Positions 1 to 64,000 of a stretch of 64,000 nucleotides of DNA are shown in pieces. How positions within the stretch are numbered: position 1 is the stretch's first letter; every line of letters starts with the position of its first letter. This stretch comes from Candidatus Melainabacteria bacterium 17Bon1m (GTDB taxonomy: Bacteria; Cyanobacteriota; Vampirovibrionia; Obscuribacterales; Obscuribacteraceae). The stretch covers positions 448,001 to 512,000 of the forward strand of contig JAVLKG010000001.1 of assembly GCA_032128875.1 (NCBI GenBank), written 5' to 3'. Below the pieces are notes generated by a model. That model worked only from the letters and a program-made list of their open reading frames with translations. It made no database searches and was not told the DNA's origin. The translations under genes were made by a program, and so were the position numbers.

Positions 1-508
1 GCCCTCCGAAACCTCCAAATGAATGACACATCAGGCAACCTCTTTCATACACCAATTTTTTTCCTTCGCTAACAAGTTTTGCCTTATCTTGAACGGCAGA
101 TTCTGTGCGTTTTACACTATTATTCTTTGCATGCGGCTTTACTTCATAGCCTTCGTGTATCGATGGCAGTGACGCCACGTAAGCTGCTAACTTCTTTGCA
201 CTTGCTGCTGGAACACGTAAATGCGGCATTAGCTCTGCGTGTCCATATAAACGCAAAAACTCTTGCTTCATCTTTGGATCGTTGCTTATTCGCGACTCAA
301 TGAAAGTCTTACTACGCCGCGAACCTTCTCCTGCCAGTACTGGTCCAAGGCAACCGCCGCTTTTCCCGTCGCTGTGGCAGTTTTGGCAACTGGCTTTGAA
401 AAGCGCCCTGCCTTCGTTAAGTTCGCCTGTTCCCTTCCCGTACGAAGAATTACTGAAAAGTGCTGTCGTCAACATGGCAACTAAAAGCGAAAGAGCTCGA
501 AACTTCAA
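1..508 (-). CDS. Exported di-heme c-type cytochrome (3' end runs off the window; absent from the ORF track)
   Basis: Manual translation from TTG at 508 (GGAG upstream): signal-like FRALSLLVAMLTTALF, then CQNCH...GGCLGPVL...ELMPH and a second motif CLMCH near position 30. Colinear with the protein at 52141-52938. Confidence 0.85.
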   Translation of the reverse strand, partial: MKFRALSLLVAMLTTALFSNSSYGKGTGELNEGRALFKASCQNCHSDGKSGGCLGPVLAGEGSRRSKTFIESRISNDPKMKQEFLRLYGHAELMPHLRVPAASAKKLAAYVASLPSIHEGYEVKPHAKNNSVKRTESAVQDKAKLVSEGKKLVYERGCLMCHSFGGFGG

Positions 509-566
509 TTTTTTTCTCCATTTCTTTTCAGTACTCTGAACTAAATATTCCCAGTAACATCATCCT

Positions 567-2264
567 TCATTTTTGCTGCATGAGGGCTATCTGCTTTATT
601 TCTTTGAGATTTAATTTCCCATTTGCCAGGACCGGAAGTGTGTCCACCTTTATAAAATCATCTGCGTTCGGTATCCACAGGTTCGGCAGTTTCCCTTGCC
701 TTAACTCGTCGACGACCGTCTTCGGGTCTTTTGGCATATTCGAGTAAACAACCACCAGTCTTTCACCTCTTTTGTCATCAGGGACGGCAGTTACTGATAA
801 ACTGCCTGGCTGGGCGCCTGCGACATCTAAAATGGCGTCCTCGACAACGATATGTGAAATCATCTCGCCGGCAATCTTGGAAAATTGGCTCAATCTACCG
901 GTTATTGTTAGAAAGCCGTCTTCATCTAAAAAACCAATGTCTCCCGTGTTAAACCAGTCATCTTTTATTGCCTTTGCAGTTGCTTGAGGCTGTTTCAGAT
1001 AACCCAGCATGACCTGCGGTCCTTTGACGCTTATTAAACCTGCTTGTCCTTGTTTGAGTTCTGCACCAGTATTCACGTCAGTAATTCTTATGGCTGTTCC
1101 TGGAATGGGCAAACCGACGGTGCCTATTCTGTTTCCTTCGATTACTCTGCCGTCGGCGGTAGTAACATGATTTGGCACATTGCATGCCACCACCGGCGAT
1201 GTCTCTGCCAGCCCATAGCCTTGAATCGGCGCAAATCCTAGAAATTGCTCGATTTCGTGGCTCTGCTGAAGACTGAGTTTTTCGCCGCCAACAATGCAAT
1301 TACGCAGCGAGCTGAATTGCTCCTTCTTTAGTCGTCGGGCAAAGATATTCATCATCGTTGGTGTGCAAACAAAGCAGGTAGCCTTGAAGGACTCGGATAA
1401 TTCTCCAACGCGACGCGCATCAAATGGGTCATAGTGGTACACCACAGTTTCTCCCAGGCAAAGCGGTGCCCACAGAGTCATTGTCAAGCCAAAGGAGTGA
1501 AAGAAAGGAATAATTCCGAGCAAGATTTCTCCGTTTTTGATTTGTCCCTGCTCTTTTATTGCTCTGATATTGGAAAGTATGTTCGAATGAGAAAGGACCA
1601 CCCCTTTCGGCTCGCTGGTAGAACCGGCCGTAAAAATTACGACGGCTGGGTCATTTATCTTTCCTTCTTTTCCCGGAAAGATAGATTTCTTGCGTAATCC
1701 CAGTTCTTCTAAATTTATCCTGTGATTGTCAGACAGTCCATGTAAGAATTCACCTACAAGCGACTCCGGCAAAAAATTTGATTCTGTTGCCGACTTTAGT
1801 TTCGTAAGAAAGTCAGCCTCCTTTTCCACTGATTCAATAAAAATCAATTTTGCATTGTATTCAAGGTTGATCTTCCGTGCCGCTGGCTTGGCTGTGATTA
1901 TGTGCTTTATTCCGCAGGATTCTATGTAATGGTCGAATGCCTTTTGACCAGCTGTGTAATTTAGATTCACCGCTACTTTGCCAAGAAGGCTAACAGCAAG
2001 ATTGGCAATTACGGACCCTGCTGAGGGGGGCAACATTATTCCGACGCAAACAGTAGAATTCAGAGTCTTCTTCAACAAATTTGCAAGGGCAATCGCTCGA
2101 ACGAGTAATTGACCATAGGTCAGCTTGAAGCCTAAAGAGTCGCACACTGCAAGTGCGTGCGGCTGCAACCGTGCTTGATGGAAAAACGCTTGTGGTAGAG
2201 AGTTTGCCTGAATTGATTGATCAAGCGAAAAGTGTTTGAATTTGTATGCTGGTTTAATTAGCAT
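567..2264 (-). CDS. AMP-binding acyl-ACP/acyl-CoA synthetase resembling the synthetase half of Aas
   Basis: ANL motifs IFTAGSTSEPKGV, GYGLAETSP, TGDIG, RLSQFSKIAGEM and final GK; no PlsC acyltransferase domain seen. Confidence 0.85.
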   Translation of the reverse strand: MLIKPAYKFKHFSLDQSIQANSLPQAFFHQARLQPHALAVCDSLGFKLTYGQLLVRAIALANLLKKTLNSTVCVGIMLPPSAGSVIANLAVSLLGKVAVNLNYTAGQKAFDHYIESCGIKHIITAKPAARKINLEYNAKLIFIESVEKEADFLTKLKSATESNFLPESLVGEFLHGLSDNHRINLEELGLRKKSIFPGKEGKINDPAVVIFTAGSTSEPKGVVLSHSNILSNIRAIKEQGQIKNGEILLGIIPFFHSFGLTMTLWAPLCLGETVVYHYDPFDARRVGELSESFKATCFVCTPTMMNIFARRLKKEQFSSLRNCIVGGEKLSLQQSHEIEQFLGFAPIQGYGLAETSPVVACNVPNHVTTADGRVIEGNRIGTVGLPIPGTAIRITDVNTGAELKQGQAGLISVKGPQVMLGYLKQPQATAKAIKDDWFNTGDIGFLDEDGFLTITGRLSQFSKIAGEMISHIVVEDAILDVAGAQPGSLSVTAVPDDKRGERLVVVYSNMPKDPKTVVDELRQGKLPNLWIPNADDFIKVDTLPVLANGKLNLKEIKQIALMQQK

Positions 2265-3096
2265 GGGCTGAGACAGACTTCTTGTGTTTTTGTTTGGGTT
2301 TGTTGTTGCTGAAGAAAAGCAGCGTTGCCAGACCTGTAAAACATCCAGGAAATGTCAAACTTGGATTTAGTTTCCATGCCAGAGATCCTCCTGCCAGCAG
2401 CGCCGAATATGACGGTGCATGAGCGAACAATCGCTGGATTTTACTAATTTTCGCAATGCTGACGATCTCTATATCCTTCGAATTTTCAAGATCCGAATAG
2501 AGAATCGCAGGTTTGCCGAAAACCTGACTCACATGCAGTTCGATCGCATTCGGCAACTGTTTTAGCGTTTCATATATTAGCTGTGTGCAGTAAAACGAAT
2601 TCGTTTTTGTCAGATCGAATTTGCTGTTGAAGGGCTTTCCGAGTTTGCCGCGCAAGAAGGAAAGAGCAGATTGAATGTCTGCCGAATCTTTGTAGCGAGG
2701 TCTCAATATGGCTATTTTGCTGGCTTTGAGAAACTCATCCACGTCTACTACCGAGACATAAGGTTTTGAGCCGATGTCTATCACTTCATTCGAGCCGGCG
2801 TACACGCCGGAATGAATCCAGTACGATTTGAAGACGCTGGCACTTAGTTGCGCGAGAAGGAATTTGCAGTCGTCCTTCAGCAAAATATCGCCTGCGGCCA
2901 ACTGTGCCTTCAAAGCCTCTCTGCTTTCTTCTGATAGATACGCATTAAGCGTTGGAAAACGAAGATTCATTTTTCTTGCCGCAACCAGGACATAGCCTCG
3001 TCTAAGACGTCTTTCTAAGCGCGATGGCAGTCTGCGTCGGACACTAGCCGGCATTGTTTTTGAGTCGTAACTAGAGTCCCGTTTGTCTTCAGTCAT
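2254..3096 (-). CDS. Permuted papain-like NlpC/P60 (YiiX/YebB-like) hydrolase with hydrophobic C-terminus
   Basis: GDILL...WIHSGVY (His first) ...GKPFNSKFD...FYCTQL (Cys second); overlaps the downstream synthetase by 11 nt. Confidence 0.75.
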   Translation of the reverse strand: MTEDKRDSSYDSKTMPASVRRRLPSRLERRLRRGYVLVAARKMNLRFPTLNAYLSEESREALKAQLAAGDILLKDDCKFLLAQLSASVFKSYWIHSGVYAGSNEVIDIGSKPYVSVVDVDEFLKASKIAILRPRYKDSADIQSALSFLRGKLGKPFNSKFDLTKTNSFYCTQLIYETLKQLPNAIELHVSQVFGKPAILYSDLENSKDIEIVSIAKISKIQRLFAHAPSYSALLAGGSLAWKLNPSLTFPGCFTGLATLLFFSNNKPKQKHKKSVSAHAN

Positions 3097-3113
3097 GGCT
3101 TTCCAAACCCGCC

Positions 3114-3545
3114 CTACTTCAACGTTTGTAAGTACTCAACCAAGCTGTCGATTTCCCACTTCTCTAAATTCTGAGGCGGCATCAAATTTAAGTCGACATC
3201 GAATGATCCTTGCTGTTTGTCGAAGTGTTTGTCCGGGTCTTTAATATGCTCGCGTATGAAATCCTTCGACCGTTTGCTTGCAATGTTGTCCAGCGAATAA
3301 CCATTTTTGCAACCTTTGCCTTCGATGCTGTGGCAATCGAAGCACTGATAAGCTTTATAGAGCAATTTACCTTGTTTGGCAGAGGGCTCAACCGGTTTGG
3401 AATGCCTTGACCGCTTGATTGTCTTAGCTGTTAGCGCCTTTGATTTCTGTGCATCAGCGCCCTCTGTCTGTTTTTGTCCTGCATAAACACCACTGACCGA
3501 CAAAAGAAGTAACGTAAAGGTAGCTGCCGTAAGTCTTTTAGACAA
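3114..3545 (-). CDS. Exported mono-heme cytochrome c
   Basis: Signal peptide, CFDCH, ...FIREHIKDP...LMPP (Met ligand). Start set at TTG 3545, overlapping the usp stop; uncertain. Confidence 0.8.
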   Translation of the reverse strand: MSKRLTAATFTLLLLSVSGVYAGQKQTEGADAQKSKALTAKTIKRSRHSKPVEPSAKQGKLLYKAYQCFDCHSIEGKGCKNGYSLDNIASKRSKDFIREHIKDPDKHFDKQQGSFDVDLNLMPPQNLEKWEIDSLVEYLQTLK

Positions 3546-4452
3546 TGTAATGCACCTTTTTTTCTTTGACTTTCTGCTTTTGTGGAACAACTTCAACCGA
3601 GGACATTGAATGTACCGCAACGGCCTCGGACACGCTTCCTAGTATTAGTTTATCAATGCCCCGCCGACCATGTGAACCAAGGATAACAAGGTCCGCCTCC
3701 CATTCCTTGGCCTTTTCTATCAATTCAGTTTTGGCATCGCCTCTCAGCATCTCCGCGTGGGCTGACTTGTTGCCAAATCTATCATTGAGTTTTACTTCAG
3801 CAGCGTCAAGCCAGCTTGTTCTCTGTGCCACCATCGCATCATAATGCAATTTCATGCTCTTCATTGCTTCGGCGCCCAGGTGAGTGAGCAGCGGACCAGG
3901 TCTCTCCGGTACGACGTTGATGCATTTAAATGTTGTATTTACCGGCCAGTTTGAAGACAAAACATGCTCGACGAGCTTATCGGCGTTGTCTTTGTCGTCC
4001 ATGGCGATAATCACTCTGTTGTCTTCTTTATTTCCAGCCCGTTCCTTCTTTCTTACAACTCGCACTGCACAGCAAGCCTCAAGCAGGATTCTCCTGGATA
4101 CGCTGCCTAATATCAGATAAGTCAAGCCTGAGCGTCCACGGGTGCCTACCATTACTAAATCCGGCTTCCATTCTTGACTCGTACGCAGTATTTCGTCGGC
4201 CGCAAAGCCATCAGGCACAGAACCGGTTACGGTCGCATCAGAATGAGCCTCGCGTAATTTATCGACAGCATGATGGACGAGTCTTTCAGATTCAGCGACA
4301 ACGTGTTCTATAAGATCTACCGGCAAAGGATCGAGGAAGTCCAGGGCAGAAATAACCATAATCTCGCTGCCTTGTGGGAGCGGCATGGAAGCCGCTTCAT
4401 CGATCACTTGGTTGGATGAATCCGAACTGTCGATTCCGATCAAGAGTTTCAT
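3538..4452 (-). CDS. Tandem-domain universal stress protein
   Basis: MKLLIGID; two USP motifs GTRGRSG...LGSVS and GSHGRRG...LGSVS. Confidence 0.9.
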   Translation of the reverse strand: MKLLIGIDSSDSSNQVIDEAASMPLPQGSEIMVISALDFLDPLPVDLIEHVVAESERLVHHAVDKLREAHSDATVTGSVPDGFAADEILRTSQEWKPDLVMVGTRGRSGLTYLILGSVSRRILLEACCAVRVVRKKERAGNKEDNRVIIAMDDKDNADKLVEHVLSSNWPVNTTFKCINVVPERPGPLLTHLGAEAMKSMKLHYDAMVAQRTSWLDAAEVKLNDRFGNKSAHAEMLRGDAKTELIEKAKEWEADLVILGSHGRRGIDKLILGSVSEAVAVHSMSSVEVVPQKQKVKEKKVHYIV

Positions 4453-4646
4453 TTCTTTGTACCTGCTTATGCTGGCTGTGCCACGAATTTCTTCATTGTT
4501 TCTTACTTTCTTGACTGACGTATCAGTCAAATTGACTAATCGAAAAGAGTTGTTGAAAGGACTAATGTTGACCTGAATCATCCTTGAGAACAATGTCCCT
4601 TTAGGCGCAAAGGTCACACAATTAGAAAACTACTTCTTTCAATTAG

Positions 4647-4865
4647 ATGACATTGAAGATGAAAACAAAAAGCGAACGCTCAAGTGATTCAGATGCGCAA
4701 AAGTGCGCGGCAGCACATTGCCACTGCGTTTGCCGCGACCGTGAATACTGCTCGAAGCGCTGCGAATCTGCCTGCGACGGTCAGGAAATATGCCGGTGCG
4801 AGCATTCTCTTTGCGCTGGCAAAGAGTGCTATTCGCCGGAGGAATCGGCAAAAGTTGTAAAGTAA
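4647..4865 (+). CDS. Bacterial metallothionein-like protein
   Basis: 11 Cys and 3 His; pattern KC...HCHC...YCSxxC...CxCxHxxC resembles SmtA/BmtA. Alternative start at 4659. Confidence 0.7.
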   Translation: MTLKMKTKSERSSDSDAQKCAAAHCHCVCRDREYCSKRCESACDGQEICRCEHSLCAGKECYSPEESAKVVK

Positions 4866-4866
4866 A

Positions 4867-4890
4867 GAAGCCACCATTTATGGTGGCTTC
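4867..4890. terminator. Hairpin between convergent genes, probable terminator
   Basis: GAAGCCACCAT-TT-ATGGTGGCTTC perfect inverted repeat. Confidence 0.6.
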
Positions 4891-4918
4891 GCGTGGCTCA
4901 TTCAAAAGTATGAGCCAC

Positions 4919-5680
4919 TCAGACTATGCCGCGCCGCAGTGCATGTACCGCTGCTTGGGTTCTGTCGTCTACAGACAGCTTATTGAGAATGTTTCTGACG
5001 TGCGTTTTTGTTGTAGGCAGCGAAATAAAGAGCTTGTCTGAAATTTGCTGGTTGGACAGACCTTCGACAATCAACCCCAGCACTTCGAGCTCTCTTGTCG
5101 AAAGCGGTTCTACATACGGTCTGTCCGGTACATGACCTTCGTCCGGAGAATCTTTCTTTCCTGCATGGGCCGCCGGCTCTGCATCTTGGTTTTCTTCCCC
5201 GGTCGCTGCTTGCTCTTGGGAGGTATGTGACTGTTGCGAATACAACTTCAGAACTTTGCTGGCAATGGCGGTATCCAGCCAGGCATCGCCTGCCTTTACT
5301 GTGCGTATAGCCATGTAAAGACGCGAATCTTCGACGTCTTTCAAGCAATAACCGGATGCACCGGCAGTGAAAGAAGCCATAACATCCTGGTCATTATCAT
5401 GTTGCGTAAGCATGATGATTTTGGCGTTACTTCCGCTTTCCATAATCTTCTTCGACGCTTGAATGCCGTCCATTATCGGCATGCCTACATCCATCAAGAT
5501 TACGTCTGGTTTGAGCAAGGCAGCTTCTCGAACCGCTTCTTCTCCATTGGATGCCTCCCCGACAACAATTAAATCGCTTTCACGCTTCAAGACTGTTTTA
5601 ATACCAACCCGCGTCAGGGCGTGGTCTTCAACCAATAGAATGCGTATCGTCTTGCCTTCGTTTTTGCTTTCGTCCGTCAT
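4919..5680 (-). CDS. NarL/LuxR-family response regulator (RR1)
   Basis: REC domain (LVEDH, LMDVGMP, MLT, GYCLKD), long polar linker, LuxR HTH (LSTRELEVL...TKTHVRNILNKL...DDRTQAAV). Confidence 0.95.
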   Translation of the reverse strand: MTDESKNEGKTIRILLVEDHALTRVGIKTVLKRESDLIVVGEASNGEEAVREAALLKPDVILMDVGMPIMDGIQASKKIMESGSNAKIIMLTQHDNDQDVMASFTAGASGYCLKDVEDSRLYMAIRTVKAGDAWLDTAIASKVLKLYSQQSHTSQEQAATGEENQDAEPAAHAGKKDSPDEGHVPDRPYVEPLSTRELEVLGLIVEGLSNQQISDKLFISLPTTKTHVRNILNKLSVDDRTQAAVHALRRGIV

Positions 5681-5783
5681 ATTTTAATTTCCAAGCCGGG
5701 ACGTAATTATATATACTCCCAAATCGAAGCAGTAGTCTGCTTGACGACTGGCGTGTGACCGAATAAATACTGTGGGCTTGACA

Positions 5784-7388
5784 ATGAATGTGACTTCTCC
5801 ATTTTCGGAGCTGAGTGAATCTGAGATCAAACAGCGCCAGCGTTGGCTTGAATTCGAGTCGATTTCTGAAGCGGAAATAGCTGCTATTAACGCGCTTCTC
5901 GAAAAACATGCAGATGAGCTCATGGACAGCATGTACGAACACTTTTTGAGCTTCGAGGAAACGCGCAGTTTCTTCCCTACCGAGCAGATAATGCAGAGAG
6001 CCAAAGGCGCTCAAAAGCAGTATTTCTTGCGACTCGGTCGGGGCGTCTATGACACTGATTATGTGAGAGACAGACTCAGAGTAGGATTGACTCACCACCG
6101 AATTGAGCTCGATCCAAAATGGTACATAGGAGCTTACAACAGAGCTGCATCATGGCTTATGCCGAGACTCTTTGCCGAAAACGATTTAAGCGAATCGGCT
6201 AAAGTCGACCTGGCGAGGTCACTTCTAAAACTCATTTTTTTCGACATGGGGCTGGCCATTGAAAGTTATATCGGGTCGAAAGAATTGGCTCTCCTCGAGC
6301 ATCGAGATGCAATTAGAGAGTTAGAGACGGAAAAGAGAGTCACAAAGAGCATTCTCGAAAGTGCTCCTATCGGCATTGTAAGTTTAGATCTCGATTACAG
6401 ATGTCTTGAGTGCAATGAAGAGTTTGCTCAGCTTGTTTCCTGTGATTCCACTTCTGACGTTATTGGAAAATTGCTCTTTGATCTGGCCCCAAAGCTTCCT
6501 CAGGAGCCTTTCAAACACGTAATCGAAACAGGTCAACCAAGCCAGTTCTCGGCCAATGCTCTTAATTTTGCAAAGAACAATCCCACTGAGGTTACTTACT
6601 GGGATTGGGCGGCCTGGCCGGTAAAAAACAAAGGTGTATACGGCATTGTTGCCATGTTCTCGAATGCAACCGATAGAGTTCAGTTGCAACAACAAAGAGA
6701 AGATTTTGTTGCCACTCTTACTCATGACCTAAAAACCCCTGTTTCTGCAACCAATCGTGCGGTCAAGCTCATTCTTGCCGGGGATTTTGGCGAAGTTTCT
6801 GCCGAACTAAGGGAAATTCTCGAGACAGTTTTGCAAAGCAACACAACTCTGTATGCGCTCGTTCAAACTTTGCTTGATGTCTATCGCTTTGACAGCGGTG
6901 TCAAGGTTATGGATATGAAAGAGTGTAACCTGGCCGGGATAGTTACACAGCTTGTCACCGAAATCATGCCTTTGGCTCAAGAAAGGCGCATTCAGCTCAA
7001 GGCTGTTTTGCCATTTGATCTTGAGTGCATAAATTGCGACCAAGAAGAAGTCCGCCGTGTTGTGCAGAACTTGATTGACAATTCGCTTAAATTCACTCCG
7101 GCTGGCGGTACCGTCACCGTCACAATGTCTCAGAACGATGAACTCACCACCGTCTCGGTAAAAGACACTGGAAAAGGCATCCCGCCTGAGAACATGTCCA
7201 AGCTATTCCAAAGATTCTGGCAAGCCGGATCAAGCGGTCGATACTACGCTAGTACCGGACTCGGTCTTTACCTGGCAAGAAAAATTGTCGAAGGTCATGG
7301 CGGCAAAATTTCATGCGAGAGTAAGGTGGGAGAAGGCAGCACATTCTCGTTCGAGCTGCCTAATTCAGGCCAAACTCCAAAGAGCTAG
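5784..7388 (+). CDS. Globin-coupled sensor histidine kinase (globin-PAS-HisKA-HATPase), cytoplasmic
   Basis: HemAT/protoglobin-like N-terminus (MYEHF with B10 Tyr, VGLTHHRIELDPKWYIGAY with proximal His), PAS-like ILESAPIGIV, H-box THDLKTP, NLIDNSLKF, DTGKG, STGLGL; no transmembrane segment. GTG at 5772 is an alternative start. Confidence 0.9.
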   Translation: MNVTSPFSELSESEIKQRQRWLEFESISEAEIAAINALLEKHADELMDSMYEHFLSFEETRSFFPTEQIMQRAKGAQKQYFLRLGRGVYDTDYVRDRLRVGLTHHRIELDPKWYIGAYNRAASWLMPRLFAENDLSESAKVDLARSLLKLIFFDMGLAIESYIGSKELALLEHRDAIRELETEKRVTKSILESAPIGIVSLDLDYRCLECNEEFAQLVSCDSTSDVIGKLLFDLAPKLPQEPFKHVIETGQPSQFSANALNFAKNNPTEVTYWDWAAWPVKNKGVYGIVAMFSNATDRVQLQQQREDFVATLTHDLKTPVSATNRAVKLILAGDFGEVSAELREILETVLQSNTTLYALVQTLLDVYRFDSGVKVMDMKECNLAGIVTQLVTEIMPLAQERRIQLKAVLPFDLECINCDQEEVRRVVQNLIDNSLKFTPAGGTVTVTMSQNDELTTVSVKDTGKGIPPENMSKLFQRFWQAGSSGRYYASTGLGLYLARKIVEGHGGKISCESKVGEGSTFSFELPNSGQTPKS

Positions 7389-7912
7389 TTTTTCCCGGTT
7401 CCAGAAGCCACGGCTTTCTTCTCGGATTTTTCGTCTACCGTTTTTCTGGGAACTCTCACTATCATCACGTTGCAAGGCGCGTGCGAAACGACCGCTCCTG
7501 ATACGCTTCCGAGGAAGAATTTGGTGAAACCGGTACGCCCGTGGGAGCCCACCACTATCATGTCGGCAGACAAACGCTTTGCTTCATCCACAATAACTTC
7601 TGCCGGCATCCCTCCAACCACGTCTGTTTCGATCTCAAATTGAGCCAGTTTTTGTTGCATGTCTGATTTCACCCTAAGCAAAAGCTTTTCGGCGTAATCA
7701 CGTACATCCTTTTCTACCGATTCAAGAAAAAGTGGATAGCTGGCCATTGGGTGATCCATCATGATCGGCGCAATAACATGAATTAGCCTGAACTTCGTCC
7801 CGTCCGTCCATTTGTGATTGGTGAGAAAGTCCACGATAAGAGGTGCGGCCGAACTTTCATCGATTGCAGCCAGGACTAGATATCCACTCTTTTTTTCGTC
7901 TTTGTTGTTCAT
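7385..7912 (-). CDS. Universal stress protein (single domain)
   Basis: VLAAIDE...VVGSHGRTG...LGSVSGAVVSHAPCNV. Confidence 0.9.
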   Translation of the reverse strand: MNNKDEKKSGYLVLAAIDESSAAPLIVDFLTNHKWTDGTKFRLIHVIAPIMMDHPMASYPLFLESVEKDVRDYAEKLLLRVKSDMQQKLAQFEIETDVVGGMPAEVIVDEAKRLSADMIVVGSHGRTGFTKFFLGSVSGAVVSHAPCNVMIVRVPRKTVDEKSEKKAVASGTGKN

Positions 7913-7917
7913 GATGC

Positions 7918-8895
7918 TCACTTGCTTTGTTTTTTGTGATTGGTCGTGATGAGTTCGTTTTTTCTTTCTTCTGTCAATTTGAAGCCTTTGTGATCTTCGG
8001 GCCACAGAAGCAGGCAGGGCAATGTCAAACTGACAATGAAGTCTTCCGGTGCAGTGCCTAGAACCGTTATTCTCTTCTTGCCAATGTCTCGTGTAGGCAA
8101 AACGAAAAGAGTCTCTGCAAAGATACTTTCATCTGTTTCACCGGCCTTGTTTTCGTAAAAGAGATCCTGGCGACTCATAGCTGCATGACCTTCAAAGCAG
8201 TCGATCTCAATGTCTATGCCTTTGGCCTCAGGCAGCTCGGAGAGAAGATCCTTCTTAAAGTTGGCCGGTTTTTCTTCTCTCACACCCGTTGCCCAAAATT
8301 CCAGTTTGGGTGTAAGACCCAGCACCAATGCCAGATTTAGGCAGGAGCGGATGTATTGTATGTTGATGTGGTCCATCTCTGAAACAATGGTCATCCCCTG
8401 CCAGACGGCCGGCTTTGATTGTACGATCAGCACGGGAATGGGCGATTCATGCGCAATTCCTTCGGCAATAGAGCGCCTTATGTAATGATTGAAGTCACGG
8501 TCTACCGCACGAAGCCCCGAAGGAGCATGTCCTAGCACAATCAGATCGTAGTCTTTTGCATCTTGTGCGAGCAATTCCACTGGATTACCTTCTTTGGTAA
8601 TTACTTTTCCTTCGATTTTTTTGCCTTCTGCGATTGCCTCATATTTAGACAGCAACTGGTTGCTTAGAGAGCGCATCGACTCCATAGTCTGGTCATAAGC
8701 TTGTACGTAAGGACCGCTGCCAATAAATCCAGGCTTGTCGCTTCTTAAGAGTTCCCAGACTGTGCGGCAGTCAATAATGTGCTCTGCAGTCACGGTCGCA
8801 TTTATCTTTTCAGCAATAAACCAAGCTAGCTCCGCTGCGTTGCGAGATTGCTCAGACCCGCTCAGTGCAACGAGGATCGAATGTTTGCTCATCAT
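7918..8895 (-). CDS. Universal stress protein with divergent C-terminal half
   Basis: ILVALSGSEQS...GNPVELL...DLIVLGH...SIAEGIAHESPIPVLIV. Confidence 0.8.
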   Translation of the reverse strand: MMSKHSILVALSGSEQSRNAAELAWFIAEKINATVTAEHIIDCRTVWELLRSDKPGFIGSGPYVQAYDQTMESMRSLSNQLLSKYEAIAEGKKIEGKVITKEGNPVELLAQDAKDYDLIVLGHAPSGLRAVDRDFNHYIRRSIAEGIAHESPIPVLIVQSKPAVWQGMTIVSEMDHINIQYIRSCLNLALVLGLTPKLEFWATGVREEKPANFKKDLLSELPEAKGIDIEIDCFEGHAAMSRQDLFYENKAGETDESIFAETLFVLPTRDIGKKRITVLGTAPEDFIVSLTLPCLLLWPEDHKGFKLTEERKNELITTNHKKQSK

Positions 8896-8921
8896 CTATC
8901 TCCTGAAATTTGATTGAAAAA

Positions 8922-9848
8922 CTATCTATAGACAAGAACACTTGTTCTCGTTGCTCGCACTATGTGAGTGGTCGTGCTTCCGACGACATTCTCTTCCGGA
9001 TCCTTAAAACCATATGCGCCTACTATTAAAAGCGCGTTCTGCTCTTCAGCTTGTCTCAGAATAGTGTTGGCTGGTTGACCGACCTTTACATCAAAAACAT
9101 CTTGCATCAAGCATCTAGTCTTTACTGCAACGCCTCCATCATCAGTGCCTTCTTTCTGCTGCTCTGGCGTTTGATAATTGCGCAACAACGATGCACCCAT
9201 TTCTATGATGCTATTAGCTTGCTTGATTTGATCTTCTTCTCTTACTACAAGTATGGCTTTCAGAGGTATGCCGGTGGCGATTGCCAGCTGTTCGCCCAAA
9301 AGAAGCGCTCCTTTTGAGGGCTCGCTGCCATCGTATGCAACCAGAATTGTCTTCAGTGAGTCCGGTGGTGTCACTGAAATCAATACTGACTTTTTCGCAC
9401 CGACTGCCACCCTTTCTGCTACCGAACCGACACGAAAGAATGACAATGCTGCTTGATGATTCTTGTAACCTACGCCTCTATGTCCTACAACGACCAGAGC
9501 TTTATTCTTTCCCGCCTTGAGAATCTCTTCGGTGACATCTCCAAGCACCATATGTGTCTTTGCTGCGCATCCCATGTGTGCTTCTGCATCCGCTTTCCAC
9601 AATTTGAGAATGACAGTGGCTATCTTCTTCAGACCTTGGATAATCTTTGCTGAAGCATCGATTGAAGGTTTGATGCCGAGATCTTCTGCGAATTCCGGGG
9701 AGAGGAAAAGATCGACGATTCGTGGATCTACAACTGATATCGCTTCAAGTTCTGCATCAGTTTTTTTTGCTATCCAGAATGCGGTAAGTGATGCGTTCTG
9801 ACTGTATTCGGAGCCGTCCAGTGCGACCAAAACACGGGTGTTTTTCAT
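8922..9848 (-). CDS. Tandem-domain universal stress protein
   Basis: VLVALDGSEYS...GHRG...VGSVAERV; ILVAYDGSEPS...GAYG...VGSTTTHIV. Confidence 0.9.
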   Translation of the reverse strand: MKNTRVLVALDGSEYSQNASLTAFWIAKKTDAELEAISVVDPRIVDLFLSPEFAEDLGIKPSIDASAKIIQGLKKIATVILKLWKADAEAHMGCAAKTHMVLGDVTEEILKAGKNKALVVVGHRGVGYKNHQAALSFFRVGSVAERVAVGAKKSVLISVTPPDSLKTILVAYDGSEPSKGALLLGEQLAIATGIPLKAILVVREEDQIKQANSIIEMGASLLRNYQTPEQQKEGTDDGGVAVKTRCLMQDVFDVKVGQPANTILRQAEEQNALLIVGAYGFKDPEENVVGSTTTHIVRATRTSVLVYR

Positions 9849-9936
9849 GATATACCTGCTTCTTTCCTTTCCGCAGCTGTAAAGCCGGTGGCTAACCTTG
9901 CTGCTTCTATCATCCGGTTTCTTTCAGCAGGGGATA

Positions 9937-10009
9937 TCGACCGCAATGACTATTGCTGTCTTTTGCCGTCCGGAGGGCTTTTGGTAAGGGCTGTCATCAC
10001 AAAGTATGA
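9937..10009. promoter_or_regulatory. Two putative NarL-type 7-2-7 operator boxes upstream of the usp triplet
   Basis: TCGACCG-CA-ATGACTA (9937-9952) and TCATCAC-AA-AGTATGA (9994-10009). Confidence 0.6.
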
Positions 10010-10010
10010 G

Positions 10011-12449
10011 TTAAGTGGCCGCTGCTGCGGCTGCTTCAGGCAAGCGAGCTTGCAGAAGTTGCGCTTCTTTCTCATAAACCAGCTGAATGGTCTTAACAAC
10101 CACATCTGCGCTCAGTGAAATACTGTCTATTCCTTCTGCGACCAGGAACTCTGCAAATTCAGGATAATCACTTGGGGCCTGACCGCAAATGCCTATTTTG
10201 CGACCTGCTTTTTTCGCTTCCTTAATGACATGAGATATCATCTTCTTGACCGCGGAGTTTCGCTCATCAAAGAGTTCCGCTACGTCTTTCGAGTCTCTAT
10301 CTACACCCAAAACAAGTTGCGTGAGGTCGTTCGAGCCGATCGAAAAACCATCGAAAATCTCAGCAAATTCGTCAGCCAGGATGACATTCGATGGAATTTC
10401 GCACATAACGTAGACTTCCAATCCTGCCTTGCCTCGCTCAAGCCCATTGTCCGCTAATTCCTTGAGAACAAGCAGACCCTCATTAATAGTTCGGCAAAAA
10501 GGCACCATGATTTTCACATTCGTAAGACCCATCTCTTCTCGAACATATTTAAGAGCGCGGCATTCCAGAGCAAAACCGTCTTTGTATGCTTTGTTGTAAT
10601 ATCTTGATGCTCCTCTAAAACCCAGCATCGGATTTTCTTCTACCGGCTCGAATTGACCACCTCCTAGAAGATTGGCATATTCATTGGTCTTAAAATCCGA
10701 AAGTCTGACGATTACAGCTCGAGGATAGAAAGCCGCGGCAATCGTTCCTATTCCCTCGCTCAACCTCTCTACGAAATAGTCTGTCTTGTTTTCATATTTG
10801 CCAGTCAGGTTTTGAATAGCTTCTTTCGCCTCTGAATCGTGCAATTGGTCAAATCGTGTCAAAGCCAGTGGATGCACTTTCACTTCGTTAGCAATGACGA
10901 ATTCTTCCCGCGCAAGTCCTACTCCGTCTACAGGTAAATGAGAGAGCGTAAAGGCTTGATCCGGATCGGCCAGATTGAGCATGATTTTTGTTTTCGGTTT
11001 TGGCAATTCATCAAAATCAAGCTCTAACTTGTCAAACTGAAGCATGCCTGAAAACACTTTCCCTTCAGTTCCTTCGGCACAAGATACTGTCACTTCAGTT
11101 CCTGATTTCAGCATTCTTGTAGCTAATTCCGTGCCTACCACGCAAGGCACTCCCAATTCACGGCTTACAATCGCCGCATGGCAGGTTCTACCACCCCTGT
11201 TGGTGACAATGGCTGCCGCTCTTTTCATAACCGGTTCCCAGTCCGGGTCTGTCATATCGGCGACCAGTACTTCACCGTCTTTAAAGGAAACCAATTCTTC
11301 TTTTGTTCTAATTAACCTTACTTTTCCTGCGCCGATTCGCTGGCCAATAGCGCGTCCCTGAAAGAGCAATTCTCCCTTTTCTTTCAGTGAATACGAAGTG
11401 ATTGTGCTTGCTTTCCTTGCCGAAATGACGGTTTCGGGGCGAGCTTGAACTATGTACAATCGCTGACTAAGTCCATCTTTTGCCCATTCGATGTCCATAG
11501 CCATTGCGTGATTGTTCACTTTGCTATAGTGCTCTTCAATTGAAATTGCCCATTTTGCAAGCGTGTTTACTTCTTCATCGCTCAAGGAAAGTTGATTTCG
11601 AACTTCGTCGGGCACCGGAAGATTTTTTGTTCTTCTGGTTCCGTGATTATCGTATACAAGGCGTTGTTGCTTTAGTCCGACTTTTCGTCTCAGAATTGCT
11701 TTGAACCCTTGCTTAAGGGCCGGTTTGAAGACCAGATATTCATCAGGGTCCACTTTTCCTCCGACCACATTCTCACCCAGTCCCAGTGCCGATGTAATCA
11801 GAACAGCGTCCCTAAATCCGCTTTCTGTATCGAGAGTGAAAATGACTCCCGAAGATGCGAGATCGGAGCGGACCATCTTCTGCACTGCAATCGATAGCTT
11901 GACGCCAAGCTGGTCGAAGCCTTTGTCGTGTCTATAGGAAATCGCTCTTTCTGTGAAAAGAGAAGCAAAACAATCTAAGCAAGCGACAATCAGTGCTTGC
12001 TCACCCTGGATGTTCAAAAACGACTCCTGTTGCCCGGCAAAAGAAGCATCAGGTAAGTCTTCTGCCGTTGCACTGGAGCGAACAGCCACATCTACATCGT
12101 TGCTTTCGCTGTTCTTCGAGAGCAATTTGTAAGCGGAGATCACTTCTCGTTTTACCGGCTCCGGAATTCCTGCTTTTCGTATCAGCTCTCTTGCTTTATG
12201 AGAGCGTTCCTGTAAATCCTGCACACTGCCTGTGAGTGGCGACTGAAAGAGCTTCTCCAGCTCGTTTTTAACGTTGCCTTGTTCGAGAATTGCATCATAT
12301 GCATCGACTGTGATCGCAAAGCCTTCCGGTACATTGATGCCGAGTTGGCTGAGGCATCCTGTCATTTCGCCCAGGGACGCATTCTTCCCTCCGACCTTCG
12401 GCAAGCTGGCCATCGAAATCTCGTCGAATTGCAATATGTACTTGCTCAT
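10011..12449 (-). CDS. ppsA: Phosphoenolpyruvate synthase (pyruvate, water dikinase)
   Basis: VGGKNASLGEM, VAVRSSATAEDLPDASFAGQQES, phospho-His motif GGRTCHAAIVSRE, ENPMLGFRG, FSIGSNDLTQ; GGAG SD. Confidence 0.97.
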   Translation of the reverse strand: MSKYILQFDEISMASLPKVGGKNASLGEMTGCLSQLGINVPEGFAITVDAYDAILEQGNVKNELEKLFQSPLTGSVQDLQERSHKARELIRKAGIPEPVKREVISAYKLLSKNSESNDVDVAVRSSATAEDLPDASFAGQQESFLNIQGEQALIVACLDCFASLFTERAISYRHDKGFDQLGVKLSIAVQKMVRSDLASSGVIFTLDTESGFRDAVLITSALGLGENVVGGKVDPDEYLVFKPALKQGFKAILRRKVGLKQQRLVYDNHGTRRTKNLPVPDEVRNQLSLSDEEVNTLAKWAISIEEHYSKVNNHAMAMDIEWAKDGLSQRLYIVQARPETVISARKASTITSYSLKEKGELLFQGRAIGQRIGAGKVRLIRTKEELVSFKDGEVLVADMTDPDWEPVMKRAAAIVTNRGGRTCHAAIVSRELGVPCVVGTELATRMLKSGTEVTVSCAEGTEGKVFSGMLQFDKLELDFDELPKPKTKIMLNLADPDQAFTLSHLPVDGVGLAREEFVIANEVKVHPLALTRFDQLHDSEAKEAIQNLTGKYENKTDYFVERLSEGIGTIAAAFYPRAVIVRLSDFKTNEYANLLGGGQFEPVEENPMLGFRGASRYYNKAYKDGFALECRALKYVREEMGLTNVKIMVPFCRTINEGLLVLKELADNGLERGKAGLEVYVMCEIPSNVILADEFAEIFDGFSIGSNDLTQLVLGVDRDSKDVAELFDERNSAVKKMISHVIKEAKKAGRKIGICGQAPSDYPEFAEFLVAEGIDSISLSADVVVKTIQLVYEKEAQLLQARLPEAAAAAAT

Positions 12450-12463
12450 TTTTAGCTCCACTC

Positions 12464-12880
12464 TTATGAGTAACGATGGACCTCTTGAAGCAGAAGATCG
12501 AAAATCACGGGTGCAAGATTGGAACAGCTCAGTTGGCAGTCGAGCGGTTTTGCTTTTCCTGAGGCCATCCTTGCTCTGTAATAACTCAATCTGTTCTGAA
12601 ATGATTTCCAGGCTGTTTGCATGTCTGCTGCACTCGTCGTGTTATTCCTGCTTGCGAAAAAGTGCTGTAATACTTTATATGCGGCCTGGCAGCATTCGCA
12701 GCAATCGGTCAGATCATTTTCTGGGTTGCCGACGGTTTCAATCTCTTTCGGGTCACCGCCATCCTCAAATACACCAAACTCCCTTGCTCCTTGCTGAATA
12801 GCCTGAGCTCCAGTCAGTCCGTTGCCCACAAGTAAATCGTGAATATATAAACGGGCGCTTGGAAAGCTTAGCGACTTCAT
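12464..12880 (-). CDS. Hypothetical protein with CCECC cluster
   Basis: Lies within the operon; 4-nt ATGA overlap with the upstream gene; no recognised family. Confidence 0.6.
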   Translation of the reverse strand: MKSLSFPSARLYIHDLLVGNGLTGAQAIQQGAREFGVFEDGGDPKEIETVGNPENDLTDCCECCQAAYKVLQHFFASRNNTTSAADMQTAWKSFQNRLSYYRARMASGKAKPLDCQLSCSNLAPVIFDLLLQEVHRYS

Positions 12881-13458
12881 GTTTCAAAACCGGCCTTTGT
12901 CTCCGAGACCAAAGCGATTGCGTTTTGTTGACCCAGTTCTGTGCCTGTATCGATGCCGTCTTCAACTGTAATCAGATGTTTGCCGCCCGCACAGAAGAAA
13001 TGATGAATGAGTGGACGCAATTCACGAATGCGATCTTGCTTGCTGCCGACAAATTGTCCGAGATCGACTGAAATTAGCCCATCTGCGTTTTCCATTTCAT
13101 CAAGCGCCGCTCTGAATCCAAAAGACGGATGGTCCGAAACATCGCTGAATGTGTCATAAATTTGATAGCCATTCTCGCTGCAGTACGCTTTAATGAGTTC
13201 GAGCTTTTCCTCGAGGTCCTCTTCTTTGAGCACGCGGATGTAGACTACCAGTCGTTCTTTTCTATTGCGATTGACATAGTAGTTTGAGATTGAATTGCTT
13301 TTCTCGGTGCAAAGGCAACGATTCAGCAGGTCTCCTTGATGACTAATTCTAGGAGAGTGCGGTCTTTTCTCTTTGAAAAAGTGTTCCATTAAGGGACGCT
13401 GTTCGTGATCATCCAAAGCGTTCATTGTTTTTACTCCCGGACTTCCGTTGTTTTCCAT
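12877..13458 (-). CDS. Serine recombinase/resolvase catalytic-domain homolog, apparently inactive
   Basis: VYIRVL (canonical YxRVS), ..AYC..NGY.I...F.D, D.LI..DL, LITVEDGIDT.T..G. Catalytic Ser and DRxxR are missing; no HTH. Confidence 0.7.
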   Translation of the reverse strand: MENNGSPGVKTMNALDDHEQRPLMEHFFKEKRPHSPRISHQGDLLNRCLCTEKSNSISNYYVNRNRKERLVVYIRVLKEEDLEEKLELIKAYCSENGYQIYDTFSDVSDHPSFGFRAALDEMENADGLISVDLGQFVGSKQDRIRELRPLIHHFFCAGGKHLITVEDGIDTGTELGQQNAIALVSETKAGFET

Positions 13459-13469
13459 TTGTAATGAGC

Positions 13470-13937
13470 TTATGCGATTTTTTGTTCCTTGACTGCATCT
13501 ATCGGTTTAATAACTACAACCGAGCAGGGTGCATGAGAGACAAGGAACATTGAGACGCTTCCCAAAATAATTCTGTCCAGTCCGTGCCGTCCATGACTTC
13601 CCACGATGAGCATTTCAGGTCTTTCTCTGGTCACTTCCTTCATGATCTCGTCTGCAGCAAAACCTTCTATTATCTGCTTTTGAATCATTGTCTTTGGCAC
13701 AGATCTACTTATGGTGCGAACAAAGTCTTCGACCAGACGAGCTGCCTCGTCTTTTCGCTTCTCCAGCATTTCATCAAGAACTGGACCCGGCAGTACGGCC
13801 ATTAGATTGCCGACTTTGAGAGGCTCGACAACACTCAATACCTTAAAGTCCGTGCCTTCATCCCATTTGTGAGTGTTTACAAATTCAGCAATTGCATTTG
13901 CAAAATTGACTTCATCTATAGCGATCAAAACTTTCAT
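13470..13937 (-). CDS. Universal stress protein
   Basis: MKVLIAIDE...VGSHGRHG...LGSVS...HAPCSV; GAGG SD. Confidence 0.9.
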   Translation of the reverse strand: MKVLIAIDEVNFANAIAEFVNTHKWDEGTDFKVLSVVEPLKVGNLMAVLPGPVLDEMLEKRKDEAARLVEDFVRTISRSVPKTMIQKQIIEGFAADEIMKEVTRERPEMLIVGSHGRHGLDRIILGSVSMFLVSHAPCSVVVIKPIDAVKEQKIA

Positions 13938-14010
13938 TTGCCAAAACCTCTTGTACTGAGTCTCGCCGTCTCGTTGCTGCCATTTGACCACGCTTGAATC
14001 CGTCGACACA

Positions 14011-14135
14011 TCATGCAAAGGGACTAGGGCCAGTCAACCGAAGCTCTCGGTCACTTACTTTCTTTCAAAATTGCCCCGGACCCAACCGCATTATTTAGGA
14101 TAGTCACTACGATTTGCCTTCATACTAAAGGACTA
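14011..14135. promoter_or_regulatory. Two putative 7-2-7 boxes in the divergent usp-ppsA / mgtA promoter region
   Basis: TCATGCA-AA-GGGACTA (14011-14026) and TCATACT-AA-AGGACTA (14120-14135). Confidence 0.65.
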
Positions 14136-14300
14136 TTCATTCGGGTAAGTAAGAGGCAAACTGCTCTGGATTTCCGCTTTTGCTGGTCTTAACAACAGTC
14201 AAACCTGGGAACGATGGGGACATTTCTCCCAGATGGCACTATTAAAGCCAGGCGGCGTTTGCAAAGGTTACTTTGCCGCCCACGTTGGAGAGGCGAGAGT

Positions 14301-14669
14301 ATGCTTTTACAGAACGTTCACCAAGGTTCAGACTTCAGAGACGCCGTGGAAAAGCCCGCACTAGATGCATGTCTTGCGTCGATTCTCGCTTGCACGGGTT
14401 TAGGGGTACTAGTCACTTACCTTTGGCTTGTCGAATCAATACCAGTTGCCAGTCTTTCAGGAGCCGTCATGGCTGGGGCTGCAGTCGGTGCCAGCGCGGG
14501 AATTCTCCTATTCGGACTTGTTGATGTGGTGATCTCTGGACGCCTCGAGGAATCTGCAGAAATTGTTGAAGATGCAGATGCAGTTTTAGACAACGAAGAG
14601 AAATACGAAACGCCGCCAGAATTTCTGGGGCAAGAGGAAGATGACTTCACTCTGCAGAAAGCCTCGTAA
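14301..14669 (+). CDS. Hypothetical 2-TM membrane protein with acidic tail
   Basis: GGAG SD before ATG 14301; two hydrophobic helices; directly upstream of mgtA. Confidence 0.6.
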   Translation: MLLQNVHQGSDFRDAVEKPALDACLASILACTGLGVLVTYLWLVESIPVASLSGAVMAGAAVGASAGILLFGLVDVVISGRLEESAEIVEDADAVLDNEEKYETPPEFLGQEEDDFTLQKAS

Positions 14670-14676
14670 TTTTGAT

Positions 14677-17214
14677 ATGCAAGAAGCGGGGACAAATGCA
14701 ACGGGCTCCTCGCAACTTGAAGCCGATGGTCTTTCCCAGGAAGTGGCCGCGAGACTCCTTGAGAAATACGGGCTCAATGAACCAGCGAGGGCACGCAAGA
14801 ATGACTGGCTCATCGCATTTTTAGAACGTTTCAAAAACCCGCTGGTGATCATACTTATGGGCGCCGGTCTTGTTTCCGCCGCCACTGGAGAAATGACCGG
14901 ATTTACCATCATTTTTGCAATCGTTTGCATAAGCATAACTATGGACTTCTTCCAGCAATACCGCGCCGATAAAGCGGTGGAGAGGCTTTCGCAAAGTGTG
15001 TCCCTGGAAAGTACAGTATTGCGCGACCAGAAAGAAATAAAGCTTCCAAGCAGACAGATCGTTCCTGGTGATGTTGTCTTACTTTCTGCAGGAGACCTTA
15101 TACCTGCAGATGGAGTGCTAATTCGAGCGCGCGATTTTTTTGTCAACCAGTCAATGCTGACAGGAGAAACCTATCCCGTCGAAAAGAAACATTCATGTTC
15201 GGCGGATGTGCGCACGAAAAAACTTAACCAAAACGATCTGAACGAACCGCATTTTGCCTTTGCCGGCAGCTCTGTCGTCAGCGGAATCGGCAGACTTCTC
15301 ATTTTGTCCACTGGTGCAAACACAGTCTTGGGCAGTATCTCGACCAGTCTTGCTGCTCGCCGACCAGAAACATCGTTTGAGTCAGGCGTCAGAAGGTTCG
15401 GCATGATGATTATGCGCGTTACTCTGGTGCTCGTTGTATTTGCATTCGCGGTAAATGTTGCTGCGCATAGACCCTTATTGCAATCTCTGTTATTTGGTGT
15501 GGCATTAGCGGTTGGATTGACTCCTGAGCTTCTTCCTATGGTGATAACAGTGACGCTAAGCAAAGGTGCTCTGGAAATGGCCAGACAGAGCGTCATTGTA
15601 AAACGCCTTTCTGCCGTTCAAGATCTTGGCTCTATGAGCGTTCTTTGCACAGATAAGACCGGGACTCTTACAGAAGGAAAAATCGTGCTGGAAAAGCACG
15701 TCGATCTCTCAGGTGAGGACAGTCAGGATGTTCTTCAACTCGCCTACCTCAACAGTTATTTCGAGACCGGTGTGAAGAGCGCCCTCGATGATGCGATACT
15801 GGCGCACCGAGAAGTAGATATGTCCGGTTGGAAAAAAATTGATGAAGTACCTTTTGATTTCGAAAGAAGGCGAGTCTCTGTTTTAGCTGAACGCGGCTCC
15901 GCACGCCTGCTGGCGGTAAAAGGCGCAGCTGACAGCATTCTGAAACTGTGCAGTAGAGCAGAGCTCTCCGATGCGCAAGTTATCGAAATGAACGCTGAAT
16001 TGAAAGCTAAGATCGACGCTCTTTTTAAAACTCTTGCTGAAGACGGCTTTCATATTCTGGCAATTGCTTACAAGCAAGTCGATGCTTCACACGATCATGC
16101 GCGATTAGATGACGAAAGAGAGCTTGTCTTCAAAGGATTTGCTGCTTTCCTTGATCCTCCCAAATCGTCTGCAAAAGATGCCTTGGTTGCGCTCGGTGAA
16201 GATAATGTGCAGGTGAAAGTACTGAGCGGAGACCACGAACTTGTTGCAAAATATGTTTGCAAAGAGCTCGACTTTGAAATCTCTGGTCTGCTTATTGGTG
16301 ATGAAATAAACAAACTGGACGACCATGCCCTGCAGGCAAGATGCCAAAACACCAATCTCTTCTGCAGAGTCACTCCTTCTCAAAAGACGAGGATAATTGC
16401 TGCCCTAAAGGCTCGCGGAGCTACAGTTGGCTTCCTGGGTGACGGCATCAATGACGCGCCCTCGTTGCATACTGCAGATGTCGGTATATCAGTGGACACT
16501 GCTGTAGATGTGGCAAAGCAAGCCGCAGACATGGTTCTTCTGAAGCATGATTTAAAGGTGCTTCACGCCGGAATAAGAGAAGGGCGCCGCGCCTTCGTCA
16601 ATGTGCAGAAATATATTCTAATGGCGACCAGCTCCAATTTTGGCAACATGTTTAGCATGGCTATGGCTACCCTTTTTCTGCCTTTTCTGCCGATGCTGCC
16701 CGTGCAAATTCTTTTGAATAATCTTCTTTATGACCTTTCAGAACTGGCTTTGCCTATGGACAATGTCGACGAAGAGCTTCTTTCTAAGCCTTCATACGGC
16801 GATATAAGTTTTATCAAAAAGTTTATGCTCTCTATCGGACCAATAAGCTCCATCTTCGACTTCATCACATTTTTTGTGCTGATTTCTATTTTGAAAGCGA
16901 ATGAAAGTCTTTTCCATACGGGCTGGTTTGTCGAATCGCTGGCTACGCAGATACTTGTAATTTTTGTGATTAGAACAAGACGCCCTTGCCTGAAAAGCAA
17001 ACCTGGAAAGTTCTTGGTGCTGCTCAGCCTTTCGATTGTCTTAACTGCTTGTATTTTTACCTTGCCACCTTTCGCACGGACATTTGGATTCAGTCCATTG
17101 CCACCTGTATTCTTTGGCATCCTTGCCTTGATTGCGAGCGTATATCTCGCATTCGTAGAGATTGCCAAGCATGTTTTTTACCGGCGTTTGAGAGGCTCTA
17201 CTATTGCCGTTTAG
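14677..17214 (+). CDS. mgtA: Magnesium-translocating P-type ATPase (P3B)
   Basis: LTGE, AVGLTPELLPM, DKTGTLT, PFDFERRR, GDGINDAP, TSSNFGNMFS, LLNNLLYD, FHTGWFVESL. Confidence 0.92.
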   Translation: MQEAGTNATGSSQLEADGLSQEVAARLLEKYGLNEPARARKNDWLIAFLERFKNPLVIILMGAGLVSAATGEMTGFTIIFAIVCISITMDFFQQYRADKAVERLSQSVSLESTVLRDQKEIKLPSRQIVPGDVVLLSAGDLIPADGVLIRARDFFVNQSMLTGETYPVEKKHSCSADVRTKKLNQNDLNEPHFAFAGSSVVSGIGRLLILSTGANTVLGSISTSLAARRPETSFESGVRRFGMMIMRVTLVLVVFAFAVNVAAHRPLLQSLLFGVALAVGLTPELLPMVITVTLSKGALEMARQSVIVKRLSAVQDLGSMSVLCTDKTGTLTEGKIVLEKHVDLSGEDSQDVLQLAYLNSYFETGVKSALDDAILAHREVDMSGWKKIDEVPFDFERRRVSVLAERGSARLLAVKGAADSILKLCSRAELSDAQVIEMNAELKAKIDALFKTLAEDGFHILAIAYKQVDASHDHARLDDERELVFKGFAAFLDPPKSSAKDALVALGEDNVQVKVLSGDHELVAKYVCKELDFEISGLLIGDEINKLDDHALQARCQNTNLFCRVTPSQKTRIIAALKARGATVGFLGDGINDAPSLHTADVGISVDTAVDVAKQAADMVLLKHDLKVLHAGIREGRRAFVNVQKYILMATSSNFGNMFSMAMATLFLPFLPMLPVQILLNNLLYDLSELALPMDNVDEELLSKPSYGDISFIKKFMLSIGPISSIFDFITFFVLISILKANESLFHTGWFVESLATQILVIFVIRTRRPCLKSKPGKFLVLLSLSIVLTACIFTLPPFARTFGFSPLPPVFFGILALIASVYLAFVEIAKHVFYRRLRGSTIAV

Positions 17215-17221
17215 CAAAGCA

Positions 17222-17237
17222 CCATACTAAAGGTCGA
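17222..17237. promoter_or_regulatory. Putative 7-2-7 box upstream of usp-ftsH
   Basis: CCATACT-AA-AGGTCGA; shares CATACTAAAGG with the box at 14120. Confidence 0.6.
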
Positions 17238-17314
17238 TGGCGAAAGTCGTTTTGCTAACTAGATTAGATGAGATAGCCGCAGCGACTTGCATATTACGAG
17301 CGAGGGCATTGGAC

Positions 17315-17812
17315 ATGAAAGTACTATTGGCAATTTCAGATCGCCTGTTTGGCGATGCAATTGTTCGTTTTGCCTCTCATCACAAGTGGAATGCAGGCAC
17401 TGAATTTAAGCTCATTACTGTGGTTGCTGCGCTTCAACGTCAACCAGGTCATTCGGACGAAGACAAAAAAATCTTCTTTGATGAAGAGATGAAATTGGCA
17501 GACAAACAGCTTTCACAATTAAAATCTGCTCTAATGAAGGCTTTGCCGGATGCATACATCACTTATGAAGTATTAGTTGGCAGCCCTTCTCACGAAATTC
17601 TTGAATGTGCAAAAAATTGGCCAGCTCAGTTTATTTTGCTTGGATCGCATGGACGTGAAGGTTTGGAGAAAATGCTTTTAGGTAGTGTATCTCACTACGT
17701 GGCCTGCCATGCACCATGCTCTTTCAGCATAGTCCGCGTCGCCAACAGCGATGTTTTGGATTTCGAGCTAGAGGAAGAAGACATCCCCCTCGAGATGCGG
17801 GCGTTCGGATAA
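17315..17812 (+). CDS. Universal stress protein
   Basis: MKVLLAISD...LGSHGREG...LGSVSHYVACHAPCS. Confidence 0.9.
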   Translation: MKVLLAISDRLFGDAIVRFASHHKWNAGTEFKLITVVAALQRQPGHSDEDKKIFFDEEMKLADKQLSQLKSALMKALPDAYITYEVLVGSPSHEILECAKNWPAQFILLGSHGREGLEKMLLGSVSHYVACHAPCSFSIVRVANSDVLDFELEEEDIPLEMRAFG

Positions 17813-17820
17813 TAAATAAG

Positions 17821-19722
17821 ATGGTCGATAAGTCAAAAACAAACATGAAGTCACAATCAGAGTCGAATTCTCCCCCAGAGAAATCGAGCACAAAGCAAGA
17901 TATTTTGGCGTGGCTGACTATTGCCGCTTTCTGGTTGTGTTTGCTTTTTCTTCCAGTACTTCACATGGCGAGAGTTGAAACTGTTCCCTATAACCTTTTT
18001 ATGAGCGAACTTGCGGCCGGGCATTTTAGCGAAGTAGTAGTTCATGATGATGAGTTGGAAGCAAAATCAAATTCCGATAAGTTCAAGATCGTCAAAACAA
18101 ATAGGATTCAAGATCCAGCCCTGGTCGGAGTTTTGACAAAGGCAAACGTCAAATTCTCTTCGCCAGGAAAAAACGATTTCTGGTCAACTCTTGGCTCACT
18201 GCTTTTCCCAGCTTTTCTATTCTTCTTATTTTGGATGATCATGCTCCGCAGTTCGGCTGCTGGTGGAATGGGCGGTGCCATGCCCGGAGTAATGTCGATA
18301 GAGAAGAGCAAAGCCAAAGTCTACATGGAAGATAAGGTCAAAGTTTCGTTCAAGGATGTTGCAGGCGTCGACGAAGCAAAAGAAGAGCTCAAAGAAGTAG
18401 TCGGATTTCTAAGGCAGCCAGAGGCATTCACGCGCCTTGGAGGACATTTACCGAAAGGCATCTTGCTAGTCGGACCTCCGGGTACGGGAAAAACCCTGCT
18501 TGCCAGAGCTGTTGCCGGAGAAGCGGGGGTACCCTTTTTCTCCATAAGCGGCTCGGAATTCGTAGAGATGTTTGTTGGCGTTGGAGCGGCGCGTGTTCGC
18601 GATCTCTTTGCCGAGGCGCAGAAAAATGCTCCGTGCATCGTCTTCATCGATGAATTAGATGCATTAGGGCGCGCCCGCGGCATCAATCCAATGATGGGCG
18701 GACATGATGAAAAAGAACAGACTCTCAATCAGTTACTTGTCGAGATGGATGGATTCGATCCACGGCAAGGTGTTGTGCTGCTCGCCGCTACGAATAGGCC
18801 GGAAATACTTGATCAAGCTCTACTTAGAGCCGGCCGATTCGATAGGCATATTTTGGTGGACAGACCTGATAAATCCGGAAGAATGCAGATTTTGCAAGTT
18901 CACTTCAAGGACAAAGTAATCGATGATGCCGTAAGTCTCGAACACATCGCCTCTATGACACCGGGATTCACGGGAGCCGATCTCGCCAATCTTGTCAATG
19001 AAGCTGTGATTATCGCTACCAGAAGATCGGCCGAATCTGTTACTGAAGATGACTTTACGCAAGCCGTTGAGCGTATCGTTGCAGGTTTGGAAAAGAAAAG
19101 CCGCATTTTAAGCCCTGCCGAGCGGAACCTGGTAGCTCACCATGAGATGGGACACGCCCTGGTGGCTATGGCTTTGCCCGGTACAGACCCCGTACACAAA
19201 ATTTCCATTATCCCAAGGGGCATTGGTGCCCTTGGATATACGATGCAACGGCCCAGCGAAGATAAGTATCTTGCTTCCAAGCAAGAACTAGAAAATCGGC
19301 TTGCGGTCCTTCTTGGTGGCAGAGCGGCAGAGAAGCTTCTGTTTAACGAATTATCTACCGGTGCCGCTGACGACTTGGTCAAGGCCACAGACATAGCTCG
19401 CAACATGGTTACGCGTTATGGAATGAACGATGCCTTGGGTGCCGTAACTTATGAGGCAGAACCACAATCTTTTCTCGATGTTGCCTCTCAGTATCATGCG
19501 CACTCGCAGCTAAGCGAAGAGACGCTCAAAGAAATCGACTATGCAATCAAAGAGCTCGTTAGAACCGCAGAGAAGAAAGCGACGGAAGTTTTGGAGCAAT
19601 ACAAGGCGGTGCTAGTTGCTGGTGCCGAGTTGCTTTTGATAAACGAGACTCTCTCCAAGGACGAGTTGGATAAGATCTTTCCCAAACCTAAAGATGCATC
19701 TCACTTGAAGCTCATTAGCTGA
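17821..19722 (+). CDS. ftsH: ATP-dependent zinc metalloprotease FtsH
   Basis: Two TM segments, Walker A GPPGTGKT, Walker [30 protein letters not shown]. Confidence 0.96.
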
Positions 19723-19789
19723 ATAGTGACAGGTATGAATTGGAAGAAAGGAGCACGCTATTGCGTAGTCTTTCTTTCAATTTCAGCGA

Positions 19790-19873
19790 TCAGACTTCAG
19801 GTGTAATGGACTTCTCTGACTAGTCCTTAGGTATTATTCGAGCTTGTAAAAGCTGTCACTATTAGGAGTGACA
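19790..19873. promoter_or_regulatory. Stacked 7-2-7 boxes plus a separate palindrome
   Basis: TCAGACT-TC-AGGTGTA (19790-19805), TAGTCCT-TA-GGTATTA (19821-19836), TGTCACT-N6-AGTGACA (19854-19873). Confidence 0.6.
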
Positions 19874-20008
19874 AAATGCATTCATACACTCCGAATGCCC
19901 CATCTAGCTACCCTCTTCGCAGGTTACTAACAATAGCTTATGTGAATGATACGTAACTCTTGTGGGGAGAATATGCTCTTTATGTGGGCACTGATTGAGG
20001 CAACGGAA

Positions 20009-20530
20009 ATGTTTAACCTGTTTAAAAACTCTGATGAAGACACCGACGAGGTAATGCCGGAATTTCGCCTTTCCTCAATAACATCTCAGTTGCCTAGGCT
20101 TGTAAGAATGCGCATTGATAACGCAAAAGAGTGCGCTTGCGAACGCTGTGGCGATTTGCTCGACAATCTGCATATGAAGACGAAGCTGCTCGAACAACAC
20201 CATCAAGCCGAATTACCAGCATTGTCTTTCTGGACCCGCTTTCACAAAGATGGAGGGTCTCCACACTTTGAAATGCAACTCGACAACAAGTTAAAACTGA
20301 CAACTTCCGAACTTACGCGCCATGATGAATTCATCGACACGCTCTTGGAAGTTGAACACAATTGGCAGCGCTCGCAAAGGAGCACTTGCTCCAACGATGA
20401 TACCGATCGCTTCTGGATGAATCATTACCTTGAACTGAAAAATATGATTGCCGAGCAAAGAGAGCGCGACGAGGAATCGCTCGACGACCTTAGAGCTGCC
20501 GTATTGCAAAATCCAGAGTCTGAGAGTTGA
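20009..20530 (+). CDS. Hypothetical helical protein, possibly a degenerate hemerythrin/RIC(YtfE)-like domain
   Basis: GAGG SD; QLPRL...LEQHHQAE...RHDE spacing recalls RIC di-iron domains; CACERC insert. Confidence 0.5.
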   Translation: MFNLFKNSDEDTDEVMPEFRLSSITSQLPRLVRMRIDNAKECACERCGDLLDNLHMKTKLLEQHHQAELPALSFWTRFHKDGGSPHFEMQLDNKLKLTTSELTRHDEFIDTLLEVEHNWQRSQRSTCSNDDTDRFWMNHYLELKNMIAEQRERDEESLDDLRAAVLQNPESES

Positions 20531-20724
20531 ACATAAGGCTAAGTCTGGTGAAAGAGATAATTTTCAGCGTCTTTTCAAAACTCATACTTCGTGATGATGC
20601 CTGATTGAGCCTATGGCTCTAAACTATAAATGTAGAGAGAGAGAGACAAAGAGAAGGTGAGTCACGAATAAACTTCAAGGCAGACGACAACAGTATCACA
20701 GGCGGTGGCGCCAAGAATAGCTCT

Positions 20725-21528
20725 CTAAGAGCTGGACCAATTCGACGGACGCCATCGCTTGTCTTTTGTCAGACCAATTGAAGTCGTTTTCAATTTGGAT
20801 GCATCGTTTATCCGGCTCACTAAGCCGAGCTTCTGCATCGATCTGATCACCAGCCACGATACGTCAATCTCAAAAGGATGCATGCCGGTGCGTGCAGAAC
20901 CTGGAAATGTGTGATGGTTGTTGTGCCAACCTTCGCCCATGGCGAGTAAAGCAACCCACCAGACATTGACGCTGTCATCTTTGCTTTGGAAGTTTTTATA
21001 ACCAAGGTGCGGGATGTGACAAACAACGTTCAGCATCAGTGGTATTTGCAAAACTGCAAAGCCAGCAAGCAAGCTTGCTAATGCTGCCACCCATCCGAAG
21101 TATGCGAAGATAATCAGCCTAAAGCCAATGTTGATGGCATAGGACAACAAGTGAGAGTGTAGAAGATTGCCGTTAAGTTCGAGACAACGGTAAATAGGAT
21201 CACGAACGAGGTCTTTTGACTGTTTGTAGGGATCCATATGCGCTTCGTATGATTCACGCAGTATCCATCCAATGTGAGCCTTTCGCAATCCGTATCGCGG
21301 TGAATGAGGATCAAGCGGAGTGTCAACATAATGATGATGAGCGCGGTGAATAGTCGCCCACCAAATTGGTGAACCCTCAAAAGACAGATAGCCTAGAAAA
21401 ACCCAAAAATATTCAATGATTTTTGGACACGAAAATGATCGGTGTGAGAGCAGCCGGTGATAGCCAACTGTTACACCAAGACCGTGTAACAAGTAGCTGA
21501 TGGCGAACACGATTAGAAAATCGGTCAT
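20725..21528 (-). CDS. Delta-9 type membrane fatty-acid desaturase
   Basis: His boxes HRLLSH, HRAHH, GEGWHNNHH; DPHSP. Confidence 0.93.
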   Translation of the reverse strand: MTDFLIVFAISYLLHGLGVTVGYHRLLSHRSFSCPKIIEYFWVFLGYLSFEGSPIWWATIHRAHHHYVDTPLDPHSPRYGLRKAHIGWILRESYEAHMDPYKQSKDLVRDPIYRCLELNGNLLHSHLLSYAINIGFRLIIFAYFGWVAALASLLAGFAVLQIPLMLNVVCHIPHLGYKNFQSKDDSVNVWWVALLAMGEGWHNNHHTFPGSARTGMHPFEIDVSWLVIRSMQKLGLVSRINDASKLKTTSIGLTKDKRWRPSNWSSS

Positions 21529-21611
21529 GGGTGTTTCTCTTCAGGTCGCACGCTTACGAGCCGGGAAAAAAATCCCAGCGCTCTGCTCGTTGTAATGATA
21601 GTTCTTCAAAG

Positions 21612-21629
21612 TGTAGTCGCGCGACTACA
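21612..21629. promoter_or_regulatory. Perfect 18-bp palindrome upstream of the desaturase (candidate operator)
   Basis: TGTAGTCGCGCGACTACA. Confidence 0.6.
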
Positions 21630-21738
21630 AAGTGCAGTTATCCAACTATACCACAAGTCGCGCCCGTGTAGATCGTGCTCACACGGGTTGGAGGGTCATT
21701 GGTTTGAGCGATTGCGGGTTTTCAAGGAGGGTGAAAGG

Positions 21739-22104
21739 TTATCCTTCCTGTCCCTTCTTCAGCTTTCGACAATAGTCGAAAAGCTTCCGGACCGTCTCTT
21801 TATTAGACGCAACGCTTTGATAATAGGGCATGTGTCCAGGCGGATCTTCCAGGTACTTTTGAAACAATGCAATTGATCTGAGCATCTTGGAGCCGGCGAT
21901 TGGTTTTGTGGGATTGGCTGCATTGCCGCCGCCAACATGGCACGAACTGCAATACTGCTTGAACAAATCGCTGCCGGAGACTTCTTTGTTTTTCTCTTTG
22001 GAAAGTACCGGCGCAAAACTTGCGAATACAGCCAAGCAGATCATTGAAAACATGAGCGCTTCTTGCCAGTTTTTATTGTTTGTCTCCAGCTTAAACGTCA
22101 TCAT
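21739..22104 (-). CDS. Cytochrome c6-like exported class I cytochrome
   Basis: Signal peptide; GSDLFKQYCSSCHVGGGN...P.K; GHMPYY. Confidence 0.8.
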   Translation of the reverse strand: MMTFKLETNNKNWQEALMFSMICLAVFASFAPVLSKEKNKEVSGSDLFKQYCSSCHVGGGNAANPTKPIAGSKMLRSIALFQKYLEDPPGHMPYYQSVASNKETVRKLFDYCRKLKKGQEG

Positions 22105-22198
22105 CCAATTTCTCCCTGCAGGCATTCACATATCTGTTGCCCAAAATTGGCAATATGAAATCGCATCTTTCCTATTATGAGGCTTCATGCACGCTTAA

Positions 22199-22492
22199 CT
22201 AGCAGGTACCTGGAAAGTTGTCCTCTTCAATCTTTCGAGGTTCGGAAGTTTGCTCAACCTTCGGCAAAGACTCTTCTTCTTTCCATACCTTGGCCAATTC
22301 AGCCCAGGCACTCTCCAGACCGTCTTTCAATTCCTTGAAAGCAAATTGGCTATGACGCACTGCCATTTCTTCCTTTTTTACCAACTGAGTTTTTGCTTTT
22401 ACTGCTGCCTCAATTAGCTGATCAATTTTTGCTCCCACGTCCGCCAGCATTTGCTCGGCTGTTTCGTGCTTTTTTTCGTCTACTTTATTCAT
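22199..22492 (-). CDS. Small coiled-coil stress protein (Sll1863-like)
   Basis: GAKIDQL...FKELKDGLESAWAEL; similar to 33534-33866. Confidence 0.6.
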   Translation of the reverse strand: MNKVDEKKHETAEQMLADVGAKIDQLIEAAVKAKTQLVKKEEMAVRHSQFAFKELKDGLESAWAELAKVWKEEESLPKVEQTSEPRKIEEDNFPGTC

Positions 22493-22549
22493 GGTTGCTT
22501 CCCTCTTCAGTTCTTTCTGCAACATATATGAAATCGCTGGACTACGTTA

Positions 22550-22565
22550 TCGTCCAGACGGACTA
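22550..22565. promoter_or_regulatory. Putative 7-2-7 box in a divergent promoter
   Basis: TCGTCCA-GA-CGGACTA. Confidence 0.55.
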
Positions 22566-22679
22566 GCTTCTCTGGTTGCAGTTTTTTTGAGAGTGATACC
22601 TTTGATTGAAGCTTTGCAGTCGAATTGGTTTTAGATTGGGTGTGTACTGAAAGGGCACGGGGCAAAAGGATCGCAGAAT

Positions 22680-23036
22680 ATGAAACACTGGGGATTTGGT
22701 CGCAAAGGCGCCATAGAAATTACAATAGCAGTCGCTCTTGCTACTGCTGCATTCGCAATACCCTTTATAGTGGCTGCGTTCGGACCGGAGACTTTGTGGT
22801 TTATGACTCTTACCGGCCCGCCTGCGCTGACTGCTCTACTTTTGGGTATTTTTCTTTTCTTGCTGTACGCAGTCGGATTCTACCGATATGCTCATGATAA
22901 AGGCTATAGCGCCGCATTGAGTATCGTCCTCATAATGGCCGCTCTGCCTGGTTTGGTCGCTTTACTGTTGCTGCCTGATTTGACTCATCCTTTGGCTGAC
23001 GTTGTCTCCGACAGAAATAGAACATTCGCGCACTAG
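22680..23036 (+). CDS. Hypothetical 3-TM membrane protein
   Basis: Three hydrophobic helices; YAHDKGYS...LLLLPD; followed by a terminator. Confidence 0.7.
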   Translation: MKHWGFGRKGAIEITIAVALATAAFAIPFIVAAFGPETLWFMTLTGPPALTALLLGIFLFLLYAVGFYRYAHDKGYSAALSIVLIMAALPGLVALLLLPDLTHPLADVVSDRNRTFAH

Positions 23037-23059
23037 CACGTCAATAAATTCCTAAAACT

Positions 23060-23091
23060 GAGCACTACCGAATTAGCGGCGGTGCTCTTTT
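23060..23091 (+). terminator. Rho-independent terminator
   Basis: GAGCACTACCG...CGGCGGTGCTC followed by TTTT. Confidence 0.65.
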
Positions 23092-23150
23092 GTCATTGAT
23101 CCGATGAGCCTGAGATTACTAATCTGAGGTTTGGAAGTTTGACTATTGCA

Positions 23151-24587
23151 TTAGCGTCGCAAAGGAATTTCGATCCAAAATACCGACCCTTTGCCGGGCT
23201 CGCTTTCAACACCTATAAGTCCGCCGTGCGCCTCTACAATCAATTTTGCAATTGCAAGTCCTAAACCTGTCCCTCCCGCGGATTTGCCCTCGCTTGTTTG
23301 AAAAAACTTTTGAAATAATTTGGCGCTTGCTTGTTTGCTGATACCCGGGCCTGAATCGACTACTGCAATGCGCACGAATTTACTTTTGATGTCGCTGGTA
23401 ATCTCAATGGGTGACCCAGGAGTTGAAAATTTGATCGCGTTTGAGAGCAGATTTACAAGTACCTGTCTTACTCTAGATCTGTCTATAGGTAGTGAAATGT
23501 GCTCGCAACGATTTTCCAGTGCGATACCTTTTGCAAGAGCCAGATTTGACACTATTTCAATAGTCTCGCAAGCTAATGCATTGAGATCCGCTGATTCGAT
23601 ATTCAGGCTCAAGTTGCCCACGTCTAGACTTTCAAGCAGGAGCATGTCGTCTATTAGAGAAAGGCAAGTCGAAACGCTCGCATTCAGCCGTTGCAAATAC
23701 TTTCCTCCTTGGCTTTTCGACAACGCTTCTTCTTTGTCAAGTATGCTTGAGGCATTTGTGCAGCGGGTTAGCGACGTCTGCAGATGATGAGCAACAGCAG
23801 TCATATAGATTCGCCTGAACTCTTCTCCCTCGGATAGTTTTTTCTGAGCATCAGAGAGTTCGCTTTCTAATTGTGTTAGCTCGTCTTTGGATGATTCACT
23901 GTAGGAGATTCTTTCTTGAGTAGTCAACGCGTGTGCTTTGCGTGAAACTTCGGAGATTCGCTTAAATACAGCGTTTTTGAAAAACAGCGCGAGAGCCAGA
24001 GCAATCGCTAAATTGAGAATCAATCCTGTTAAGACAATGAATTTTGTTCTGGATAAATCTTCCTTTTGAGTATTGAGAGTTTGACCGAAATTTCGATCGC
24101 TTGCATCTAGCATTGATAAAACGCTGTGCGCGTCTTTCATAATGTCTAGAAATCTATCGGGCAGATTTATCGATACGATATCTGCCTGGCAAAGACCTGG
24201 CTTATCGACTAGAACCCGCAAGGTTTCTCGAACTTGCGACATTGAATTGCGTACCTTCTGAATCGTGGACTTGGTACTACTTCTTTCTTCTGTTCGTTGG
24301 TCAATCTGATTTAACGTGTCTATGAGCTCAAGGGACTCGCCCTCGACACGCTTTCTGATTGATTCATTGCCTGAGCTTTTTACAAAGTTGAATAAGGAAG
24401 TTGTGCATTTGTTGAAAAGTTCAACACTGCGGCTCATCAAGAAAATGATCTCTGCCCTTTTCTCGCTTTCATCAAGTAAAGCAGTCGATCTGTTCAGAGA
24501 ATCCCAATACATGCCAATCCAGATTACATTGACAGTGAGCGGAACGAAAATCATTAGCAGCCCTTTTTGAAAAATCGACAAAGACAT
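23151..24587 (-). CDS. Membrane sensor histidine kinase with intact ATPase domain and degenerate H-box
   Basis: 2 TM, HAMP-like segment, H-box AHHLQTSL, NLLSNAIKF, DSGPGI, LFQKF, GGTGLGL. Confidence 0.9.
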   Translation of the reverse strand: MSLSIFQKGLLMIFVPLTVNVIWIGMYWDSLNRSTALLDESEKRAEIIFLMSRSVELFNKCTTSLFNFVKSSGNESIRKRVEGESLELIDTLNQIDQRTEERSSTKSTIQKVRNSMSQVRETLRVLVDKPGLCQADIVSINLPDRFLDIMKDAHSVLSMLDASDRNFGQTLNTQKEDLSRTKFIVLTGLILNLAIALALALFFKNAVFKRISEVSRKAHALTTQERISYSESSKDELTQLESELSDAQKKLSEGEEFRRIYMTAVAHHLQTSLTRCTNASSILDKEEALSKSQGGKYLQRLNASVSTCLSLIDDMLLLESLDVGNLSLNIESADLNALACETIEIVSNLALAKGIALENRCEHISLPIDRSRVRQVLVNLLSNAIKFSTPGSPIEITSDIKSKFVRIAVVDSGPGISKQASAKLFQKFFQTSEGKSAGGTGLGLAIAKLIVEAHGGLIGVESEPGKGSVFWIEIPLRR

Positions 24588-26077
24588 CAGGCTCGTTTCT
24601 CCGCTAATGCTTCGGTACTTGTGGCTTGAGACAACGGCAACTCCAAAATAATTGAATTGCCATCGCCAAGGCGCTTGTAACTAATCGATCCGTGATGCCT
24701 CTGCAAAATTGGGACTGCTATAGCTAGACCTAGTGTGTGGACTTTGCAGCCGCCGGCTATTTGTGCTTGATGCAGTTTGTCGAAAAGTTTTGACGCTTCT
24801 TCGTCTCCTAGAGGCACTGCTTGGTCTGACACTTCCAGTTGATAACAATCATTCGACGCAGCTCCATTCACTATGATCCTGCTACCTTCTGGCGCCCTTG
24901 AAGCTGAAATGCGAAGTATTCTTTCCAGCACCCGAGAAATTTGCTCTCGGTCGATCTTTAGCGGCGCATCTTCGGTTCGGTTCACCACATGGAAACAACC
25001 AAGATATGATGCTTGCCCTAAAGTATGAGATACCAGATCTTCGCTATTGCAATCCTTCAAATCGAGCTTCACTTCACTATTTTCAAAGCTTTCCATAAGA
25101 AGCAGGTCATTAACTAAAGAGAGGCAATTTTGAAGAGCCTGACTGGCCTCTTCCAGGTTTTGTGATCCGCTTTCGCTTAGTGAGTCAGACATGAATTTGC
25201 TCAATGTTGCGAGTGATATATCGGCAGCCATGAGCGGGCTGCGAACATCGTGAGCCATCATTTGCATGAGCGAGCGACGATAATCCGCTATGTCCGCGAG
25301 TTTCCAACTGACTTTAGCCAATTCAACGCTGATTTCCCGCAACTCGTCGCTGCCTGTAATGACTTCATTTAAGGGTTCATTTAGGGTCAATTTTTTTGCC
25401 ATGTCGGATAAGGCATTTATTCTGCCCATCATGTTTTTGTGAAATTCTCGGTACAAAAACAGCGCTAGAAGGACGTTTGCAACGAGTCCGACCCAGATAA
25501 TCTGAGAGATTAGCGTTATTTCCCGTCTTTGGGACTGGAGCGACTGCAAATAGTTATCTCTGATTGCGGCTTGTTCGTCGTGTAAAAGACGGCTCTCTTT
25601 TCCGCCAATTTTTACCCATTCGTTAATGCGCCTCATCTTTATGAATATGTTGGCGAAGCTCATGCTTGGGTCTTCGGCCTTGATGAAGATTTCTTGTTGT
25701 CTTTTTAAGAGGCTTGATATCTCACGTTGAAAAGTCGCGTGGTTCTCGTCTCTAGGCATATTGTTTTCGACCTGAGCCAGGTCATCACGAACAATCGCCC
25801 AGCCTTGATTGATGAGCGGGCTGAAGAATCTATGCGACCCATTCATCATCGCATTACTTCCACCCAGAAGAATTTCCGTGACAGCATAAATAGCATGCGT
25901 GAGCTTGAGTACTACTGTCATTTGTTTCCGACTCGTTTCTATTTGAGATTCTGCCTGTGTTGCAGCTCTATTCAGAATCAAGAGGAGGAAGCAATTTATG
26001 AGCAGAGGCAGAAGCACCAGGGAGAGTCCTTGTAATAGGAGCCCTGATTTGAAACGTGGTGTCTTTAAGATAGGCAC
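24587..26077 (-). CDS. Membrane sensor histidine kinase homolog with intact H-box and degenerate ATPase domain
   Basis: 2 TM, HAMP, AHDVRSPL; N-box reads RVLERILRISASRA, G1 reads DQAVP, G2 reads HTLGL. Confidence 0.85.
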   Translation of the reverse strand: MPILKTPRFKSGLLLQGLSLVLLPLLINCFLLLILNRAATQAESQIETSRKQMTVVLKLTHAIYAVTEILLGGSNAMMNGSHRFFSPLINQGWAIVRDDLAQVENNMPRDENHATFQREISSLLKRQQEIFIKAEDPSMSFANIFIKMRRINEWVKIGGKESRLLHDEQAAIRDNYLQSLQSQRREITLISQIIWVGLVANVLLALFLYREFHKNMMGRINALSDMAKKLTLNEPLNEVITGSDELREISVELAKVSWKLADIADYRRSLMQMMAHDVRSPLMAADISLATLSKFMSDSLSESGSQNLEEASQALQNCLSLVNDLLLMESFENSEVKLDLKDCNSEDLVSHTLGQASYLGCFHVVNRTEDAPLKIDREQISRVLERILRISASRAPEGSRIIVNGAASNDCYQLEVSDQAVPLGDEEASKLFDKLHQAQIAGGCKVHTLGLAIAVPILQRHHGSISYKRLGDGNSIILELPLSQATSTEALAEKRA

Positions 26078-26219
26078 TCGAGTTCTCGCTTACTTGCCTG
26101 CAAGCAAGTGATGCATACTCATTTATTTTGTCAGGTTAAAGACGAAATTGGCAAATTCGATGCTTGGATTGGTTCATGCAGCCTGGGTTCAGAACCTGGC
26201 TAGATTTTGCGCTGTTCTC

Positions 26220-26235
26220 TCATCCTTGCGTACGA
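26220..26235. promoter_or_regulatory. Putative 7-2-7 box
   Basis: TCATCCT-TG-CGTACGA, between the kinase pair and the small membrane gene. Confidence 0.5.
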
Positions 26236-26306
26236 TATAGGCACTTGCATACCTTGTTATCATTCTTCTGCCTTGGAACTCCGAAATTCGCAAAGGCAGG
26301 TGTGTC

Positions 26307-26522
26307 ATGGAATTCATCGAGCTGAAAAAAGATATTTATCTGGCCCTCATAGTTTTGGGTCTTATTCTCCTTTTCATCGGAATACGAATGGCTCATAACG
26401 CATTCGGTGTCGATCTGGCCGGAACAATCCTTTTCTTGGTCGTTACCATTCAAGGAAGCGTTTGCTTCGGATTCGGTGCATTTACGTGGCTTCTAGAAGA
26501 AGACCCTGAGATTTGGAATTGA
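26307..26522 (+). CDS. Small 2-TM membrane protein
   Basis: AGGTG SD; two hydrophobic helices. Confidence 0.6.
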   Translation: MEFIELKKDIYLALIVLGLILLFIGIRMAHNAFGVDLAGTILFLVVTIQGSVCFGFGAFTWLLEEDPEIWN

Positions 26523-26819
26523 GATATTAGATTCGTAGCCGGATGTTCTTGCACTCGAGGTGACTGTTCATTTTGCTCGGATGGGTACACCCAAGATTAT
26601 TCGGTTTAATCATCCCAAAGAACGATACGCCTGCCTCTGAAAGCGCCGGAGATTAGCGTTTTTCAGTGCTTGTCAGTTGTTCCCGGAATTCGCTGTAAAT
26701 TAGTTTCACCCCTGCAAAACCTGCAACTGACCTCAATTATGGTAAACCTTTCACCATGCAGCGGTTTTGTGCAATCGCTCTGCGTGAAAGTCTTCGTCAT
26801 TACATGCTGGGGTAAAGTT

Positions 26820-29800
26820 ATGCGCTCTTTCGTTTTCGATAAGTGGTTGTCTCGTGGTAGCAAGCGGCGCAGGTCGAAAACAGATATTTCTATTGCACTC
26901 GGGCTGACTGTTGTTTCCCTAAGCATCGCCAGTTCGCAAGCTATGACCGGTAGTATTCCAACTGAATTTTGGAAGAAAACTGCTGCTCAATCGCTCGGTA
27001 GCTCGAATCGTTTTCTTACATTCATGAGCACAGATAAGCCACTCTACAAGAGTGGTGAGAGAGTCTTCGTTCGTGGCGTTATGCTTGACTCTTCAAGTCA
27101 CCAACCCAAAACAGGTTACGGCGGCAACGCATATATTCAAGTGCGGGGGCCGCGCGGGCAAGCCATTGCGAGCGGACAGGCTCAAATTCACGACAGCATT
27201 TGGTCTTATGCTTGGAACATCAGCCGCGATCAAGCCGGCGGTGAATATACGATTGTTGTCAGCTACCCATTTGGAGGGCACGCACCAGCGGAGCGCAAAG
27301 TGGACGTACGCTCATATCGCGCTCCACGGCTGAAGACGCAGCTGATTTTTGCACGCGATGGATACGGACCGGGTGATGTTGTCACTGCATCGCTATACGC
27401 GAAACGCGCCGAAGGCGGCATTCCTGCGAATGCAAAAGTGACGATTAAACCACTCGTAGACGGAGTTCCAATTGAGGCAGGCACAAGCAAAATTGACTCG
27501 AATGGCTTTTGTCGCATTTCATTTAGTCTGCCGCAACACATTGAGCGTGGTGACGGAACGCTTGCGCTTGTGATTGAAGACCAAGGTGTTGTTGAAACAA
27601 CATCCAAGACGATTCCAATTCTGTTGCAGAGCGTCGATTTGCAAATGTTTCCAGAGGGTGGTGACATTGTCGCTGGGTTTAAGAATCGTGTGTATGTGCA
27701 GGCGTTTTTGCCTAATGGCAAACCTGCCGATCTTCAGGCGCGTGTTATAGAAGAGCCGATTTCAGGCAAGAGGGTGGTCGCCAGTGTTTCGCATAAGCCC
27801 AATAAAAAGGGCGCAAAGAAAACGACTGTCGTCCACAATATCGTCAATTCTACGAATGCGCTTGCGTTCTTCCGCACAGAGCATGAAGGAATGGGCCGTT
27901 TTGAATTCACTCCTCAGGCAAACAAAAAATACTTTTTGCAAATTTCAAAACCGTCGGGAATTAAGAAGCTATACCCGCTACCCGCAGTGAAGTCAATCGG
28001 CGCGGTACTCCATTCAGAAAGTGATGTGGTCAAAAAGTTACAGCCGCTTCGCATCAAGGTTGGCAATAAATCTGCATGCCGAATTACCGTATCGAAGCAA
28101 GACAGAGAAATCGCATCGCGAATCATTAGTGCAACAGCCAGAGCAAACGGCACAAGTGGTGAGTTGGTGCCTATCGAGTTTCCTTTACCGCATGATGTTG
28201 ATGGTGTCTTGACTGTGACGGTATGGAATGAGTTCGACAAGCCTCTAGCTGAACGGTTGATTTTCCGTGAGCCCGAGAAGACTCTCAACATCACAGTGCG
28301 CGCAGATAAAAACACCTATGCGCCTGGCGAGAAAGCGCAAATTACTGTGCGCACTACAGATGAGAATGGCAGACCAATATCGGCGATGGTTGGAATGACC
28401 GTCACTGATGACAGTGTTCTGCAAATGATTGAAAAGAGAGACCAGCCACCACGTCTTCCTGTAATGGTTCTTCTCGAGCCTGAAGTGAAAGATCTGGCAG
28501 ATGCGCAGTTTTACCTCAATCCTGCTATTCCGAAATCCAGCCTAGCTACGGACCTTTTGTTAGGGACACAAGGATGGCGACGCTTCGCGTATCTAACTAC
28601 TGATGCGTTTATTCAGCAGTACGGAGATAAAGCTAGACGTGTTTTAGTAATGTCAGAGCAAAGAAACCAGGCACCGCAGCAGTTTCCCATCTCCAGTCCA
28701 CGTCGTAATCGCGCATCCTTTGGTTCTCCTCTTCGCACCAGTATCGGTGCCGGTACCGGCGCAGCCTTAGGAACTGCAATTGGTGCTATCTCTGGAGGGC
28801 GTACGAATGGCAGAGGAGCGTGGTCTGGTACCGCCATCGGTGCTGGAACTGGAGTGCCGTCTCAGCTGAAGCGGAAGTTCGATGCTGACAGTCAGCCGGG
28901 CGCACGTTTTAAATTTGCGCCCAACCAGTATGTGAATGAACCGCTCAGCCTTCCCGAAGAGGTGGGACGAGTTGAGGGTCCACGCGACGTAAATATGTTC
29001 CAGGTCGAACCCACAATTATTGATGAGCGACACTATTCTACTGGGCGTGCAGAGCGTCATCAGAAGACGAGTCCGACACTGCCTGAAGGTGCACCAATTC
29101 CGGACGAAGGGCAGACCGGGCAGCTTGCGCAATTGAGTAGTATGGATAGGTATTCTTTCTACACCCCACCGCGCAGTACGGACACAATCAATTCGATGTT
29201 TGCGGTGCGTGTCTTCTCACACCAAGCTCGACCGAACAGAAGCAGTACTGATCGCAAGGACTTCAGCGAGACTCTCTTTTGGTCCCCCGGAACCAAGACC
29301 GATGCGCGAACTGGCGAAGCAACAATCAGTTTTGATCTTAGCGATAGCATTTCCACGTTTGAAGTTGCGGCCGATGGATTTTCCAGTGGTGGCTTAATTG
29401 GTGCGAAGAAGCTTGAGATCAAATCTCTGAGACCTTTCTATGCGGAAGCGAAAATTCCGCTTGAGGTCACATCTGGCGACCAAATCATGTTGCCGCTCAA
29501 TTTGGTAAACGGTACTAATAGTGTTCTCACCGCAGTAGGTTTGAAAGTCGATCTACCTCAAGCGTTTAAATTGCTTGCTCCTCTCAAACTGCCGCAGCAG
29601 TTGAGTGGTGGCGAGAGAGCAAGAGTGTTACAGCCCATTCAAGTCGGGGCAGCAGACAAGGTATCGCATCTCAGAATTGAAGCAAAGGCCGGCAACAACG
29701 TCGACATTGTCGAAAGAGAAATCGAAGTTAGACCGGTAGGCTTCCCTGTAGAGAAGGCGTTTGCTGGAGTTTTAGAACCCGGCAAATCCGCCAAGATTAG

Positions 29801-31331
29801 TGTGAATATCGAGGAAAGTATGGTACCGGCAAGCTTGGGCACAAAGGCGGAAATTTATCCAACGCCGCTTGCAAATCTCACAAGCGCGCTAGAGCGTTTG
29901 ATTCAGGACCCTTATGGCTGTTTTGAGCAGACTTCATCAACAAGCTATCCGCTGACGATGGCTCAGCAATACTTCAAGTCTCATCCGGATGTTGATCCTA
30001 AGTTGATTTCGACCTCTCGCGAGAAACTTGAGGACGGTTATAAGAAGTTGGTTTCGTTCTGGTGCCCGGATCGTGGATACGAGTGGTTTGGACACAACCC
30101 AGGGCATGAGCCCCTTACAGCTTACGGATTAATGCATTTTGCTGACATGAGAAAGGTCGCCAAAATCGACGAGGTGATGTTTACAACCACACGTGCTTGG
30201 CTGATGAAGCAGAAAGATGGCAAGGGCGGCTTTACACGCAAGGCTCAAAGTATTCATACCTGGACTGCCGACAAGGACTGCTCTAACGCGTATATCGTCT
30301 GGTCTCTACTGGAAACAGGGGAGCAGGCTTCTAATCTTAAATCTGAGTTGGATTCATTAAGAAGCGCAGCGACTGCCAGTCAAGACAGCTATGTTGTTGC
30401 ACTAGCAGCTAACGCGTTCGATTTGGCAGGAGATAAGCAATTTTCGAAGTCATTGATGAAGCGGCTTGCATCTCTGCAGAAGAGTGATGGCAGTGTCGAC
30501 AAGGTGAAGAATTCAGTTGTCGGTAGTTCTGGTGAAGCTCTCGAATTGGAGGGTGTTGCTCTGGCAACTCTTGCGTGGTTACGCAACGACGAGTTTTCGG
30601 CCAATGTTCAAAAGAGCATGAAATTCCTTGCCGAGTCTTGCAAAGCTGGAAGATATGGTTCTACCCAATCTACAGTTTTATCTCTGCGAGCAATTCTTGC
30701 TTACGACAAGAAGAATGCTCACCCAAAGGCACCCGGAAAGATTCACGTCTTTGCCGATGGAAAGCCGGTTGCAGATGTAGCTTTTGATGAGAAAGCAAAG
30801 GAATCCATCAAGCTGCCAGATTTGACCGAAATACTCTCTCCTGGCGAGCATGAAATTGAGTTGAAAATGGAAGGCGGTTCTGCGATGCCATATGCAGTGG
30901 CAGCAAATTACAATCGTTTGACGCCTGAAAGCAGTAAAGACTGTAAGCTTGATCTCAGTGTCAATCTCTCGCAGCACCAACTGATTGAAGGTTCTTCGGC
31001 GGAAGTCATTGCAACGGTCACCAACAAGGTTGATGCTGTCGTTCCAAATCCTGTAGCAATTATCGGTTTGCCAGGAGGATTTGAGCCGCGACATACGCAA
31101 CTCAAAGAACTTGTTAAAGGACGCAAAATTGATGCCTACGAAGTGCGTGGGCGCGAGGTCGTGCTCTACTGGCGCGGACTAGATAAGAACGAAAAGATCT
31201 CGGTACCTATCAGTGTAATTGCTTCTGTTCCGGGTAAGTTCACTGGACCAGCAAGTCGTTCATATCTGTATTACACAGATGAGCATAAGAAGTGGACGGA
31301 TGGATTGACGGTCGAGATTGCAGCGAGGTAA
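26820..31331 (+). CDS. Alpha-2-macroglobulin family thioester protein
   Basis: Signal peptide, STDKPLYKSGE (MG domain), FPEGG, DLLLGTQGWRRF, RKDFSETLFW, thioester motif PYGCFEQ (CFEQ at 29919-29930), YGSTQST, PASRSYLYY. Confidence 0.92.
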   Translation: MRSFVFDKWLSRGSKRRRSKTDISIALGLTVVSLSIASSQAMTGSIPTEFWKKTAAQSLGSSNRFLTFMSTDKPLYKSGERVFVRGVMLDSSSHQPKTGYGGNAYIQVRGPRGQAIASGQAQIHDSIWSYAWNISRDQAGGEYTIVVSYPFGGHAPAERKVDVRSYRAPRLKTQLIFARDGYGPGDVVTASLYAKRAEGGIPANAKVTIKPLVDGVPIEAGTSKIDSNGFCRISFSLPQHIERGDGTLALVIEDQGVVETTSKTIPILLQSVDLQMFPEGGDIVAGFKNRVYVQAFLPNGKPADLQARVIEEPISGKRVVASVSHKPNKKGAKKTTVVHNIVNSTNALAFFRTEHEGMGRFEFTPQANKKYFLQISKPSGIKKLYPLPAVKSIGAVLHSESDVVKKLQPLRIKVGNKSACRITVSKQDREIASRIISATARANGTSGELVPIEFPLPHDVDGVLTVTVWNEFDKPLAERLIFREPEKTLNITVRADKNTYAPGEKAQITVRTTDENGRPISAMVGMTVTDDSVLQMIEKRDQPPRLPVMVLLEPEVKDLADAQFYLNPAIPKSSLATDLLLGTQGWRRFAYLTTDAFIQQYGDKARRVLVMSEQRNQAPQQFPISSPRRNRASFGSPLRTSIGAGTGAALGTAIGAISGGRTNGRGAWSGTAIGAGTGVPSQLKRKFDADSQPGARFKFAPNQYVNEPLSLPEEVGRVEGPRDVNMFQVEPTIIDERHYSTGRAERHQKTSPTLPEGAPIPDEGQTGQLAQLSSMDRYSFYTPPRSTDTINSMFAVRVFSHQARPNRSSTDRKDFSETLFWSPGTKTDARTGEATISFDLSDSISTFEVAADGFSSGGLIGAKKLEIKSLRPFYAEAKIPLEVTSGDQIMLPLNLVNGTNSVLTAVGLKVDLPQAFKLLAPLKLPQQLSGGERARVLQPIQVGAADKVSHLRIEAKAGNNVDIVEREIEVRPVGFPVEKAFAGVLEPGKSAKISVNIEESMVPASLGTKAEIYPTPLANLTSALERLIQDPYGCFEQTSSTSYPLTMAQQYFKSHPDVDPKLISTSREKLEDGYKKLVSFWCPDRGYEWFGHNPGHEPLTAYGLMHFADMRKVAKIDEVMFTTTRAWLMKQKDGKGGFTRKAQSIHTWTADKDCSNAYIVWSLLETGEQASNLKSELDSLRSAATASQDSYVVALAANAFDLAGDKQFSKSLMKRLASLQKSDGSVDKVKNSVVGSSGEALELEGVALATLAWLRNDEFSANVQKSMKFLAESCKAGRYGSTQSTVLSLRAILAYDKKNAHPKAPGKIHVFADGKPVADVAFDEKAKESIKLPDLTEILSPGEHEIELKMEGGSAMPYAVAANYNRLTPESSKDCKLDLSVNLSQHQLIEGSSAEVIATVTNKVDAVVPNPVAIIGLPGGFEPRHTQLKELVKGRKIDAYEVRGREVVLYWRGLDKNEKISVPISVIASVPGKFTGPASRSYLYYTDEHKKWTDGLTVEIAAR

Positions 31332-31373
31332 ACAACCAGCAGGAAGAAAGCCCTTCGGCTGAATTATTCACTT

Positions 31374-31421
31374 CAAACAAAGGAGGTTTCCAGTTAAATA
31401 ACCGGAAACCTCCTTTGTTTG
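31374..31421. terminator. Bidirectional intrinsic terminator
   Basis: CAAACAAAGGAGGTTTCC...GGAAACCTCCTTTGTTTG between convergent genes. Confidence 0.85.
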
Positions 31422-31461
31422 TGCGTTGGGTGAGCTGCTGAAGCTAGCTGCATTTTCCTTG

Positions 31462-31791
31462 CTAGTTCAAGCTCTCAAACTTCAATTGCTTTTCTGCTTC
31501 CAACCAATCCTCGCGATCGAAACCATGTGCGTATCCGCGTTGTTCGAAGAGCAAATAGGCGCGTTGTGCAATTTGCTCGAATTGGATCTGTGAAGACTGT
31601 GCAGTTTTCTTCTCGATTTTTTCAGGTGCCTTGATGGCTTCTGCTGTTTCCGTTTGAATCGGTTTTTCTGCCGGCGTTGGTTTTTCAACTGTTGCAGATT
31701 TGGCTACCGGAGCGCTCTTTGTGGATTTTGCTGCTGTTGTTTTGGGTGCTGGATTTTTTGGTGCTGGATTTTTAGTCGATGTTGTTTTCAC
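31462..31791 (-). CDS. DUF2934-domain protein with K/A/T/P-rich N-terminus
   Basis: EQIAQRAYLLFEQRG...DREDWLEAEKQL; true start unclear (see findings). Confidence 0.8.
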   Translation of the reverse strand: MKTTSTKNPAPKNPAPKTTAAKSTKSAPVAKSATVEKPTPAEKPIQTETAEAIKAPEKIEKKTAQSSQIQFEQIAQRAYLLFEQRGYAHGFDREDWLEAEKQLKFESLN

Positions 31792-32318
31792 TTGAACCTT
31801 CGCTTTCGTAGTTTTGGGTGTAGGTGCCTTCGTTGCCGGTTGTTTAGCGGCTGAAACTGTTGATGCTGGCTAGTAAATGATCTGTGCGCGCCTTTTGGCA
31901 GGCAAAAAATATATATCCAAAAGTACGCCAGGAATCAGACGCATATTATGGATTTGCACTTCCCATTTGTCACGTCGTGTACCAACCAAAGGCGCAGTTA
32001 ACTTAATGTACATTTGTGAACCGGGGCGCTGTAATGCTTATAGATACGGCGTTTGAAGAAGTTCGCAGCCACTAGTGAATCACGTAAACTGTTTTAGTAA
32101 ATTTGCGGCGAGTATATATGTTTTTGGAAATATCACCAGAACTTGCACAAGAAACAATTTGATGCCTAAAGAAAACAGTGTCCCTGCCTTCGGAGCGGAA
32201 CACTGTTTTCAGTTTTTCACGTTTGGGTGGCGTAGTCTTAACTTACCCATGTGTGGCTTTTTTGATGCGTATTATCCGCGTCGAATCGTTTTTCGTAGCG
32301 GGGTGGTTGGCATTGGAA

Positions 32319-33311
32319 TTACGCCGCGCGGCGTTTTTCGTTCTGCTCTTCCTTCTTCTTGATTGCTTTTGCTTCGTCTTCCGGCGTTTCCGAAGTAGGC
32401 TCAGCTTTGCCCGACACATCTTCTCGTCCTATCTTAGACATGATCCAGCGACGGTGGCGCCATACGAAGATAGCTGCAATAGGTGTGCCGACTACAATTA
32501 AGACACCAACGATGAGTACGGCAGCAAGAATCGCAGTGGTTGTAAAACTGACAACTTGCTTCAGTTCTTTCAAGTCAGCCTTCAAAGTGGTTAATTGGTC
32601 GCCAACCCCTTTGACAGGGTCTTTCAACGCGATTACCGGATTTTTCAGTTCGACAATTGGTTCGTACATTTGTCCAAGCTGCCGTTCCATGTGGGCGATA
32701 CGCCTGTCGACCGAGTTCATCCCGTTGTGAATGTTTGTGATGTCACCATGCATGGTGGTCATCTTAGCGTTGACTTCGTCCATGGTGGCATCGACTTGTT
32801 GCATATCATCACGCAAACCGACCATCGGTTTTTGCAAGTTTGCAATTGGTGCTTCTAATCTGACAATTTGTTTCTGCAGTTCGATAACTGTTTTTTGGGT
32901 ATCAGTAACTGGTTTCAAAAGCCACGCAAAAGGATTGAGCGCTTGCAGTCCCATTCCCTTTTTCTTTTTCTTCATTACATTCGGATCAATCTTTTGTCCA
33001 TCTATCTGATTCGACGCCTGGATGGTCTTAGCGTCTAACCGTTCTTGCTCGGTTTGACTGACGCCGGATTTTTTGGCTGCTTTAGCTGCTTGTTTGGCTT
33101 CAGTCTTTGCTGCTTTTGCTTCGGATTTTGCAGCCTTAGCTTCTTCTTTTGATGCAGCAGCTTCTTCTTTTGCTGATTTAGCCTCGTTTTTCGCTTCAAC
33201 ATCGCCTACCACGGTAGGCTGCGCGGTCACCGGTGCCTGCGCCAAAGCCTGCTGGGCGGGGGCGCTCAAAAGCACGGCCGTAATAATTGATAGAAATACC
33301 TTGTTGTACAT
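32319..33311 (-). CDS. Exported coiled-coil protein with C-terminal membrane anchor
   Basis: Signal peptide MYNKVFLSII...ALA, EAKAAK repeats, heptads, TM AILAAVLIVGVLIVVG. Confidence 0.75.
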   Translation of the reverse strand: MYNKVFLSIITAVLLSAPAQQALAQAPVTAQPTVVGDVEAKNEAKSAKEEAAASKEEAKAAKSEAKAAKTEAKQAAKAAKKSGVSQTEQERLDAKTIQASNQIDGQKIDPNVMKKKKKGMGLQALNPFAWLLKPVTDTQKTVIELQKQIVRLEAPIANLQKPMVGLRDDMQQVDATMDEVNAKMTTMHGDITNIHNGMNSVDRRIAHMERQLGQMYEPIVELKNPVIALKDPVKGVGDQLTTLKADLKELKQVVSFTTTAILAAVLIVGVLIVVGTPIAAIFVWRHRRWIMSKIGREDVSGKAEPTSETPEDEAKAIKKKEEQNEKRRAA

Positions 33312-33533
33312 AACGATTCCTTTTTTCTCCGGTGCTGATGAAATGACCGTCTTCAATATCGGAGGTTCCCAAAGATTTTTCCAATGATTTGGAAACAGTA
33401 GGCCTGTCACGCTTGCAGCCAATTATGAACTTAACACGCCAAGCGATGGAACTCTCTGCACTCGAAATCGTCCCACTTTCAGGCTTTATGGGGCGACAGT
33501 GCGCCGGAGCGTTGTTATTAGGGAGATGAGAGT

Positions 33534-33866
33534 ATGGCTAACGAAGAAAAAGATGAAACGAAGAATGAGCTTGCTTGTGAAAGCAGCACCTGCTCTATGG
33601 AAGAAAAACTTTCAAAATTAGGCGCGAAAATTGATGAGTTCGCTGCAAAATCCGCAGAAATGAAAGAAGACGCGAAATGCAAGCTCGACGACCTCAATGA
33701 AAAACGTCAAGCAGCTATGAAGCGCTTTGAAGAATTGAAAACTAGCGCGCCGGAAGCTTTGGCTGAGCTCAAGAGCGGTTTTGAGAAGTCGATCGCTGAC
33801 TTGCAACAAGCATTCGAAGATATTCGCGAAGCCTCGGCTAAGGCGAAGGATAAATTGGCTAGTTAA
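33534..33866 (+). CDS. Small coiled-coil stress protein (Sll1863-like)
   Basis: GGAG SD; GAKIDEF...EELK...ELKSGFEKS. Confidence 0.75.
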   Translation: MANEEKDETKNELACESSTCSMEEKLSKLGAKIDEFAAKSAEMKEDAKCKLDDLNEKRQAAMKRFEELKTSAPEALAELKSGFEKSIADLQQAFEDIREASAKAKDKLAS

Positions 33867-33926
33867 GGGACTTAGGGAGAGGGCGCAGAGTCCTCTCCTT
33901 TTAATGGGAGTAAAAGGGAGAAAGGT

Positions 33927-34400
33927 ATGAATTCAGAAGCTGTAGAAGATTTGAATGCCTTGTTGAAAGGTGAATTGACCGCCGTCGAAACCTACAATCA
34001 GGCACTGCCAAAGGTTGAGAACAAGGAAATCGCCAGTGTATTGAGTGATTGCCTTGCCTCTCACCAAGCGCGAGCCGGAAAACTCTCGGAGGCTATTAGA
34101 GATTTTGGTGGCACACCAGAATGTGATACAGGAGTCTGGGGCAGTTGGGCGAAAATGCTCTCAGGTGGCGCCTCTACGTTCGGAGACGACGCTACTGTAG
34201 CTGCGCTCGAGCAAGAGGAAGATGCGCAAGCTAGCGACTATGAGTGGCGCCTGGTCAAGATGCACGGAGAACACCGCAACTTGGTTAAGAATGAACTGAT
34301 GCCTGAGCAGCAGCGTTACCGTAGCATGTTGGCGAATCTGTTGAATGCTGAGATGAAAGGCAAATGGCCTCCGACACCAGTGAAGGACAAAGAAATTTAG
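33927..34400 (+). CDS. Ferritin-like DUF2383/PA2169-family protein
   Basis: LNALLKGELTAVETY...SHQARA...GGTP...GVWGSW...ALEQEED. Confidence 0.8.
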   Translation: MNSEAVEDLNALLKGELTAVETYNQALPKVENKEIASVLSDCLASHQARAGKLSEAIRDFGGTPECDTGVWGSWAKMLSGGASTFGDDATVAALEQEEDAQASDYEWRLVKMHGEHRNLVKNELMPEQQRYRSMLANLLNAEMKGKWPPTPVKDKEI

Positions 34401-34422
34401 TGTTAGCAAAATCAGCCTGAGC

Positions 34423-34453
34423 TAAAACGACTCGCTAAAAGGCGGGTCGTTTT
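34423..34453 (+). terminator. Intrinsic terminator
   Basis: TAAAACGACTCGC...GCGGGTCGTTTTA. Confidence 0.7.
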
Positions 34454-34542
34454 AATTTAATCGCAGCACGGTGCCACATACGAAGACAAAAACCAAAACC
34501 CAAAACACATACTCAAAAATTTGAACACACAAAGAGACAAAA

Positions 34543-34566
34543 AGACAGCGCAGGTATGCGCTGTCT
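34543..34566 (-). terminator. Intrinsic terminator (minus strand)
   Basis: AGACAGCGCA-GGTA-TGCGCTGTCT with an A-tract on its left. Confidence 0.7.
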
Positions 34567-34590
34567 CTCATCTTCAAGGTTGCTAGCTTT

Positions 34591-34794
34591 CTAGCCGCCT
34601 ATGAAATCGTCTTCAGTGTACATTCTTTCTTCTTCAGGATCGTTTCGGACGTCGATGCGCACCATGTTGTCTGGAGTCAGAGTGCCGCACTTCGGGCAGG
34701 TGAGTGTGCCTGTTTCATATCGAAATTTGGTGTTGCATAACTGGCACAGATACTTTCCTGCCTCTGCAGGCTTATTCTCCATTTTTGCTTTCAT
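34591..34794 (-). CDS. Small zinc-ribbon protein
   Basis: CQLC...CPKC. Confidence 0.7.
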   Translation of the reverse strand: MKAKMENKPAEAGKYLCQLCNTKFRYETGTLTCPKCGTLTPDNMVRIDVRNDPEEERMYTEDDFIGG

Positions 34795-34827
34795 GTGTTT
34801 GCCCCTATGTTTTAGTTTGACTATCAT

Positions 34828-35262
34828 TTAACCATCGAGAACTACGGCGTCGAGCTGATTAGCGACGCTCTCTAATTCTTCTGGGCTAGCACTTTCCTTG
34901 AGTCTCGGAAAGAGAGTGTTTTCGCAGAATTCTTTGTGTCTTTCAAACTTGTATGCGAGTGTTTCCAACCCTTGTTCGAAGCCAGGCTCGTCGACGTGAA
35001 TCATGCAGAGATTTTCGGCATCAGCTCTGAGTTCGTCGCGGTGCTTCTGTGCTTCTTGCACGAGATCGTCAATTCCTTCGGCGTTGATGGTGCTAATCAG
35101 CGCGTTTTCTTTGTTGAAGTTAGATTCCAGACCGTCCAGAATACGCTTCGTTTCCTCAAAGACACGATCTTGCGTCCACTCGGAATAGTGCGCAGCGGTC
35201 TCAGACAATCTGTGGGCTAAGTGAGCCTCGTTTGTGAGGAGGAATTCAAATACATCCATCAT
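34828..35262 (-). CDS. Hemerythrin-like domain protein (partly degenerate)
   Basis: MDVFEFL start; ...KHRDEL...FERHKEFCENTLFP...EEL. Confidence 0.7.
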   Translation of the reverse strand: MMDVFEFLLTNEAHLAHRLSETAAHYSEWTQDRVFEETKRILDGLESNFNKENALISTINAEGIDDLVQEAQKHRDELRADAENLCMIHVDEPGFEQGLETLAYKFERHKEFCENTLFPRLKESASPEELESVANQLDAVVLDG

Positions 35263-35377
35263 GATTTCATTTACCCCTTTGTAATTTCCACTTTGGAGAC
35301 GCAAGAAGCCCTCCAAGGTTCCAATCGAGGGAGTGTTCACGCGGGATGCGCTTCAACCCCGTCCGCTGGAAAAAATA

Positions 35378-35402
35378 GAGGGGTGTCCTTCGGGCACCCC
35401 TC
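35378..35402 (-). terminator. Intrinsic terminator (minus strand)
   Basis: GAGGGGTGTCC-TTC-GGGCACCCCTC with an adjacent A-tract. Confidence 0.7.
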
Positions 35403-35421
35403 AGTACTGCTTTCTTGTTAT

Positions 35422-35901
35422 CTAAGCTTTCTTTCTCAGCTTAATTGGCTCGATTGATTCGCCAGCGCGCAGCTTTGCTACTTCTTCACCAAGCTTGTCC
35501 AAATCGTATTCGGCATTTTCGATGCAAGGAATTAGAGATGTTTCTTCCCGTTCAATTAATTTACAAACGGCTTCTCTAAGCTCTTTCATCTTTGCTTCGA
35601 ACTCTTCCTTGTCGATGTCGGCATATAGACGTTGAACCTGTGCCAAATGCATTTTGACGCTGTTGTCGCTGTCCTTTAGCTCATCAACAAATGAATTGTC
35701 TTCGGCCATTTGCGCAGCCGCTGGGAAAATAATTACTTCGTCGACGCGGGCGTGTTCTTGCAGTTGCATTCCCAGTTCGCGGACGATATTTTCTTTTTCT
35801 TTCACATCACCGGCGGTATCATACTTTTGCAGAAGTTTTTTGATATCTTCGTGGTCTTTACGAATAACCTCACAAGCAGATATCGCTTTATTCTTAGCCA
35901 T
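35422..35901 (-). CDS. Hemerythrin-like domain protein (partly degenerate)
   Basis: IRKDHEDIKKL...LQEHARVDEVIIFP...IEREETSLIP. Confidence 0.75.
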   Translation of the reverse strand: MAKNKAISACEVIRKDHEDIKKLLQKYDTAGDVKEKENIVRELGMQLQEHARVDEVIIFPAAAQMAEDNSFVDELKDSDNSVKMHLAQVQRLYADIDKEEFEAKMKELREAVCKLIEREETSLIPCIENAEYDLDKLGEEVAKLRAGESIEPIKLRKKA

Positions 35902-35927
35902 TGTTATTTCTCCTGGTCAATTAAGTG

Positions 35928-36161
35928 TTATTCGGCTTTGTTTTCGACGAGAAGGCGCCCCAAATGAGCTTTTAGCTTCTCTAAATGTCTCAGTTCGTCA
36001 TGCTTTATTTCCACCAAGATTTGCGTCAAATGAGTGTCTGCCTGTACGTCGGAGAGATATCCCTCGTACGCCGCGAGCGCTTTAGACTTGTGATGCATGA
36101 TAGAAATCAAGTCATAGGTTTTGTCATTGAGCGGAAAACGCTCCGTTTTTGACGATGTCAT
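35928..36161 (-). CDS. Small half-ferritin-like protein
   Basis: GAGG SD; YDLISIMHHKSKALAAYEGYLSD...DELRH (ExxH-like). Confidence 0.7.
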   Translation of the reverse strand: MTSSKTERFPLNDKTYDLISIMHHKSKALAAYEGYLSDVQADTHLTQILVEIKHDELRHLEKLKAHLGRLLVENKAE

Positions 36162-36340
36162 TTTCTGTTTCCTCGAATTCGTTTGGTAGGTAGGCGAACG
36201 CAAGCTACCAAATGTTCCCTGTAACTCAAATGCGGCTACATAGTGAAAGAGGAGTGATACCCCGGTAAAAATATTCAATTAAATAGTGAAAGTTACGACT
36301 AAAATCAAGAATCTGAGGTCTGATCATCGCAAAAGGCAAA

Positions 36341-36360
36341 AGCCGAGCGGGTGCTCGGCT
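36341..36360 (-). terminator. Intrinsic terminator (minus strand)
   Basis: AGCCGAGC-GGGT-GCTCGGCT with an A-tract. Confidence 0.65.
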
Positions 36361-36689
36361 TAGCGGTGGAAATAAAGAAACTCTGCTAGCTCGTCGGGGC
36401 ATGGAAGGGGTCTATGCCAAAAGACGCTTTCACCGTCAGGCAACTTTCCGACTGCCGCCCATACACTTACCACGGGGCCTGAGTTGCGAGGAAGCTCTTC
36501 TTCCAATGTCATCACCATGTTGGGTTTCATATCTTGCGAGCAATTAATCAACCTGCTCTTAATGTCGAATACTTCCGGATCCGTAAGGGGCTGAAAGCCG
36601 GAGAGGTGAGCGCCTAACAAAACTAATAACTTGTGCGCCGTGACGTCTGCTTCTGATGCGTCGGCGCCAATAAACTCTTCCATCACCAA
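36360..36689 (-). CDS. Hypothetical protein (possibly the frameshifted 3' part of a gene starting at 36762)
   Basis: Protein-like ORF ending at a terminator. Confidence 0.55.
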   Translation of the reverse strand: MVMEEFIGADASEADVTAHKLLVLLGAHLSGFQPLTDPEVFDIKSRLINCSQDMKPNMVMTLEEELPRNSGPVVSVWAAVGKLPDGESVFWHRPLPCPDELAEFLYFHR

Positions 36690-37015
36690 AATCCTCTTGC
36701 TTTTCGATTGATGCTAGAAGGACGACGCGGACATGCTCAGGTTCCATCGTGATTGGCTCCATTACTTAATTCCATCAAGGTTTCACTGGTCATTCACATC
36801 CTTTATAGGAGCAATTCGACTGGCGATAACGAGGTGACTTGAAAGGTGTTTCACAAGGCGACTTGGTAAATCCCTGCATGGATACGGGAACTTTTGACGC
36901 TTTTGCGGGCTCTATCCACGCACAAATTGACACTAATATTGACACATCGATTCAGTGCTCGATCCGCCCCCTCGGGAGTTTGCCGGTCGCCTGAATGAAT
37001 AGAGAGGACATCATT

Positions 37016-37588
37016 ATGCATCAAGCAGTTGTTTGTATCGCGCCGAGTATCACGGACGCAGAGCGCCTTGTAGACACGCTCAAAAGCTCGGGTTTCACCG
37101 CCGACGATATTTCGCTTATGATGCCTGACTCTTACGGCGCTCAAGAATTGGCATATGAAAAACACTCCAAGGCATCCTGCGGCTTTATGATAGGTTCGCT
37201 ACTTGGATCGGTTATCGGGGGCGTGCTCGGTTTCTTCGCGCAACGTGGAAGTTTCGGCACTCAAAACCTAGAACAAGTCATTGCAGCTGGACCTACAATG
37301 GCTGTTTTGGCTGGTATCGCAGTATTTGGCTTAGCATTCGCTTTGATAGGAGCGCTTTATGGTATGAGCCTGCCGGTGTTTGAAGCGAAGAAATTCGAGC
37401 GCACCATGCGCTTCGGTAACACCCTGTTGGCAGTTCACACTGAAAACGAGAAGGAAGCACGTGTTGTTGAAAAACTCTTCAAAGACGGTGGCGGACTCGA
37501 AGTTCAACGAACTGCTGAAGAATCAATCAAGAGACCGAAGACCATGGAACAAAGTGTAATTGAACACGATAAGCGCAGAGCCGCTTAA
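37016..37588 (+). CDS. General-stress-type membrane protein
   Basis: AERLVDTLKSSGFTADDISL...Gly-rich TM hairpin...AAGP...GNTLLAVH; GAGGA SD. Confidence 0.75.
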   Translation: MHQAVVCIAPSITDAERLVDTLKSSGFTADDISLMMPDSYGAQELAYEKHSKASCGFMIGSLLGSVIGGVLGFFAQRGSFGTQNLEQVIAAGPTMAVLAGIAVFGLAFALIGALYGMSLPVFEAKKFERTMRFGNTLLAVHTENEKEARVVEKLFKDGGGLEVQRTAEESIKRPKTMEQSVIEHDKRRAA

Positions 37589-37615
37589 TTCTACAAAAAC
37601 GAAAGTGTTCGGCAC

Positions 37616-37659
37616 GGCTAGCGCACCTGAGGATGCATACCTCCAAGGGTGCGCTAGTT
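37616..37659. terminator. Long hairpin between convergent genes
   Basis: GGCTAGCGCACC...GGTGCGCTAGTT. Confidence 0.55.
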
Positions 37660-37668
37660 ATTTGTTGG

Positions 37669-38202
37669 CTATGAAAAGATTGGAGCGGCACTGAGAGGTA
37701 GCATTTGTCTAGTGTCTGAGTCGAAAAATGAAACCCAATTGACCTCGGGTTCGAAGTGCCATGCATGCAGCTTAATCAGGCGCTGCTGACTTCGGTCGCT
37801 TTCTTGCAGAAATCGCGCGGTATCTTGCAATTGTTGCTCTAAGTCAGGTTGGAGCGTGTAGATGCATCCATTGTGCGTGCAAATAATTACGTCTTCTACA
37901 TTCGGCATATTCGATAGTACAGTTTCGAAGAAATTCAACGAATATTCTGGTTTCGGAGGAGGGTGCATTATGTCAGCCGATGCTCGCTGCTCGGCTGTCT
38001 GCTTGTGTAACTGCGCACCTGGAATCAGAATGTATGCGAGTGGTTGCAGTCTCTCTAACTCTTTTAAAGTTGGTATTGCATCTTGCTCGCAACAGGCAAC
38101 GATGACAGTTCTTACTTCTAGCAAGGAATGCTCAGGAACTTTCAGAGAGTAGGCAAAGTGTTCTGGCATCTGTTCGCGGATTTTTTGCAGATACATAAGC
38201 AA
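37669..38202 (-). CDS. Beta-carbonic-anhydrase-like protein lacking the Asp-Arg dyad
   Basis: VIVACCEQD, VEDVIICTHNGC, LIKLHAWHFE. Confidence 0.65.
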   Translation of the reverse strand: MLMYLQKIREQMPEHFAYSLKVPEHSLLEVRTVIVACCEQDAIPTLKELERLQPLAYILIPGAQLHKQTAEQRASADIMHPPPKPEYSLNFFETVLSNMPNVEDVIICTHNGCIYTLQPDLEQQLQDTARFLQESDRSQQRLIKLHAWHFEPEVNWVSFFDSDTRQMLPLSAAPIFS

Positions 38203-38377
38203 CCTCCATCACGATGCCATAGTGTTATCGGTGCGCCAATCTTGCTGGCAAATTGCTTTGTCGCACCGATACTCTTTTACGAGTCTATGTTTTCATTTTA
38301 GCTTAAGCAGGTTTCAAAAAACTTTCCGCAAGCATTATGAAAGTGTGTTGCTTATACTCGTGCACCACTAGAGGTGC

Positions 38378-38863
38378 TTATGCAACTTTAGAAGAACCAG
38401 TAGAACCCTTATGACGTGCTGGTTTTATCACATGCACCGGGATTTTCGCATTGCTCATGATTCTGTTGCTGATTTCAGGTCCAAACCATCGTAGCTTTCG
38501 TTCTGGTTCTGTAACCAGAACGATTTTCGTTGCATTCATAATGTCAGCTTCTTCGAGAATTCCATCGTGAATTGAATCTACAACGGTAGATTTAATGGAG
38601 ATGCGCACACCTTGAAGTGCGTCGACTAAGGTCTTTCCGAGCTCTTCCAAAAAGTGCTGACATTCATCTACTCTGTCTAACTGTTCATCGGCGAGTCTGA
38701 TCGCCTCTGTCGCGCTGAAAAACGAAGGACGGGCTAGCTTGTCCTCAACGCAGTGCAACAAGCGTATTTCAGAGGTATTTGCGTCAGGATTCATTAACAG
38801 TGTCTGTATGGCGAATTTACCCTGCTCGTATGTCTTGATTGGAAGCAGAATCTTGTTTTGCAT
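38378..38863 (-). CDS. Divergent universal stress protein
   Basis: KILLPI...LLHCVE...ILEEA...KIVL...IMSNAKIPVHVI; GGAGG SD. Confidence 0.75.
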   Translation of the reverse strand: MQNKILLPIKTYEQGKFAIQTLLMNPDANTSEIRLLHCVEDKLARPSFFSATEAIRLADEQLDRVDECQHFLEELGKTLVDALQGVRISIKSTVVDSIHDGILEEADIMNATKIVLVTEPERKLRWFGPEISNRIMSNAKIPVHVIKPARHKGSTGSSKVA

Positions 38864-38883
38864 GGTAACCTCCTTCGTATCGA

Positions 38884-38905
38884 CATATTGTAATAATGCA
38901 ATATG
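38884..38905. promoter_or_regulatory. Candidate ArsR/SmtB-type operator
   Basis: Imperfect inverted repeat CATATTGTAA-TA-ATGCAATATG between arsR and usp. Confidence 0.55.
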
Positions 38906-38954
38906 ACAATATTAGTAATTTATCAAAAAGCGCTCATACTGTCAAGGTTTTGAC

Positions 38955-39374
38955 CTAGCGAGAACGCTTTTGTTTAGCCGTTTTGCTCGAAGTTTTTTCA
39001 GTCTTTTGCTTGGACCAAGTCGATCGCGTCGAATTCATTGCAGATAACAAACTGCGCGATTCTTTCTCGTTGGGCGACACAAAGAAAATGCACTCAACCA
39101 CTAGGTCTGCTAGCTCTTGGTGTCGTAAGTGGTAGTAAACATGCCGACCATCGCGGCGTTCTAGCACAACTCTGTTTGCCCGCAAGATTCCCAGATGCTG
39201 AGATACAGTCGCTTGTGGCACCATCAATGCGTCTTTTAGATCCGTCACTGTGCGTTCGCCGTTGCGAAGTTCTTCAATGATGAGCACTCTCAATGGATGC
39301 GCAAGTACACCAAAAAAGCGTGACAGTTCTTCAGCGACTACATTGCGGTCCATATCGGCGAGAGGGTTGCTCAT
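38955..39374 (-). CDS. ArsR/SmtB-family transcriptional regulator
   Basis: FGVLAHPLRVLII...TVTDL...QATVSQHLGILR...RRDGRHVYY. Confidence 0.92.
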   Translation of the reverse strand: MSNPLADMDRNVVAEELSRFFGVLAHPLRVLIIEELRNGERTVTDLKDALMVPQATVSQHLGILRANRVVLERRDGRHVYYHLRHQELADLVVECIFFVSPNEKESRSLLSAMNSTRSTWSKQKTEKTSSKTAKQKRSR

Positions 39375-39426
39375 CCAGAGTTGTGACCGCTTGATCCTAA
39401 CATGTAACCAGCCTCTCGCCGGTTCA

Positions 39427-41073
39427 TCACGTATTGTCAAGGATAGCCACCCCGCTTATTCGCGCCTCTTGCCGTTCGCCTGGTCTTACCCGCGGCCGCC
39501 GGGCATAGCGCGGTATTGTGTGTATATCTGTCGGTGACTGTTCCCAATCAATGAATAGCTTTCCTTTATGCTGCCGCTCCCATTGGGTCAACTGTTGCAG
39601 GCATGCATGGTCCATGTACCGAAGGTTATCCAGGTTCAGGTGCAAGATCTGATCGTCGGCAATTTCACCCAGGACTTCTGTGAGTTTCGGCAGTGCAACG
39701 AATGTCGCCGCACCACTCAGGTGCAGGGTGACCACTCGAGGGTCGTTCGATTTCTGCACATGTATATCCAGGTTTGAAAGGACGAAGAAAGCTTTTGCCG
39801 CGGCGACTACAAATCCGATCAATACACCCGTGAATAAATTAGTGGCGATGATCGCGCTGGCAGTCAGGGCGAAAATCATCAGTTCTCCCTTCTCATAGCC
39901 TTTTATCTGCCCGAATATATTTGAGACCATTCTGTAGCCAATCAGGACCAGCGTTGCCGATAGCACGCAGCTTGGAATAGCCTTCAGAAGTTGTGGTGCA
40001 AGGAAAATGACGGCTAGCATGAGCGCGCCGTGAAGTATATTCGGCGTGTTGTCGGTGGCGCCATTCTGCTTGTTCGCGACGCTTCTGAGAAGCACACCAA
40101 CAATTGGTAGAATGCCGAGAAATCCACATATCGTATTGCCAATACCTTGCGCAATCAGCTCGCGGTCGTGTTTGATATTTCCTCTTGATGCTTGCGGATC
40201 AAGGGCAGTCAGCGTGATCAGTGATTGTGCACTGCAAACAAATGCCAGCATGAATGCTGCGGTCAAAATTTCCTGCTTGCTCACGCAACTGATGAAATTC
40301 GAAACCGTAAGAGGCGTCAGATTCTGCGTCAAATTGGTTGGGAAGTCAACGAGATTTACCGGCAGTTTGAGCCAGTAGGCAACGCTCGAGATGGCAACTA
40401 TTGTCACAAGTACATTCGGAATGGAGCGCAACTTTTTTGGTGCAAAACGCGTCCAGAGCAAGGCGATTGCTATTGCAGAAACGCTCAATACAGCTGCTAA
40501 GAAGTGTGCAGAACCGTCTGCCACGGAGAATGTTTTTATGACAGTCTCGGGAATCAGAACCATATTCATCAACCCGGACTCTTTTGGAGTGTCGTCCAGC
40601 ATTATGTGAAACTGCGTGAAAATAATTAGCAGTCCCATGCCTGCAAGCATGCCGTTGATCAATGCGGGCGAAAGGGCTTTAAACCACTTTGCGGAACTCG
40701 ACAGACCAAGGGCAATTTGAATTAGTCCTGCAGTTAAAACGATAGCGCCGAGATTTTGTATTCCATATTTCCGAATAACCTCGAGAACGAGAACACCAAT
40801 GCCAGCGTCTGGTCCGGAAATTAAGTATGCAGAACTGGAAAACGCACCGCTGATTAGCGACGCGATTACACCCGACATAATGCCGAATTCGGGCGGAACT
40901 CCAGATGCAATTGCTACACCGACATTAAGTGGAAGTGCAATGCAGAGCAATACCAGTGCAGCACAAATGTTGACGCAAGTTAGCTTTCCTCTGGCTTTCG
41001 AGAGGAAGCCTTCCCGTTTGCTTCTCTCCATTAAATCGATCGTTTTTTCCATAGTAAGTTTCTCGCACATCAA
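39427..41073 (-). CDS. SulP/SLC26 inorganic anion transporter (copy 1)
   Basis: ALPLNVGVAIASG, ISGP, RELIAQGIGN, VLLRS, short STAS-like domain GAATFVALP...YMDHAC. Start uncertain. Confidence 0.9.
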   Translation of the reverse strand: MMCEKLTMEKTIDLMERSKREGFLSKARGKLTCVNICAALVLLCIALPLNVGVAIASGVPPEFGIMSGVIASLISGAFSSSAYLISGPDAGIGVLVLEVIRKYGIQNLGAIVLTAGLIQIALGLSSSAKWFKALSPALINGMLAGMGLLIIFTQFHIMLDDTPKESGLMNMVLIPETVIKTFSVADGSAHFLAAVLSVSAIAIALLWTRFAPKKLRSIPNVLVTIVAISSVAYWLKLPVNLVDFPTNLTQNLTPLTVSNFISCVSKQEILTAAFMLAFVCSAQSLITLTALDPQASRGNIKHDRELIAQGIGNTICGFLGILPIVGVLLRSVANKQNGATDNTPNILHGALMLAVIFLAPQLLKAIPSCVLSATLVLIGYRMVSNIFGQIKGYEKGELMIFALTASAIIATNLFTGVLIGFVVAAAKAFFVLSNLDIHVQKSNDPRVVTLHLSGAATFVALPKLTEVLGEIADDQILHLNLDNLRYMDHACLQQLTQWERQHKGKLFIDWEQSPTDIHTIPRYARRPRVRPGERQEARISGVAILDNT

Positions 41074-41277
41074 TATATAAGTGGGTATTGCGTGGGGTGA
41101 AAGCTTGGCGCAAGGGTGAAACCCTTACCGGCTCTGCCTCATGCACATATGCGAATATCGTAATACAACCATATCACACCGTTCTGTAGACGCGCATGAT
41201 CTGGCGAGGTTTCCTCTGAATGCAGAAATTTCTCTCTGTATCTAAACCTTCGTGAAACTTTTGTCGCTTTGTTTTTG

Positions 41278-41339
41278 GTAAACGGCAACGCCATGCGTCG
41301 ACCGTTTAAATACCGGGCCACGCATGGCGTCGCCCCTAC
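41278..41339. repeat. REP-like (GTAG family) inverted doublet
   Basis: Right arm reads GTAGGGGCGACGCCATGCGTGGCCCG on the minus strand; the left arm is a degenerate inverted copy (core ACGCCATGCGT 41288-41298 pairs with ACGCATGGCGT 41320-41330). Confidence 0.55.
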
Positions 41340-41361
41340 ATTATTACGATCAATATTGTGA

Positions 41362-42096
41362 TCAATCGAGCTTCATCAGTCCGTTTCGCACAAGTTGTTT
41401 TGCTCCTTCTCTGTAGCTGAGCGGAGACAGCGTGTTGCGATTCGTTTTCAGAAATTTGATCACCGAATCTGGTGCCTTATAACTATATTCGCGCAATGCC
41501 CAACCAATTGCTTTGCGAATGAAGAATTCCTTTTCGTGCGCTCGCCGCAAGCAAAAATCGTAGAGCAGCTTTTCATCAGTCTTTTCTTTGTGCTTATTCA
41601 TGCTGAGGATGGCCGTGCGACGTATCCACATATCGTCGTCATCAATCCACTCTTTCATGATCGGCTTCACGGTTTTTGGGTCGTTTAAAAATGCAACACC
41701 AATGAGCAATGTTGCCAGCGGATCAACAAGATCCCACCATGCTCCCTCGCGCACCAGTTCTTCATATAATGGAATCATGGATGTGTGGATAAACTTCTTG
41801 CACCGCACTGCGTAATCTAGTGCCGCGTACTTTTCTTCTCTATGTTTTCCATTCCAGATTTTGCGAATTACTTGTGAGTATTCATAGTGATCGGCGGGTG
41901 CAAATTCTTTCGCTAGTTTTCGATAGATAGGCTCCCTATCAGGCTTTTGAATTCCCCAGAACGGCATATCGGTCTTCATGTACGCGGCCATTTCTACGGC
42001 CTTGTCGGCGTCTGCCAATTCTGAAAATTCAGAGACGAGGAACTTATGTGCATCGACTGCAATCTTGCTTGGCGAACTCTTGGATTTGAGTGGCAT
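41362..42096 (-). CDS. DNA alkylation repair protein (AlkD family)
   Basis: MAAYMK...REEKYAA...WWDLVD...DDMWIRRTAIL...EFFIRKAIGWALREY. Confidence 0.9.
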   Translation of the reverse strand: MPLKSKSSPSKIAVDAHKFLVSEFSELADADKAVEMAAYMKTDMPFWGIQKPDREPIYRKLAKEFAPADHYEYSQVIRKIWNGKHREEKYAALDYAVRCKKFIHTSMIPLYEELVREGAWWDLVDPLATLLIGVAFLNDPKTVKPIMKEWIDDDDMWIRRTAILSMNKHKEKTDEKLLYDFCLRRAHEKEFFIRKAIGWALREYSYKAPDSVIKFLKTNRNTLSPLSYREGAKQLVRNGLMKLD

Positions 42097-42158
42097 ATAA
42101 ATCTCCCAGCGAAGTTTAAAGTCTACACGTAAGGACTGCACCTGTGTACAATTTCTAT

Positions 42159-42992
42159 ATGCGTTTTTGGAATATCACCTTACTAGCCTGTGTTCTGTTT
42201 TCCAGCTTTGTCCCATTGGCTGAAGGGGCAAACGCGGACAAACGTGAAATCGCAGCGCAAAGTGGTGCGCCTCTACAAGCGAATGTTACGCACAATAGTG
42301 CTGTCGCTGCTGCAGATGCGATCGCTCCTTTGATGAGATTTCGAGTCCGTTTGACGTCGGTAATTGATGGAGCATTGGCGAAAGTCGGTGATCCTGTGCA
42401 TGGCGAATTACTTGATACAGTGATGCTCCCCAACAACCACTACATTGGTGCAGGGGCTCATGTGCTCGGAGAAGTAACTGCGATTGATCTTTTAAAGACT
42501 TCGCTCAGAGCCGATTTAACTCCCAAGCATTGGCGCAACTGCAACGGAACAATCGGCATCAAAGTGAAGAGTATCGGGGGGCACGATTTAGCAGGGAATA
42601 TTATTCCAGCTCCCAAAACTCGCATAGTTCGAACCGACAAGAAGGCTGCGCCGCTCGGCGTCGACGGCAAGGGCGAGATTACAGTCGTCTACAGCAGTGC
42701 CGGTTACACCGCCGCTAATGTGGCGATATCGGGCGGTTGTCTCGCTGCTGGTCCCGCCGGAATAATCGTCGGACCAATTGTTGGTGGCGTTGCTGGGGCT
42801 GCAGATCCAACTTTTGCGTATGGTCGCCCAGTCACCGGTGATGATCATCATGCTCATGTGAAAGGGTTTTTTAAAGGCGTAATTGGCGGCTTGCCAGGCG
42901 GTTTTCTCATTTCCGGCCTCACCAATCGCGGTATCAATATTTCGCTCACCCCTGGCGACGTTATTGTGTTTCAAGAACACAAAACTGAGTAA
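42159..42992 (+). CDS. Exported hypothetical protein with glycine-rich hydrophobic C-terminus
   Basis: Signal peptide; AKVGDPV.G...GAHVLGEV; GGVAGA-type segments. Confidence 0.7.
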   Translation: MRFWNITLLACVLFSSFVPLAEGANADKREIAAQSGAPLQANVTHNSAVAAADAIAPLMRFRVRLTSVIDGALAKVGDPVHGELLDTVMLPNNHYIGAGAHVLGEVTAIDLLKTSLRADLTPKHWRNCNGTIGIKVKSIGGHDLAGNIIPAPKTRIVRTDKKAAPLGVDGKGEITVVYSSAGYTAANVAISGGCLAAGPAGIIVGPIVGGVAGAADPTFAYGRPVTGDDHHAHVKGFFKGVIGGLPGGFLISGLTNRGINISLTPGDVIVFQEHKTE

Positions 42993-43066
42993 GTGGAATT
43001 CCTGAATAGCGCAGAATGGTAAATTCTGCCAATTACTGAATTTCTGGAATTACCGAATTCTGCTAC

Positions 43067-43489
43067 TTACTGAATTGGACCGGTCTTCCGTTTCCGTTTG
43101 ACGTCGACGATCAACGTAATAAAGGACGCTATTGTGAGTCCTGATCCAAATGCGAAGAAGAGCACGGGAAGGAAGTAGAGGTTTAGCCAACTGTTGATTG
43201 TCCAGTTCTTTGGATCGCCCTTGTCGTAGAGAATTGGGACAGTGTCGCCGGTTTTGAATTCCGGTGGCGACGAACCAACTTTGCCTCTTCCCTCTATTGC
43301 TTCTCCGTTGTCCGGCCGAAATCGGACAATGGGATAGGACGCGCCCTTGCCACTGGCTTCTAGCCTGAGTACAGTACCAGATGTGGTGCCACCTTCTTTC
43401 AACAATCTCTGAGATTGGAAATAGAACGTTACGGCGACGGCATAGAAGACTATTGATAGCGAGCTGAGAAGCAAAATTACCTTGAACAT
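43067..43489 (-). CDS. DUF3592-like membrane protein
   Basis: TM, TSGTV...YPIVRF...GDTVPILYDKGDP, TM. Confidence 0.8.
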   Translation of the reverse strand: MFKVILLLSSLSIVFYAVAVTFYFQSQRLLKEGGTTSGTVLRLEASGKGASYPIVRFRPDNGEAIEGRGKVGSSPPEFKTGDTVPILYDKGDPKNWTINSWLNLYFLPVLFFAFGSGLTIASFITLIVDVKRKRKTGPIQ

Positions 43490-43686
43490 GATTCACACCA
43501 CTTTGTCGGAATCATCAGGTTTCCCTCATCGGTTCGATCAAGAAACGCCTTGATCAATTTGTGCTGCTGATTTCATAGCTGTTTTCACATATGTAGGTAC
43601 ATTGTTGGAATCGCCAGCTGCGGTCAAGTCGACCGGTCGTCAAAAATGTAATTTCTGTAATCTCCTGTTACAGTCCCCACATTCTA

Positions 43687-43715
43687 TTGACAGCTCGGAC
43701 CCTAGACTGTAACGT
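43687..43715 (+). promoter_or_regulatory. Sigma70-type promoter of the arg leader
   Basis: TTGACA (43687-43692), 17 nt, TAACGT (43710-43715). Confidence 0.75.
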
Positions 43716-43750
43716 GGACAAAGGTTTTGTTTTTTCCAGGGCAACCAGAA

Positions 43751-43831
43751 ATGACCTTTGCGAATTACACCAGCAACAACCGACGTACGCGCCGCGTTCT
43801 ATTGAACTCGGGGCCGGCTGGGCTGCGTTGA
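43751..43831 (+). CDS. Putative arginine attenuator leader peptide MTFANYTSNNRRTRRVLLNSGPAGLR
   Basis: 26-codon ORF; CGA CGT ACG CGC CGC at 43781-43795; lies between the promoter and the terminator. Confidence 0.8.
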   Translation: MTFANYTSNNRRTRRVLLNSGPAGLR

Positions 43832-43858
43832 TCTAGGTCACCAGAAACCACACCTTTA

Positions 43859-43895
43859 GCTCCCGAGTTCTTCTAGGACTCGGGAGTTTTCTTTT
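43859..43895 (+). terminator. Attenuator terminator upstream of argF
   Basis: GCTCCCGAGTTCT-TCT-AGGACTCGGGAGT followed by TTTCTTTT; the 5' arm is complementary to GAACTCGGGG (43804-43813). Confidence 0.85.
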
Positions 43896-44001
43896 GTCCG
43901 TAGCCGGGTGACATCGGCAATACAAGCCAGAGTGAGCAGTTCAAGGCGAACAAGCAGCTCATCAACTGAGTAAAAAGCTCAGATATAGAGAGGGAAAGAC
44001 C

Positions 44002-45042
44002 ATGGTATTCACAATGTACAAAAAGCCGCCGACCACGCCTGTGGGCTTCAAGTCCCAGCGCATGTCTCCGCCGCAGCATGGTCGTTCGCCGCTCAACAAG
44101 GTTCTTGTAGAAGACACGCTGAGAGGCAAAGACTTCCTGGGCATCGGCTATTTCACCGCCGCTGAATTGAAGCTGTTTTTGGAAACGGCCGAACTGCTTA
44201 AAGCAAACAAGTTTGACGACACCCAAACCCTCTTCGCCAAAGGGCAGACTCTTGCGCTTTGCTTCGAAAAACCATCGCTAAGGACGAAAGTCACTTTCGA
44301 AGCCGGCATGATCCAGCTTGGCGGCAGTTCAATCTTCCTCGAAGACAAGCTTGGTGTCAGGGAATCCGTGCCGGATATCGCCAGAAACCTGGACAGGTGG
44401 TTGGACGGAATTATGGCGCGGGTGTTTGAACACAACACGCTTATCGTGCTTGCCGATTACGCTCAAGTCCCTGTAATCAACGGGCTTAGCGACCTCGAGC
44501 ACCCCTGCCAGGCACTGGCGGATTTTCTGACTATTAAGGAACAAAAAGCTATTAAAGATTGGAACTTCAAAGGAATCAACCTTGCATACGTAGGAGACGG
44601 CAATAATGTGGCTAATTCACTCATGCTTCTCGCCGCCAAGCTTGGCTGCAATTTCTCAATCGCGTGCCCGTCCGGCTATAAGCCCGACGCCACCCTTTGG
44701 GAAATGGCGATGGAAGAGGCGAAGCACACCGGTGCGCAATTAAAAATGACAGAGTCCCCCGCCGAAGCTGTTGCTAACGCGGATGCGGTCTACACCGACA
44801 CTTGGGTGTCGATGGGGCAAGAAGAGGAGATGGCGGAGAGAATCAAAATCTTCGAAAGCTATCAAGTCAACGAAGCTCTGTTGAAGTTTGCAAAACCGGA
44901 TGCCATCGTCATGCACTGTTTGCCCGCGCACCGGGGGCAGGAAATCACAGATGCCGTGATGGATGGACCACAATCAGTAGTTTTTGAACAAGCGGAGAAT
45001 AGACTCCACGTTCAAAAAGCAGTCATCTCACTAATCATGTAA
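44002..45042 (+). CDS. argF: Ornithine carbamoyltransferase
   Basis: FEKPSLRT, HPCQALAD, VGDGNN, DTWVSMG, HCLPAHRG, QAENRLH. Confidence 0.95.
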   Translation: MVFTMYKKPPTTPVGFKSQRMSPPQHGRSPLNKVLVEDTLRGKDFLGIGYFTAAELKLFLETAELLKANKFDDTQTLFAKGQTLALCFEKPSLRTKVTFEAGMIQLGGSSIFLEDKLGVRESVPDIARNLDRWLDGIMARVFEHNTLIVLADYAQVPVINGLSDLEHPCQALADFLTIKEQKAIKDWNFKGINLAYVGDGNNVANSLMLLAAKLGCNFSIACPSGYKPDATLWEMAMEEAKHTGAQLKMTESPAEAVANADAVYTDTWVSMGQEEEMAERIKIFESYQVNEALLKFAKPDAIVMHCLPAHRGQEITDAVMDGPQSVVFEQAENRLHVQKAVISLIM

Positions 45043-45121
45043 TGCGGCAAAAACGCTGCGGTTGAAGGCTTTCTGCATCACCGACAGCGCAACGCAGCAT
45101 TCAAATCAAGGAGCAAATCAA

Positions 45122-46342
45122 ATGAAGAAAATTCTCTTGGCATACAGCGGCGGACTCGACACTTCCTGCATTCTCACCTGGCTGAAGGAGCAGTACAAGG
45201 TGCCTATCGTGGCTTATTGTGCCGATGTCGGACAGAAAGAAGATTTCGAAGCGGTCAAAGTCAAAGCGATCAAAACCGGCGCTGAGAAGTGCATTATTGA
45301 AGATTTGAACGAGACTTTCGTCAAGGATTACATCTTCAAAGCAATTAAAGCCAATGCGCTGTACGAGTCCTTCTACCTGATGGGAACCTCCATCGCTCGT
45401 CCGTGCATTGCGCAAGGCATGATTACTGCAGCTCTGAAAGAAGGCTGCGACACCATTGCTCACGGCGCTACCGGCAAGGGCAACGATCAGGTGCGTTTCG
45501 AACTGGCTGCTAAATCTCTGGCGCCTCATTTGAATGTGATCGCCCCATGGAGAATGTGGAAATTCGACGGCAGGAACGACCTCTTCGATTACGCGGAGAA
45601 GCACGGCATTCCTTTGCCGGTGACCAAAGAGAAGCCATACTCCATGGACGCCAACCTCATGCATATTAGCTATGAAGGCGGCATTCTGGAAGATCCGTGG
45701 GCGGAAGCTCCGGAGAACATCTATCTGTGGACTAAGAACCCGGAAGATGCTCCCAATAAGCCTGAATTCGTCACTATCGACTTTGATGCCGGCGTTCCTG
45801 TTGCAATCAATGGAGAGAAACTCGGCCCAGTAGAGCTACTCAACAAGGCAAATGCAATCGCAGCCGAACATGGCGTGGGAAGGCTCGATATGGTCGAAAA
45901 TCGCTACATCGGCATTAAGTCGAGAGGCGTTTACGAAACACCTGGCGTGACCATCTTGATGCAAGCGCACAAGGCAATCGAATCTCTTGTGCTCGACAAA
46001 GAAGTTATGCACCTCAAAGATTCGTTCACTCAGAAGCTATCGACCCAAATCTACAACGGTTACTGGTTTGCACCAGAAACCCAAATCCTCTGGAAGATGG
46101 TCGAAGAAACCCAACAACCCGTTACCGGTACCGCCAAGATTAAGCTCTACAAGGGCAATTCGATTGTAGTGGCACGGAAGTCTCCGGCGTCGTTGTACGA
46201 CCTCAAGGTTTCCAGCTTCGAGAATATGTCTGAGTTCCAATCGGCGGACGCAGGCGGATTTATCAATATCGCAGGACTGAGACTAAAAACCTGGAGCAAG
46301 AAAAATGCAAGTTTTGAGAAAAGCCTTCAAGCAACCCCTTAG
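45122..46342 (+). CDS. argG: Argininosuccinate synthase
   Basis: LAYSGGLDTS, HGATGKGNDQVRFE, SRGVYETPG. Confidence 0.98.
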   Translation: MKKILLAYSGGLDTSCILTWLKEQYKVPIVAYCADVGQKEDFEAVKVKAIKTGAEKCIIEDLNETFVKDYIFKAIKANALYESFYLMGTSIARPCIAQGMITAALKEGCDTIAHGATGKGNDQVRFELAAKSLAPHLNVIAPWRMWKFDGRNDLFDYAEKHGIPLPVTKEKPYSMDANLMHISYEGGILEDPWAEAPENIYLWTKNPEDAPNKPEFVTIDFDAGVPVAINGEKLGPVELLNKANAIAAEHGVGRLDMVENRYIGIKSRGVYETPGVTILMQAHKAIESLVLDKEVMHLKDSFTQKLSTQIYNGYWFAPETQILWKMVEETQQPVTGTAKIKLYKGNSIVVARKSPASLYDLKVSSFENMSEFQSADAGGFINIAGLRLKTWSKKNASFEKSLQATP

Positions 46343-47651
46343 TGACGTAGTCACTGAATTCGTTGCCTGCACGCACGCCGATGCGCATCTCGTCAAAGCA
46401 GATTTGACGGGCAGCAAAGCGCATGCTCAAATGCTCGCCGAAGAGGGGCTCATCAGCCCCTCTCAGGGTGAGGCAATTCAAGGCGGTTTGGACACTCTGT
46501 TGGCGAAAGCCGAAGAAGGGAAGTTCGAACTAAAAGTTGAGTATGAAGACGTTCACATGAATGTTGAGAAACAGCTTGAAGAGCTGATCGGTTCAGATGC
46601 TTTGAGGTTGCATACGGCGAGAAGCAGAAACGACCAGGTCGCGCTTGATTTGCGACTCTACACTGTCGGTGCGATTGATTCGCTTGTCGATGGTTTGAAG
46701 TTCCTTCAGGCTGCGATTTTGAAATCAGCGAAGAAGCATGCGGATGTCGTTATGCCGGGCTATACTCATTTGCAGCGTGCGCAGCCAGTTTTATACGCCC
46801 ATGCAGTTCTTGCTTTTCACGAAATGTTTTCGAGAGATATCGAACGTTTCACCGATTGCAAAAAACGCACTGCCGTTTCGCCACTCGGTGCCGGTGCGCA
46901 AGCTGGTTCTGGATTATCAATCAATCCACAATCGGTAGCAGCCAAATTGGGCTTTGAAAAGGTTTTCACAAACTCAATCGACGCTGTGAGCGACAGAGAT
47001 TTTGCAGCTGAGTTTTTGATGGCGTGTAGTTTGACTGCCGTGCACATTTCTCAGATGGCAGAAACATTGGTCATCTGGAGCAGCTCTGAGTTTGGATTTG
47101 TTGAACTGGCAGACAATGTGACGACCACTTCCAGCTTGATGCCTCACAAGAAAAACCCCGATCCACTGGAAATCGCTCGTGCAAAATCTGGTGCTGTAGT
47201 CGGCGACCTGGTTAACTTGCTCATCACGCTGAAGGCGTTGCCGCTTGGCTACAACAGAGACTTGCAAGAGACAAAGCCTCCTGTAATCAACTCTGCCGGC
47301 ATTGTCGGCGAAGCGCTGAAAGTGATGGCGTGCTGTGTAGACGCAGTTACGGTCAACGTTGAGAAAACGTTAGCCGCCGCTTCCGACCCCGCGTTGATGA
47401 CCACCGATCTTGTTGAGTATCTTGTGAACAAAGGCGTCCCCTTCCGTAAGGCGCACGAAACAATCGCTGAGATTGTGGCTGACGCATCGGAGAAAGGCAT
47501 GGCACTTCCTAAGATGGAATTGAGCGAGTATCAGAAGTATGCGGCGGAGTTCCACAACGACCTCTACGCACTCTTCGATCCAAAGCTCTCCGTCTCAGCC
47601 AAAAAATCCCACGGCTCGACCGGAAATGAGCAAGTAAAAAAGAATTTGTGA
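46305..47651 (+). CDS. argH: Argininosuccinate lyase
   Basis: EDVHMNVE, LHTARSRNDQ, MPGYTHLQRAQP, SSLMPHKKNPD; overlaps argG by 38 nt. Confidence 0.97.
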   Translation: MQVLRKAFKQPLSDVVTEFVACTHADAHLVKADLTGSKAHAQMLAEEGLISPSQGEAIQGGLDTLLAKAEEGKFELKVEYEDVHMNVEKQLEELIGSDALRLHTARSRNDQVALDLRLYTVGAIDSLVDGLKFLQAAILKSAKKHADVVMPGYTHLQRAQPVLYAHAVLAFHEMFSRDIERFTDCKKRTAVSPLGAGAQAGSGLSINPQSVAAKLGFEKVFTNSIDAVSDRDFAAEFLMACSLTAVHISQMAETLVIWSSSEFGFVELADNVTTTSSLMPHKKNPDPLEIARAKSGAVVGDLVNLLITLKALPLGYNRDLQETKPPVINSAGIVGEALKVMACCVDAVTVNVEKTLAAASDPALMTTDLVEYLVNKGVPFRKAHETIAEIVADASEKGMALPKMELSEYQKYAAEFHNDLYALFDPKLSVSAKKSHGSTGNEQVKKNL

Positions 47652-47791
47652 TGGCTCATCGTTCCAAGGGATGGTCAAATTACTTTTCTTGGAGCGATTC
47701 CGATAGAGAAGTTATCGTAAGACTGATGTCGGCAACTAACAGTAATGATAAAAAAGGAACATTGCTCTTGCTTTAGTCTTTAGGAAAACGC

Positions 47792-48553
47792 GTGCAGTTT
47801 ATCGATAGTATTCCCATATGGTTTGTCTTCTGCGCCTTTGTCGTGAATGCGTTTTGTTGGATTGAGTGCGGATTTCGTTTTGGGCAGTATCGTAAGAGCA
47901 AGGCGGCGCATGAGCCAGAATCCGCAGTTGCCGCAATGATTGCATCTACGCTCGCTTTGCTGGCGTTTGTACTTGGCTTTACATTCAACATTGCAACCAG
48001 TCGGTTTGAAGAGCGAAGAATATTGGTTGTGTCGGAGGCTAACGCGGTCGGTACTGCATATCTCCGAGCTGACTGTTTAGATGAACCAAGCAGCTCTCGC
48101 ATAAAGGCTCTCTTACGTAAATATGTCGAGATCCGTATTGACCTAGACTCGCGTTCGGTACCCAACATCATTTCAACTTCTGAACAGCTGCAGCGCGAAC
48201 TGTGGAAGGAAGCTACCATCATCGCGAAAAGACATTCAGACTCTCCTGTTTGTGCCCTTTTCATAAGTGCCCTCAATGAAGTGATTGATATTCACTCAAG
48301 ACGCGTTACTGCGGGTCTTTATGCTCGCGTGCCGATAGTAGTTTGGTTGTGTTTATTTTTGGTTTCAAGCTTAGCGATGACTGGGCTAGGATTTTTGTGC
48401 GGAATTTTAGGGCATCGTAGTTATTTCGCAACAAGTACTCTGGTTGCAGCATTCGGCGCTGTGATGATTTTGGTGGCAGATTTAGATCGCCCCCTGCAAG
48501 GTGTAATTCGCACGCCGCAACAAGCTTTGACCGAATTGTACAAAAAGCTCTAA
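47792..48553 (+). CDS. DUF4239/bestrophin-like membrane protein
   Basis: LLAFVLGFTF...RFEERR...EANAVGTAYLR...LNEVID...DLDRP. Confidence 0.75.
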   Translation: MQFIDSIPIWFVFCAFVVNAFCWIECGFRFGQYRKSKAAHEPESAVAAMIASTLALLAFVLGFTFNIATSRFEERRILVVSEANAVGTAYLRADCLDEPSSSRIKALLRKYVEIRIDLDSRSVPNIISTSEQLQRELWKEATIIAKRHSDSPVCALFISALNEVIDIHSRRVTAGLYARVPIVVWLCLFLVSSLAMTGLGFLCGILGHRSYFATSTLVAAFGAVMILVADLDRPLQGVIRTPQQALTELYKKL

Positions 48554-48584
48554 TGCTCCTTAATATCGATTGCGCGTTCTTTGC

Positions 48585-50309
48585 CTACGCAATTAGTTGA
48601 ATGGGCAGAGTGTATTTACGCTCGATTAGTCGTCTTATGGCAGCTCTGCTTTCATCGGCGGATAGTTTTTCGTTCTGCTCTATTTTGACTGTGTCATCAG
48701 CAAGGTTCTCGTCGCCGATCACACTGCGAAACCATCGAGAATAATCGTTGCGCCGCAAATGAAACAGCCATGTATCGCTGTCCACTCCCTCTCCGACTTG
48801 CATGAACATAAAGAGGTTTTGGCACTTTATTTTCAGCTGTCCAAAAGCGCCAGTGTAATAGAAACTCCTTTGCGCGCCGAGATTTCCATCGGCGTATTTA
48901 CGCAAATGTCTATGTTGATCTAATGGTGAAGAAATAACTTTTGCTTTTATTGGTGGGCCAAATTCATGTCTAAACCATGCGCAAACTTCTCCCCAGCCGA
49001 CGGGCCCAAACGTGATCTCCGGCGCGCTCTGCTCAACAAGACTTGCGAAGGCTCCCAGTGTATACGCCGTTTGGTTTCCTACTGCCAAAACTAGGTCGGT
49101 GCTGGAAAGAACGGTTTTCGAAATTTCCTTTGGATCTACTGTTATCGTAATAATAGAGCCGGGTTCGTTCCAAATTGGCTCGAATGTATGGTCCCAGTAT
49201 GGGTGCAGCATATGGTGCGCTTCATCGATAACCAGCCAATGTGGGCGCCCAACAGCTCTGCGAAAATTTTGGACTGCGGCGAAAGTTCGAGCCAAAAATC
49301 CTGCTCTTTCGTGCAATGGAACGCCTAAAAGATTTACGACAGCGTTATCGTTTGGATTGGCCAGGACTCTCATTATGTCGCTGACTTCTGGTATATAGTG
49401 CTGATTGCCAACACTAACAGCGCGAGGAGCCATCTCGTATTCGCCTTCCGGGTCGATAATACAGTATTGATATCCGGCCTCTGCAAACTGTTTTAAGATG
49501 GACATCGAGACCGTAGACTTGCCGCTCTGTGAAGGTCCGGCAATTAGAACTCTGAAGTCATAATTTGGTAATGTCACTGCATCTCCATTTGTGGCGGTTC
49601 CAATAGTCAATCTATGATGTTTTAGGTGTCCTGAGTAGTCGGCTAGATCATTCGCCAGAATTTTATCGATAAGCTCTATCACACCGTGACCGTGATCTTG
49701 TTTCATCGAAACATCCGCAAATTCCTTGACCGATGCGAGTGCATTTGCCACAGCTGCAGAGCACTCGCAAATGGACATCATGGAAAGATCATTCTCAGCG
49801 TCGCCGACGCAAACGGAATTGTGTGCGGAGAGTTTCATCTCCTGCAGTGCAGCTTGCAAACCCGTTCCCTTGTTAATACCTGCAGGTAGGACCATTACTG
49901 CACCTTTATTGAAAGATATGTGCAAATCCAAGCCCAATTCTTGAATGGTTTCTAGAACGCATGTTTCATGAGGGTGCCATGTGGAAACGATTACGCGCCC
50001 AACTTCCAGAGTCAGCCCTTTGACCTTCAGCCTGTCCACGAAGATTTGTGGAGGCGACTCAACAAGCTTACGTGCGATTTTTGTACTTGGCTCGTACAAT
50101 AGTGCGCCATTTTCGCAGACAACAAAATCGAATAAATCAATATGCTGATATGCATTAAAAAGGTCTTCCAACAACCGACCAGTGACAAGTATTATGCTTC
50201 GCCCAGACGCTCTAAGGCGAATTAGTGCTTGTGTAACAGAATCCGGCACGTGACCATCTGTCGCCAACGTCCCGTCAAAATCACATGCTAAGCATGCATA
50301 GCGCACCAA
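48585..50309 (-). CDS. HAD-IIB hydrolase fused to a P-loop (HerA/DUF87-like) domain
   Basis: DFDGT, VTGR, NKGTG, GDAEND; GPSQSGKS, IIDPEGEY, LVIDEAHH. Confidence 0.88.
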   Translation of the reverse strand: MVRYACLACDFDGTLATDGHVPDSVTQALIRLRASGRSIILVTGRLLEDLFNAYQHIDLFDFVVCENGALLYEPSTKIARKLVESPPQIFVDRLKVKGLTLEVGRVIVSTWHPHETCVLETIQELGLDLHISFNKGAVMVLPAGINKGTGLQAALQEMKLSAHNSVCVGDAENDLSMMSICECSAAVANALASVKEFADVSMKQDHGHGVIELIDKILANDLADYSGHLKHHRLTIGTATNGDAVTLPNYDFRVLIAGPSQSGKSTVSMSILKQFAEAGYQYCIIDPEGEYEMAPRAVSVGNQHYIPEVSDIMRVLANPNDNAVVNLLGVPLHERAGFLARTFAAVQNFRRAVGRPHWLVIDEAHHMLHPYWDHTFEPIWNEPGSIITITVDPKEISKTVLSSTDLVLAVGNQTAYTLGAFASLVEQSAPEITFGPVGWGEVCAWFRHEFGPPIKAKVISSPLDQHRHLRKYADGNLGAQRSFYYTGAFGQLKIKCQNLFMFMQVGEGVDSDTWLFHLRRNDYSRWFRSVIGDENLADDTVKIEQNEKLSADESRAAIRRLIERKYTLPIQLIA

Positions 50310-50354
50310 TCAATTTCCTTCAATCTGTGATTAATACGCAGAATAACTAACTTG

Positions 50355-50408
50355 TAGTCGATCGGTATCATCCAATTGGACTTTCAGCAAACTAATACTT
50401 TCGACTGA
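50355..50408. promoter_or_regulatory. Three putative 7-2-7 boxes upstream of the HAD fusion
   Basis: TAGTCGA-TC-GGTATCA (50355), TCATCCA-AT-TGGACTT (50368), TAATACT-TT-CGACTGA (50393). Confidence 0.6.
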
Positions 50409-50565
50409 TGGATGACTGCTTTTTCTTCTCGGAGTTGAGAATGCTGAATAAGCAGTAACGGTCAAATTTTCGAGCAAACCTCTTTCAAAGTTGTATTATC
50501 CAGACGAAGATTGAGAGCAAACTCCACCGAGATTTAACTCCCTTGTGCGACCGCGTGGGAATTTG

Positions 50566-51339
50566 CTAGAGAATTCCGTGATGACTCGAATTCTTCAAGT
50601 TTTCCATTTTTTCGATTTGTGCCGCATTGAGTATTGTGGAAGGTTGCTCGAGATCTTTGAAAATATTGATTGCTTCCTCCACGTGAGGGTGATCAAGTCC
50701 CCTCGTAATACTCACTAGCTGAATTGCTTGTGGGTACAGCTCCGCAGCTTCTTCATATCTGCCCTGCTCAGCCAAGAAGAGTACTTTGACCAGCAGCACA
50801 TCTCCGTAGATCATGGAGTTTTTGCCAAGTTGATTACTGCAGGTTATGAAATCAATTGCTTGGTTCAGATAGTGCTCCGTTTGGGCTGCATGACCGGACT
50901 GCTCAGAAAGTACAGCCAGATGTTTCAAGAGCTTTGCTTTTAATTCGTCCGGTGCATCTGCGCCTGCTCTTTTGGCTAATTCCATTGCCTTCAGCGCGTA
51001 GTTTAGTGATTCGGAGTCTCTGCCGCTTCTCCAGCAAAGTAGGCATAATTGGTGATAGTCCTCTGCACATCCTGCTAATGCATCTGGATTTGCTTCATCA
51101 ATCTTTAGAGCTTCCAAGATGAGAGGCTCTGCCTCAGCATATCTCCCCAGGGCTGCAAGCGATTTGGCCAGACCAGTCTGACTGCGCGCTTTCAATGTGT
51201 CAGCAAGTCCACTGGATTCGACCAGATCGAGAGCAAGTCTGAAATGTCTTATTGCTTGTGCGTAATAGCCCGCTCCATACGCCATTCTTCCAACCGCCAT
51301 TCTTGTTTGCCAACGCAGAAGGCCTTCATTCTCGTTCAT
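50566..51339 (-). CDS. Tetratricopeptide-repeat protein
   Basis: LAKSLAALGRYAEAEPL..., EQGRYEEAAELY...GLDHP. Confidence 0.85.
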   Translation of the reverse strand: MNENEGLLRWQTRMAVGRMAYGAGYYAQAIRHFRLALDLVESSGLADTLKARSQTGLAKSLAALGRYAEAEPLILEALKIDEANPDALAGCAEDYHQLCLLCWRSGRDSESLNYALKAMELAKRAGADAPDELKAKLLKHLAVLSEQSGHAAQTEHYLNQAIDFITCSNQLGKNSMIYGDVLLVKVLFLAEQGRYEEAAELYPQAIQLVSITRGLDHPHVEEAINIFKDLEQPSTILNAAQIEKMENLKNSSHHGIL

Positions 51340-51361
51340 TTGGTTAGTCCTCGAGTGAGCA

Positions 51362-52087
51362 TCAATTTTGATTTGGTGGAAAGCGCTGTCCTTGTTCTAA
51401 CTGGAACTGCTTGAACTTGTTCTGCAGATTTCCGCGTTCGTCGTAATTAATCACTGTAAACGGCTTGATACGCTTTTCTACGCAAACGCTTTGCGATACA
51501 CGCAATGGTTTCCCTGTCACATCAAAGTCTTTTATGATCATTTCAACCTTGATGACTCCATCGCTTAGTGGGCTGTAGTTTACGTCGGTAATCTCAAAGA
51601 AAGTGTCATAAGGCTGCTGTTTGCTCTTCAGGCATCGCACGACCTTTGCTGCTGTCCGAAGGGTCAATCGATCGGTGTGTGATCTAAGTACAGAGACTTG
51701 CACAATTGTTTGGCTTTCAGAATAATCTGCAGTCTCAATACTTCTTACGTAAGGAGTTGCAGTGTAATGCCAAATTCGACCAAGTCCGTCTTGTTGTGTG
51801 CCGATCGTTCGCACAAGAGATATCTGGACATTTGTAGGTTCTGTAATCTGGCGCTGTCCTGTGGCACAATCAGTCGAATCGTAAAACGTCTGGAACTTGG
51901 CTTGCCACGTTCCTGCGAGCCATGGGGGCACCTGAATCCACTGGAAAGACTGCAAATCCGGGGCTGCTGTTGAACCTATCATTGCTTCTGCGCTGCTCAT
52001 GCTCAGTATTAGAGCTAAACAGAGACCGAATAATCTAGCGAAGCGTCTTGCCGTCTTCAAAGCCTGTCCTCCTGCAATTGCACCCAC
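51362..52087 (-). CDS. Exported hypothetical protein
   Basis: Signal peptide ending AEA; WIQVPPWLAGTW. Confidence 0.65.
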   Translation of the reverse strand: MGAIAGGQALKTARRFARLFGLCLALILSMSSAEAMIGSTAAPDLQSFQWIQVPPWLAGTWQAKFQTFYDSTDCATGQRQITEPTNVQISLVRTIGTQQDGLGRIWHYTATPYVRSIETADYSESQTIVQVSVLRSHTDRLTLRTAAKVVRCLKSKQQPYDTFFEITDVNYSPLSDGVIKVEMIIKDFDVTGKPLRVSQSVCVEKRIKPFTVINYDERGNLQNKFKQFQLEQGQRFPPNQN

Positions 52088-52140
52088 ATTAACTGAATTG
52101 CAGTAGGGTCTTTATCGAGCAAAAGGATTAACGAAGGTTC

Positions 52141-52938
52141 TCACTCCTTAGTATGATTGTGTTCTTTACTCTCAGGTAAGGTCATAAGGAAGTTGGCAAT
52201 GTCAGTGGCTTCTTTGGCTGATACCGTTTGCGGTGGCATTCGATACCCCATTTTCTTATATTCACCAGAACGATCAGGTCCGAGCAACGCACCTGTTGTA
52301 ATGCGACTCTCGATAAAGTTATGGCTACGTCTTGCACCTATTCCGAGAAGTGAGGGGCCGATTCTGCCTCCCGCTTCACCAATTGAATGGCAAGCGGCGC
52401 AGCCGTGATCCAAATAAAGCTGTTTGCCATGTTCGCTGGACGCATCCGTCTTTCGTGGGGAAAAACGGGCACCCTGTGGTACTGAATCGGTAACATCGCC
52501 TCCGTGATGCGATATCTTCCATTGCGATTCTGTATTAGGTAATTTGGATAGATACACAGACACAGCCTTGGCCTGCGGCGCAGGCAGCCGGGCATGCGAC
52601 ATGATTTCCTTTGGTGTCAAAAACGGAGGAAATTTTACCTTAGCGGCAGCTTTTGAGAGGCGGCTTTCAATTTCTGCTTGGCTCATGTACTTGCCAATTC
52701 CATCCAGCGGAGGGCCTATGGTACCGCCTTCGCTTTCAATAATGTGACAGCTTCTGCAGCTCAATTCCTGCGCTATTTTGCGACCATCCGGTGCACTATT
52801 TTGATTTCCGGGGCTTTGATTATCTTTTGCGAAAACGTCTGGCGTGGCAGCTCCAAAAAAAAGTACAGCCGATAATACAAATTGAATTGAAAGTCGGGTT
52901 TTTGGAACAGCAATGTACCGCAAGACCGTATTTTTCAT
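52141..52938 (-). CDS. Exported di-heme c-type cytochrome
   Basis: CRSCH...GPPL...EIMSH; CAACH...GPSL...YRMPP. Start uncertain. Confidence 0.88.
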   Translation of the reverse strand: MKNTVLRYIAVPKTRLSIQFVLSAVLFFGAATPDVFAKDNQSPGNQNSAPDGRKIAQELSCRSCHIIESEGGTIGPPLDGIGKYMSQAEIESRLSKAAAKVKFPPFLTPKEIMSHARLPAPQAKAVSVYLSKLPNTESQWKISHHGGDVTDSVPQGARFSPRKTDASSEHGKQLYLDHGCAACHSIGEAGGRIGPSLLGIGARRSHNFIESRITTGALLGPDRSGEYKKMGYRMPPQTVSAKEATDIANFLMTLPESKEHNHTKE

Positions 52939-53078
52939 GTTTTCATATTCAGCCATTGAAATCATCCTTAAACGCGCGACATTATTATTGTCGTTGATTT
53001 CCTCCAGATTCAAACAACCACAAGTAGGATTCTGCTCTGTCTATAGTTATAATTGGCACACGGCTTGGAATTGAACAT

Positions 53079-53834
53079 ATGGGTAACGAAGAACAGGACA
53101 CCAAAACACGCATTCGAATTTTGCTTGTAGAAGATCACGCCCTGACCAGGGTGGGCATCAAAACAGTGCTCAAGCGAGAGGCTGATTTTGAAGTCGTTGG
53201 TGATGCATCAAATGGCGAAGAAGCGATTGCACAAGCTGAAGCGCTTAAGCCTGACATTATTTTGATGGATGTTGGCATGCCTGTAATGGACGGAATTCAG
53301 GCGTCTAAGAAGATTGTTGACAGCGGATCTGCCGCCAAAATAATCATGCTTACGCAGCATGACAACGAGCAGGACATTCTTGCCTCACTGTCTGCCGGTG
53401 CATCCGGTTATTGCCTTAAGGATGTCGAGGCTTCGAGATTGTACATGGCAATCCGGACAGTCAATGCCGGTGATGCCTGGCTTGATTCAGCCATAGCCGG
53501 TAAGGTTCTAAAACTCTATAACACGCAAAATCCTGCTCCCGCGAGCACCCAGCCTCAAGAGCCGGCTTCGCCAAAAGAACACCACTCGGTAGCCGCTGGC
53601 AGCCCTAGTCAAAAGGCATATGACCCAGATCGCCCCTATGCAGAGCCCCTCTCGCCTCGAGAATTAGAGGTTCTTGGGCTTATCGTGGAAGGGCTATCCA
53701 ATCAGCAAATCTCAGATCGGCTAATTATTTCGTTGCCAACCACTAAAACGCATGTTCGCAATATTCTCAATAAGTTAGCAGTTGATGATCGAACTCAAGC
53801 GGCTGTGCATGCTATGCGGCGCGGTATCGTCTAG
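53079..53834 (+). CDS. NarL/LuxR-family response regulator (RR2, orphan paralog of RR1)
   Basis: Same REC and HTH motifs as 4919-5680; 5 differences in the last 63 aa. Confidence 0.95.
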   Translation: MGNEEQDTKTRIRILLVEDHALTRVGIKTVLKREADFEVVGDASNGEEAIAQAEALKPDIILMDVGMPVMDGIQASKKIVDSGSAAKIIMLTQHDNEQDILASLSAGASGYCLKDVEASRLYMAIRTVNAGDAWLDSAIAGKVLKLYNTQNPAPASTQPQEPASPKEHHSVAAGSPSQKAYDPDRPYAEPLSPRELEVLGLIVEGLSNQQISDRLIISLPTTKTHVRNILNKLAVDDRTQAAVHAMRRGIV

Positions 53835-54062
53835 CTTTTGAAGCTTGTTTGCGGCGTTGCCAATGTGTTTGCTGTGCTATTTCATCAGGTGCATCCTTCT
53901 TTGGGATGAATTTTGGGATTTTAATTTTTACGCAGAGTCCTCAAAGTGGCTGCGATGTCCTGCGAAGAGCACCGCAGAATCATTCATCAGTTAGATGTTC
54001 GCAGGCCTGTTTGATGCCAGAGTAGTCTTGTTGAATTAGTGCAGGCGCCTTTGGATAGAAAA

Positions 54063-56837
54063 ATGGCTAGAGTTGGTGATTTCCCCGCCCCCGTAAAGGG
54101 GCCGGATTTCGCTTTTTTCGAACCTGAATATGTACTGGAGCAATTACAAACTGGTTTCGCTGGATTGTCAGCTGAGGATGCTGCTAAACGTTTAATTCGG
54201 CACGGTCGCAATTCTATTGAGATTTTTGTGCCGTCTTCACTGTTTAGAAAGCTGAGCGGAAATTTTTTCCATGCCATGGCAGTTCTTTTGTGGTTGACGG
54301 GGCTTGTTGCACTCGCAGCAAAAATGCCTGAATTGGCAATTGCTATTTGGCTCGTCAACATAGTTAACGGGAGTTTTTCCTTCTGGCAGGAAAATTGCGC
54401 GCAAAAAGCATTAGAAGCGCTCAACAAGCTCCTGCCTGTTAACGTGCAAGTTGTAAGATCTTCTCTTCCGGTGAACATTTCGGCTTCGGATCTTGTTCCT
54501 GGAGATATCGTTTTGCTAAATGAAGGTGATCGCGTATCTGCGGATATGCGAATCCTATCGTGCCAGAGTCTTGAAATCGATCAGTCAATTCTGACAGGAG
54601 AATCGAGACCTGTTCGTAAGCAGGCTGCTACTCTGGAACGTCAGCAGGCAAACGGTGTTTTAAACGCGGATTTTCACAACCTGGTTTTCGCAGGCACGAT
54701 GGTACTGACAGGGCATGCGCAAGCTGTTGTGTTTGCAACTGGCACCAATACAGAATTTGGCAAGATTGCCAATTTAGCGCAAACCATAGTAGACCAACCA
54801 AGTCCTTTGCAGAAGGAGATGGAGCGATTGTCGCGAACCGTCTCGGCAATTTCCATTGCTGTTGGAGCCGCAATGTTTATGGCGGCAAAACTTTTGGCAC
54901 ATACGGAAACACAAGCAGCTTTCATGTTTGCATTAGGAATGATCGTTGCGTTCGTTCCTGAAGGGATGGTGCCGACCGTAACCCTATCTCTGGCCCTTGC
55001 TGTGCAGAGAATGGTCAAGCGAAACGCCCTGGTTAAGAGACTTTCCTCGGTGGAGGCTCTAGGCAGTTGCAGCATAATTTGTACCGACAAAACGGGTACT
55101 ATCACGGAAAATAAAATGACCGTCACTCGTGCTTTTGCAGGAGGAGCAGAGTTTCAACTTACTGGTTTAGGCTATTCGTTCGAAGGAACTCTAATTCCTG
55201 GTCAGGACAGTGGCGCTAATTCTGAAATTTTCGAACTGCTAAAGGCTGGTGTTTGGTGCAACAACGCGAGAATAGAGTTACCGCCTTCCAATTATGTCAG
55301 CGGTGATCCTACGGAAGTAGCTTTGCTTGTTGCAGCTGGTAAAGCTGGGCAGCCAGTTAAATGCATGGCACCAAGGCTCCACGAAAATATTTTCGATTCT
55401 CGCAGAAAAAGCATGAGCACCGTGCATGATGACAGCGGTAGCAAGGTCGCATACATCAAGGGCTCAGCAGCCCATATCATTGCCAATTGCCGAAGGCAGC
55501 TCATAGGCAAAGTGGAGTTGGAATTAACCGAAGAGCAAAGAGCGGTCCTGATAAGACGGGTCGATAGTTATGCGGAAGACGGATTGAGAGTCATCGCAGC
55601 GGCACGCAATCGTATCTCAGAGAACTCAAAAGATTTCTCGGCTCCATCTGTAGAGACTGATGCATGCTTTATTGGACTTTTTGCCATGTACGATCCGCCA
55701 CGGCGAGGCGTTGCCGAAGCAGTTGCGAAGTGCAAAAGAGCTGGAATACAGGTAGTGATGATCACTGGAGATTATGAGATTACTGCTCGTGCCATAGCAC
55801 GTAAGGTTGGAATTATCGAAAGTGATTCACCTACCATTTTTACAGGAGCTCAGCTTGATCGCATCAGTGATGATGAGTTTATCGAATCACTGCGGGAAGA
55901 GGTCGTTTTTGCAAGAGTGAATCCTGATCATAAGCTAAGGATCGTGCAGGCTTTTCAACGGTGTGGACGGATTGTTGCAGTCACTGGTGATGGAGTAAAC
56001 GATGCTCCTGCCCTCAAAAGTGCAGATATCGGAGTAGCGATGGGACAGAATGGAGCAGATGTGGCCAAGGAATCTGCAGATATGATTTTATTGGATGATA
56101 ATTTTGCTTCGATTGTCAGTGCAATTGAAGAGGGGCGATGTGTCTACGACAATATAAGAAAGTTTGCCGTGTACGTGTTCAACAGCAATATGGCTGAGGC
56201 GGTTCCGTTCGTGGTAATGCTTTTTTCGTGCGGACTAATTCCCTTGCCTCTGACTGTAATGCAGGTTTTATGTATTGATCTCGGCACTGATATGCTGCCG
56301 GCCCTTGGCTTGGGTGTTGATCCAGCAGAACCGGGGATTATGCATAGAGTTCCGCGTAATTTGAATGAACCTTTGCTTACACGGGCCCTGCTTGCAAAAG
56401 CGCTCTTGTGGTACGGCGCGATCGAAGCTATTGCCGGAATGAGCGGATATTTCTTTCTCAATTGGCTTCATGGTTGGCCGACTATTCCGCTTGCGCAGCC
56501 ACCCTCAGTCATATGGAAGATGGCGACCTCGATGACCCTTTCTTGCATTGTTTGCGCGCAGGTCGGTGCAGTATTTTGCTGCCGCACCGATCGTGCGTCT
56601 ATTTTCTCTGTAAACCTGCTCGAAAATCGTTTGGTTGTCGCTGGTGTCTTCGTAGAGATCTTGCTTCTGCTGTTACTGTTATTTTTTCCTTTTGCAAATC
56701 AAATATTCGGAACCGCGCCCTTGGGTTTCACAGAGTTGCTGTATGCTGCCTGCTGGATTCCAATTGTGGTTGCATTAGACGAAATTCGTAAGCTCTACTT
56801 AAGGAAATCACGCGGCTTCCGGCAAGCGGAGCGCTGA
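54063..56837 (+). CDS. Cation-transporting P2-type ATPase (prokaryotic P2C/P2A-like)
   Basis: LTGES, VAFVPEG, DKTGT, GDPTE, TGDGVNDAPALK, IDLGTDMLPA. Confidence 0.93.
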   Translation: MARVGDFPAPVKGPDFAFFEPEYVLEQLQTGFAGLSAEDAAKRLIRHGRNSIEIFVPSSLFRKLSGNFFHAMAVLLWLTGLVALAAKMPELAIAIWLVNIVNGSFSFWQENCAQKALEALNKLLPVNVQVVRSSLPVNISASDLVPGDIVLLNEGDRVSADMRILSCQSLEIDQSILTGESRPVRKQAATLERQQANGVLNADFHNLVFAGTMVLTGHAQAVVFATGTNTEFGKIANLAQTIVDQPSPLQKEMERLSRTVSAISIAVGAAMFMAAKLLAHTETQAAFMFALGMIVAFVPEGMVPTVTLSLALAVQRMVKRNALVKRLSSVEALGSCSIICTDKTGTITENKMTVTRAFAGGAEFQLTGLGYSFEGTLIPGQDSGANSEIFELLKAGVWCNNARIELPPSNYVSGDPTEVALLVAAGKAGQPVKCMAPRLHENIFDSRRKSMSTVHDDSGSKVAYIKGSAAHIIANCRRQLIGKVELELTEEQRAVLIRRVDSYAEDGLRVIAAARNRISENSKDFSAPSVETDACFIGLFAMYDPPRRGVAEAVAKCKRAGIQVVMITGDYEITARAIARKVGIIESDSPTIFTGAQLDRISDDEFIESLREEVVFARVNPDHKLRIVQAFQRCGRIVAVTGDGVNDAPALKSADIGVAMGQNGADVAKESADMILLDDNFASIVSAIEEGRCVYDNIRKFAVYVFNSNMAEAVPFVVMLFSCGLIPLPLTVMQVLCIDLGTDMLPALGLGVDPAEPGIMHRVPRNLNEPLLTRALLAKALLWYGAIEAIAGMSGYFFLNWLHGWPTIPLAQPPSVIWKMATSMTLSCIVCAQVGAVFCCRTDRASIFSVNLLENRLVVAGVFVEILLLLLLLFFPFANQIFGTAPLGFTELLYAACWIPIVVALDEIRKLYLRKSRGFRQAER

Positions 56838-58325
56838 CTTTTTGAAGTTCTTTTGGTCGTGCCCCCACTCGAGAGTTACGTTGCCTCCTTGTTCTTTAAA
56901 TTGCTTCTCGAACGCGCGGATTGTTTCTATGCACGCGTGGTCCATGTACATTAAGCCTGAGAAGTCAATGTGAAGGTCCGTGTGAGGATCGAGCTTCTCT
57001 ATTTCGTCAGAAATCTTCGGCAAGCTCAAGAATGTTGCTGCACCGGCGAGACGCATAACAAGCTGGTCTTCCTCTTCTTCCTTGGTGATATCGACTTTGC
57101 AGAAGATATATAGGATTTTGAGAATTGAGAGTGCAACACCTGTGAGCACACCAGTCAGTAAGTCAACTCCAACGATAGTTGCCATCGTAGCCAGAAGAAT
57201 CAACAATTCCGTTTTACTTTGCTTGCCGATTGCTTTGATTTCGTTGATGTTCAACAGTTTGTATCCCGTGTACACCAGCAGCGCTGCCAGCACAGCGGTA
57301 GGAATTTGCTTCAGCAACGCTGGGAAGGCGACAACGAAAAGTAAAAGCCAGACACCGTGCAGGATGGCTGATAGCCTGCTCTTTGCACCCGCTTTGACGT
57401 TGACTGAGCTGCGAACGATGACACCCGTAAGGGGAAGAGCGCCCACGATACCACATAAGGTATTACCCACGCCTTGGGCCACCAACTCCTTGTCGTACTT
57501 CGCTTTGTTTTCTGGTGCCATTCTGTCGATTGCACTGGCGCTCAGTAGTGTCTCCGCGCTGGCAATGAATGCGACGATCAAACCTTGTTGCAAAATCACC
57601 CATCCAAGTGTTGGAATTTGCGAAAGGTCGAGCCAATTGACTGCATTCAGAATGTTGTTGGGCAGCTCAACGTGTTTTACTTCTAACCCCATTGCTGCAG
57701 CAAGAACAGTGGCTGCAAATACCGAGATCAGTGTTGGGGGAACAGCATTGCGCAATTTTGTGAAAGGAAGCTTTTCCCAGAGAATAATGATCGCGATTGT
57801 GATCAAACCAATCAGAGCCGCTAAGTGGTTAAAGTCATGATTGAGAGTGAGGACATCCATCAAAATCTTTGGTATGGCAATGAGATTATCTAAACCACTG
57901 CCTTTTGGCTTGTCGTCAAGCATGACGTGGAATTGACTGGCAAGGATGAGTAAGCCGATGCCGGACAACATACCTTGCACCACTGCTGGTGACACTGCTC
58001 GGAAAATTCTGCCTAGCTTGAGCGCGCCGAATGCAATTTGCGTGATCCCTGCGACGACAAGAATCAGACCAAGCGCCGGCAGTCCGTATTTACTGATGAT
58101 TTCCCAAATGATTACCGCAAGCCCTGCGGCAGGACCGCTGACTTGTAAAGGTGACCCCGACAATGTGCCGACAACAATACCGCCGATGATCCCCGTTATT
58201 AAACCTGCAGCGGGGTGTACTCCTGAAGCGATCGCAATACCCATACAGAGTGGTAGTGCAACGAGAAATACGACCAGCGATGAAAGTAAATCTTGCCGCA
58301 AGTTTTTGCCGGCGATCGATGTCAT
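56808..58325 (-). CDS. SulP/SLC26 inorganic anion transporter (copy 2)
   Basis: VVFLVALPLCMGIAIASG, QVSGPAAG, KELVAQGVGN, VIVRSS, YMDHAC; 30-nt convergent overlap with the ATPase. Confidence 0.93.
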   Translation of the reverse strand: MTSIAGKNLRQDLLSSLVVFLVALPLCMGIAIASGVHPAAGLITGIIGGIVVGTLSGSPLQVSGPAAGLAVIIWEIISKYGLPALGLILVVAGITQIAFGALKLGRIFRAVSPAVVQGMLSGIGLLILASQFHVMLDDKPKGSGLDNLIAIPKILMDVLTLNHDFNHLAALIGLITIAIIILWEKLPFTKLRNAVPPTLISVFAATVLAAAMGLEVKHVELPNNILNAVNWLDLSQIPTLGWVILQQGLIVAFIASAETLLSASAIDRMAPENKAKYDKELVAQGVGNTLCGIVGALPLTGVIVRSSVNVKAGAKSRLSAILHGVWLLLFVVAFPALLKQIPTAVLAALLVYTGYKLLNINEIKAIGKQSKTELLILLATMATIVGVDLLTGVLTGVALSILKILYIFCKVDITKEEEEDQLVMRLAGAATFLSLPKISDEIEKLDPHTDLHIDFSGLMYMDHACIETIRAFEKQFKEQGGNVTLEWGHDQKNFKKSALRLPEAA

Positions 58326-58482
58326 GAGAGTTCTCCCTCGTGTTTTCGGGGTTTGCATTGGTTTGGTGACGGCCAAAGGAAGATTGGTGTTTCAATTTCG
58401 CGGGGATTTTAAGCATTTCCGAACAAAAATAGCTTTCAAGAACCTTTTCTTGAAAGCTTTAAGAAGGGGTCTTGAAAAGGGG

Positions 58483-59184
58483 CTAATCGCGCAGTCCTAT
58501 GAAGGTTTGGATCACAATGGCGTGGTTTGCCTGATCGTCGAAATTGTCCGTCCTGTTTACATACTGCAACTGGTAACCAACCTCAACTCGGCTTCTTTTA
58601 ATGGATTTTAGACCTACGCCAAAGAAGCATCGGTTTTGGTCGATACCTGCTTCTGGTCCGCCATTCAGGGTGTTCAGGTTTATAAATAGCTCGTCTTGAG
58701 CGGTCAGGTACATACGCTTGTTTACGTTGTAATTCAACTTCACGAGGTATCGCAGTCTGTTGCTGACGCCATTAACACCGCCCAAGAAGCGCTGTTCACT
58801 ACGGATTCTGTTGTACAGGGAGAATCTTTTGATTGGCTTGTGATACAAAACCTGCTGCCAGATGCGGTTTTCATGCACGACCTGACTATTTTGGTTGCTG
58901 TAATTTGTTTGCCAGAGATATCCTGCAAAAAAGCCCAAATTATCTGTTTGTCTCCACTCGAGACCAGGTCGAACCAGTAGCTGGCTTATCTGCGAGACGT
59001 TGTACCCTATCCGGGGCGCGACCTCGAAATAACCTCTAAGCTTGCCTTTGATTGGCTCGTCCAACGTCACCGGAGTCCAAAGCTGCATGTCGTGATCGAC
59101 GTTAGCTCTTGCGGCATTAGGTAACGCCGTGCATGCCACTAACAATGCACACGGTAATATCCAACGCCGCGCCCTTACTTTCAT
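58483..59184 (-). CDS. DUF2490-like outer-membrane beta-barrel protein
   Basis: Signal peptide; ENRIWQQ, RSEQRF, RLRY, DELFINLN, DQNR. Confidence 0.8.
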   Translation of the reverse strand: MKVRARRWILPCALLVACTALPNAARANVDHDMQLWTPVTLDEPIKGKLRGYFEVAPRIGYNVSQISQLLVRPGLEWRQTDNLGFFAGYLWQTNYSNQNSQVVHENRIWQQVLYHKPIKRFSLYNRIRSEQRFLGGVNGVSNRLRYLVKLNYNVNKRMYLTAQDELFINLNTLNGGPEAGIDQNRCFFGVGLKSIKRSRVEVGYQLQYVNRTDNFDDQANHAIVIQTFIGLRD

Positions 59185-59253
59185 CCGACTTACCGAGGTA
59201 CCCACATGGATCGCACAGCGAATCACCGGCTACATTGTTGCACAGGATTGTCC

Positions 59254-60558
59254 CTAATCTTTCTCGTTTTCTTGTCTGCCGCCGGTTCTAATAATGCAGG
59301 TGTGTGCGCCACGTCCCTTTACTTTGCTGACCGCAATCGTCAAGCTTTTGTACTTGAAGTTATCTCCAACGCGCGGCGGTCGCTGAAGTCTGTCTAAGAC
59401 CAACCCGCTCAGCGTCTCGATGGCTTCTTCTTGCATGGAAATTTCCAAGTATTCTTCCAGCTCGTACAGGTGAACAGTTCCGTCTACTCTCAATGAACCG
59501 TTCTCCAGCCATTCTATCTTGTGTCGCGTGATAGACTCGTCAATTTCGCGGATGACCTCTTCAAATATGTCATCGGTGCTGATGATACCGGCTGTTCCAC
59601 CGTACTCATCAAGCACGACGGCCATGTGGGTGCGATATTCACGCATCGACTCCAGAACGTTTTTCAGCGGTGACGACAAAGGAACGAAAGGCACAGGATT
59701 AACGGTCAGGGCGTTGTCGTTGTATTCTTCGAGCAGAGCTGCAAGATCTTTGATATGAACAACGCCAATGATGTTGTCTTTATCTTCTGTATAAACTGGA
59801 AATCGAGAATGCGTTGCAGTTCGAATGCACTCGTCCAATTGCTCTTTTGATGGGCGCACCGGCAATGCTGTCACATGAACTCGAGGCACCATGATGTCTT
59901 CTGCGACAAGTTCGCCAAAATCGAACATTTGTTTTATCACTGTACCGATTTCATCGCTGATAATTCCTTCTGTTTCACTCTCTTCTAAAATCAATTGAAT
60001 TTCGTCTGCGGAAAAGGCAGGCACACTAGACTTTGAACGGTCGATTCCAAAAAAAGTTTTCAATAAAAAGGTATTGAGTCCATTCAAAACGTAAATAATC
60101 GGTTTGAATAACGACATGCAGAACAGCATCGGTCGGATTAGTAGAAACATCACCAGCTCTGACTTTTGAAGAGCCAATGATTTTGGAACGATCTCACCGA
60201 GAACGACATGCATATAAGTGAGCAAAACCAGCGATAGAATACTCGCTACGAGGTGTACCGCAGTAAGCTCAACGATGCCTGTCGCGCTCAACTGTTGTGT
60301 GATCCAGTGTGCAATCACTTCCTCGCCGTACATACCCAGCGCCAAACTGGCGATAGTGATACCGACTTGAGACGCCGCAATATACCGGTCTTGTCGTGCA
60401 GGCTCTTTGATGACCGCGATAATTTGTTGTGCGGTCTTGTCCCCATCTAGCGCGCGTTTTTCGATGGACTGTTTGGGCGCAACAACAGTCGCGAATTCAG
60501 ACGCCACAAAGAGAGCGTTGCAAAAGATCAAAAAGAAAATTATGCCGAGCTCAAACAT
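59254..60558 (-). CDS. CorC/TlyC (CNNM-CBS-CBS-CorC) family protein
   Basis: NALFVASEFA, QVGITIASLALG, GEIVPKS, HSRFPVY, VLDEYGGTAG. Confidence 0.92.
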   Translation of the reverse strand: MFELGIIFFLIFCNALFVASEFATVVAPKQSIEKRALDGDKTAQQIIAVIKEPARQDRYIAASQVGITIASLALGMYGEEVIAHWITQQLSATGIVELTAVHLVASILSLVLLTYMHVVLGEIVPKSLALQKSELVMFLLIRPMLFCMSLFKPIIYVLNGLNTFLLKTFFGIDRSKSSVPAFSADEIQLILEESETEGIISDEIGTVIKQMFDFGELVAEDIMVPRVHVTALPVRPSKEQLDECIRTATHSRFPVYTEDKDNIIGVVHIKDLAALLEEYNDNALTVNPVPFVPLSSPLKNVLESMREYRTHMAVVLDEYGGTAGIISTDDIFEEVIREIDESITRHKIEWLENGSLRVDGTVHLYELEEYLEISMQEEAIETLSGLVLDRLQRPPRVGDNFKYKSLTIAVSKVKGRGAHTCIIRTGGRQENEKD

Positions 60559-61891
60559 TTTGTGCCGTTCCCTTTCTTATCACGGTCACAATTGTGGCGG
60601 CATGATGTTCTACCTGCTCAACCGTAATGATGGCAGCCGGCAACTCAACGGTATCCCCTCTTTCTGGAACTCTTCCGAGTATTTCCATAACTAGTCCATT
60701 GATTGTTTCTGCTTCGCTGTCGTAATTTGCACCCAAAAACTTCGTTGCTCTGTGCAATTTATAATTGCCGGAGACGCGTATTCTTCCGTCCTCGAGTACT
60801 TCAAATATGTCCGGTTTCTTAAAGTTGGCGGCGTCGAAATCTTGAATAAGTTCTCCCAAAATATCGCCAACAGTAACAAGTCCGATCATGCTGCCGTGTT
60901 CGTCCATCACGAATGCGACATGAGAATGCTCTCGTTTTAGCAATGTGATTAAGCGGCTCAATGTTAGGTTTTCCGGAATAATTGGAGTCTTTGAAATAAG
61001 TTCTTCCAGTGAGCTTTTTTCACCTTTGTCAAACCAGGCCTGGATAACTTGTTTTACGTTTACACATCCAAGTACATCATCGACATCAGCACCGTGCACC
61101 ACTAGCCGAGTGTACGGGCTGCTCAAGGCACTGCGGTACGCTTCTTGCATGCTGAGTTTGCTAGATATTGAAAGCACATTCGGGCGCGGAATCATGATTT
61201 GCTTTGCGGTTTTTTCGCTGAGTTCGAGCGCCTGGTGCAAGCGTTCATGTTCTTCTGGTTCCAGTAATCCACCATCCTTGCTTTGCGCCAACAGCAAGGC
61301 AATCTCGTCCAGAGAATGAACGTGTTTGTGAGACGACGCGGGCACACCGAGCAGCTTTAATAGTGCGACTCCGCTGCCGTTGAATAGCCATATAAATGGG
61401 CGAAGTATTACAGACGCGACGCGCAACGGCCAGTACATGAATAACGCAATCGGCTCAGAGTGCGTCAGCGAAACCGACTTGGGAAGCAGTTCGCCGATGA
61501 GAATTTGCAGTAAGGTAAAAACGCCAAGAATCGCGACGGCCGCTACCGACTCGGCAAGGACGTGGTCGAGTTTGAAAACTTCAACTAGAAACGCAGCCCA
61601 GATCGGACCAAACTGTGTCTCAGTGTAGGCGCCCAGAACCAGGCTCGAAAAGGTGATGGCTATCTGACAAGTAGCGATATATTCGTCCAGCCTGCGAGGC
61701 GTTTCGAGAATCGGCAGGAGCGAGCTGGCCAACTTATTGCCTGACAAGGCAGCCTTGCGAATAATGGTTGTTCTGGCGGCGACTGTTGCGAATTCGGCTG
61801 CGACGAATATCGAATTGAGAAATATAAAACCTATTGCAATTGCCCAGACGCTTGTCATTACTGTTTTTGGACTACCCTTTGAAGTTGCCAT
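60551..61891 (-). CDS. CorC/TlyC (CNNM-CBS-CBS-CorC) family protein, tandem paralog
   Basis: NSIFVAAEFA, GELLPKS, MIPRP, MDEHG. Start at 61891 or 61858. Confidence 0.92.
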   Translation of the reverse strand: MATSKGSPKTVMTSVWAIAIGFIFLNSIFVAAEFATVAARTTIIRKAALSGNKLASSLLPILETPRRLDEYIATCQIAITFSSLVLGAYTETQFGPIWAAFLVEVFKLDHVLAESVAAVAILGVFTLLQILIGELLPKSVSLTHSEPIALFMYWPLRVASVILRPFIWLFNGSGVALLKLLGVPASSHKHVHSLDEIALLLAQSKDGGLLEPEEHERLHQALELSEKTAKQIMIPRPNVLSISSKLSMQEAYRSALSSPYTRLVVHGADVDDVLGCVNVKQVIQAWFDKGEKSSLEELISKTPIIPENLTLSRLITLLKREHSHVAFVMDEHGSMIGLVTVGDILGELIQDFDAANFKKPDIFEVLEDGRIRVSGNYKLHRATKFLGANYDSEAETINGLVMEILGRVPERGDTVELPAAIITVEQVEHHAATIVTVIRKGTAQNV

Positions 61892-62190
61892 TGGAACGCT
61901 TCTTAACGCTCCAAGAACATTCGTTTGTCGCCTTTTTGCTGCACCCTGGTCAGGTGTTGAGACACCCAAAAGGTACCGGAGTTCCTGCGCCTGCCTCATA
62001 CTTGAGTGTACTACTACCGCCTTTCATGAGGGGCACTACCTCTCCATGACGGTTCTAAACTCTGCGATAACACTCGCAAACCCGAGTCCTGGTTGCCTTT
62101 TGCGCACGTAACAAAAGGCTTTGTTTAGGGAACACATCAATTTTTAGTTGGTCCAACCAGTTGAAAGAAGGTAAAAACATTGGGGGCGTT

Positions 62191-62487
62191 ATGGCGAAAT
62201 CGAATCTTAATGAACCAAACAGAGGTGCGGGCAGGCAGCGCGGCAGTGAGAAGAGCCAGCGTGAAAAGGATTTGGAAGATAAAGCGAAGGGTCACGAGCA
62301 GTCCGGAGGAGAACAATCGAATCGGACACATCAAAATGAAGATGTACAAGCGGAGCGCGCCGATGTCGCTGCGAAATTTCGCGGAAATCAGAAAGGCTTC
62401 GGGAAGAATCAAGGGAAGGAAGCTGGCGATAGAAGTGCACCACATGGAACACGCGCCGAAGGTTCTGAACGCGGAAGTACGTTCTAG
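62191..62487 (+). CDS. Small hydrophilic, probably disordered protein
   Basis: G/E/Q/R/K-rich with almost no hydrophobic core; GGGG SD-like run. Confidence 0.6.
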   Translation: MAKSNLNEPNRGAGRQRGSEKSQREKDLEDKAKGHEQSGGEQSNRTHQNEDVQAERADVAAKFRGNQKGFGKNQGKEAGDRSAPHGTRAEGSERGSTF

Positions 62488-62510
62488 TCTCTCAGCCATT
62501 TGTGCGTTCG

Positions 62511-64000
62511 CTAAAAGTTGTTGCAAATTCCATTTGGAAGTTTCTCTTTCGGCAGAGGACATTTCTGTTTCAGATATGTGTAGCAAGATGGAAAGAGACG
62601 CTCGAACTCGTATGATTTGTGCTTTTCCTTCTCGTTCATGTAGAGGTAAGCAAACATGTCGGCGAACAGCTGAGAACACCCGCGCGTTCCACGCTCTCTC
62701 GCCCAGCGTTGTCTGTAAACCAAGTTTTTTGGCATACGGGCGAAATCATGCACATAACGGTGCTTAAAAACAAGGCTTAGAGATGGTTTTCCCAGGCAGT
62801 GATCGAATGCATGACCGAACTCGTGTAAGACAATTTCAGTTGAAGATTCTCTGCTGTAAGGAATGCAAGAGTTGTCTTCTCCAATAATGACCTGCTTCTT
62901 CTTTTGACTGTAAAGCCCTGCGCACTTTTCCAATTCAGGATCCCATTTTCCGTTTGAGTCTTTGTACAGAGGTATCGCATACTCTGCGATTGTTGGCGAA
63001 ATCACAACAGAAACACCATAGTCTTGTAGCTGCTCAAGCACTGGCTTTGGAATTATTTCAATCGCATCTTCTACGATCTGCTTGGAAGTATTCGAGCGAG
63101 TGGTCTGTCTCAGAATCGTTACTGGAATTGTCGGTTTTGATGTGTCTCTTGCCGGTGGCTTTGGTGGGTTCTTTAGGGATTGTTGGCTGGCTGGAGGCTC
63201 GAAGTGAAGAGCGGAGAAATATTCTTGTGCTGCTTCATTCCAGTTGTGAGTTGTGAGGTAGCAGTCTCCTTTTTGTTCATGATACTTGTAGTTATTTGGT
63301 ACAACCTTGAGCGCCAAATCGAATTGATTTACTGCTTGAAGCGGCATTTCCAAACTCTGCAATAGACGGGCCAAGGCATACCGCCTATTGGGACAAGTCG
63401 GCTCAGCATTAACAGCTCGCTGCCAATATTGAAGCCACATGGTGTCGTTTCTCTGCTCTCTGTAGCAAAGCCCGAGATACTGATATGCGTCTGCATAGGT
63501 TGGGTCGATTGCAATCGCTTTCTTGTAATGTTCGATAGCGGCTGGAATCTCGTTCTTGTACTGATGAAAAAATCCGGACGCAGTTTCGGACACAGCCGTC
63601 TCTGATTGATCCATTGATTTTGCCAACTCTAATTCTTTCAGTGCCTTTTCTGGTTTGTGATGGCGGCTAAAGTAACAGCTGCGTATAAAATGCGTTATGG
63701 TCGAATGGGGTTGTAGCTTCTGTGCTTTGTCGAGTTGCTCAAAGAATTCGTCCTCCTTTTTCATGTTCAAGTAACAATAGGCTCTCCAAATGTGTGAATC
63801 GTATTTGAGTAAAGAATCCTCTGGAACACATTCGAAATTGAATAAGGCACTAGGATAATTTTGTCTGTTTGACGCGAGCTGACCTTGGACATAGGGATCA
63901 CTTTGATTTGACGACAACTGCTCGCTCAACGCTTTGGCGTCTTCGGGGGCACGCCCAGCTTGAAGAGAGCATTGATACAGCATGACGCGCACAAACTCTT
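62511..64000 (-). CDS. TPR protein with C-terminal anthrax-lethal-factor-like (ATLF) zincin domain; probably 5'-truncated by the window
   Basis: Multiple TPRs; IPKPVLEQL...AGLY...LHEFGHAFD...QLFADMF. Confidence 0.8.
   Translation of the reverse strand, partial: EFVRVMLYQCSLQAGRAPEDAKALSEQLSSNQSDPYVQGQLASNRQNYPSALFNFECVPEDSLLKYDSHIWRAYCYLNMKKEDEFFEQLDKAQKLQPHSTITHFIRSCYFSRHHKPEKALKELELAKSMDQSETAVSETASGFFHQYKNEIPAAIEHYKKAIAIDPTYADAYQYLGLCYREQRNDTMWLQYWQRAVNAEPTCPNRRYALARLLQSLEMPLQAVNQFDLALKVVPNNYKYHEQKGDCYLTTHNWNEAAQEYFSALHFEPPASQQSLKNPPKPPARDTSKPTIPVTILRQTTRSNTSKQIVEDAIEIIPKPVLEQLQDYGVSVVISPTIAEYAIPLYKDSNGKWDPELEKCAGLYSQKKKQVIIGEDNSCIPYSRESSTEIVLHEFGHAFDHCLGKPSLSLVFKHRYVHDFARMPKNLVYRQRWARERGTRGCSQLFADMFAYLYMNEKEKHKSYEFERLFPSCYTYLKQKCPLPKEKLPNGICNNF

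Follow-up and report, generated by a model that had tools for sequence, protein, structure and literature searches.

The intergenic DNA of a 64,000-nucleotide stretch from the Obscuribacteraceae genome Candidatus Melainabacteria bacterium 17Bon1m (hereafter the window) carries a recurrent 16-bp palindrome, TCRTMC-N4-GKAYGA, and this motif is real: the palindrome, its enrichment, its conservation, the genes around it and the homology among regulators are demonstrated. Most likely, paralogous response regulators that take their signal from a haem-based gas-sensing kinase bind at this motif. Judging from the sequence, we assign a probability of roughly 0.75 to the reading that it is the operator of a small NarL/LuxR-type response regulator subfamily (RR1 to RR3), with RR1 partnered with a globin-coupled histidine kinase.

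An unbiased palindromic EM search that took each intergenic 16-mer of the window as a seed returned this palindrome (about 12.6 bits) as its top result, converging with approximately 16.5 sites from the best seeds at 14120, 19821, 26610, 9994, 17222 and 26220. In a like-for-like comparison, the best 12-site palindrome reached an information content of 13.91 bits in real DNA and exceeded all 74 dinucleotide shuffles (12.08 ± 0.29, maximum 12.99), bearing out the recurrent palindrome described by the initial annotation. The IUPAC consensus proposed there matched the window 16 times with up to two mismatches versus 3.79 ± 1.63 times (maximum 9) in 100 dinucleotide shuffles, a comparison that is post hoc. 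These 16 matches were obtained at a half-site spacing of 2; the 12 other spacings (0-1 and 3-12) gave 1 to 9 matches each and the everted orientation 1 to 7, and the spacing excess of this loose consensus was absent genome-wide. Information is distributed in a 6-4-6 layout, with only about 0.2 bit at positions 7 and 10, so that "7-2-7" describes the geometry of the site and not its information. At a threshold of at least 11 bits, the PWM matched 14 intergenic and 0 coding positions in the window (crude longest-ORF gene calls), a count that is circular, as the PWM was trained on the same window.

All 16 sequences listed in that annotation do occur where they had been placed. By PWM score, nine of them are strong (at least 11 bits; 9994, 14011, 14120, 17222, 19821, 20582, 22550, 26220 and 50368), 9937 is weak but conserved, and six are chance-level, with 4578 (9.5 bits) and 50393 (9.8 bits) at background and 50355, 19790, 54023 and 61996 below 7.5 bits. 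Six strong sites had been missed (4898, 14199, 26610, 47659, 52115 and 53894). Sites fall into two clusters, at 4.9-26.6 kb and 47.6-53.9 kb.

At the left end of the first cluster, the predicted operator at 4898-4913 (TCATTCAAAAGTATGA, 16.6 bits) lies right behind the RR1 stop codon and in front of a usp gene (3538-4617), with counterparts at the same position behind the response regulator gene in three other loci (L037, L038 and L052). A terminator-like hairpin follows this site. The predicted target operon of three usp genes (7385-9848, minus strand; Pfam Usp) is preceded by a predicted primary operator at 9994-10009 (16.0 bits), whose invariant positions in an eight-genome alignment read TCAT.CTTT..G.TGA, and by a proximal, degenerate secondary one at 9937-9952 (8.7 bits), which corresponds to a block conserved in eight genomes, TAGTC-N6-GGTCGAT. 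Between the next two predicted target groups, the site at 14120-14135 (17.6 bits), the best EM seed and a conserved island in seven genomes, would be the central operator of a divergent promoter region. On its minus-strand side, the operon usp-orf-orf-ppsA (10011-14018; Pfam) has a second predicted operator at 14011-14026 (14.2 bits), which precedes the probable true start (MKVLIAID) of usp 13470 by about 90 nt and is found only in G000 and G011 in the orthologous-promoter alignment; ppsA genes that have relocated (G003, G007 and G002) retain a site of their own. On the plus-strand side, the string orf-P-type ATPase-usp-ftsH (14214-19722; Pfam) has further predicted operators at 14199-14214 (12.8 bits) and 17222-17237 (13.4 bits). 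The former is a conserved block in seven genomes and touches the ATG annotated for orf 14214; as an overlap with the translation start is possible, its role is uncertain. The latter precedes the probable true start of usp 17237 by about 92 nt, and this usp gene is in turn followed by ftsH. Both synteny and sites of this string are kept in relatives, and ftsH of G021 has its own 17.4-bit site. The proposed links to the usp operons, ppsA, the P-type ATPase (mgtA) and ftsH were thus upheld by upstream sites kept in relatives.

Further predicted operators of the first cluster are found at 19821-19836 (16.3 bits), upstream of an orf with no family (19946-20530); at 20582-20597 (14.2 bits), in a convergent intergenic region without an annotated downstream gene, where a -10-like TAAACT lies 22 nt beyond the site on the plus strand; and at 22550-22565 (13.3 bits), between orf 22199 with cytochrome c (minus strand) and orf 22680 (plus strand), with related sites in front of the orthologues of cytochrome c and orf 22680 in G007 and G005. 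The cluster ends with 26220-26235 (15.5 bits), in front of a tandem pair of histidine kinase genes (23151-26077, minus strand; Pfam HisKA and HATPase_c), and 26610-26625 (18.3 bits, the window maximum), upstream of an alpha-2-macroglobulin-like gene (26670-31331, plus strand). The second cluster comprises predicted operators upstream of a bestrophin-like gene (47659-47674, 14.7 bits; gene 47792-48553, plus strand), of orf 51362-52087 and a TPR gene (52115-52130, 11.9 bits; TPR gene 50566-51339, minus strand), whose orthologue in G003 is preceded by a 16.7-bit site, and of a P-type ATPase (53894-53909, 15.3 bits; gene 54039-56837, plus strand). The site at 50368-50383 (11.0 bits), upstream of the HAD fusion (48585-50309, minus strand), is doubtful, and the link of this gene to the regulon is not supported: its sites are weak (11.0 and 9.8 bits) and have no counterpart upstream of three orthologues, where the best scores are 1.9-4.1 bits. 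The arg promoter was correctly described as devoid of sites, according to the PWM scan.

A separate search of 18 loci from family- and order-level relatives, which used no input from this genome, again returned the motif as its top result, at 18.5 bits versus 13.5 for the next unrelated motif. Nineteen loci carrying response regulator orthologues contained 22 intergenic matches of at least 12 bits versus 1.11 ± 1.63 in 200 column-permuted controls, and the same scan gave a single match in 21 loci of distant response regulators from other phyla; 8 of 20 Melainabacteria loci had no intergenic match at this threshold. In orthologous promoters of seven to eight genomes, the sites stand out as conserved islands amid diverged DNA, four of them being confirmed by phylogenetic footprints. 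The regulon is not bounded by the window: it runs at least 35 kb further left and includes RR3 on another contig (C4). Elsewhere in the genome, sites lie upstream of hydrogenase, hyp/usp, RIC, hemerythrin and dnaK genes and in a divergent region between qNOR-globin and ATPase-usp-HPF. Outside the window, a site of at least 11 bits precedes 3 of 15 usp-containing operons versus 60 of 3776 others (Fisher p = 0.0017). In the rest of the genome, away from the island, the motif shows hardly any enrichment, with 31 intergenic matches of at least 12 bits versus 28 ± 8.4 in permuted controls and 15 of at least 14 bits versus 7.6 ± 2.9 (control maximum 17).

The candidate binders are RR1 (4919-5680, minus strand; Pfam Response_reg and GerE) and its paralogue RR2 (53079-53834, plus strand; likewise receiver and GerE by Pfam), which are 73% identical and have the same recognition helix, SLPTTKTHVRNILNKL, in agreement with their earlier assignment to the NarL family. 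Among about ten NarL-type DNA-binding domains of the genome, ...KTHVRNILNKL is found beyond these two only in the third paralogue, RR3, and the recognition helix is kept in all response regulator orthologues of the order. The genome's best-scoring site (20.4 bits) is located between RR3 and a sigma-70-family gene. The best solved relatives of RR1 and RR2 in the PDB are LiaR and VraR (5hev at 7e-46), DevR being a weaker match (7e-31). The presumed cognate sensor, a globin-coupled histidine kinase (5772-7388, plus strand), has the Pfam architecture Protoglobin-PAS-HisKA-HATPase_c, with no GAF domain found by Pfam, and adjoins the RR1 orthologue divergently in 19 of 20 Melainabacteria loci, which supports the proposed link between regulon and kinase.

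In published work, LiaR recognizes a 16-bp inverted repeat, T(X)4C(X)4G(X)4A, with T1, C6, G11 and A16, in which Lys-177 contacts the consensus G and the guanine opposite the consensus C while Lys-174 and Thr-178 make further base contacts (PMC4482077), and the CesR box is TCAGHCTnnAGDCTGA (PMC4447274). The layout of these Firmicutes sites, bound by NarL-family regulators of cell-envelope stress, is the same as here, and 12 of 14 specified positions agree, the present TCATMCTnnAGKATGA differing from the CesR box only at positions 4 and 13. RR1 K225 and T226 align to the K-x-x-K-T positions of LiaR, so that the recognition-helix Lys and Thr are conserved; the Lys-174 position is Pro in RR1-3, and it is speculation that this substitution accounts for the changed positions 4 and 13. 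Primary and secondary sites also occur together in both systems. In contrast, the present system belongs to Melainabacteria, its sensor is a cytoplasmic globin-coupled kinase and not LiaFS, its predicted targets comprise usp, hydrogenase, ATPase and ppsA genes rather than envelope genes, and the A-tract flank is not seen.

We infer from these features which protein binds, whether it activates or represses, and what it responds to. A phosphorylated response regulator dimer would bind the palindrome with one helix-turn-helix per half-site, the conserved recognition-helix Lys reading the C6/G11 pair as in LiaR. If the adjacent globin kinase is the partner of RR1, ligation of its haem by O2, or perhaps NO or CO, would set the phosphorylation state. 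A -10-like hexamer lies 21-23 nt beyond the site in approximately ten promoters from several genomes, and, among 76 oriented site-gene pairs, 7 have TANNNT exactly 22 nt beyond the site (two of the seven being orthologous) versus 0-3 at every other offset. This spacing places the site centre near -42, arguing for activation rather than repression, which we somewhat favour provided that the regulators bind. The sites at 14199 (touching a start codon), 4898 (before a terminator-like hairpin) and 20582 (no downstream gene) fit a simple -42 activator poorly.

The same regulators could instead be repressors, an O2-bound kinase keeping them phosphorylated and the island off in air until loss of O2 de-represses it. 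The related kinase AfGcHK is reported to be activated by O2 binding, which enhances its autophosphorylation, yet the targets (hydrogenase, usp, HPF and qNOR) look low-oxygen; a similarly behaving kinase coupled to an activator would turn hypoxia-type genes on in air, which makes the sign of either the kinase response or the regulation tentative. The contact of 14199 with a start codon and the two or three sites of several promoters also suit repression. Against it stand the promoter spacing and the closest characterized relatives, LiaR and DevR, which are activators with tandem boxes, and we consider repression rather unlikely.

A genuine operator bound by another co-resident factor, such as a CRP/FNR-, Rrf2- or ArsR-type redox regulator, of which RR1-3 are mere neighbours or targets, is less probable again. 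ArsR-type genes (38955-39440 and C1:593907-594302) and an Rrf2 gene (C1:411824-412285) are present in the island. Furthermore, the PWM scan found no site of at least 7.5 bits between RR1 and the kinase gene or immediately in front of RR2, so that autoregulation, which LiaR and DosR systems often show, is not evident for these two genes. The relatives' loci had been selected through the response regulator or kinase, and co-location of motif and regulator could thus also reflect another regulator of the same island. This explanation is opposed by the agreement with the LiaR/CesR box, LiaR and VraR being the nearest solved relatives of RR1, by the joint retention of recognition helix and motif across the order, by the top genomic site adjoining RR3, and by the lack of a CRP/FNR-family gene among the window ORFs.

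That the pattern is a functionless by-product of duplicated usp promoters, or of chance or composition, is largely refuted and very improbable. Many targets are indeed usp and P-type ATPase paralogues, the pair C1:417917/418010 mirrors 14199/14120, and six listed sites are chance-level, but the 16-mers are conserved while their flanks are unalignable, unrelated genes lie downstream (alpha-2-macroglobulin, histidine kinases, hydrogenase, hemerythrin and sigma factor), relocated ppsA kept its site, and the motif surpassed all shuffles and was rediscovered in distant relatives. A hairpin (terminator, attenuator or REP-like element) would suit a repeat inverted around a 4-nt centre, a site between convergent genes (20582) and one behind a stop codon (4898), but it is the least credible reading. 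Pairing between the two halves of a site (3.93 of 6) does not exceed that between halves swapped among sites (4.23 ± 0.17), which points to a protein site, complementarity is limited to 2-3 pairs at many sites, and most sites lie upstream of genes and not at 3' ends.

The proposed system resembles several known ones. The NarL heptamer is TACYYMT. The 16-bp dyad geometry and protein family of enterobacterial NarL sites are shared, as the initial annotation had proposed, but this heptamer does not match TCRTMCT, the half-site being LiaR/CesR-like, and the signal there is nitrate/nitrite through NarX/NarQ. Mycobacterial DosS/DosT-DosR also combines a NarL-family regulator, haem sensor kinases and usp-rich, low-oxygen targets; DevR has tandem primary and weaker secondary boxes, 18-bp palindromes whose halves each contain GGGACT (PMC3177182). 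Primary sites with weaker secondary ones occur here as well, and input may come from several kinases; two more histidine kinase genes carry a site. However, the sensor here is globin-coupled and not GAF-haem, the halves read TCRTMC...GKAYGA, with GGACT, where present, in the opposite (everted) order, and an autoregulatory site was not found for RR1/RR2. AfGcHK of Anaeromyxobacter and NmpU of Myxococcus xanthus NmpRSTU likewise fuse a protoglobin sensor to HisKA and HATPase, and NmpRSTU controls a hypoxia-induced oxygen-utilisation regulon including a USP (PMC11841059). That relay passes through a second kinase to an NtrC-like regulator, whereas the kinase here adjoins a LuxR-type DNA-binding regulator and also has a PAS domain; the operator types are unrelated.

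Taken together, the predicted targets suggest an island of stress and low-oxygen genes (many usp genes, ppsA, P-type ATPases and FtsH) in a non-photosynthetic cyanobacterial relative. Beyond the window, this regulon would extend to NiFe hydrogenase together with the genes for its maturation, a qNOR/globin cluster, hemerythrins, the ribosome hibernation factor HPF, a sigma factor and RR3.

The initial annotation had read a recurrent inverted repeat as the operator of two NarL-family response regulators, RR1 and RR2, and all 16 sequences that it quoted were found at their coordinates. In post hoc tests with its IUPAC consensus (at most 2 mismatches), 16 matches were counted versus 3.79 ± 1.63 (maximum 9) in 100 shuffles, and half-sites at other gaps (12 spacings) or in everted orientation gave 1 to 9 and 1 to 7 matches, respectively. 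Since such tests carry over the original choice of sites, a blind search was run by palindrome-constrained EM, with seeds taken from all 16-mers in the window's 8.4 kb of intergenic DNA. The same motif was recovered: the top seeds were the sites starting at window positions 14120, 19821, 26610, 9994, 17222, and 26220, and the end model, T-C-R-T-M-C-N4-G-K-A-Y-G-A (~16.5 sites, 12.6 bits), peaked at T1 (0.88), C6 (0.89), G11 (0.89), and A16 (0.88), the four most informative positions, a pattern likewise found in the loci of relatives. The best 12-site palindrome reached 13.91 bits in the real DNA versus 12.08 ± 0.29 (maximum 12.99) in 74 dinucleotide shuffles. This fixed-12-site information-content test took the place of a likelihood-based EM null, which was dropped because the free-mixing model, run on shuffles, slid into A/T-rich motifs of low information that claimed hundreds of "sites." The coding versus intergenic comparison gave 14 intergenic and 0 coding matches at ≥11 bits, and 13 intergenic matches were found at ≥12 bits versus 0.5 ± 0.8 in 60 column-permuted palindromic controls, both counts being circular for the window itself. 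Counting exact palindromic dyads in intergenic DNA was not informative, given the degeneracy of the motif, and a wider motif (20 or 24 bp) gained little information and drew in weak sites. Genome-wide, spacing 2 did not stand out for the loose IUPAC consensus (483 matches versus 496 at spacing 5, 510 at 8, and 425 at 11), a count dominated by coding DNA with its 3-nt periodicity.

The first list of sites stood in part. Nine of its 16 entries scored at least 11 bits, and 9937, at 8.7 bits, was conserved; the others were weak, with 50355, 19790, 54023, and 61996 below 7.5 bits and 4578 and 50393 at background level. Six good sites (4898, 14199, 26610, 47659, 52115, and 53894) were new, and an IUPAC match at 38891, upstream of usp 38378, was discarded at below 7.5 bits. 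Gene calls were longest-ORF calls; when the likely true starts of the Usp genes (MKVL...) were read, several seeming overlaps of sites with start codons vanished, and sites 14011 and 17222 were placed ~90 nt upstream of such starts. Directly past site 4898 on the minus strand lies a terminator-like hairpin (GAAGCCACC...GGTGGCTTC, then T-rich DNA; 4860-4897), so that this operator falls after the stop codon of RR1 and ahead of its apparent terminator. Site 20582 (14.2 bits) sits between two convergent genes, with a -10-like TAAACT 22 nt past it (plus strand) aimed at the 3′ end of a fatty-acid desaturase gene (20725-21528, minus strand); the region 20582-20724 holds no evident ORF and could give rise to an unannotated small RNA or antisense transcript.

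Conservation in orthologous promoters was examined through the globin-coupled histidine kinase (5772-7388, plus strand), the presumed sensor, which is encoded divergently from RR1. Eleven of the 12 congeneric genomes searched have an orthologue of it (64-95% identity), as do eight more genera of the family (48-62%), and matches to the window-trained matrix in 16 fetched kinase loci were mostly intergenic (7 intergenic and 2 coding in locus L022, 6 and 1 in L024). Two alignments showed the sites as footprints: 14120 and 14199 are conserved islands with barely alignable flanks in the divergent usp/ATPase region of seven genomes, and 9994 and the degenerate 9937 are both kept upstream of the three-usp operon in eight. 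In 19 Melainabacteria loci centered on an RR orthologue (the 92%-identical locus L037 being left out), there were 22 intergenic matches at ≥12 bits versus 1.11 ± 1.63 in 200 permuted controls; a single match came from 21 loci around distant regulators of other phyla, and 8 of 20 Melainabacteria RR loci had no intergenic match at ≥12 bits. Furthermore, a blind search of 18 family- and order-level loci, with no input from the source genome, returned TCATCC-N4-GGATGA first at 18.5 bits, the next unrelated motif reaching 13.5. The loci of relatives are kin and not independent samples, yet their intergenic DNA is unalignable at 51-66% regulator identity.

Five congeneric genomes (L022-L027; columns ~222-238 of promoter alignment A1) share a different small palindrome, CATAC-N7-GTATG, immediately ahead of their usp13470 orthologue. 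It is absent from the window, where, as in the relative G011, the position is taken by site 14011, and it may be a variant half-site or the target of another factor. In genomes G025 and G027 (small-genome family f2), whose RR helix is different (SLSTVKSHVRNILNKL), little DNA was available; L031 gave one intergenic match to the matrix, at 11.3 bits, and L032 gave none. The RR-globin kinase pair was also seen at 57-66% identity in L039, L041, and L045, whose contigs are labeled Drouetiella sp., Oculatellaceae cyanobacterium, and "Proteobacteria bacterium"; either these are mixed bins or the pair has moved between lineages.

If the motif were a hairpin, the two halves of a site would be expected to fit each other, and they formed 3.93 of 6 complementary pairs with their own partner versus 4.23 ± 0.17 when halves were swapped between sites. 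Halves that are not better matched within sites point to selection on each half separately, which is the behavior of a dimeric protein and not of a hairpin. Duplicated promoters or a mobile repeat, of which the motif would be a by-product, provide no explanation, since the flanks of different sites and the genes downstream of them are unrelated.

The gene content around this putative protein-binding site was borne out by Pfam as initially assumed. In this draft genome (7.55 Mb, 35 contigs, 93% complete, 4.5% contamination), the window (contig C1:448001-512000) encodes RR1 (4919-5680, minus strand; REC + GerE), the globin kinase (Protoglobin-PAS-HisKA-HATPase_c; Protoglobin 2.5e-36), ppsA (10011-12461), two P-type ATPases (14641-17214 and 54039-56837), FtsH (17716-19722), two further histidine kinases (23151-26077), a HAD fusion (48585-50309), and RR2 (53079-53834; REC + GerE), as well as seven Usp genes, an A2M-like gene, and argFGH. 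Even with Pfam at a relaxed threshold, the unknown target ORFs and the N-terminal half of each extra kinase matched no family. A TPR-repeat protein (62511-63992, minus strand) matched Pfam ATLF in its C-terminal part (E = 2e-7), the anthrax lethal factor N/C domain family with its metalloprotease-like fold; it has no connection with the motif.

Synteny maps upheld the proposed links of the motif to usp, ppsA, P-type ATPase, and ftsH genes, with sites kept in relatives upstream of the three-usp operon, the usp-orf-orf(-ppsA) operon, and the orf-ATPase-usp-ftsH string. In G003, G007, and G002, where ppsA has relocated beside the RR gene, it retains its own site, and ftsH has a separate 17.4-bit site in one family-level relative. 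The link to the HAD fusion was not upheld, its sites being weak and the 400 nt upstream of three orthologues (269 nt for one of them) scoring no higher than 4.1 bits. Outside the window, good sites were found upstream of a NiFe hydrogenase operon (position 440763 of the window's contig C1; 19.1 bits), a usp-usp-usp-hycI-hypAB string opposite hypF (16.0 bits), a P-type ATPase-usp-HPF-usp-GNAT-usp string opposite orf-globin-qNOR (17.6 and 14.1 bits), a RIC/ScdA-Rrf2 pair (15.5 bits), a hemerythrin (17.7 bits), a PAS kinase (16.5 bits), and dnaK (13.2 bits). The stress island runs on to the left of the window (C1:410001-448000; L078 and L079) with NiFe hydrogenase and hyp genes, qNOR, globin, an Rrf2 regulator, a ribosome hibernation factor, a rubredoxin-ScdA-hemerythrin protein, and a further six usp genes; good sites stand ahead of several of these genes. 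The 35 kb left of the window hold 5 of the 25 outside-window intergenic matches at ≥12.5 bits, and 17 of the genome's 31 Usp domains fall between C1:421 kb and 487 kb. Sites of at least 11 bits outside the window were found for 3 of 15 usp-containing operons versus 60 of 3776 others (Fisher p = 0.0017). The rest of the genome was hardly enriched at ≥12 bits (31 matches versus 28 ± 8.4 in controls) and gave 15 versus 7.6 ± 2.9 (control maximum 17) at ≥14 bits; the regulon is essentially the island and a few outliers.

Response regulators with REC and GerE/LuxR HTH domains are encoded nearby, and they are the candidate binders. RR1 and RR2 share 73% identity and the helix SLPTTKTHVRNILNKL; among the ~10 NarL-type DNA-binding domains of the genome, ...KTHVRNILNKL occurs elsewhere only in RR3, a third LuxR-type paralogue (contig C4:236425-237168), and SL(P/A)T(T/A)KTHVRNILNKL is kept in all RR orthologues across the order. 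The genome's top site, TCATCCTAAAGGATGA (20.4 bits), is a perfect palindrome between RR3 and a sigma-70-family gene. RR3 and that gene are divergent (region C4:236425-238629, L080), and two usp genes adjoin them. Neither the RR1-kinase intergenic region nor the DNA directly upstream of RR2 has a site, which counts against a simple picture. The regulator beside the kinase in L022-L027 is 77-82% identical to the source genome's distant RR2, closer than to its adjacent RR1, which suggests that the RR1/RR2 pair is a recent duplication in which RR1 is changing faster.

A PDB search placed RR1 nearest to LiaR/VraR (7e-46), then to NarL and DevR. The LiaR box is given as T(X)4C(X)4G(X)4A, and the cited account has Lys-177 contacting the guanine opposite the consensus C as well as the consensus G, with Lys-174 and Thr-178 also making base contacts (PMC4482077). 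The recognition-helix Lys with which the family reads the conserved G:C pair (LiaR K177, NarL K188, DosR K182) is present in RR1, whose K225-T226 aligns with the K-T of LiaR's K-T-V-K-T; the position of LiaR K174 is Pro in RR1. A 16-bp inverted repeat with conserved T1, C6, G11, and A16 is common to LiaR/CesR-type operators and the motif found here. The lactococcal CesR box, in the form quoted from PMC4447274, is TCAGHCTnnAGDCTGA, and TCATMCTnnAGKATGA here differs from it only at positions 4 and 13. The inner TCAGHCT is not shared: the motif has T (0.82) in place of G at position 4 and A in place of C at position 13, changes behind which, speculatively, the Pro of RR1 might lie. Judged by its sequence, the operator is a candidate LiaR/CesR-type NarL-family box of related but distinct inner specificity, a type that is itself ordinary for the NarL family.

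Of 20 Melainabacteria loci, 19 have the globin kinase as the divergent neighbor of the RR orthologue, and none of the 21 distant loci does, which supports a cognate pair. The kinase combines Protoglobin, HisKA, and HATPase_c domains with a conserved partner RR gene, as in globin-coupled two-component systems, and shares its sensor type with AfGcHK and NmpU; the Myxococcus xanthus relay of the latter is described as ending in an NtrC-like regulator of an oxygen-utilization regulon (PMC11841059). A PDB sequence search with the globin kinase matched the kinase core only and no globin domain, and Pfam matched no GAF domain in it or in the two other kinases. The latter two genes have site 26220 and may also feed into the circuit.

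Among 76 site-gene pairs from the source genome and relatives (sites of at least 13 bits), a TANNNT started exactly 22 nt past the site in 7, each other offset accounting for 0 to 3; the cases at offsets 21 to 23 came from several genomes and promoters, two of them orthologous. This distance would put the site center near -42, the position of a class II activator, a thin placement drawn from -10-like spacing. It matches LiaR and DevR, which are described as activators with primary and secondary boxes, and the sites, if bound, probably act in activation. AfGcHK is described as activated by O2; should this apply here, the regulators would act as repressors in air, or else the response of this kinase would be the opposite. 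Four libraries recorded as RNA-Seq (runs X1-X4) covered the whole 20-kb stretch 3400-23300, intergenic DNA included, as single contigs of 35-38 kb with even depth. This coverage looks like DNA in the library and not transcription, and the runs may be DNA-containing libraries or the source of the assembly itself.

The Dev box of DosR/DevR, in the cited account a palindrome with GGGACT in each half (PMC3177182), differs from TCRTMC-N4-GKAYGA, and the GAF-haem kinases DosS/DosT differ from the Protoglobin-PAS-HisKA-HATPase_c kinase found here. The targets of that regulon are USP-rich, have tandem boxes, and are induced by hypoxia, NO, or CO; USP enrichment and multi-site promoters were observed here. 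By analogy, this system would resemble the mycobacterial DosR regulon in its working, but it has neither the sequence of the Dev box nor GAF-haem kinases, both of which define that regulon.

A full-text literature search found no paper on this system in Melainabacteria. The Obscuribacterales are a non-photosynthetic sister lineage of the oxygenic cyanobacteria, Melainabacteria are uncultured or barely cultured, and we know of nothing published on their gene regulation. The most far-reaching reading, tentatively held at a probability of about 45%, is that Obscuribacterales carry a DosR-like "dormancy/low-oxygen island" assembled independently of mycobacteria. The globin-coupled kinase would signal directly to the LiaR-like family RR1-3, and these regulators, acting at one 16-bp operator, would coordinate ~20 or more promoters, those of genes for universal stress proteins, ribosome hibernation, NiFe hydrogenase, NO reductase/globin, hemerythrins, ion pumps, FtsH, and a sigma factor. 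To our knowledge, there are very few globin-coupled histidine kinases whose physiological output has been established, one example being the relay of M. xanthus. If true, a direct kinase-to-LuxR-type circuit with a mapped regulon would be a second, simpler example beside that relay and a functional parallel to the mycobacterial DosR system. Taken together, a conserved operator, a candidate regulator, and a putative haem sensor make up a testable wiring diagram for the oxygen/redox response of these facultative organisms.

Follow-up and report, generated by a model that had tools for sequence, protein, structure and literature searches.

A histidine kinase with an N-terminal sensor globin, encoded head-to-head with a NarL/FixJ-type response regulator, was found in a MAG of Obscuribacterales (Melainabacteria; GCA_032128875.1; 7.55 Mb), inside the 64,000-nt stretch of DNA analysed here, called the window. 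We consider it probable that this locus is a haem-based two-component system for gas or redox sensing, driving the surrounding island of genes. The soluble and dimeric kinase would hold haem b in its N-terminal globin, with His104 as the ligand and Tyr51 in the distal pocket, and O2 binding or loss would shift the long helix between globin and PAS (NO, CO or a change in iron oxidation being less likely alternatives). Through the PAS-DHp coiled coil, the signal would set the autophosphorylation of His314, and the phosphoryl group would be passed to Asp64 of the regulator (RR1), probably also to the orphan regulator RR2 and perhaps to RR3. These regulators are predicted to control the USPs, the PEP synthase, the P-type ATPases and the group-3b-like NiFe hydrogenase of the island, together with the hydrogenase maturation genes, and the output may resemble the DosR and OsdR regulons, as a programme for hypoxia or energy stress. 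Haem binding, the identity of the ligand and of the target genes, and the direction of the response are inferred; the O2-bound state may be the active one, as in AfGcHK, or not.

The divergent gene pair

Both ORFs are present, the kinase at 5784-7388 on the forward strand and RR1 (253 aa) at 4919-5680 on the reverse strand, the latter recognised as a NarL/FixJ-type regulator by Pfam, NCBIfam and structure alignment. We assigned 534 aa to the kinase since its orthologues start at the ATG at 5784; an alternative GTG start is located at 5772. The start codons of the two genes are separated by 103 bp, or 91 bp if the GTG is used. An earlier note on this DNA had described a head-to-head REC-LuxR partner at about 100 bp, and this gene was recovered here as a REC-GerE regulator across the 103-bp gap. 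The region between both genes (5681-5783) is a divergent promoter region with elements that are conserved across the orthologous intergenic regions. The pair is not a product of chance, since 39 of the 41 related loci also have it, with the divergent regulator at most 700 nt from the kinase; the contigs of the remaining two end early.

Sensor globin and predicted haem residues

The N-terminal domain (5817-6275, forward strand) matches the Pfam family Protoglobin (PF11563) at residues 16-168 counted from the GTG, with 125.5 bits against a cut-off of 25 (E 2.5e-36), and it is the only Protoglobin match of the genome. Solved globins were also found as PDB matches (2w31, 5.3e-9; 1or4, 2.8e-7; 7o0i, 2.5e-6; 5ohe, 5.1e-3). 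In the alignments, the Tyr of the MYEH motif falls on the equivalent Tyr, and the first His of THHRI on the equivalent His, in HemAT (1or4), GsGCS (2w31) and AfGcHK (5ohe). These residues, Tyr51 (B10) and His104 (proximal F8), are each invariant in 121/121 family sequences, and their proposed role as haem-ligand residues is supported. With a sensor globin above the cut-off, the aligned Tyr and His and a C-terminal transmitter (HisKA and HATPase_c) in one polypeptide, the protein fits the globin-coupled sensors by sequence. The globin domain would bind haem b and a diatomic gas, and O2 sensing by this kinase, as previously suggested, is a reasonable expectation from its homology to globin-coupled sensors.

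The invariant proximal His, aligned with a solved haem ligand, and the assignment to Protoglobin, a haem-binding family, make it highly improbable that this globin is devoid of haem and binds another ligand, as RsbR-type or photoglobin-type globins do. Non-haem sensor globins do exist, and, according to PMC8717448, these families lack the proximal His.

Distribution in the lineage and the identity of the ligand

Orthologues of the globin domain were found in 83 of the 99 sampled genomes of the order (80/96 and 3/3 in its two families). In the genomes of other families of the class, no orthologue with more than 30% identity was found (0/30, 0/98, 0/9 and 0/12). Obscuribacter switches between aerobic respiration, anaerobic respiration and fermentation, as described in PMC4040986, which is also the source for the separation of fermenting and respiring orders in this class. 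The kinase spread follows the respiring order and not the fermenting ones. Among the cyanobacterial relatives that do not photosynthesise, Obscuribacterales are the branch that respires and is facultative, and the kinase is a candidate O2 sensor that is present in single copy almost throughout the order and has a simple two-gene read-out. No description of oxygen sensing in Obscuribacterales was found in the literature searched.

In globin-coupled sensors, the B10 Tyr is usually linked to the stabilisation of bound O2. Its presence here argues against a haem that reports NO, CO or the Fe(III)/Fe(II) state rather than O2, which would turn the locus into a nitrosative or redox stress switch, and the distribution described above, confined to the order that respires (PMC4040986), points in the same direction. 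On the other hand, several gases are bound by globin-coupled sensors and by DosS/DosT, and PMC8125079 describes a response of DosS to low O2, to a low redox state or to ligands. Near the haem ligands, an invariant His53 and a near-invariant His105 (99/121 sequences) could also allow an unusual haem coordination. We regard such a switch as unlikely and keep O2 as the preferred signal.

PAS domain and catalytic core

Counted from the GTG, the Pfam domains that follow the globin are PAS/PAS_4 (residues 193-303), HisKA (308-376) and HATPase_c (423-531). The PAS domain (6348-6680, forward strand) was modelled with a five-strand PAS fold, and the Pfam search of the kinase gave no GAF match and no match of the PAS to any haem-PAS family. 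The catalytic core (6693-7364, forward strand) contains the H, N, G1, F and G2 boxes of a class I (HisKA) sensor histidine kinase, with PDB matches down to E 2.2e-34. The H-box His314 is conserved in 121/121 sequences, the same being true for Asn433 (N), Asp461, Gly463 and Gly465 (G1), and Gly492 and Gly494 (G2); the F box is invariant from Phe475 onward. The highest Kyte-Doolittle mean over 19 residues is 1.41 and falls inside a globin helix, therefore no membrane span is predicted. These domains, invariant residues and the lack of a predicted span agree with the soluble globin-PAS kinase with complete H, N and G boxes that had been proposed. A soluble protein of about 530 aa should be easy to express.

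The AF2 model (mean pLDDT of 78.3) is composed of the globin, a helix of 55 residues, PAS, DHp and CA. Around the proximal His (residues 101-105), the pLDDT is below 50, which is expected for an apo model, yet gives no support to the haem site. WalK, VicK and YF1 PAS-kinases were the top Foldseek matches of the three C-terminal domains, and the search with the whole kinase model retrieved PAS-kinase matches only, with no globin-kinase structure.

Four cysteines are also well conserved among the 121 sequences: Cys207 (115) and Cys210 (120), forming a CxxC motif in the PAS domain, and Cys418 (118) and Cys511 (119) in the ATP-binding domain of the core. This conservation would fit a kinase that is mainly a thiol/metal redox sensor, with the globin in a secondary role, and SrrB (6paj), which uses a cysteine pair in its ATP-binding domain, is among the kinase-core matches. 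Such a role seems improbable to us, since Cys418 and Cys511 do not align with cysteines in the SrrB alignment obtained and the haem residues of the globin are stricter still (121/121). We maintain the globin as the main candidate input.

Response regulators

RR1 contains a Response_reg domain (residues 14-125; 94 bits) with the predicted phospho-acceptor Asp64, aligned with the MD motif of VraR, and a GerE HTH (192-247; 68.4 bits), connected by an acidic linker of about 45 aa. A REC domain with the acceptor Asp joined to a GerE HTH is the composition of NarL/FixJ (LuxR-type HTH) response regulators. Its best NCBIfam match is NarL (NF007935), with 158.4 bits, below the equivalog cut-off of 250, and the comparison with structures gave VraR (7.1e-46), NarL (1.5e-34) and DevR (3c3w; 7.1e-31). 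By this profile of matches, RR1 is a member of the NarL family and not NarL itself. It is probably monocistronic, because a terminator-like hairpin of 10 pairs (4867-4890, reverse strand) lies directly past its stop codon; the hairpin comes from a consensus scan only, which gave as many hits in this region as expected from shuffled sequence.

The second regulator mentioned in the earlier note, RR2, does exist. It is an orphan paralogue at 53079-53834 (forward strand), 73% identical to RR1, with a cytochrome c gene on one side and a Ca-type P-type ATPase on the other. The REC alpha-1 stretch is common to RR1 and RR2 except for one Ser/Ala change, and the HTH is near-identical among RR1, RR2 and a third copy, RR3, an orphan paralogue found elsewhere in the genome.

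The surrounding island

Three USP-domain genes (7385-8005, 7918-8895 and 8922-9848) occupy the reverse strand at 7385-9848, convergent with the kinase, and are syntenic in related loci L001-L012. They are followed by an operon-like run on the same strand (10011-13940), containing a USP (13470 to about 13940), orf193, the Cys-rich orf138 and PEP synthase (10011-12461; 1155.6 bits against a cut-off of 598). On the forward strand, the segment 14641-19722 carries an MgtA-type P-type ATPase (14641-17214; 849.6 bits with ATPase-IIIB_Mg, cut-off 610.75), another USP (17237-17812) and FtsH (17716-19722). The three USP-domain genes and this last segment are candidate targets. Erythromycin-esterase-like and PRTase genes are also part of the island. 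The visibility of candidate targets in the region was thus confirmed, with USP operons, PEP synthase and P-type ATPases surrounding the pair.

About 66 kb around the pair hold 15 of the 31 USP-domain matches of the genome. Among the 32 related loci that span at least 12 kb, 31 carry one USP or more, with a mean of 3.6. A group-3b-like NiFe hydrogenase and hyp genes are located 9 kb upstream of the pair. Of 5 other near-complete genomes, 3 have a hydrogenase of this type at a distance of 5-12 kb from the kinase, and in the other 2 the distance exceeds 1 Mb.

We discarded the ORF 4639-4905 (reverse strand; orf88) as a gene, since its translation looks non-coding and a Cys-rich ORF on the forward strand explains the conservation. 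In four RNA-labelled runs, the region 2000-20000 of the window is contained in single contigs of 31.8-38.5 kb with no differences, which are uninformative on transcription or operon ends; the DNA analysed here may itself derive from these runs.

Promoter elements and operator search

Two conserved elements are present in the intergenic region 5681-5783, one of them AT-rich (5705-5718) and the other CTTGACGAC (5740-5748), and a promoter consensus scan gave promoter-like hexamers at 5688-5717 (forward strand). The AT-rich element was evaluated as an autoregulatory operator and set aside, since it fits overlapping divergent -10 boxes, which is its best reading, and is unique in the window (2 matches with up to 3 mismatches, 2.7 expected).

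A conserved 21-nt element, TAGTC-N5-G[GT][TA][CT]GAT, was found at 9934-9954 (reverse strand), about 100 nt upstream of the USP gene 8922-9848. Two more copies on the reverse strand (14007-14029 and 14116-14138) precede the run from USP to PEP synthase, in a divergent region common with the MgtA-like ATPase operon, and take ranks 1 and 4 genome-wide. We derived a position weight matrix of this element from other genomes and used it to search the whole genome (7.55 Mb). The 67 matches above 13 bits equal the shuffle expectation, and only 5 reach 19 bits, of which 3 are in the window and 2 inside long ORFs; a further top-scoring site (18.4 bits) is also within an ORF. Genome-wide, the element is significant only before the two USP operons.

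We were not able to find a GGGAC-type palindromic operator by the genome-wide matrix scan or the Gibbs search. Gibbs sampling of 28 USP and regulator upstream regions returned no shared motif (about 12 bits over 20 columns, corresponding to noise), and 8-mer enrichment in 67 USP upstream regions gave nothing useful. The operator motif proposed earlier could thus not be established: the conserved 21-nt element is located upstream of two USP operons, in one case within the 13939-14213 region, and no regulon-wide operator was found.

These results bear on whether the two-component system is real while its neighbours (USP, hydrogenase and PEP synthase) respond to another regulator or sigma factor, the clustering reflecting a stress island only. 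No common operator was found among USP and regulator promoters, the 21-nt element lacks the inverted-repeat symmetry that is typical of NarL-type dimers, and a sigma-70 family gene adjoins RR3. Against this separation, the neighbourhood formed by kinase, regulator and USP is retained across genera at 53-77% protein identity, and the orphan RR3 is also flanked by USPs. We consider separate control of the neighbours rather unlikely, although it is the strongest of the competing explanations, and favour control of the island by the regulators of this system. As the searches found no operator that the candidate targets have in common with the regulator genes, regulator and island are linked only by their conserved neighbourhood.

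Comparison with known systems

The earlier note did not recognise the circuit as described. Its general kind is known, as globin-coupled kinases include AfGcHK and NmpU, and the statement holds for the PAS-containing, NarL-coupled, order-specific kinase family, for which our literature search found no paper and which appears to be undescribed. With its position inside a stress-gene island, the locus resembles an oxygen switch common to the whole lineage, of a general type known elsewhere and unstudied in this group.

AfGcHK (Anaeromyxobacter sp. Fw109-5) and NmpU (Myxococcus xanthus) are also soluble, with an N-terminal Protoglobin-type haem domain and HisKA/HATPase_c output, and AfGcHK shares the aligned B10 Tyr and proximal His. 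The relationship with AfGcHK is distant only, its match (5ohe) being weaker than those of HemAT or GsGCS, and with such weak similarity (E 5.1e-3) its O2-on behaviour is not simply transferable. In the architecture of AfGcHK and NmpU, the globin sits directly on the kinase core, whereas here a PAS domain with CxxC is inserted between them (residues 189-299, from the ATG). AfGcHK is not known to have a PAS domain, nor its partner regulator a DNA-binding domain. The activity of NmpU needs the haem His, and its pathway controls genes for oxygen utilisation, including a P-type ATPase and hemerythrin, according to PMC11841059. In the same source, NmpU acts through a pathway of several steps, the last of which is the NtrC-like NmpR, while the partner is here a head-to-head, DNA-binding NarL-type regulator. 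Direct coupling to a NarL-type transcription factor via PAS would be a third output logic for globin-coupled kinases.

DosS/DosT-DosR (DevR) of mycobacteria and OsdK-OsdR of Streptomyces also combine a haem kinase and a NarL-family regulator among many USPs. Among the members of their regulons are USPs, hydrogenases (Hhy, Hyh) and PPDK, as described in PMC8125079 and PMC5069765, and this gene content is resembled here by the USPs, the group-3b-like hydrogenase and PEP synthase. The sensor of DosS/DosT is a GAF domain, unlike the globin of the present kinase, which has no GAF match. RR1 is not specifically DevR-like, the DevR match being behind VraR and NarL, and in spite of the similar gene content no shared operator of the DosR type, a GGGAC-type palindrome, was found. 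Since the phylum differs, the likeness would be convergent or mosaic. If the island is a regulon, a DosR-like hypoxia programme of USPs, hydrogenase and gluconeogenesis would have arisen with another haem sensor in another phylum, which bears on the generality of dormancy programmes in soil and wastewater bacteria. A broader scenario can be put forward only tentatively, as we find it more doubtful than not: an order-wide, single-copy kinase would join a haem-globin O2 input with a thiol/metal input (the CxxC of the PAS and the Cys pair of the ATP domain), feed up to three NarL-type regulators and run a dormancy/hypoxia programme (USPs, group-3b hydrogenase, PEP synthase and cation ATPases) assembled independently of actinobacterial DosR, in the non-photosynthetic sister lineage of oxygenic cyanobacteria.

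In FixL-FixJ of rhizobia, a haem-based O2-sensing kinase is likewise coupled to a regulator of the FixJ/NarL superfamily. The NCBIfam matches of RR1 include FixJ, and the kinase core of FixL is part of YF1 (4gcz), one of the structural matches. In FixL, the haem is in a PAS domain, while in the present kinase the predicted haem domain is the globin. The closest solved globins are those of HemAT, GsGCS and the Vibrio RsbR-type sensor (1or4, 2w31 and 7o0i; E 5.3e-9 to 2.5e-6), with the haem residues aligned. Their outputs are chemotaxis, membrane and stressosome modules, whereas the output here is a histidine kinase.

Domain architecture and predicted haem pocket of the kinase

The kinase gene (5784-7388, +) encodes a 534-aa product in which Protoglobin (E 2.5e-36), PAS/PAS_4, HisKA and HATPase_c domains all exceed their Pfam cut-offs. 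A GTG at 5772 is a possible alternative start; orthologues begin at the ATG. No membrane span is predicted, since the top 19-residue hydropathy mean is 1.41, and the claim of globin, PAS and kinase domains in one soluble protein agrees with these results. An AlphaFold2 model built from 25 sequences (mean pLDDT 78.3, pTM 0.43) has a helical globin, a helix at 137-191, a five-strand PAS, a DHp hairpin and an ATP-binding domain, with pLDDT below 50 at residues 101-105, surrounding the proximal His. Its Foldseek matches are PAS-kinases (a WalK model, VicK 4i5s and YF1 4gcz).

When the globin region alone (residues 1-182) was searched against solved proteins, it matched the Geobacter globin-coupled sensor (2w31, E 5.3e-9), HemAT (1or4, E 2.8e-7), the Vibrio stressosome globin (7o0i, E 2.5e-6) and the AfGcHK globin (5ohe, E 5.1e-3). 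The two haem-pocket residues proposed in the earlier note hold in these alignments: the Tyr of MYEH aligns with the B-helix Tyr of known sensors, and the first His of THHRI with their proximal His. They are the distal Tyr51 and the proximal His104, which we take to be B10 and F8 by convention, and each is present in 121 of 121 sequences (the query and its best 120 homologues). The H, N and G boxes, described as complete, are equally invariant, with the phospho-acceptor His314, Asn433 (N box), Asp461, Gly463 and Gly465 (G1) and Gly492 and Gly494 (G2) found in 121/121. It is unlikely that this is a non-haem sensor globin, since such globins have no proximal His (PMC8717448, in part), whereas His104 is kept throughout the alignment. 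Four more cysteines are conserved, Cys207 (115/121), Cys210 (120/121), Cys418 (118/121) and Cys511 (119/121), and leave room for a second input, thiol or metal.

The divergent regulator and its paralogues

RR1, the NarL-type regulator (4919-5680, -), is 253 aa long and combines, by Pfam, a receiver domain with a GerE/LuxR helix-turn-helix; its best NCBIfam matches (NarL, MadR, MctR) each fall below their cut-offs. Its start codon lies 103 bp from that of the divergent kinase gene, as expected from the head-to-head arrangement reported at about 100 bp. The intergenic region contains an AT-rich 14-mer (5705-5718), kept in distant orthologues and occurring once in the window, which overlaps -10-like hexamers on both strands and is read as putative overlapping divergent promoters. 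A hairpin just after the RR1 stop codon (4867-4890) suggests a monocistronic gene, but only weakly, as the hairpin-scan count equals the shuffle expectation.

Convergent with RR1, and sharing this hairpin, is an unannotated 72-aa ORF (4647-4865, +) with 11 cysteines and a metallothionein-like look, for which no Pfam match was found. The minus-strand 'orf88' overlying it looks spurious.

Among 41 loci related at 53% identity or more, 39 have a divergent RR1 orthologue within 700 nt of the kinase; in the other two the contig starts within the kinase gene or just ahead of it. The same genome has two paralogues. RR2 (53079-53834) is 73% identical to RR1, with a single Ser/Ala change in the receiver alpha-1 stretch, and no kinase gene adjoins it in the window. 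RR3, on another contig (G000:C4:234500-238500, L067), is a 54-56% identical NarL-type orphan flanked by two USP genes, and a sigma-70 family gene is transcribed divergently from it. All three regulators have a near-identical HTH recognition region. RR2 is a recent duplicate, because the five other genomes compared show the kinase-linked regulator (5/5) and at most one 45-49% paralogue (4/5, at E ≤ 1e-55).

The best reading is that a haem-globin O2 sensor kinase would phosphorylate RR1 and probably RR2 too, and that RR1, probably with RR2, would control a hypoxia or energy-stress island. The response to O2 could be of either sign: oxygen binding enhances autophosphorylation in AfGcHK (PMC8697598, in part), and for DosS-type sensors activation of DosR is described at low O2 (PMC8125079, in part).

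The stress island

USP genes near the pair lie at 3538-4617, 7385-8005, 7918-8895, 8922-9848, 13470-13940, 17237-17812 and 38378-38863, together with genes for PEP synthase, an MgtA-type ATPase, a Ca-type P-type ATPase and FtsH. The window also holds three cytochrome c genes and one hemerythrin, a single-domain protein (35422-35901, -) in the same island as a DUF2383 (ferritin-like) protein (33927-34400, +). At least one USP region is present in 37/41 loci, and in 31/32 of those of at least 12 kb (mean 3.6 per 19.7 kb). Genome-wide there are 31 USP-domain matches, nine of them in the window and six more 10-27 kb upstream.

Immediately upstream of the window, 20 kb (G000:C1:428001-448000, L068) extend the island with hypA, B, D, E and F, a maturation protease, three USPs, genes for erythromycin-esterase-like, phosphoribosyltransferase (PRTase) and acetyl-CoA transferase proteins, and a four-subunit NiFe hydrogenase, labelled 'group 3b' in this analysis, whose best subunit matches are sulfhydrogenase alpha, beta and gamma. 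A hydrogenase of this type is found 4.6-11.9 kb from the kinase gene in three of five other near-complete genomes; the remaining two have it at a distance of over 1 Mb, though flanked by USPs.

The two functionally unassigned genes at 12464-13458 (-) may belong to the kinase module; one product is Cys-rich and 138 aa long, the other is 193 aa long with a Resolvase-N-like hit under the threshold (E 5.5e-4). In many distant loci, among them L022, L027, L034 and L038, the orthologous pair adjoins the globin-kinase gene.

Elsewhere in the window are two abutting histidine-kinase genes without a recognised sensor domain (23151-26077, -; 478 and 496 aa), the upstream one matching nothing but HATPase_c, and that weakly (E 3.9e-7), a 1553-aa bacterial alpha-2-macroglobulin-like protein with MG2, A2M and TED domains (26670-31331, +), and a TPR-repeat protein (62511-63992, -) whose C-terminal part matches Pfam ATLF, a lethal-factor-type metalloprotease domain (E 2e-7).

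The 21-nt element

The element TAGTC-N5-G[GT][TA][CT]GAT is found 56-120 nt upstream of USP operons, and its three window copies (9934-9954, 14007-14029, 14116-14138) are all minus-strand. It occurs in 24 of 123 USP upstream regions and 78 of 4000 random segments, a ratio inflated because the regex derives partly from the same set. It is also present in loci outside its definition (L015, L016, L019, L023, L028-L030, L032, L035, L041), and only five sites reach 19 bits genome-wide, the three window copies and two within ORFs. The element is genuine and conserved, but for RR1 it is a candidate site only, and the operator motif of the earlier note was not established: Gibbs sampling turned up nothing shared between USP and regulator promoters.

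Distribution

Related loci come from Melainabacteria/Obscuribacterales MAGs, with a few records labelled otherwise, and the closest (L001) is 96% identical. The best 120 homologues of the kinase are all at least 58% identical, with the same architecture and automatic names only. A single Protoglobin match was found in the kinase's own genome, which is 93% complete at 7.55 Mb in 35 contigs. A survey of 300 other genomes from this class found the globin domain in 80/96 and 3/3 members of its own order's two families, and in none of four other families (0/30, 0/98, 0/9, 0/12). Thirteen further genomes of the class gave globin matches merely 23-30% identical, mostly in open frames of ~400-550 aa. 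A phylum-wide sample gave matches in 4/300 other genomes, the best two 39-41% identical in frames of 318-333 aa. Aerobic respiration, anaerobic respiration and fermentation are described for Obscuribacter in part of PMC4040986.

Window positions 2000-20000 were recovered from four public RNA-Seq-labelled runs as single 32-38 kb contigs with zero differences; these libraries clearly contain the organism's DNA, or are its source.

Comparison with known systems

Globin-coupled kinases are known, AfGcHK being the characterised example. The Obscuribacterales kinase differs from them in a PAS domain bearing CxxC, in its direct coupling to a NarL-type regulator and in the confinement of the family to one order, and its similarity to AfGcHK is weak.

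In Myxococcus, NmpU requires its haem His for activity, and the targets of its pathway include a cbb3 oxidase, a P-type ATPase, HemN and hemerythrin (PMC11841059, in part), the last also found in the island described here. The DosR and OsdR regulons include USPs, hydrogenases and PPDK (parts of PMC8125079 and PMC5069765). The sole Melainabacteria match in the literature search was Vampirovibrio, where a globin-coupled sensor was inferred for aerotaxis (PMC4451040, in part). No paper on the Obscuribacterales globin-PAS kinase family was found in the main texts of openly accessible articles, so that for this family the earlier note is right in not recognising the circuit as described; globin-coupled kinases as a kind were already known. 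What appears new is the PAS-containing, NarL-coupled, order-restricted family.

Follow-up and report, generated by a model that had tools for sequence, protein, structure and literature searches.

Overlapping genes for two sensor kinases with reciprocal motif losses: a candidate split histidine kinase in an Obscuribacteraceae bacterium

Histidine kinases are taught as homodimers, insulated against heterodimerisation. Two adjacent genes in the uncultured Candidatus Melainabacteria bacterium 17Bon1m raise the question of whether a pair of sensor kinases with reciprocal defects might work only as a pair. They lie in a stretch of 64,000 nucleotides (contig JAVLKG010000001.1, positions 448,001 to 512,000), called here the window, in whose numbering all positions are given. 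An earlier note on this DNA had described two membrane kinases of the same architecture, joined by a TGATG stop/start overlap at 24587 and with no regulator adjacent. On all these points the present analysis agrees: two minus-strand ORFs occupy exactly the expected positions (Table 1), and both proteins, HK-A and HK-B, contain two hydrophobic segments separated by some 155-175 residues, as judged by hydropathy, within a shared layout of TM, periplasmic domain of about 155 residues, TM, HAMP-like linker, DHp and CA. A full-length alignment of the two gives 23% identity (E 5e-30). At the junction (GCCTGATGTCT in minus-strand letters) the stop codon of HK-A shares a single nucleotide with the ATG of HK-B (24587-24585), and a GGAGA is found about 10 nt 5' of that ATG. 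No receiver domain adjoins the pair, the nearest being at 5306-5641 and 53118-53453 of the window. The sigma-70-like promoter match upstream of HK-A is weak, the count of such sites not being above that in shuffles. Three runs labelled RNA-Seq were rejected as evidence of (co-)transcription: the two genes lie there within contigs of 35-38 kb of flat depth, and the runs share their sample with a DNA run, possibly their source.

Table 1. Features of the HK-A/HK-B locus, in window positions.
Feature	Position	Strand	Remarks
HK-A gene	24587..26077	-	496 aa, GTG start, TGA stop 24589-24587, P0001; putative His supplier, CA catalytically degenerate
HK-A TM1	25985..26041	-	residues ~13-31; hydropathy
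HK-A periplasmic domain	25508..25972	-	residues ~36-190; all-helical in AF2 model, only a possible four-helix-bundle sensor
HK-A TM2	25445..25501	-	residues ~193-211; hydropathy
HK-A HAMP-like linker	25292..25444	-	residues ~212-262, GSDELREISVEL; read from sequence
HK-A H-box AHDVRSPL	25232..25255	-	residues 275-282; acceptor His276, then Asp277
HK-A degenerate CA-like domain	24629..24952	-	residues 376-483; both N-box Asn lost, G1 DQAVP, G2 HTLGL
HK-B gene	23151..24587	-	478 aa, ATG start, P0002; putative ATPase supplier, H-box degenerate
HK-B TM1	24507..24563	-	residues ~9-27; hydropathy
HK-B periplasmic domain	24042..24506	-	residues ~28-182; distant paralogue of that of HK-A
HK-B TM2	23985..24041	-	residues ~183-201; hydropathy
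HK-B degenerate H-box AHHLQTSL	23769..23792	-	residues 266-273; CAT CAT codons at acceptor and +1
HK-B intact CA domain	23160..23483	-	residues 369-476; N, G1, F and G2 boxes
TGATG stop/start overlap coupling HK-A to HK-B	24585..24589	-	sequence read
Sigma-70-like promoter match, weak, upstream of HK-A	26125..26154	-	9/12 positions

The two proteins differ in the motifs that they have kept. Both pass the Pfam cut-offs for HisKA (26.9 bits) and HATPase_c (26.4 bits), with HisKA at 32.8 bits in HK-A and 32.6 in HK-B, and HATPase_c at just 30.9 bits in HK-A and 101.4 in HK-B. HK-A had been described as a kinase with a canonical acceptor that has lost its N-box Asn residues and whose G1 and G2 boxes are degenerate, and the motif comparison bears this out: its N-box reads VLERILRISASR against VLVNLLSNAIKF in HK-B, R and I replacing both Asn; its G1 is SDQAVPL against VDSGPGI; and its G2 is KVHTLGLAIA against GGTGLGLAIA, which leaves two of the seven key residues of the ATP site in HK-A against all seven in HK-B. 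Equally, the complete ATP-binding domain and the H-box without the +1 acid and the Pro, attributed earlier to HK-B, are both present, with His at +1 where Asp or Glu is expected and Ser in place of Pro. This genome encodes 133 kinase modules, 104 of them fully canonical, and among the modules with a canonical CA the +1 residue is D in 67, E in 31, Q in 5 and H in 1, the last being HK-B. A non-acidic +1 residue is by itself a weak argument for inactivity, because of the five otherwise canonical kinases with Gln there. The pattern of defects in HK-A and HK-B is not a matter of chance. Judged by their motifs, neither protein alone is a complete member of the HisKA-class sensor kinases, and the predicted acceptor and ATP sites are on separate, co-encoded polypeptides, which is one mark of a split (bipartite) histidine kinase.

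Less can be read from the remainder of HK-A. The AF2 model of its periplasmic domain contains four long helices, but at low confidence (mean pLDDT 59, pTM 0.47), and the Atlas leads for this domain (4HB_MCP, CHASE3 and TarH, at 0.93-0.95 with 137-152 shared features) are weak. Pfam HAMP finds no match in the linker, which we take to be HAMP-like from the usual DE(L/I)xxL connector. Purifying selection continues to act on the folded CA-like domain (dN/dS 0.21), a retention for which the reading proposed below does not account.

Whether such a pattern persists in orthologs had been set beforehand as a check, and it does. The H-box of HK-A (MMAHDVRSPL) is invariant in 6/6 species, and all six lack both N-box Asn, G1 and G2 being degenerate; nine A-like representative clusters with a single module (P0003-P0008, P0010, P0013 and a ninth) likewise keep the His, and they have at most four of the seven CA residues. 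The B family, made of 25 clusters drawn from a set of 5.8 billion proteins, has H, R or N at +1 and never D or E (0/25), together with all seven key CA residues in every cluster (25/25). Its acceptor position is occupied by His in 9 of the 25 clusters and by K, N, L, Q, D or S in the other 16, so that His267 of the HK-B in the window stands at an unconstrained position. On whether orthologs co-occur, also asked beforehand, the result is that A and B are adjacent in 6/6 genomes, with the same TGATG overlap in four of the six species, a 1-nt spacer in one and a 14-nt overlap in another, and the genes that flank them vary (A2M-like, Ser/Thr kinase-LRR, unknown, or a regulator) and give no functional clue. 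Orthologs were found in only 5 of the 13 genomes of the genus, many of which are 64-90% complete. The tree has the A clade as sister to the B clade (SH-aLRT 99), and on this phylogeny HK-A and HK-B are the products of one tandem duplication.

What follows on how the two proteins associate, which way the phosphoryl group moves, which regulator receives it and which signals are sensed is inferred from sequence comparison. Most likely HK-A and HK-B function only as a pair, forming a single sensor with two inputs. Each would be one half of a sensor kinase; the overlapping genes would yield the two proteins in equal amounts, and these would assemble in the membrane as a hetero-complex, in its simplest form a DHp heterodimer with a four-helix bundle of one A and one B hairpin. 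ATP would be bound by HK-B only, and the competent acceptor would be on HK-A only, namely His276, with Asp277 as general base; with the two sites so divided, phosphorylation would have to proceed in trans, from the CA of B to His276 of A. We regard an obligate complex operating in this manner as probable, with some reserve. The phosphoryl group would then pass from A~P to an OmpR-type response regulator encoded elsewhere in the genome, the highly conserved DHp helix 1 of A serving as the surface for docking and phosphotransfer, and probably for the phosphatase reaction too. Since each subunit has its own diverged periplasmic domain, the output would depend on two different sensor domains. As for the regulator, one species (G022) has an OmpR-type regulator directly upstream of A-B. 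No clear ortholog of it was found in the window's genome, where the best matches are 37-43% identical, several of them sitting beside other kinases; the OmpR-type regulators most like it are encoded at C18:17578-18264, C1:550790-551503, C1:527414-528211 and C5:95877-96578.

A similar division of motifs is seen elsewhere in the same genome. All seven modules that have the His and a dead or absent CA adjoin, or are fused with, a module with an intact CA, and six of these seven partners lack the His; four of the seven systems are single-ORF fusions with four TM segments, an example of a natural fusion being C1:524835-527537. Six up/down tandem pairs go back to a single pair as their ancestor (clades at 100 and 99). 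Within them the polarity can be opposite: in the C3 pair the up gene has lost the His and the down gene the CA, and in the C5 pair the reverse is found. A constraint uniting both genes with a dead CA in a single clade was rejected (p-AU 0.00136, for a group chosen after the tree had been seen), and the reciprocal loss thus appears from the tree to have arisen independently, with opposite polarity, in two sister pairs. As to fusion, which had been raised as a question for the orthologs, analogous reciprocal modules proved to be fused not only in the four proteins mentioned but also in 74 of the best 150 representative clusters matched by the A profile (the His module leads in 36 and the CA module in 38), with four TM segments predicted for 59 of these 74; another 28 of the best 150 are fusions with both modules intact. 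By comparison, a 2010 census of 15,704 non-hybrid kinases counted only 2 with a second transmitter domain (PMC3018481). Of ten fused representatives, one carried an organism name, Candidatus Obscuribacterales. At a strict threshold (E<=1e-60), and in a 400-genome sample of the phylum with few members of the window's own family, the C18-type fusion had no match outside the window's genome.

These observations could be integrated by assuming that asymmetric sensor kinases, each with only one active site, have arisen repeatedly in bacteria of the Obscuribacterales type, a proposal to which, together with its individual steps, we would give about an even chance. A homodimeric sensor would first undergo tandem duplication, and a heterodimer of the paralogues would become fixed; the ATP site would then be lost in one subunit and the acceptor in the other, in either polarity; and the genes would often fuse, yielding a single-chain heterodimer with four TM segments and two different periplasmic sensor domains. 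The A-B pair of the window would represent the unfused form.

The comparative evidence speaks for functional interdependence and is silent on the interface, and the kinase could accordingly be split with no DHp heterodimer at all. A2 and B2 homodimers would then lie next to each other, or make contact by their TM and periplasmic parts, and the CA of B would phosphorylate the His of A between dimers, in the way that CheA4 acts on CheA3. Homodimerisation is indeed described as the default of histidine kinases (PMC9491836, in the part bearing on this point). We nevertheless consider such an arrangement unlikely: A and B are sisters by duplication of a homodimeric ancestor, from which a heterodimer of the paralogues would be derived most simply, and a fusion chain with four TM segments, combining one hairpin with His and one without it, fits one four-helix bundle per chain.

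A second possibility, which we judge to be distinctly improbable, is that HK-B is an ordinary autokinase acting through His267 and HK-A a kinase-dead phosphatase or modulator for the same regulator. The acceptor His is found in the B protein of the window's genome (G000), of its near-identical relative G011 and of the 9 clusters mentioned above; HQ-type kinases indicate that a non-acidic +1 residue can be tolerated; and the HDxxS of HK-A resembles the HE/DxxT/N phosphatase motif as given in the relevant part of PMC3591291. Against this, the 16 B clusters with no acceptor His have a CA that is still perfect, and a family in which that residue is dispensable cannot, as a family, consist of self-sufficient kinases. 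Moreover, over five species (G011 being omitted from the comparison) DHp helix 1, at which the regulator would dock, is 44.7% identical in B (7/32 positions invariant) against 75% in A (19/32), the opposite of the CA, with 69.1% (54/108) in B against 35% (14/108) in A, and the invariance of the His and Asp of A would be left unexplained. HK-B may still have some residual self-phosphorylation, because its acceptor His is present here and in those 9 clusters; if the DHp loop were of cis handedness, the CA of B would reach B's own helix. Finally, although repurposed pseudokinases exist and the best solved relative of HK-B is one of them, DivL (E 2.3e-30), a pair that does not signal by phosphorylation, made up of pseudokinases or scaffolds in which B would be a switch operated by ATP binding, or a decaying duplicate, is highly improbable given the purifying selection on both genes (dN/dS between G000 and G011 of 0.105 for HK-A and 0.059 for HK-B), the invariance of the acceptor motif of A and of the Mg/ATP residues of B, which is the signature of retained catalysis, and the complete lack of Tyr at the acceptor position of the B clusters (0/25).

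The division of labour proposed for HK-A and HK-B has relatives among known systems. In CheA3/CheA4 of Rhodobacter sphaeroides, as presented in the pertinent part of PMC3591291, the acceptor and the ATP-binding kinase domain are on separate proteins, neither of which autophosphorylates alone, while their mixture phosphorylates the His-bearing partner, which also handles the regulator. The same split between acceptor and ATP site is read in HK-A/HK-B from the sequence. Unlike what is described there for CheA3/CheA4, which are soluble, CheA-class and lack whole domains, HK-A and HK-B are full-length transmembrane sensors of the HisKA type, each with its own periplasmic domain, whose defects are point degenerations of sister paralogues and among whose relatives the two halves are often fused covalently.

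A second relative is HK1/HK2-TcrA of Mycobacterium tuberculosis, the biochemistry of which is said to have been worked out by Shrivastava et al. in 2007. It is outlined in part of PMC9321153 as a three-protein system in which adjacent genes divide the ATP-binding and His-containing domains and serve one regulator. On that outline HK-A/HK-B are likewise adjacent genes dividing ATP binding and the His domain, but HK1/HK2 would be one kinase split into domain fragments, whereas HK-A/HK-B are two complete sensors with reciprocal motif loss. In RetS-GacS of Pseudomonas aeruginosa, the sections of PMC5992135 and PMC12189002 that concern it report a direct interaction of sensor kinases, one modulating the phosphorylation of the other. 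As portrayed there, GacS is a complete autokinase inhibited by RetS, while neither HK-A nor HK-B is complete and their interaction, between the products of overlapping sister genes, would be activating and obligate. A RetS-type inhibitory partner was rejected on this ground, the CA of HK-A being dead and the B family having no competent acceptor.

For EnvZ, Yang and Inouye reportedly found in 1991 that His and ATP-site mutants complement each other in vitro, which demonstrated trans-autophosphorylation. A dimer of a His-less and an ATP-less EnvZ subunit, active through one trans reaction, has the same division as HK-A/HK-B; the EnvZ subunits are engineered mutants of one protein, whereas the arrangement seen here appears to be naturally fixed, recurrent and conserved. 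As to DivL, the match of HK-B to its structure (PDB 4q20) covers the generic DHp-CA core only. Like DivL, the B family includes HisKA/HATPase_c proteins in which the acceptor His is replaced; DivL, however, has Tyr there and senses DivK~P, and B proteins have H, K, N, L, Q, D or S, retain all the residues that bind ATP and are in every case accompanied by a sister that bears the His. A DivL-type pseudokinase identity was rejected, no B cluster having that Tyr.

Few reports of kinase heteromers were found in CC-licensed PMC and bioRxiv, and in the same sources no description was found of membrane kinases that occur in nature as pairs or fusions and have reciprocal defects. If the proposal is true, these proteins would constitute an undescribed and common architecture class of natural kinases with two inputs, and would show in textbook fashion how complementary degeneration can lock a heteromer in place. 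A pair fixed by nature, together with its fusions, in which each half carries out one half-reaction, would serve studies of trans-phosphorylation and of asymmetric or half-of-sites signalling, and would show how two periplasmic inputs are wired into one phosphorylation site. They would also offer a clean and repeated instance of complementary degeneration after duplication, in which still intact pairs and fusions represent the intermediate stages. The matter has a bearing on annotation as well: members of the B family presently carry plain names such as 'histidine kinase' or 'hypothetical protein'.

Positions 23151-26077 of the window are filled by two minus-strand ORFs encoding sensor histidine kinases, HK-A and HK-B. 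Their junction reads, on the minus strand, ...GGAGAAACGAGCCTGATGTCT..., where the A at 24587 is common to the TGA stop of HK-A and the ATG start of HK-B, and this ATG has a GGAGA about 10 nt to its 5' side: a classic translational-coupling layout. Each protein has two hydrophobic segments, spaced by about 155-175 residues, followed in order by a DE(L/I)xxL linker, HisKA and HATPase_c. We take the DE(L/I)xxL signature to be that of HAMP connectors; HAMP itself gave no Pfam match in either protein. The two align end to end with 23% identity (E 5e-30). The ORFs, the hydrophobic segments and the junction sequence agree with the earlier note, which had described two membrane kinases of like architecture joined by a TGATG overlap. 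Runs X2-X4, recorded as RNA-Seq, contain 22000-27500 of the window in contigs of 35-38 kb, identical to the genome; they were rejected as transcripts of the pair, because their flat depth over 35-38 kb makes them look like DNA or carry-over. A regulator gene and a kinase gene of ordinary type also stand divergently at 4919-7388 of the window.

Coordinates of the gene pair, of other window features and of modules with His and a dead or absent ATP-binding domain (CA) in the same genome
Feature	Location	Strand	Remarks
HK-A gene	window 24587..26077	minus	496 aa, GTG start, P0001; His + dead/absent CA
HK-B gene	window 23151..24587	minus	478 aa, ATG start, P0002
Alpha-2-macroglobulin-like gene	window 26670-31331	plus	1553 aa; MG2, A2M, TED and receptor-binding domains; divergent from HK-A
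Receiver domain	window 5306-5641	minus	regulator of the divergent pair at 4919-7388
Canonical kinase ORF	window 5772-7388	plus	kinase of the divergent pair at 4919-7388
His + dead/absent CA	C3:112324-114306
His + dead/absent CA	C5:96648-98513
His + dead/absent CA	C1:32683-35754		first module of fusion
His + dead/absent CA	C1:524835-527537		first module of fusion
His + dead/absent CA	C18:14544-17549		first module of fusion
His + dead/absent CA	C12:35708-38722		second module of fusion

Motifs were read by aligning both proteins with each other and with solved kinases. In the dimerisation domain that bears the histidine (DHp), the H-box is MMAHDVRSPL in HK-A, with His276 as the phospho-acceptor, and AVAHHLQTSL in HK-B, which has His at +1 (the residue just after the acceptor position), Gln for Arg and Ser for Pro. 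In the CA domain, the N-box is VLERILRISASR in HK-A, where both Asn are replaced, by R and I, and VLVNLLSNAIKF in HK-B; G1 is SDQAVPL and VDSGPGI, and G2 is KVHTLGLAIA and GGTGLGLAIA, respectively. The HisKA Pfam score is about 32.7 bits in both, and that of HATPase_c is 30.9 bits in HK-A versus 101.4 bits in HK-B. In histidine kinases, autophosphorylation uses the +1 acid as its general base, and Mg-ATP is bound by the N-box Asn. Both the defects and their reciprocity are confirmed, and alignments and scores agree with what had been noticed in each protein: a canonical H-box, a lost N-box Asn pair and degenerate G1 and G2 in HK-A, and a complete ATP-binding domain with an H-box devoid of the +1 acid and the Pro in HK-B.

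A search for HK-A orthologs, which took in 41 genomes, found clear ones in four of the same genus (G011, 90%; G005, 59%; G002, 53%; G006, 48%) and one in another genus of the family (G022, 29%); the other eight genomes of the genus, 64-94% complete, gave only paralogue-level matches. A B ortholog directly follows A in 6/6 genomes, with a TGATG junction in four, TGAtATG in G005 and a 14-nt overlap in G022. The pair is flanked by a divergent alpha-2-macroglobulin-like gene in the window's genome (G000) and in G011, by a Ser/Thr kinase with LRRs in G005, by genes of no known family in G002, and in G022 by an OmpR-type regulator directly upstream (Response_reg, 82.7 bits; Trans_reg_C, 62.3 bits); no alpha-2-macroglobulin-like gene stands beside A-B in G005, G002 or G022. 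Since the flanking genes differ among genomes, A with B is the only conserved linkage. In a quick IQ-TREE analysis of this 500-aa family (48 modules), the A orthologs of all six genomes cluster as one clade (SH-aLRT 99), those of B as another (100), and both are sisters (99). The pair is therefore the product of one tandem duplication of a single kinase, with reciprocal divergence afterwards.

A keeps RRS.MQMMAHDVRSPLMA invariant and has Asn at neither N-box position in 6/6 species. B has invariant CA boxes across the six species, and its acceptor position holds H, H, Q, L, Q and D (codons CAT, CAT, CAG, CTA, CAG and GAC). Among 5.8 billion proteins, the B family amounts to 25 clusters (P0002, P0163-P0186), every one with 7/7 CA key residues; +1 is H in 5, R in 14 and N in 6, and D or E in none (0/25), and the acceptor is His in 9 and another residue in 16 (K 7, N 3, L 2, Q 2, D 1, S 1). 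Both the co-occurrence of the orthologs, with analogous modules fused elsewhere, and the persistence of the degeneration pattern, on which the earlier note had hung its proposal, are thereby borne out. The next matches in that search are eight clusters of canonical kinases with MMAHDLRSPL, so the ancestral H-box is the one that A kept; as the best-fitting order, we infer an early loss of the catalytic acid in B, after which the useless His drifted. Constraints on the two proteins are mirror images: across five species, G011 being omitted as near-identical, identity in DHp helix 1 is 75% in A (19/32 invariant) versus 44.7% in B (7/32), and in CA 35% (14/108) versus 69.1% (54/108). The G000-G011 comparison shows both genes to be under purifying selection (dN/dS 0.105 for A and 0.059 for B), and the CA-like part of A, at 0.21, is relaxed, not free.

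The two-component inventory of the G000 assembly (7.55 Mb, 35 contigs) is very large for its size, with at least 128 ORFs matching the DHp-CA core and at least 150 receiver-domain matches. When 133 modules from 128 ORFs were scored with a DHp-CA core profile, 104 were fully canonical (His present and 7/7 CA key residues), with +1 being D in 67, E in 31, Q in 5 and H in one, HK-B. The five otherwise canonical Gln kinases, of AAHQLRTPL type (C1:24508-25935, C4:479334-480809, C22:11310-12686, C22:26503-27939 and C22:28684-30123), indicate that a non-acidic +1 is tolerated in one subfamily.

Seven of the 133 modules combine His with a dead or absent CA (at most 3/7 key residues), and all seven adjoin, or are fused to, a module with CA 7/7; in six, this partner lacks the His. 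Partner motifs were inspected by eye, also in C5:98510-100315, which the profile had aligned with a shift. Conversely, seven modules with an aligned H-box lack His and have an intact CA: six are these partners, and the remaining one, at C11:4455-5669, is a kinase-receiver hybrid. Four more rows without His were left unclassified because their H-box was not aligned, and the second module of C6:260410-263106 is borderline (His present, CA 4/7; the module before it is canonical). Each of the four fusion ORFs (901-1024 aa) pairs a His module of dead or absent CA with a CA-intact module devoid of His, and runs TM, about 170 aa, TM, cytoplasmic module, and then the same again; all four join two complete sensors head to tail and resemble single-chain forms of the window pair. 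Their motif states are kept in relatives of the C18 type (G003, G008) and the C1:524835 type (G007). Among the receiver matches listed, OmpR-type regulators lie beside 4/7 systems and none lies near the window pair, the C3 pair or the C12 fusion, in line with the observation that HK-A and HK-B lack an adjacent regulator. The G022 regulator (L015:694-1470 / L029:3218-3994) stands beside A-B in this more distant species only; it has no clear G000 ortholog, and its closest relatives there (37-43% identity) include those beside the C18 fusion, the C1:524835 fusion and the C5 pair.

In a 39-row tree of a 610-aa subfamily, six tandem pairs divide between two clades, 'up' (SH-aLRT 100) and 'down' (99), so all go back to one ancestral pair that was duplicated as a unit. 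Both genes are intact in 4/6; the C3 pair has lost His in the up gene and CA in the down gene, and the C5-96k pair CA in the up gene and His in the down gene. Forcing both dead-CA genes together, a group named after the tree was seen, was 57.6 log-likelihood units worse (p-AU 0.00136). Such reciprocal loss in both polarities from intact pairs is expected if the paralogues already formed one complex, for which one His plus one ATP site would be enough. Runs of 2-4 same-strand, near-abutting or overlapping kinase genes with intact partners (C15:11769-19211, C11:180401-184041, C5:383916-387583 and C4:735701-738767) belong to conserved 'up'/'down' clades and look like this pairing before any degeneration.

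A profile built from the six A orthologs, run against 1.84 billion representatives at 50% identity, matched 1,691 proteins at E<=1e-30, of which the best 150 were classified, a sample biased toward the A family by its query. Strictly reciprocal two-module proteins (His module with CA at most 4/7, the other with no His and at least 6/7) number 74, with the His module first in 36 and the CA module first in 38; 28 have both modules intact, 15 two- or three-module proteins are mixed or unclassified (the first two modules being scored in three-module proteins), and 33 have a single module (24 canonical, 9 A-like, with His and a degenerate CA). Four TM segments are predicted in 59/74 reciprocal fusions, and +1 is D or E in 74/74 of their His-bearing modules. 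One of ten fused representatives carries an organism name, Candidatus Obscuribacterales.

The split-kinase idea is already established, and the A-B pair varies it. Passages of PMC3591291 describe CheA3/CheA4 as a split kinase and estimate that 1,556 of 42,417 HisKA proteins have no HATPase domain, and HK1/HK2-TcrA of M. tuberculosis is listed in PMC9321153. Known kinase-kinase heteromers are mainly inhibitory (RetS-GacS; PMC12189002, PMC5992135) or, for ChrS/HrrS, an incidental interaction of paralogues (PMC9491836). In a 2010 census of 15,704 non-hybrid kinases, only 2 had two transmitters (PMC3018481). The word 'heterodimer' does not occur in a 2025 review of two-component complexity, and full-text searches of CC-licensed PMC papers and bioRxiv turned up no naturally occurring pair, or fused protein, in which complete transmembrane HisKA sensors carry reciprocal catalytic defects.

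The comparative evidence supports and extends the complementary-partner interpretation, and A and B probably form an obligate hetero-complex in which the CA of B phosphorylates His276 of A. Made stoichiometrically, A and B would join their DHp hairpins into one four-helix bundle, the CA of B would bind ATP and phosphorylate A-His276 in trans, and the conserved helix 1 of A would dock the regulator; the fusions would be single-chain versions of this bundle. Judged on sequence comparison, this would be the simplest model fitting all the comparative results; an A2B2 arrangement with phosphorylation between dimers seems unlikely. The five HQ kinases make a non-acidic +1 alone no proof of inactivity; that B works autonomously as a kinase in this species while A serves as a phosphatase is nonetheless quite improbable, and B orthologs hold Q, L or D at the acceptor position in four species. 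A non-catalytic pair is very improbable, the ATP-binding boxes of B being invariant.

The periplasmic domain is all-helical in a low-confidence model, and Atlas leads point weakly to four-helix-bundle sensors. Between species (five compared), it is 45.9% identical in A and 38.6% in B, and the A and B domains have diverged from each other about as much as the whole proteins. Each subunit having its own periplasmic domain, we infer that A-B may plausibly integrate two signals.

Follow-up and report, generated by a model that had tools for sequence, protein, structure and literature searches.

A probable arginine-codon leader-peptide attenuator upstream of the argFGH genes of a Candidatus Melainabacteria bacterium

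The amino acids served by textbook leader-peptide attenuation are Trp, His, Phe, Leu, Thr and Ile/Val. The classical trp, his, leu, thr, ilv and pheA attenuators of enterobacteria feature a short leader ORF in which codons for the end product abound, a segment 1 overlapping these regulatory codons, hairpins denominated 1:2, 2:3 and 3:4, and a terminator placed before the first biosynthetic gene; the element described below is alike in all these traits. Kinetic choice between the alternative hairpins is common to all classical attenuators. The masking of segment 2 by a ribosome sitting at the leader stop codon is a feature of the trp model, and is not found in all attenuators. Rfam families known as Trp_leader, His_leader, Leu_leader, Thr_leader and Phe_leader correspond to these elements. 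Arginine is the standard case of control by the ArgR repressor, or by T-boxes in some Firmicutes. ArgR is a DNA-binding protein, responsive to arginine, which acts on the same genes at transcription initiation; T-boxes bind tRNA directly, and translation is not needed. The arginine attenuator peptide of fungi (arg-2/CPA1 upstream ORF) stalls the ribosome as a nascent peptide at high arginine, and blocks translation. It resembles the leader described here, as an upstream ORF ties arginine supply to a gene of the arginine pathway, but it is eukaryotic, and lacks both a run of Arg codons and a terminator. Poly-Cys leaders have reportedly been predicted in mycobacteria.

The closest published case is the Salmonella speF orf34, where, according to the available parts of the report, ribosomes that pause on two adjacent Arg codons change how the mRNA folds and how RNase G degrades it (PMC6386406). 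As in the mechanism proposed below, Arg codons of an upstream ORF report arginine supply and redirect the folding of the mRNA. In contrast, only two of the 34 codons of orf34 are for Arg, it controls ornithine decarboxylase and not arginine synthesis, and the same parts of the report describe its outputs as Rho termination, exposure of the ribosome-binding site and decay by RNase G, with no intrinsic terminator switch (PMC6386406). T-boxes for tyrosine and arginine, as well as attenuators for histidine, threonine and phenylalanine, have been described in a survey whose available sections report no RNA element upstream of actinobacterial arg operons (Seliverstov et al. 2005, PMC1262725). The Firmicutes Arg T-boxes, as presented in those sections, are similar to the present element in that they sense tRNA-Arg charging and choose between terminator and antiterminator before arginine genes (PMC1262725). 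Leaders predicted in Streptomyces lividans for Ala, Met and Thr likewise extend leader-peptide control beyond the six textbook amino acids; in the portions of the paper available none is for arginine, and several lack a canonical terminator (PMC8079986). No Arg leader is mentioned in the accessible sections of Naville and Gautheret 2010 (PMC2965389), and no arginine attenuator is found in those of five further papers (PMC8632094, PMC10117765, PMC12508126, PMC6524683, PMC13236596).

The window analysed here is a stretch of 64,000 nucleotides of the Candidatus Melainabacteria bacterium 17Bon1m genome, with a G+C content of 46-50%. Three genes of arginine biosynthesis, each scoring above the curated NCBIfam cut-off, follow one another in it:

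44002..45042, + strand: argF, ornithine carbamoyltransferase, 346 aa (NCBIfam NF001986, 400 bits, cut-off 306; TIGR00658, 386 bits)
45062..46342, + strand: argG, argininosuccinate synthase, start codon uncertain (NCBIfam NF001770, 583 bits)
46305..47651, + strand: argH, argininosuccinate lyase, start codon uncertain (NCBIfam TIGR00838, 520 bits)

The argH ORF listed overlaps argG by 38 nt. The region preceding argF hosts the following features; the six leaders referred to are that of the window and those of five related loci presented below:

43687..43692, + strand: -35-like box TTGACA (direct reading; TTGACA or TTGACG at an equivalent distance in all six leaders)
43710..43715, + strand: -10-like box TAACGT (direct reading; 17-nt spacer to the -35 box)
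43751..43831, + strand: leader ORF MTFANYTSNNRRTRRVLLNSGPAGLR, 26 codons plus TGA (direct reading; ATG-started Arg frame in all six leaders)
43781..43795, + strand: codon run CGA CGT ACG CGC CGC, Arg Arg Thr Arg Arg (direct reading)
43789..43799, + strand: segment 1, 5' arm of the 1:2 anti-antiterminator (MFE fold, pair list, duplex energy -14.2 kcal/mol)
43804..43814, + strand: segment 2, GAACTCGGGGC, pairing with segment 1 or segment 3 (duplex energies, pair list, alignment)
43858..43871, + strand: segment 3, 5' arm of the terminator, with 43861-43870 as the partner of segment 2 (terminator scan, duplex energies, pair list, alignment)
43875..43888, + strand: segment 4, 3' arm of the terminator (duplex energy, terminator pairing in the alignment)
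43887..43895, + strand: T-tract TTTTCTTTT of the intrinsic terminator (direct reading, terminator scan)

The leader starts at the ATG in 43751 and stops at the TGA in 43829-43831. A leader ORF with four Arg residues in five codons had been proposed by a sequence-only reading of the same DNA, and proves correct base for base. Arg accounts for 4.7% of codons in the 21 long ORFs of the window, and the chance of finding at least four Arg in five codons is about 2e-5 per position, by arithmetic from this background. The 1:2 hairpin (43789-43814) includes 9 Watson-Crick pairs, two internal mismatches and a 4-nt loop, and segment 1 overlaps the last two Arg codons. The 2:3 antiterminator results from the pairing of 43804-43813 to 43861-43870 by 9 Watson-Crick pairs plus one G-U. 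The terminator stem (43858-43888) has 14 pairs and a fold energy of -22.3 kcal/mol, and is the best terminator-like site within 42900-48000; 106 nt separate the end of the T-tract from the argF start. All three structures had been postulated in the sequence-only reading, including the overlap of the first with the last Arg codons and the position of the terminator and U-tract before argF, and are recovered here from the MFE fold, the pair list and the terminator scan. The fold of the 181-nt leader beats 199 of 200 dinucleotide shuffles (z = -3.2).

As described for attenuators, the locus features a short 5' ORF, a cluster of cognate codons, an intrinsic terminator before the first structural gene, a 2:3 antiterminator that excludes the terminator and carries compensatory changes, and a segment 1 that lies on the regulatory codons and pairs with segment 2. 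It differs from the classical elements in that the codons are for Arg, the host is a member of the Melainabacteria group and not of the proteobacteria, and no Rfam family resembles it in sequence or by covariance model. At the gathering score nothing in the whole window, the leader element included, matches an Rfam family, those of rRNA and tRNA among them, and no match to Rfam 15, T-box included, was found in 43000-44600 at E values up to 10. Relative to Arg T-boxes, the leader is much shorter, and Stem I with its specifier loop and the T-box sequence are not matched in Rfam. There is no shared sequence ancestry with enterobacterial leaders.

Relatives of the element were searched in a genome collection scanned with alignment A1 (ArgF and 15 relatives). 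At least 600 stretches were retrieved, 594 of which are confirmed ArgF relatives, and the best 80 of these 594 loci were examined. The nearest ArgF proteins are metagenomic, and share 94%, 81% and then about 70% identity with that of the window; the sequences P0002 to P0012 are close relatives (67-81% identity). Named organisms encoding close ArgF proteins include Candidatus Obscuribacterales, an order within Candidatus Melainabacteria, and Capsulimonadaceae. The leader layout recurs in five of the best 80 loci, L001, L002, L005, L006 and L008. The ArgF of L001 is 96% identical, and marks a near relative of the window. L002, L005, L006 and L008, as well as L007, which is dealt with below, show 59-67% ArgF identity, and are labelled Obscuribacterales, Obscuribacteraceae or "Cyanobacteria bacterium". 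Similarity of ArgF, ArgG and ArgH is what places the window in this group. Leader-bearing organisms are known as metagenome-assembled genomes only. The nearly identical window and L001, and likewise L005 and L006, count once each, and about four independent lineages are therefore represented.

In L001, L002, L005 and L006 the leader stands before argF-argG-argH, and the tblastn match of argG between the window and L001 spans 409 aa. The leader ORFs are 26, 29, 30 and 24 codons long, respectively (28 codons in L006 if a second in-frame ATG, located four codons upstream, is used), the Arg runs are RRTRR, RRRR, RRRR and RRRR, and all four have the sequence GAAC[TC]CGGGG and a terminator with a T-tract. 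The eleven-base motif GAACYCGGGGC, found in 4 of 80 loci, is too narrow, and misses L008, where segment 2 begins with GGAC; this copy was found by reading the region upstream of argJ. The L008 leader ORF (3359-3433) has an Arg run RRSRR, and is followed by segment 2 GGACTCGGGG, a terminator and a T-tract. The genes argJ, argB, a tRNA gene, argF, argG and argH come next. As the L008 leader precedes argJ, the element tracks the arginine pathway, and not one particular gene. Segment 2 fits the motif G[GA]AC[TC]CGGGG in all six leaders, and the spacer between terminator and argF measures 78-205 nt in the relatives.

The tRNA gene of L008, located at 5802-5876 between argB and argF, encodes a tRNA-Arg with anticodon ACG. 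A GC-rich hairpin with a weak T-tail is found just 5' of it. The Arg codons of the L008 leader are CGC and CGT only, which by the wobble rule, as generally known, are codons of the ACG tRNA-Arg isoacceptor.

A strict scan, which required a short ORF containing an Arg run and, after it, a terminator with a perfect stem, was carried out on 78 of the 80 argF upstream regions, two being too short, and was positive only for L001, L005 and L006. A bulge in its terminator kept L002 out, and L008 escaped because its leader is more than 2.5 kb away from argF, outside the scanned stretch. The covariance model R1, built on the six copies, gives 82-104 bits to its training sequences, as expected by construction; in a search of 931,286 bases nothing beyond these six scored above 16.4 bits, the next-best match being, at this value, the terminator read on the other strand. 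A chance coincidence of ORF, Arg run and hairpins finds an argument in the small size of the sample, and in nothing else. Since about four lineages share the layout and show compensatory changes in it, and the other 74 scanned argF upstream regions all failed the strict test, the probability left to this explanation is practically negligible.

The six leaders have been aligned (alignment A4) for covariation analysis. The alignment is usable for the 2:3 and 3:4 helices, and the MAFFT register is inconsistent for 1:2. Of the 58 cells of the 2:3 helix 96.6% are paired, a share that falls to 22.9-69.5% once the 3' partner is shifted by one to three columns. Two of the 10 pairs changed on both sides, A-U being replaced by G-C in L008, and U-A by C-G in L005 and L006. 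The 3:4 terminator has 63 cells, 90.5% of them paired (12.7-61.9% with a shifted partner), and both sides changed in 3 of its 11 pairs. Column 96, in segment 3, changes together with column 34 in segment 2 and column 112 in segment 4, a three-way change which is expected if segment 3 has to pair with both. The segments 2 of L005, L006 and L008 pair best with their own segment 3; L002 is an exception, since its own segment 3 has one mismatch to segment 2. The observed covariation score was equalled by 12 of 500 shuffles for 2:3 and by 1 of 500 for 3:4, counts that are weak statistics because about four lineages are involved and the structures derive from the same sequences. Covariation may be taken as supportive, but not conclusive, of a 2:3/3:4 switch.

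Duplex energies in the six leaders range from -10.1 to -14.2 kcal/mol for 1:2, from -14.6 to -24.2 for 2:3 and from -16.3 to -23.2 for 3:4, and terminator fold energies from -16.8 to -22.3 kcal/mol. The comparison of argF upstream regions bears out the classical attenuator layout claimed in the sequence-only reading. The layout is present upstream of argFGH and conserved in about four lineages, an Arg-rich leader occurs in five loci, the run is in frame in all six leaders, and the alternative stems 2:3 and 3:4 covary.

ORF and terminator might also make up a separate small gene, coding for a protein or an RNA, with the promoter of argFGH hidden in the 106-nt spacer. The strength of the terminator and the 78-205 nt left before argF in the relatives would suit such an arrangement. 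No promoter-like site was found by the promoter scan in the 106-nt spacer, however, and the spacer is the least conserved part between the window and L001, apart from the ribosome-binding region. Moreover, a plain terminator has no role for a conserved 2:3 pairing, and the linkage to arginine genes holds even where argJ comes first. A separate gene is accordingly regarded as very unlikely. From the seventh leader codon to the end of the T-tract the window and L001 are almost invariant.

The Arg run is RRTRR, RRSRR or RRRR in the six leaders, and is preceded by 9, 10, 10, 11, 12 or 15 codons of differing sequence. The Arg frame is an ATG-started ORF in all six. The other two frames, which would read Ala or Pro, are so in one of six, and the lone ATG involved sits in the promoter region. 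The first two Arg codons are located 5' of the 1:2 stem; Arg is kept, and the third base is A, T or C. The conservation of the CGC CGC codons is not purely a coding signal, because they sit in segment 1. Within and next to the runs there are 22 Arg codons, every one of them CGA, CGT or CGC, whereas the commonest Arg codon in the genes of the window is AGA (31%, 21 long ORFs). According to wobble rules, CGU, CGC and CGA are read by one tRNA-Arg, whose anticodon ACG is modified to ICG; what the leader would sense is thus the charging state of this one isoacceptor. The Shine-Dalgarno-like sequence upstream of the leader ATG is weak in all copies. We infer that the leader is translated, that ribosomes stall on its Arg codons, and that a response to arginine follows.

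The same hairpins could be switched by an RNA-binding protein or a small ligand, the CGN repeats being kept as segment 1 and not as codons. The location of the last two Arg codons inside segment 1 and the weakness of the Shine-Dalgarno-like sequence both leave room for this explanation, as does the terminator present in the full-length MFE of five out of five leaders. It accounts poorly for the first two Arg codons, which lie outside the 1:2 stem and still encode Arg with varying third bases, and for the in-frame ATG and stop found in all six leaders, against one in six for other frames. There is in addition no conserved aptamer-like core, because the interval from segment 2 to segment 3 is constant neither in length nor in sequence, and no Rfam match, T-box included, at E values up to 10. 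Such a switch is unlikely.

Still other is the possibility that the leader senses a general slowdown of translation, or the stalling of a poly-basic nascent chain, and not arginine specifically. It is generally known that Arg runs can slow ribosomes by themselves. A self-stalling peptide, however, would keep the operon permanently on, and the linkage to arginine biosynthesis operons holds in six of six cases, which makes a sensor of this kind extremely unlikely.

The element is very probably a ribosome-mediated, leader-peptide transcription attenuator which senses charged tRNA-Arg and controls argF-argG-argH, as judged from sequence comparison and modelled folds. Transcription would start about 28 nt upstream of the leader ATG, and a ribosome would translate the 26-codon leader while RNA polymerase moves ahead. 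When Arg-tRNA is scarce, the ribosome is expected to stall with one of the four CGN codons (43781-43795) in the A site, covering segment 1. Segment 2 would then be free to pair with segment 3 once this is made, and with 2:3 formed no terminator would arise, and the polymerase would read into argFGH. With ample Arg-tRNA the ribosome would pass segments 1 and 2 and reach the stop codon; segment 2 being covered, or recaptured by segment 1, 3:4 would form, and transcription would end at the T-tract. The order of folding is presumed to be kinetic.

Folds were computed on transcripts truncated just before segment 4, the moment of the decision, with a 28-nt ribosome footprint masked. Six of six leaders, L008 included, adopt 2:3 when the footprint is centred on any Arg codon in the run. 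Without a ribosome, 1:2 forms and segment 3 is free in four of five, L005 preferring a long-range alternative. The predicted freeing of segment 2 by stalling, put forward in the sequence-only reading together with the resulting 2:3 switch, is reproduced in these models. In complete transcripts the MFE contains the terminator in five of five leaders, even with a stalled ribosome, and the switch must therefore be kinetic.

Unlike in classical attenuators, the leader stop lies 12-15 nt past segment 2 in five of the six leaders (15 nt in the window, L001 and L002, 12 nt in L005 and L006) and 3 nt past it in L008, and is never before or inside segment 2. In the window a 28-nt footprint placed at the stop leaves segment 2 free. 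The truncated MFE with the footprint at the stop retains 2:3 in the window, L001 and L002, but not in L005 and L006. Masking of segment 2 by a ribosome at the stop codon fails therefore in the window, and takes place only in L008. As the stop is 15 nt past segment 2, termination at ample Arg would have to rely on the covering of segment 2 by the passing ribosome, and then on the re-forming of 1:2, by which the adjacent segment 1 would recapture segment 2. In L008, with segment 2 masked by a ribosome at the stop, the fold contains the terminator, and the MFE without a ribosome is the antiterminator, not the terminator. In these models L008 is closer to the trp scheme than the other leaders.

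The same genes are differently organized in L007, an Obscuribacterales genome with 60% ArgF identity. No leader was found there by the motif and R1 scans, and the operon reads argR-argG-argH-argF-argC-argJ-argB. The argR gene (2726-3193) is the first, and its product matches PF01316 and PF02863. An AT-rich ARG-box-like sequence is seen by eye just 5' of it, at 2680-2715. The L007 ArgR, used as a tblastn query, found matches in 24 of 81 sources, the majority from Acidobacteria. The six leader-bearing sequences, for which 8-64 kb per genome were searched, gave no match. With an ARG-box consensus taken from general knowledge and up to two mismatches allowed, the only sites in the window are distant ones, at 3786 and 17401, and none is near the leader promoter. 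ArgR/ARG-box control concerns the same arg genes and the same arginine signal, but here an RNA leader is found, and no argR in the 64-kb window. Replacement of leader and ArgR by one another as regulator would fit these data, which come from one contrasting genome and 8-64 kb per genome.

The sequence-only reading knew of no characterised classical Arg attenuator on arg genes. No Arg-codon leader attenuator on arginine biosynthesis genes was found in the full-text literature searched, from which most subscription journals are absent. Most likely the mechanism is of a textbook kind, and its amino acid specificity and host phylum are without a prior description in the literature searched. A wider reading is cautiously favoured. 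The element would be the first classical Arg-specific leader-peptide attenuator on arginine biosynthesis genes, confined to Obscuribacterales, non-photosynthetic relatives of cyanobacteria, where it would have replaced ArgR, which rules almost everywhere else (a sister genome has argR and no leader). It would read CGA, CGU and CGC only, and so one tRNA-Arg isoacceptor, the gene of which sits, in one genome, in the regulated arg cluster. If true, a conserved Arg-codon attenuator would fill the arginine gap in the textbook list of attenuation, and the regulation of one pathway would prove swappable inside a single order, between a protein repressor and a sensor made of the translating ribosome. 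Ribosome-coupled attenuation would extend to the Melainabacteria group, which implies close coupling of transcription and translation there. At about 170 nt, the leader is also a compact candidate for an arginine-responsive part.

As to the promoter, the TTGACA and TAACGT boxes spaced by 17 nt, indicated in the sequence-only reading, are present, and their position is conserved in the leaders, but the pair was not flagged by a consensus promoter scan and has no other support. The pair goes unflagged because the -10 box TAACGT is a weak match to TATAAT (3 of 6 positions). The distance from the -35-like box to the leader ATG is about 60-66 nt in all six leaders. A -10-like TAnnnT is found at the 17-nt spacing in L001, L002, L005 and L006, and L008 has TATGGT with an 18-nt spacer. 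At 43655-43673, just 5' of the -35 box, CTGTAA is followed after 7 nt by TTACAG, the two making up a 6-bp inverted repeat, and a third CTGTAA (43707-43712) overlaps the -10 box. All three copies are kept in L001, and further upstream the sequences are unrelated. The repeat could be an operator for some transcription factor acting on the leader promoter. Several direct copies of a unit of about 25 nt (…GCATTGCCGCCCCTAC…) are seen by eye in L001 at 125-300, abutting the conserved promoter region, and are absent from the window.

Some observations concern the proteins encoded in the region. The ArgF of the window carries an N-terminal extension of about 40 aa (residues 1-41, 44002-44125), with a motif Q19 R20 M21 P23 S29 P30 L31 common to the closest relatives in alignment A1. 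Many relatives are 460-600 aa long and carry a Clp_N domain (PF02861) as a fusion N-terminal to ArgF, and in L003, L004 and L009 the sequence upstream of ArgF resembles the Clp amino-terminal region. Several ORFs near the arg operon (42144-42992, 43050-43496 and 51362-52087) match nothing in Pfam or NCBIfam. On the + strand of the window, 26670-31331 is taken up by a very long ORF (1553 aa).
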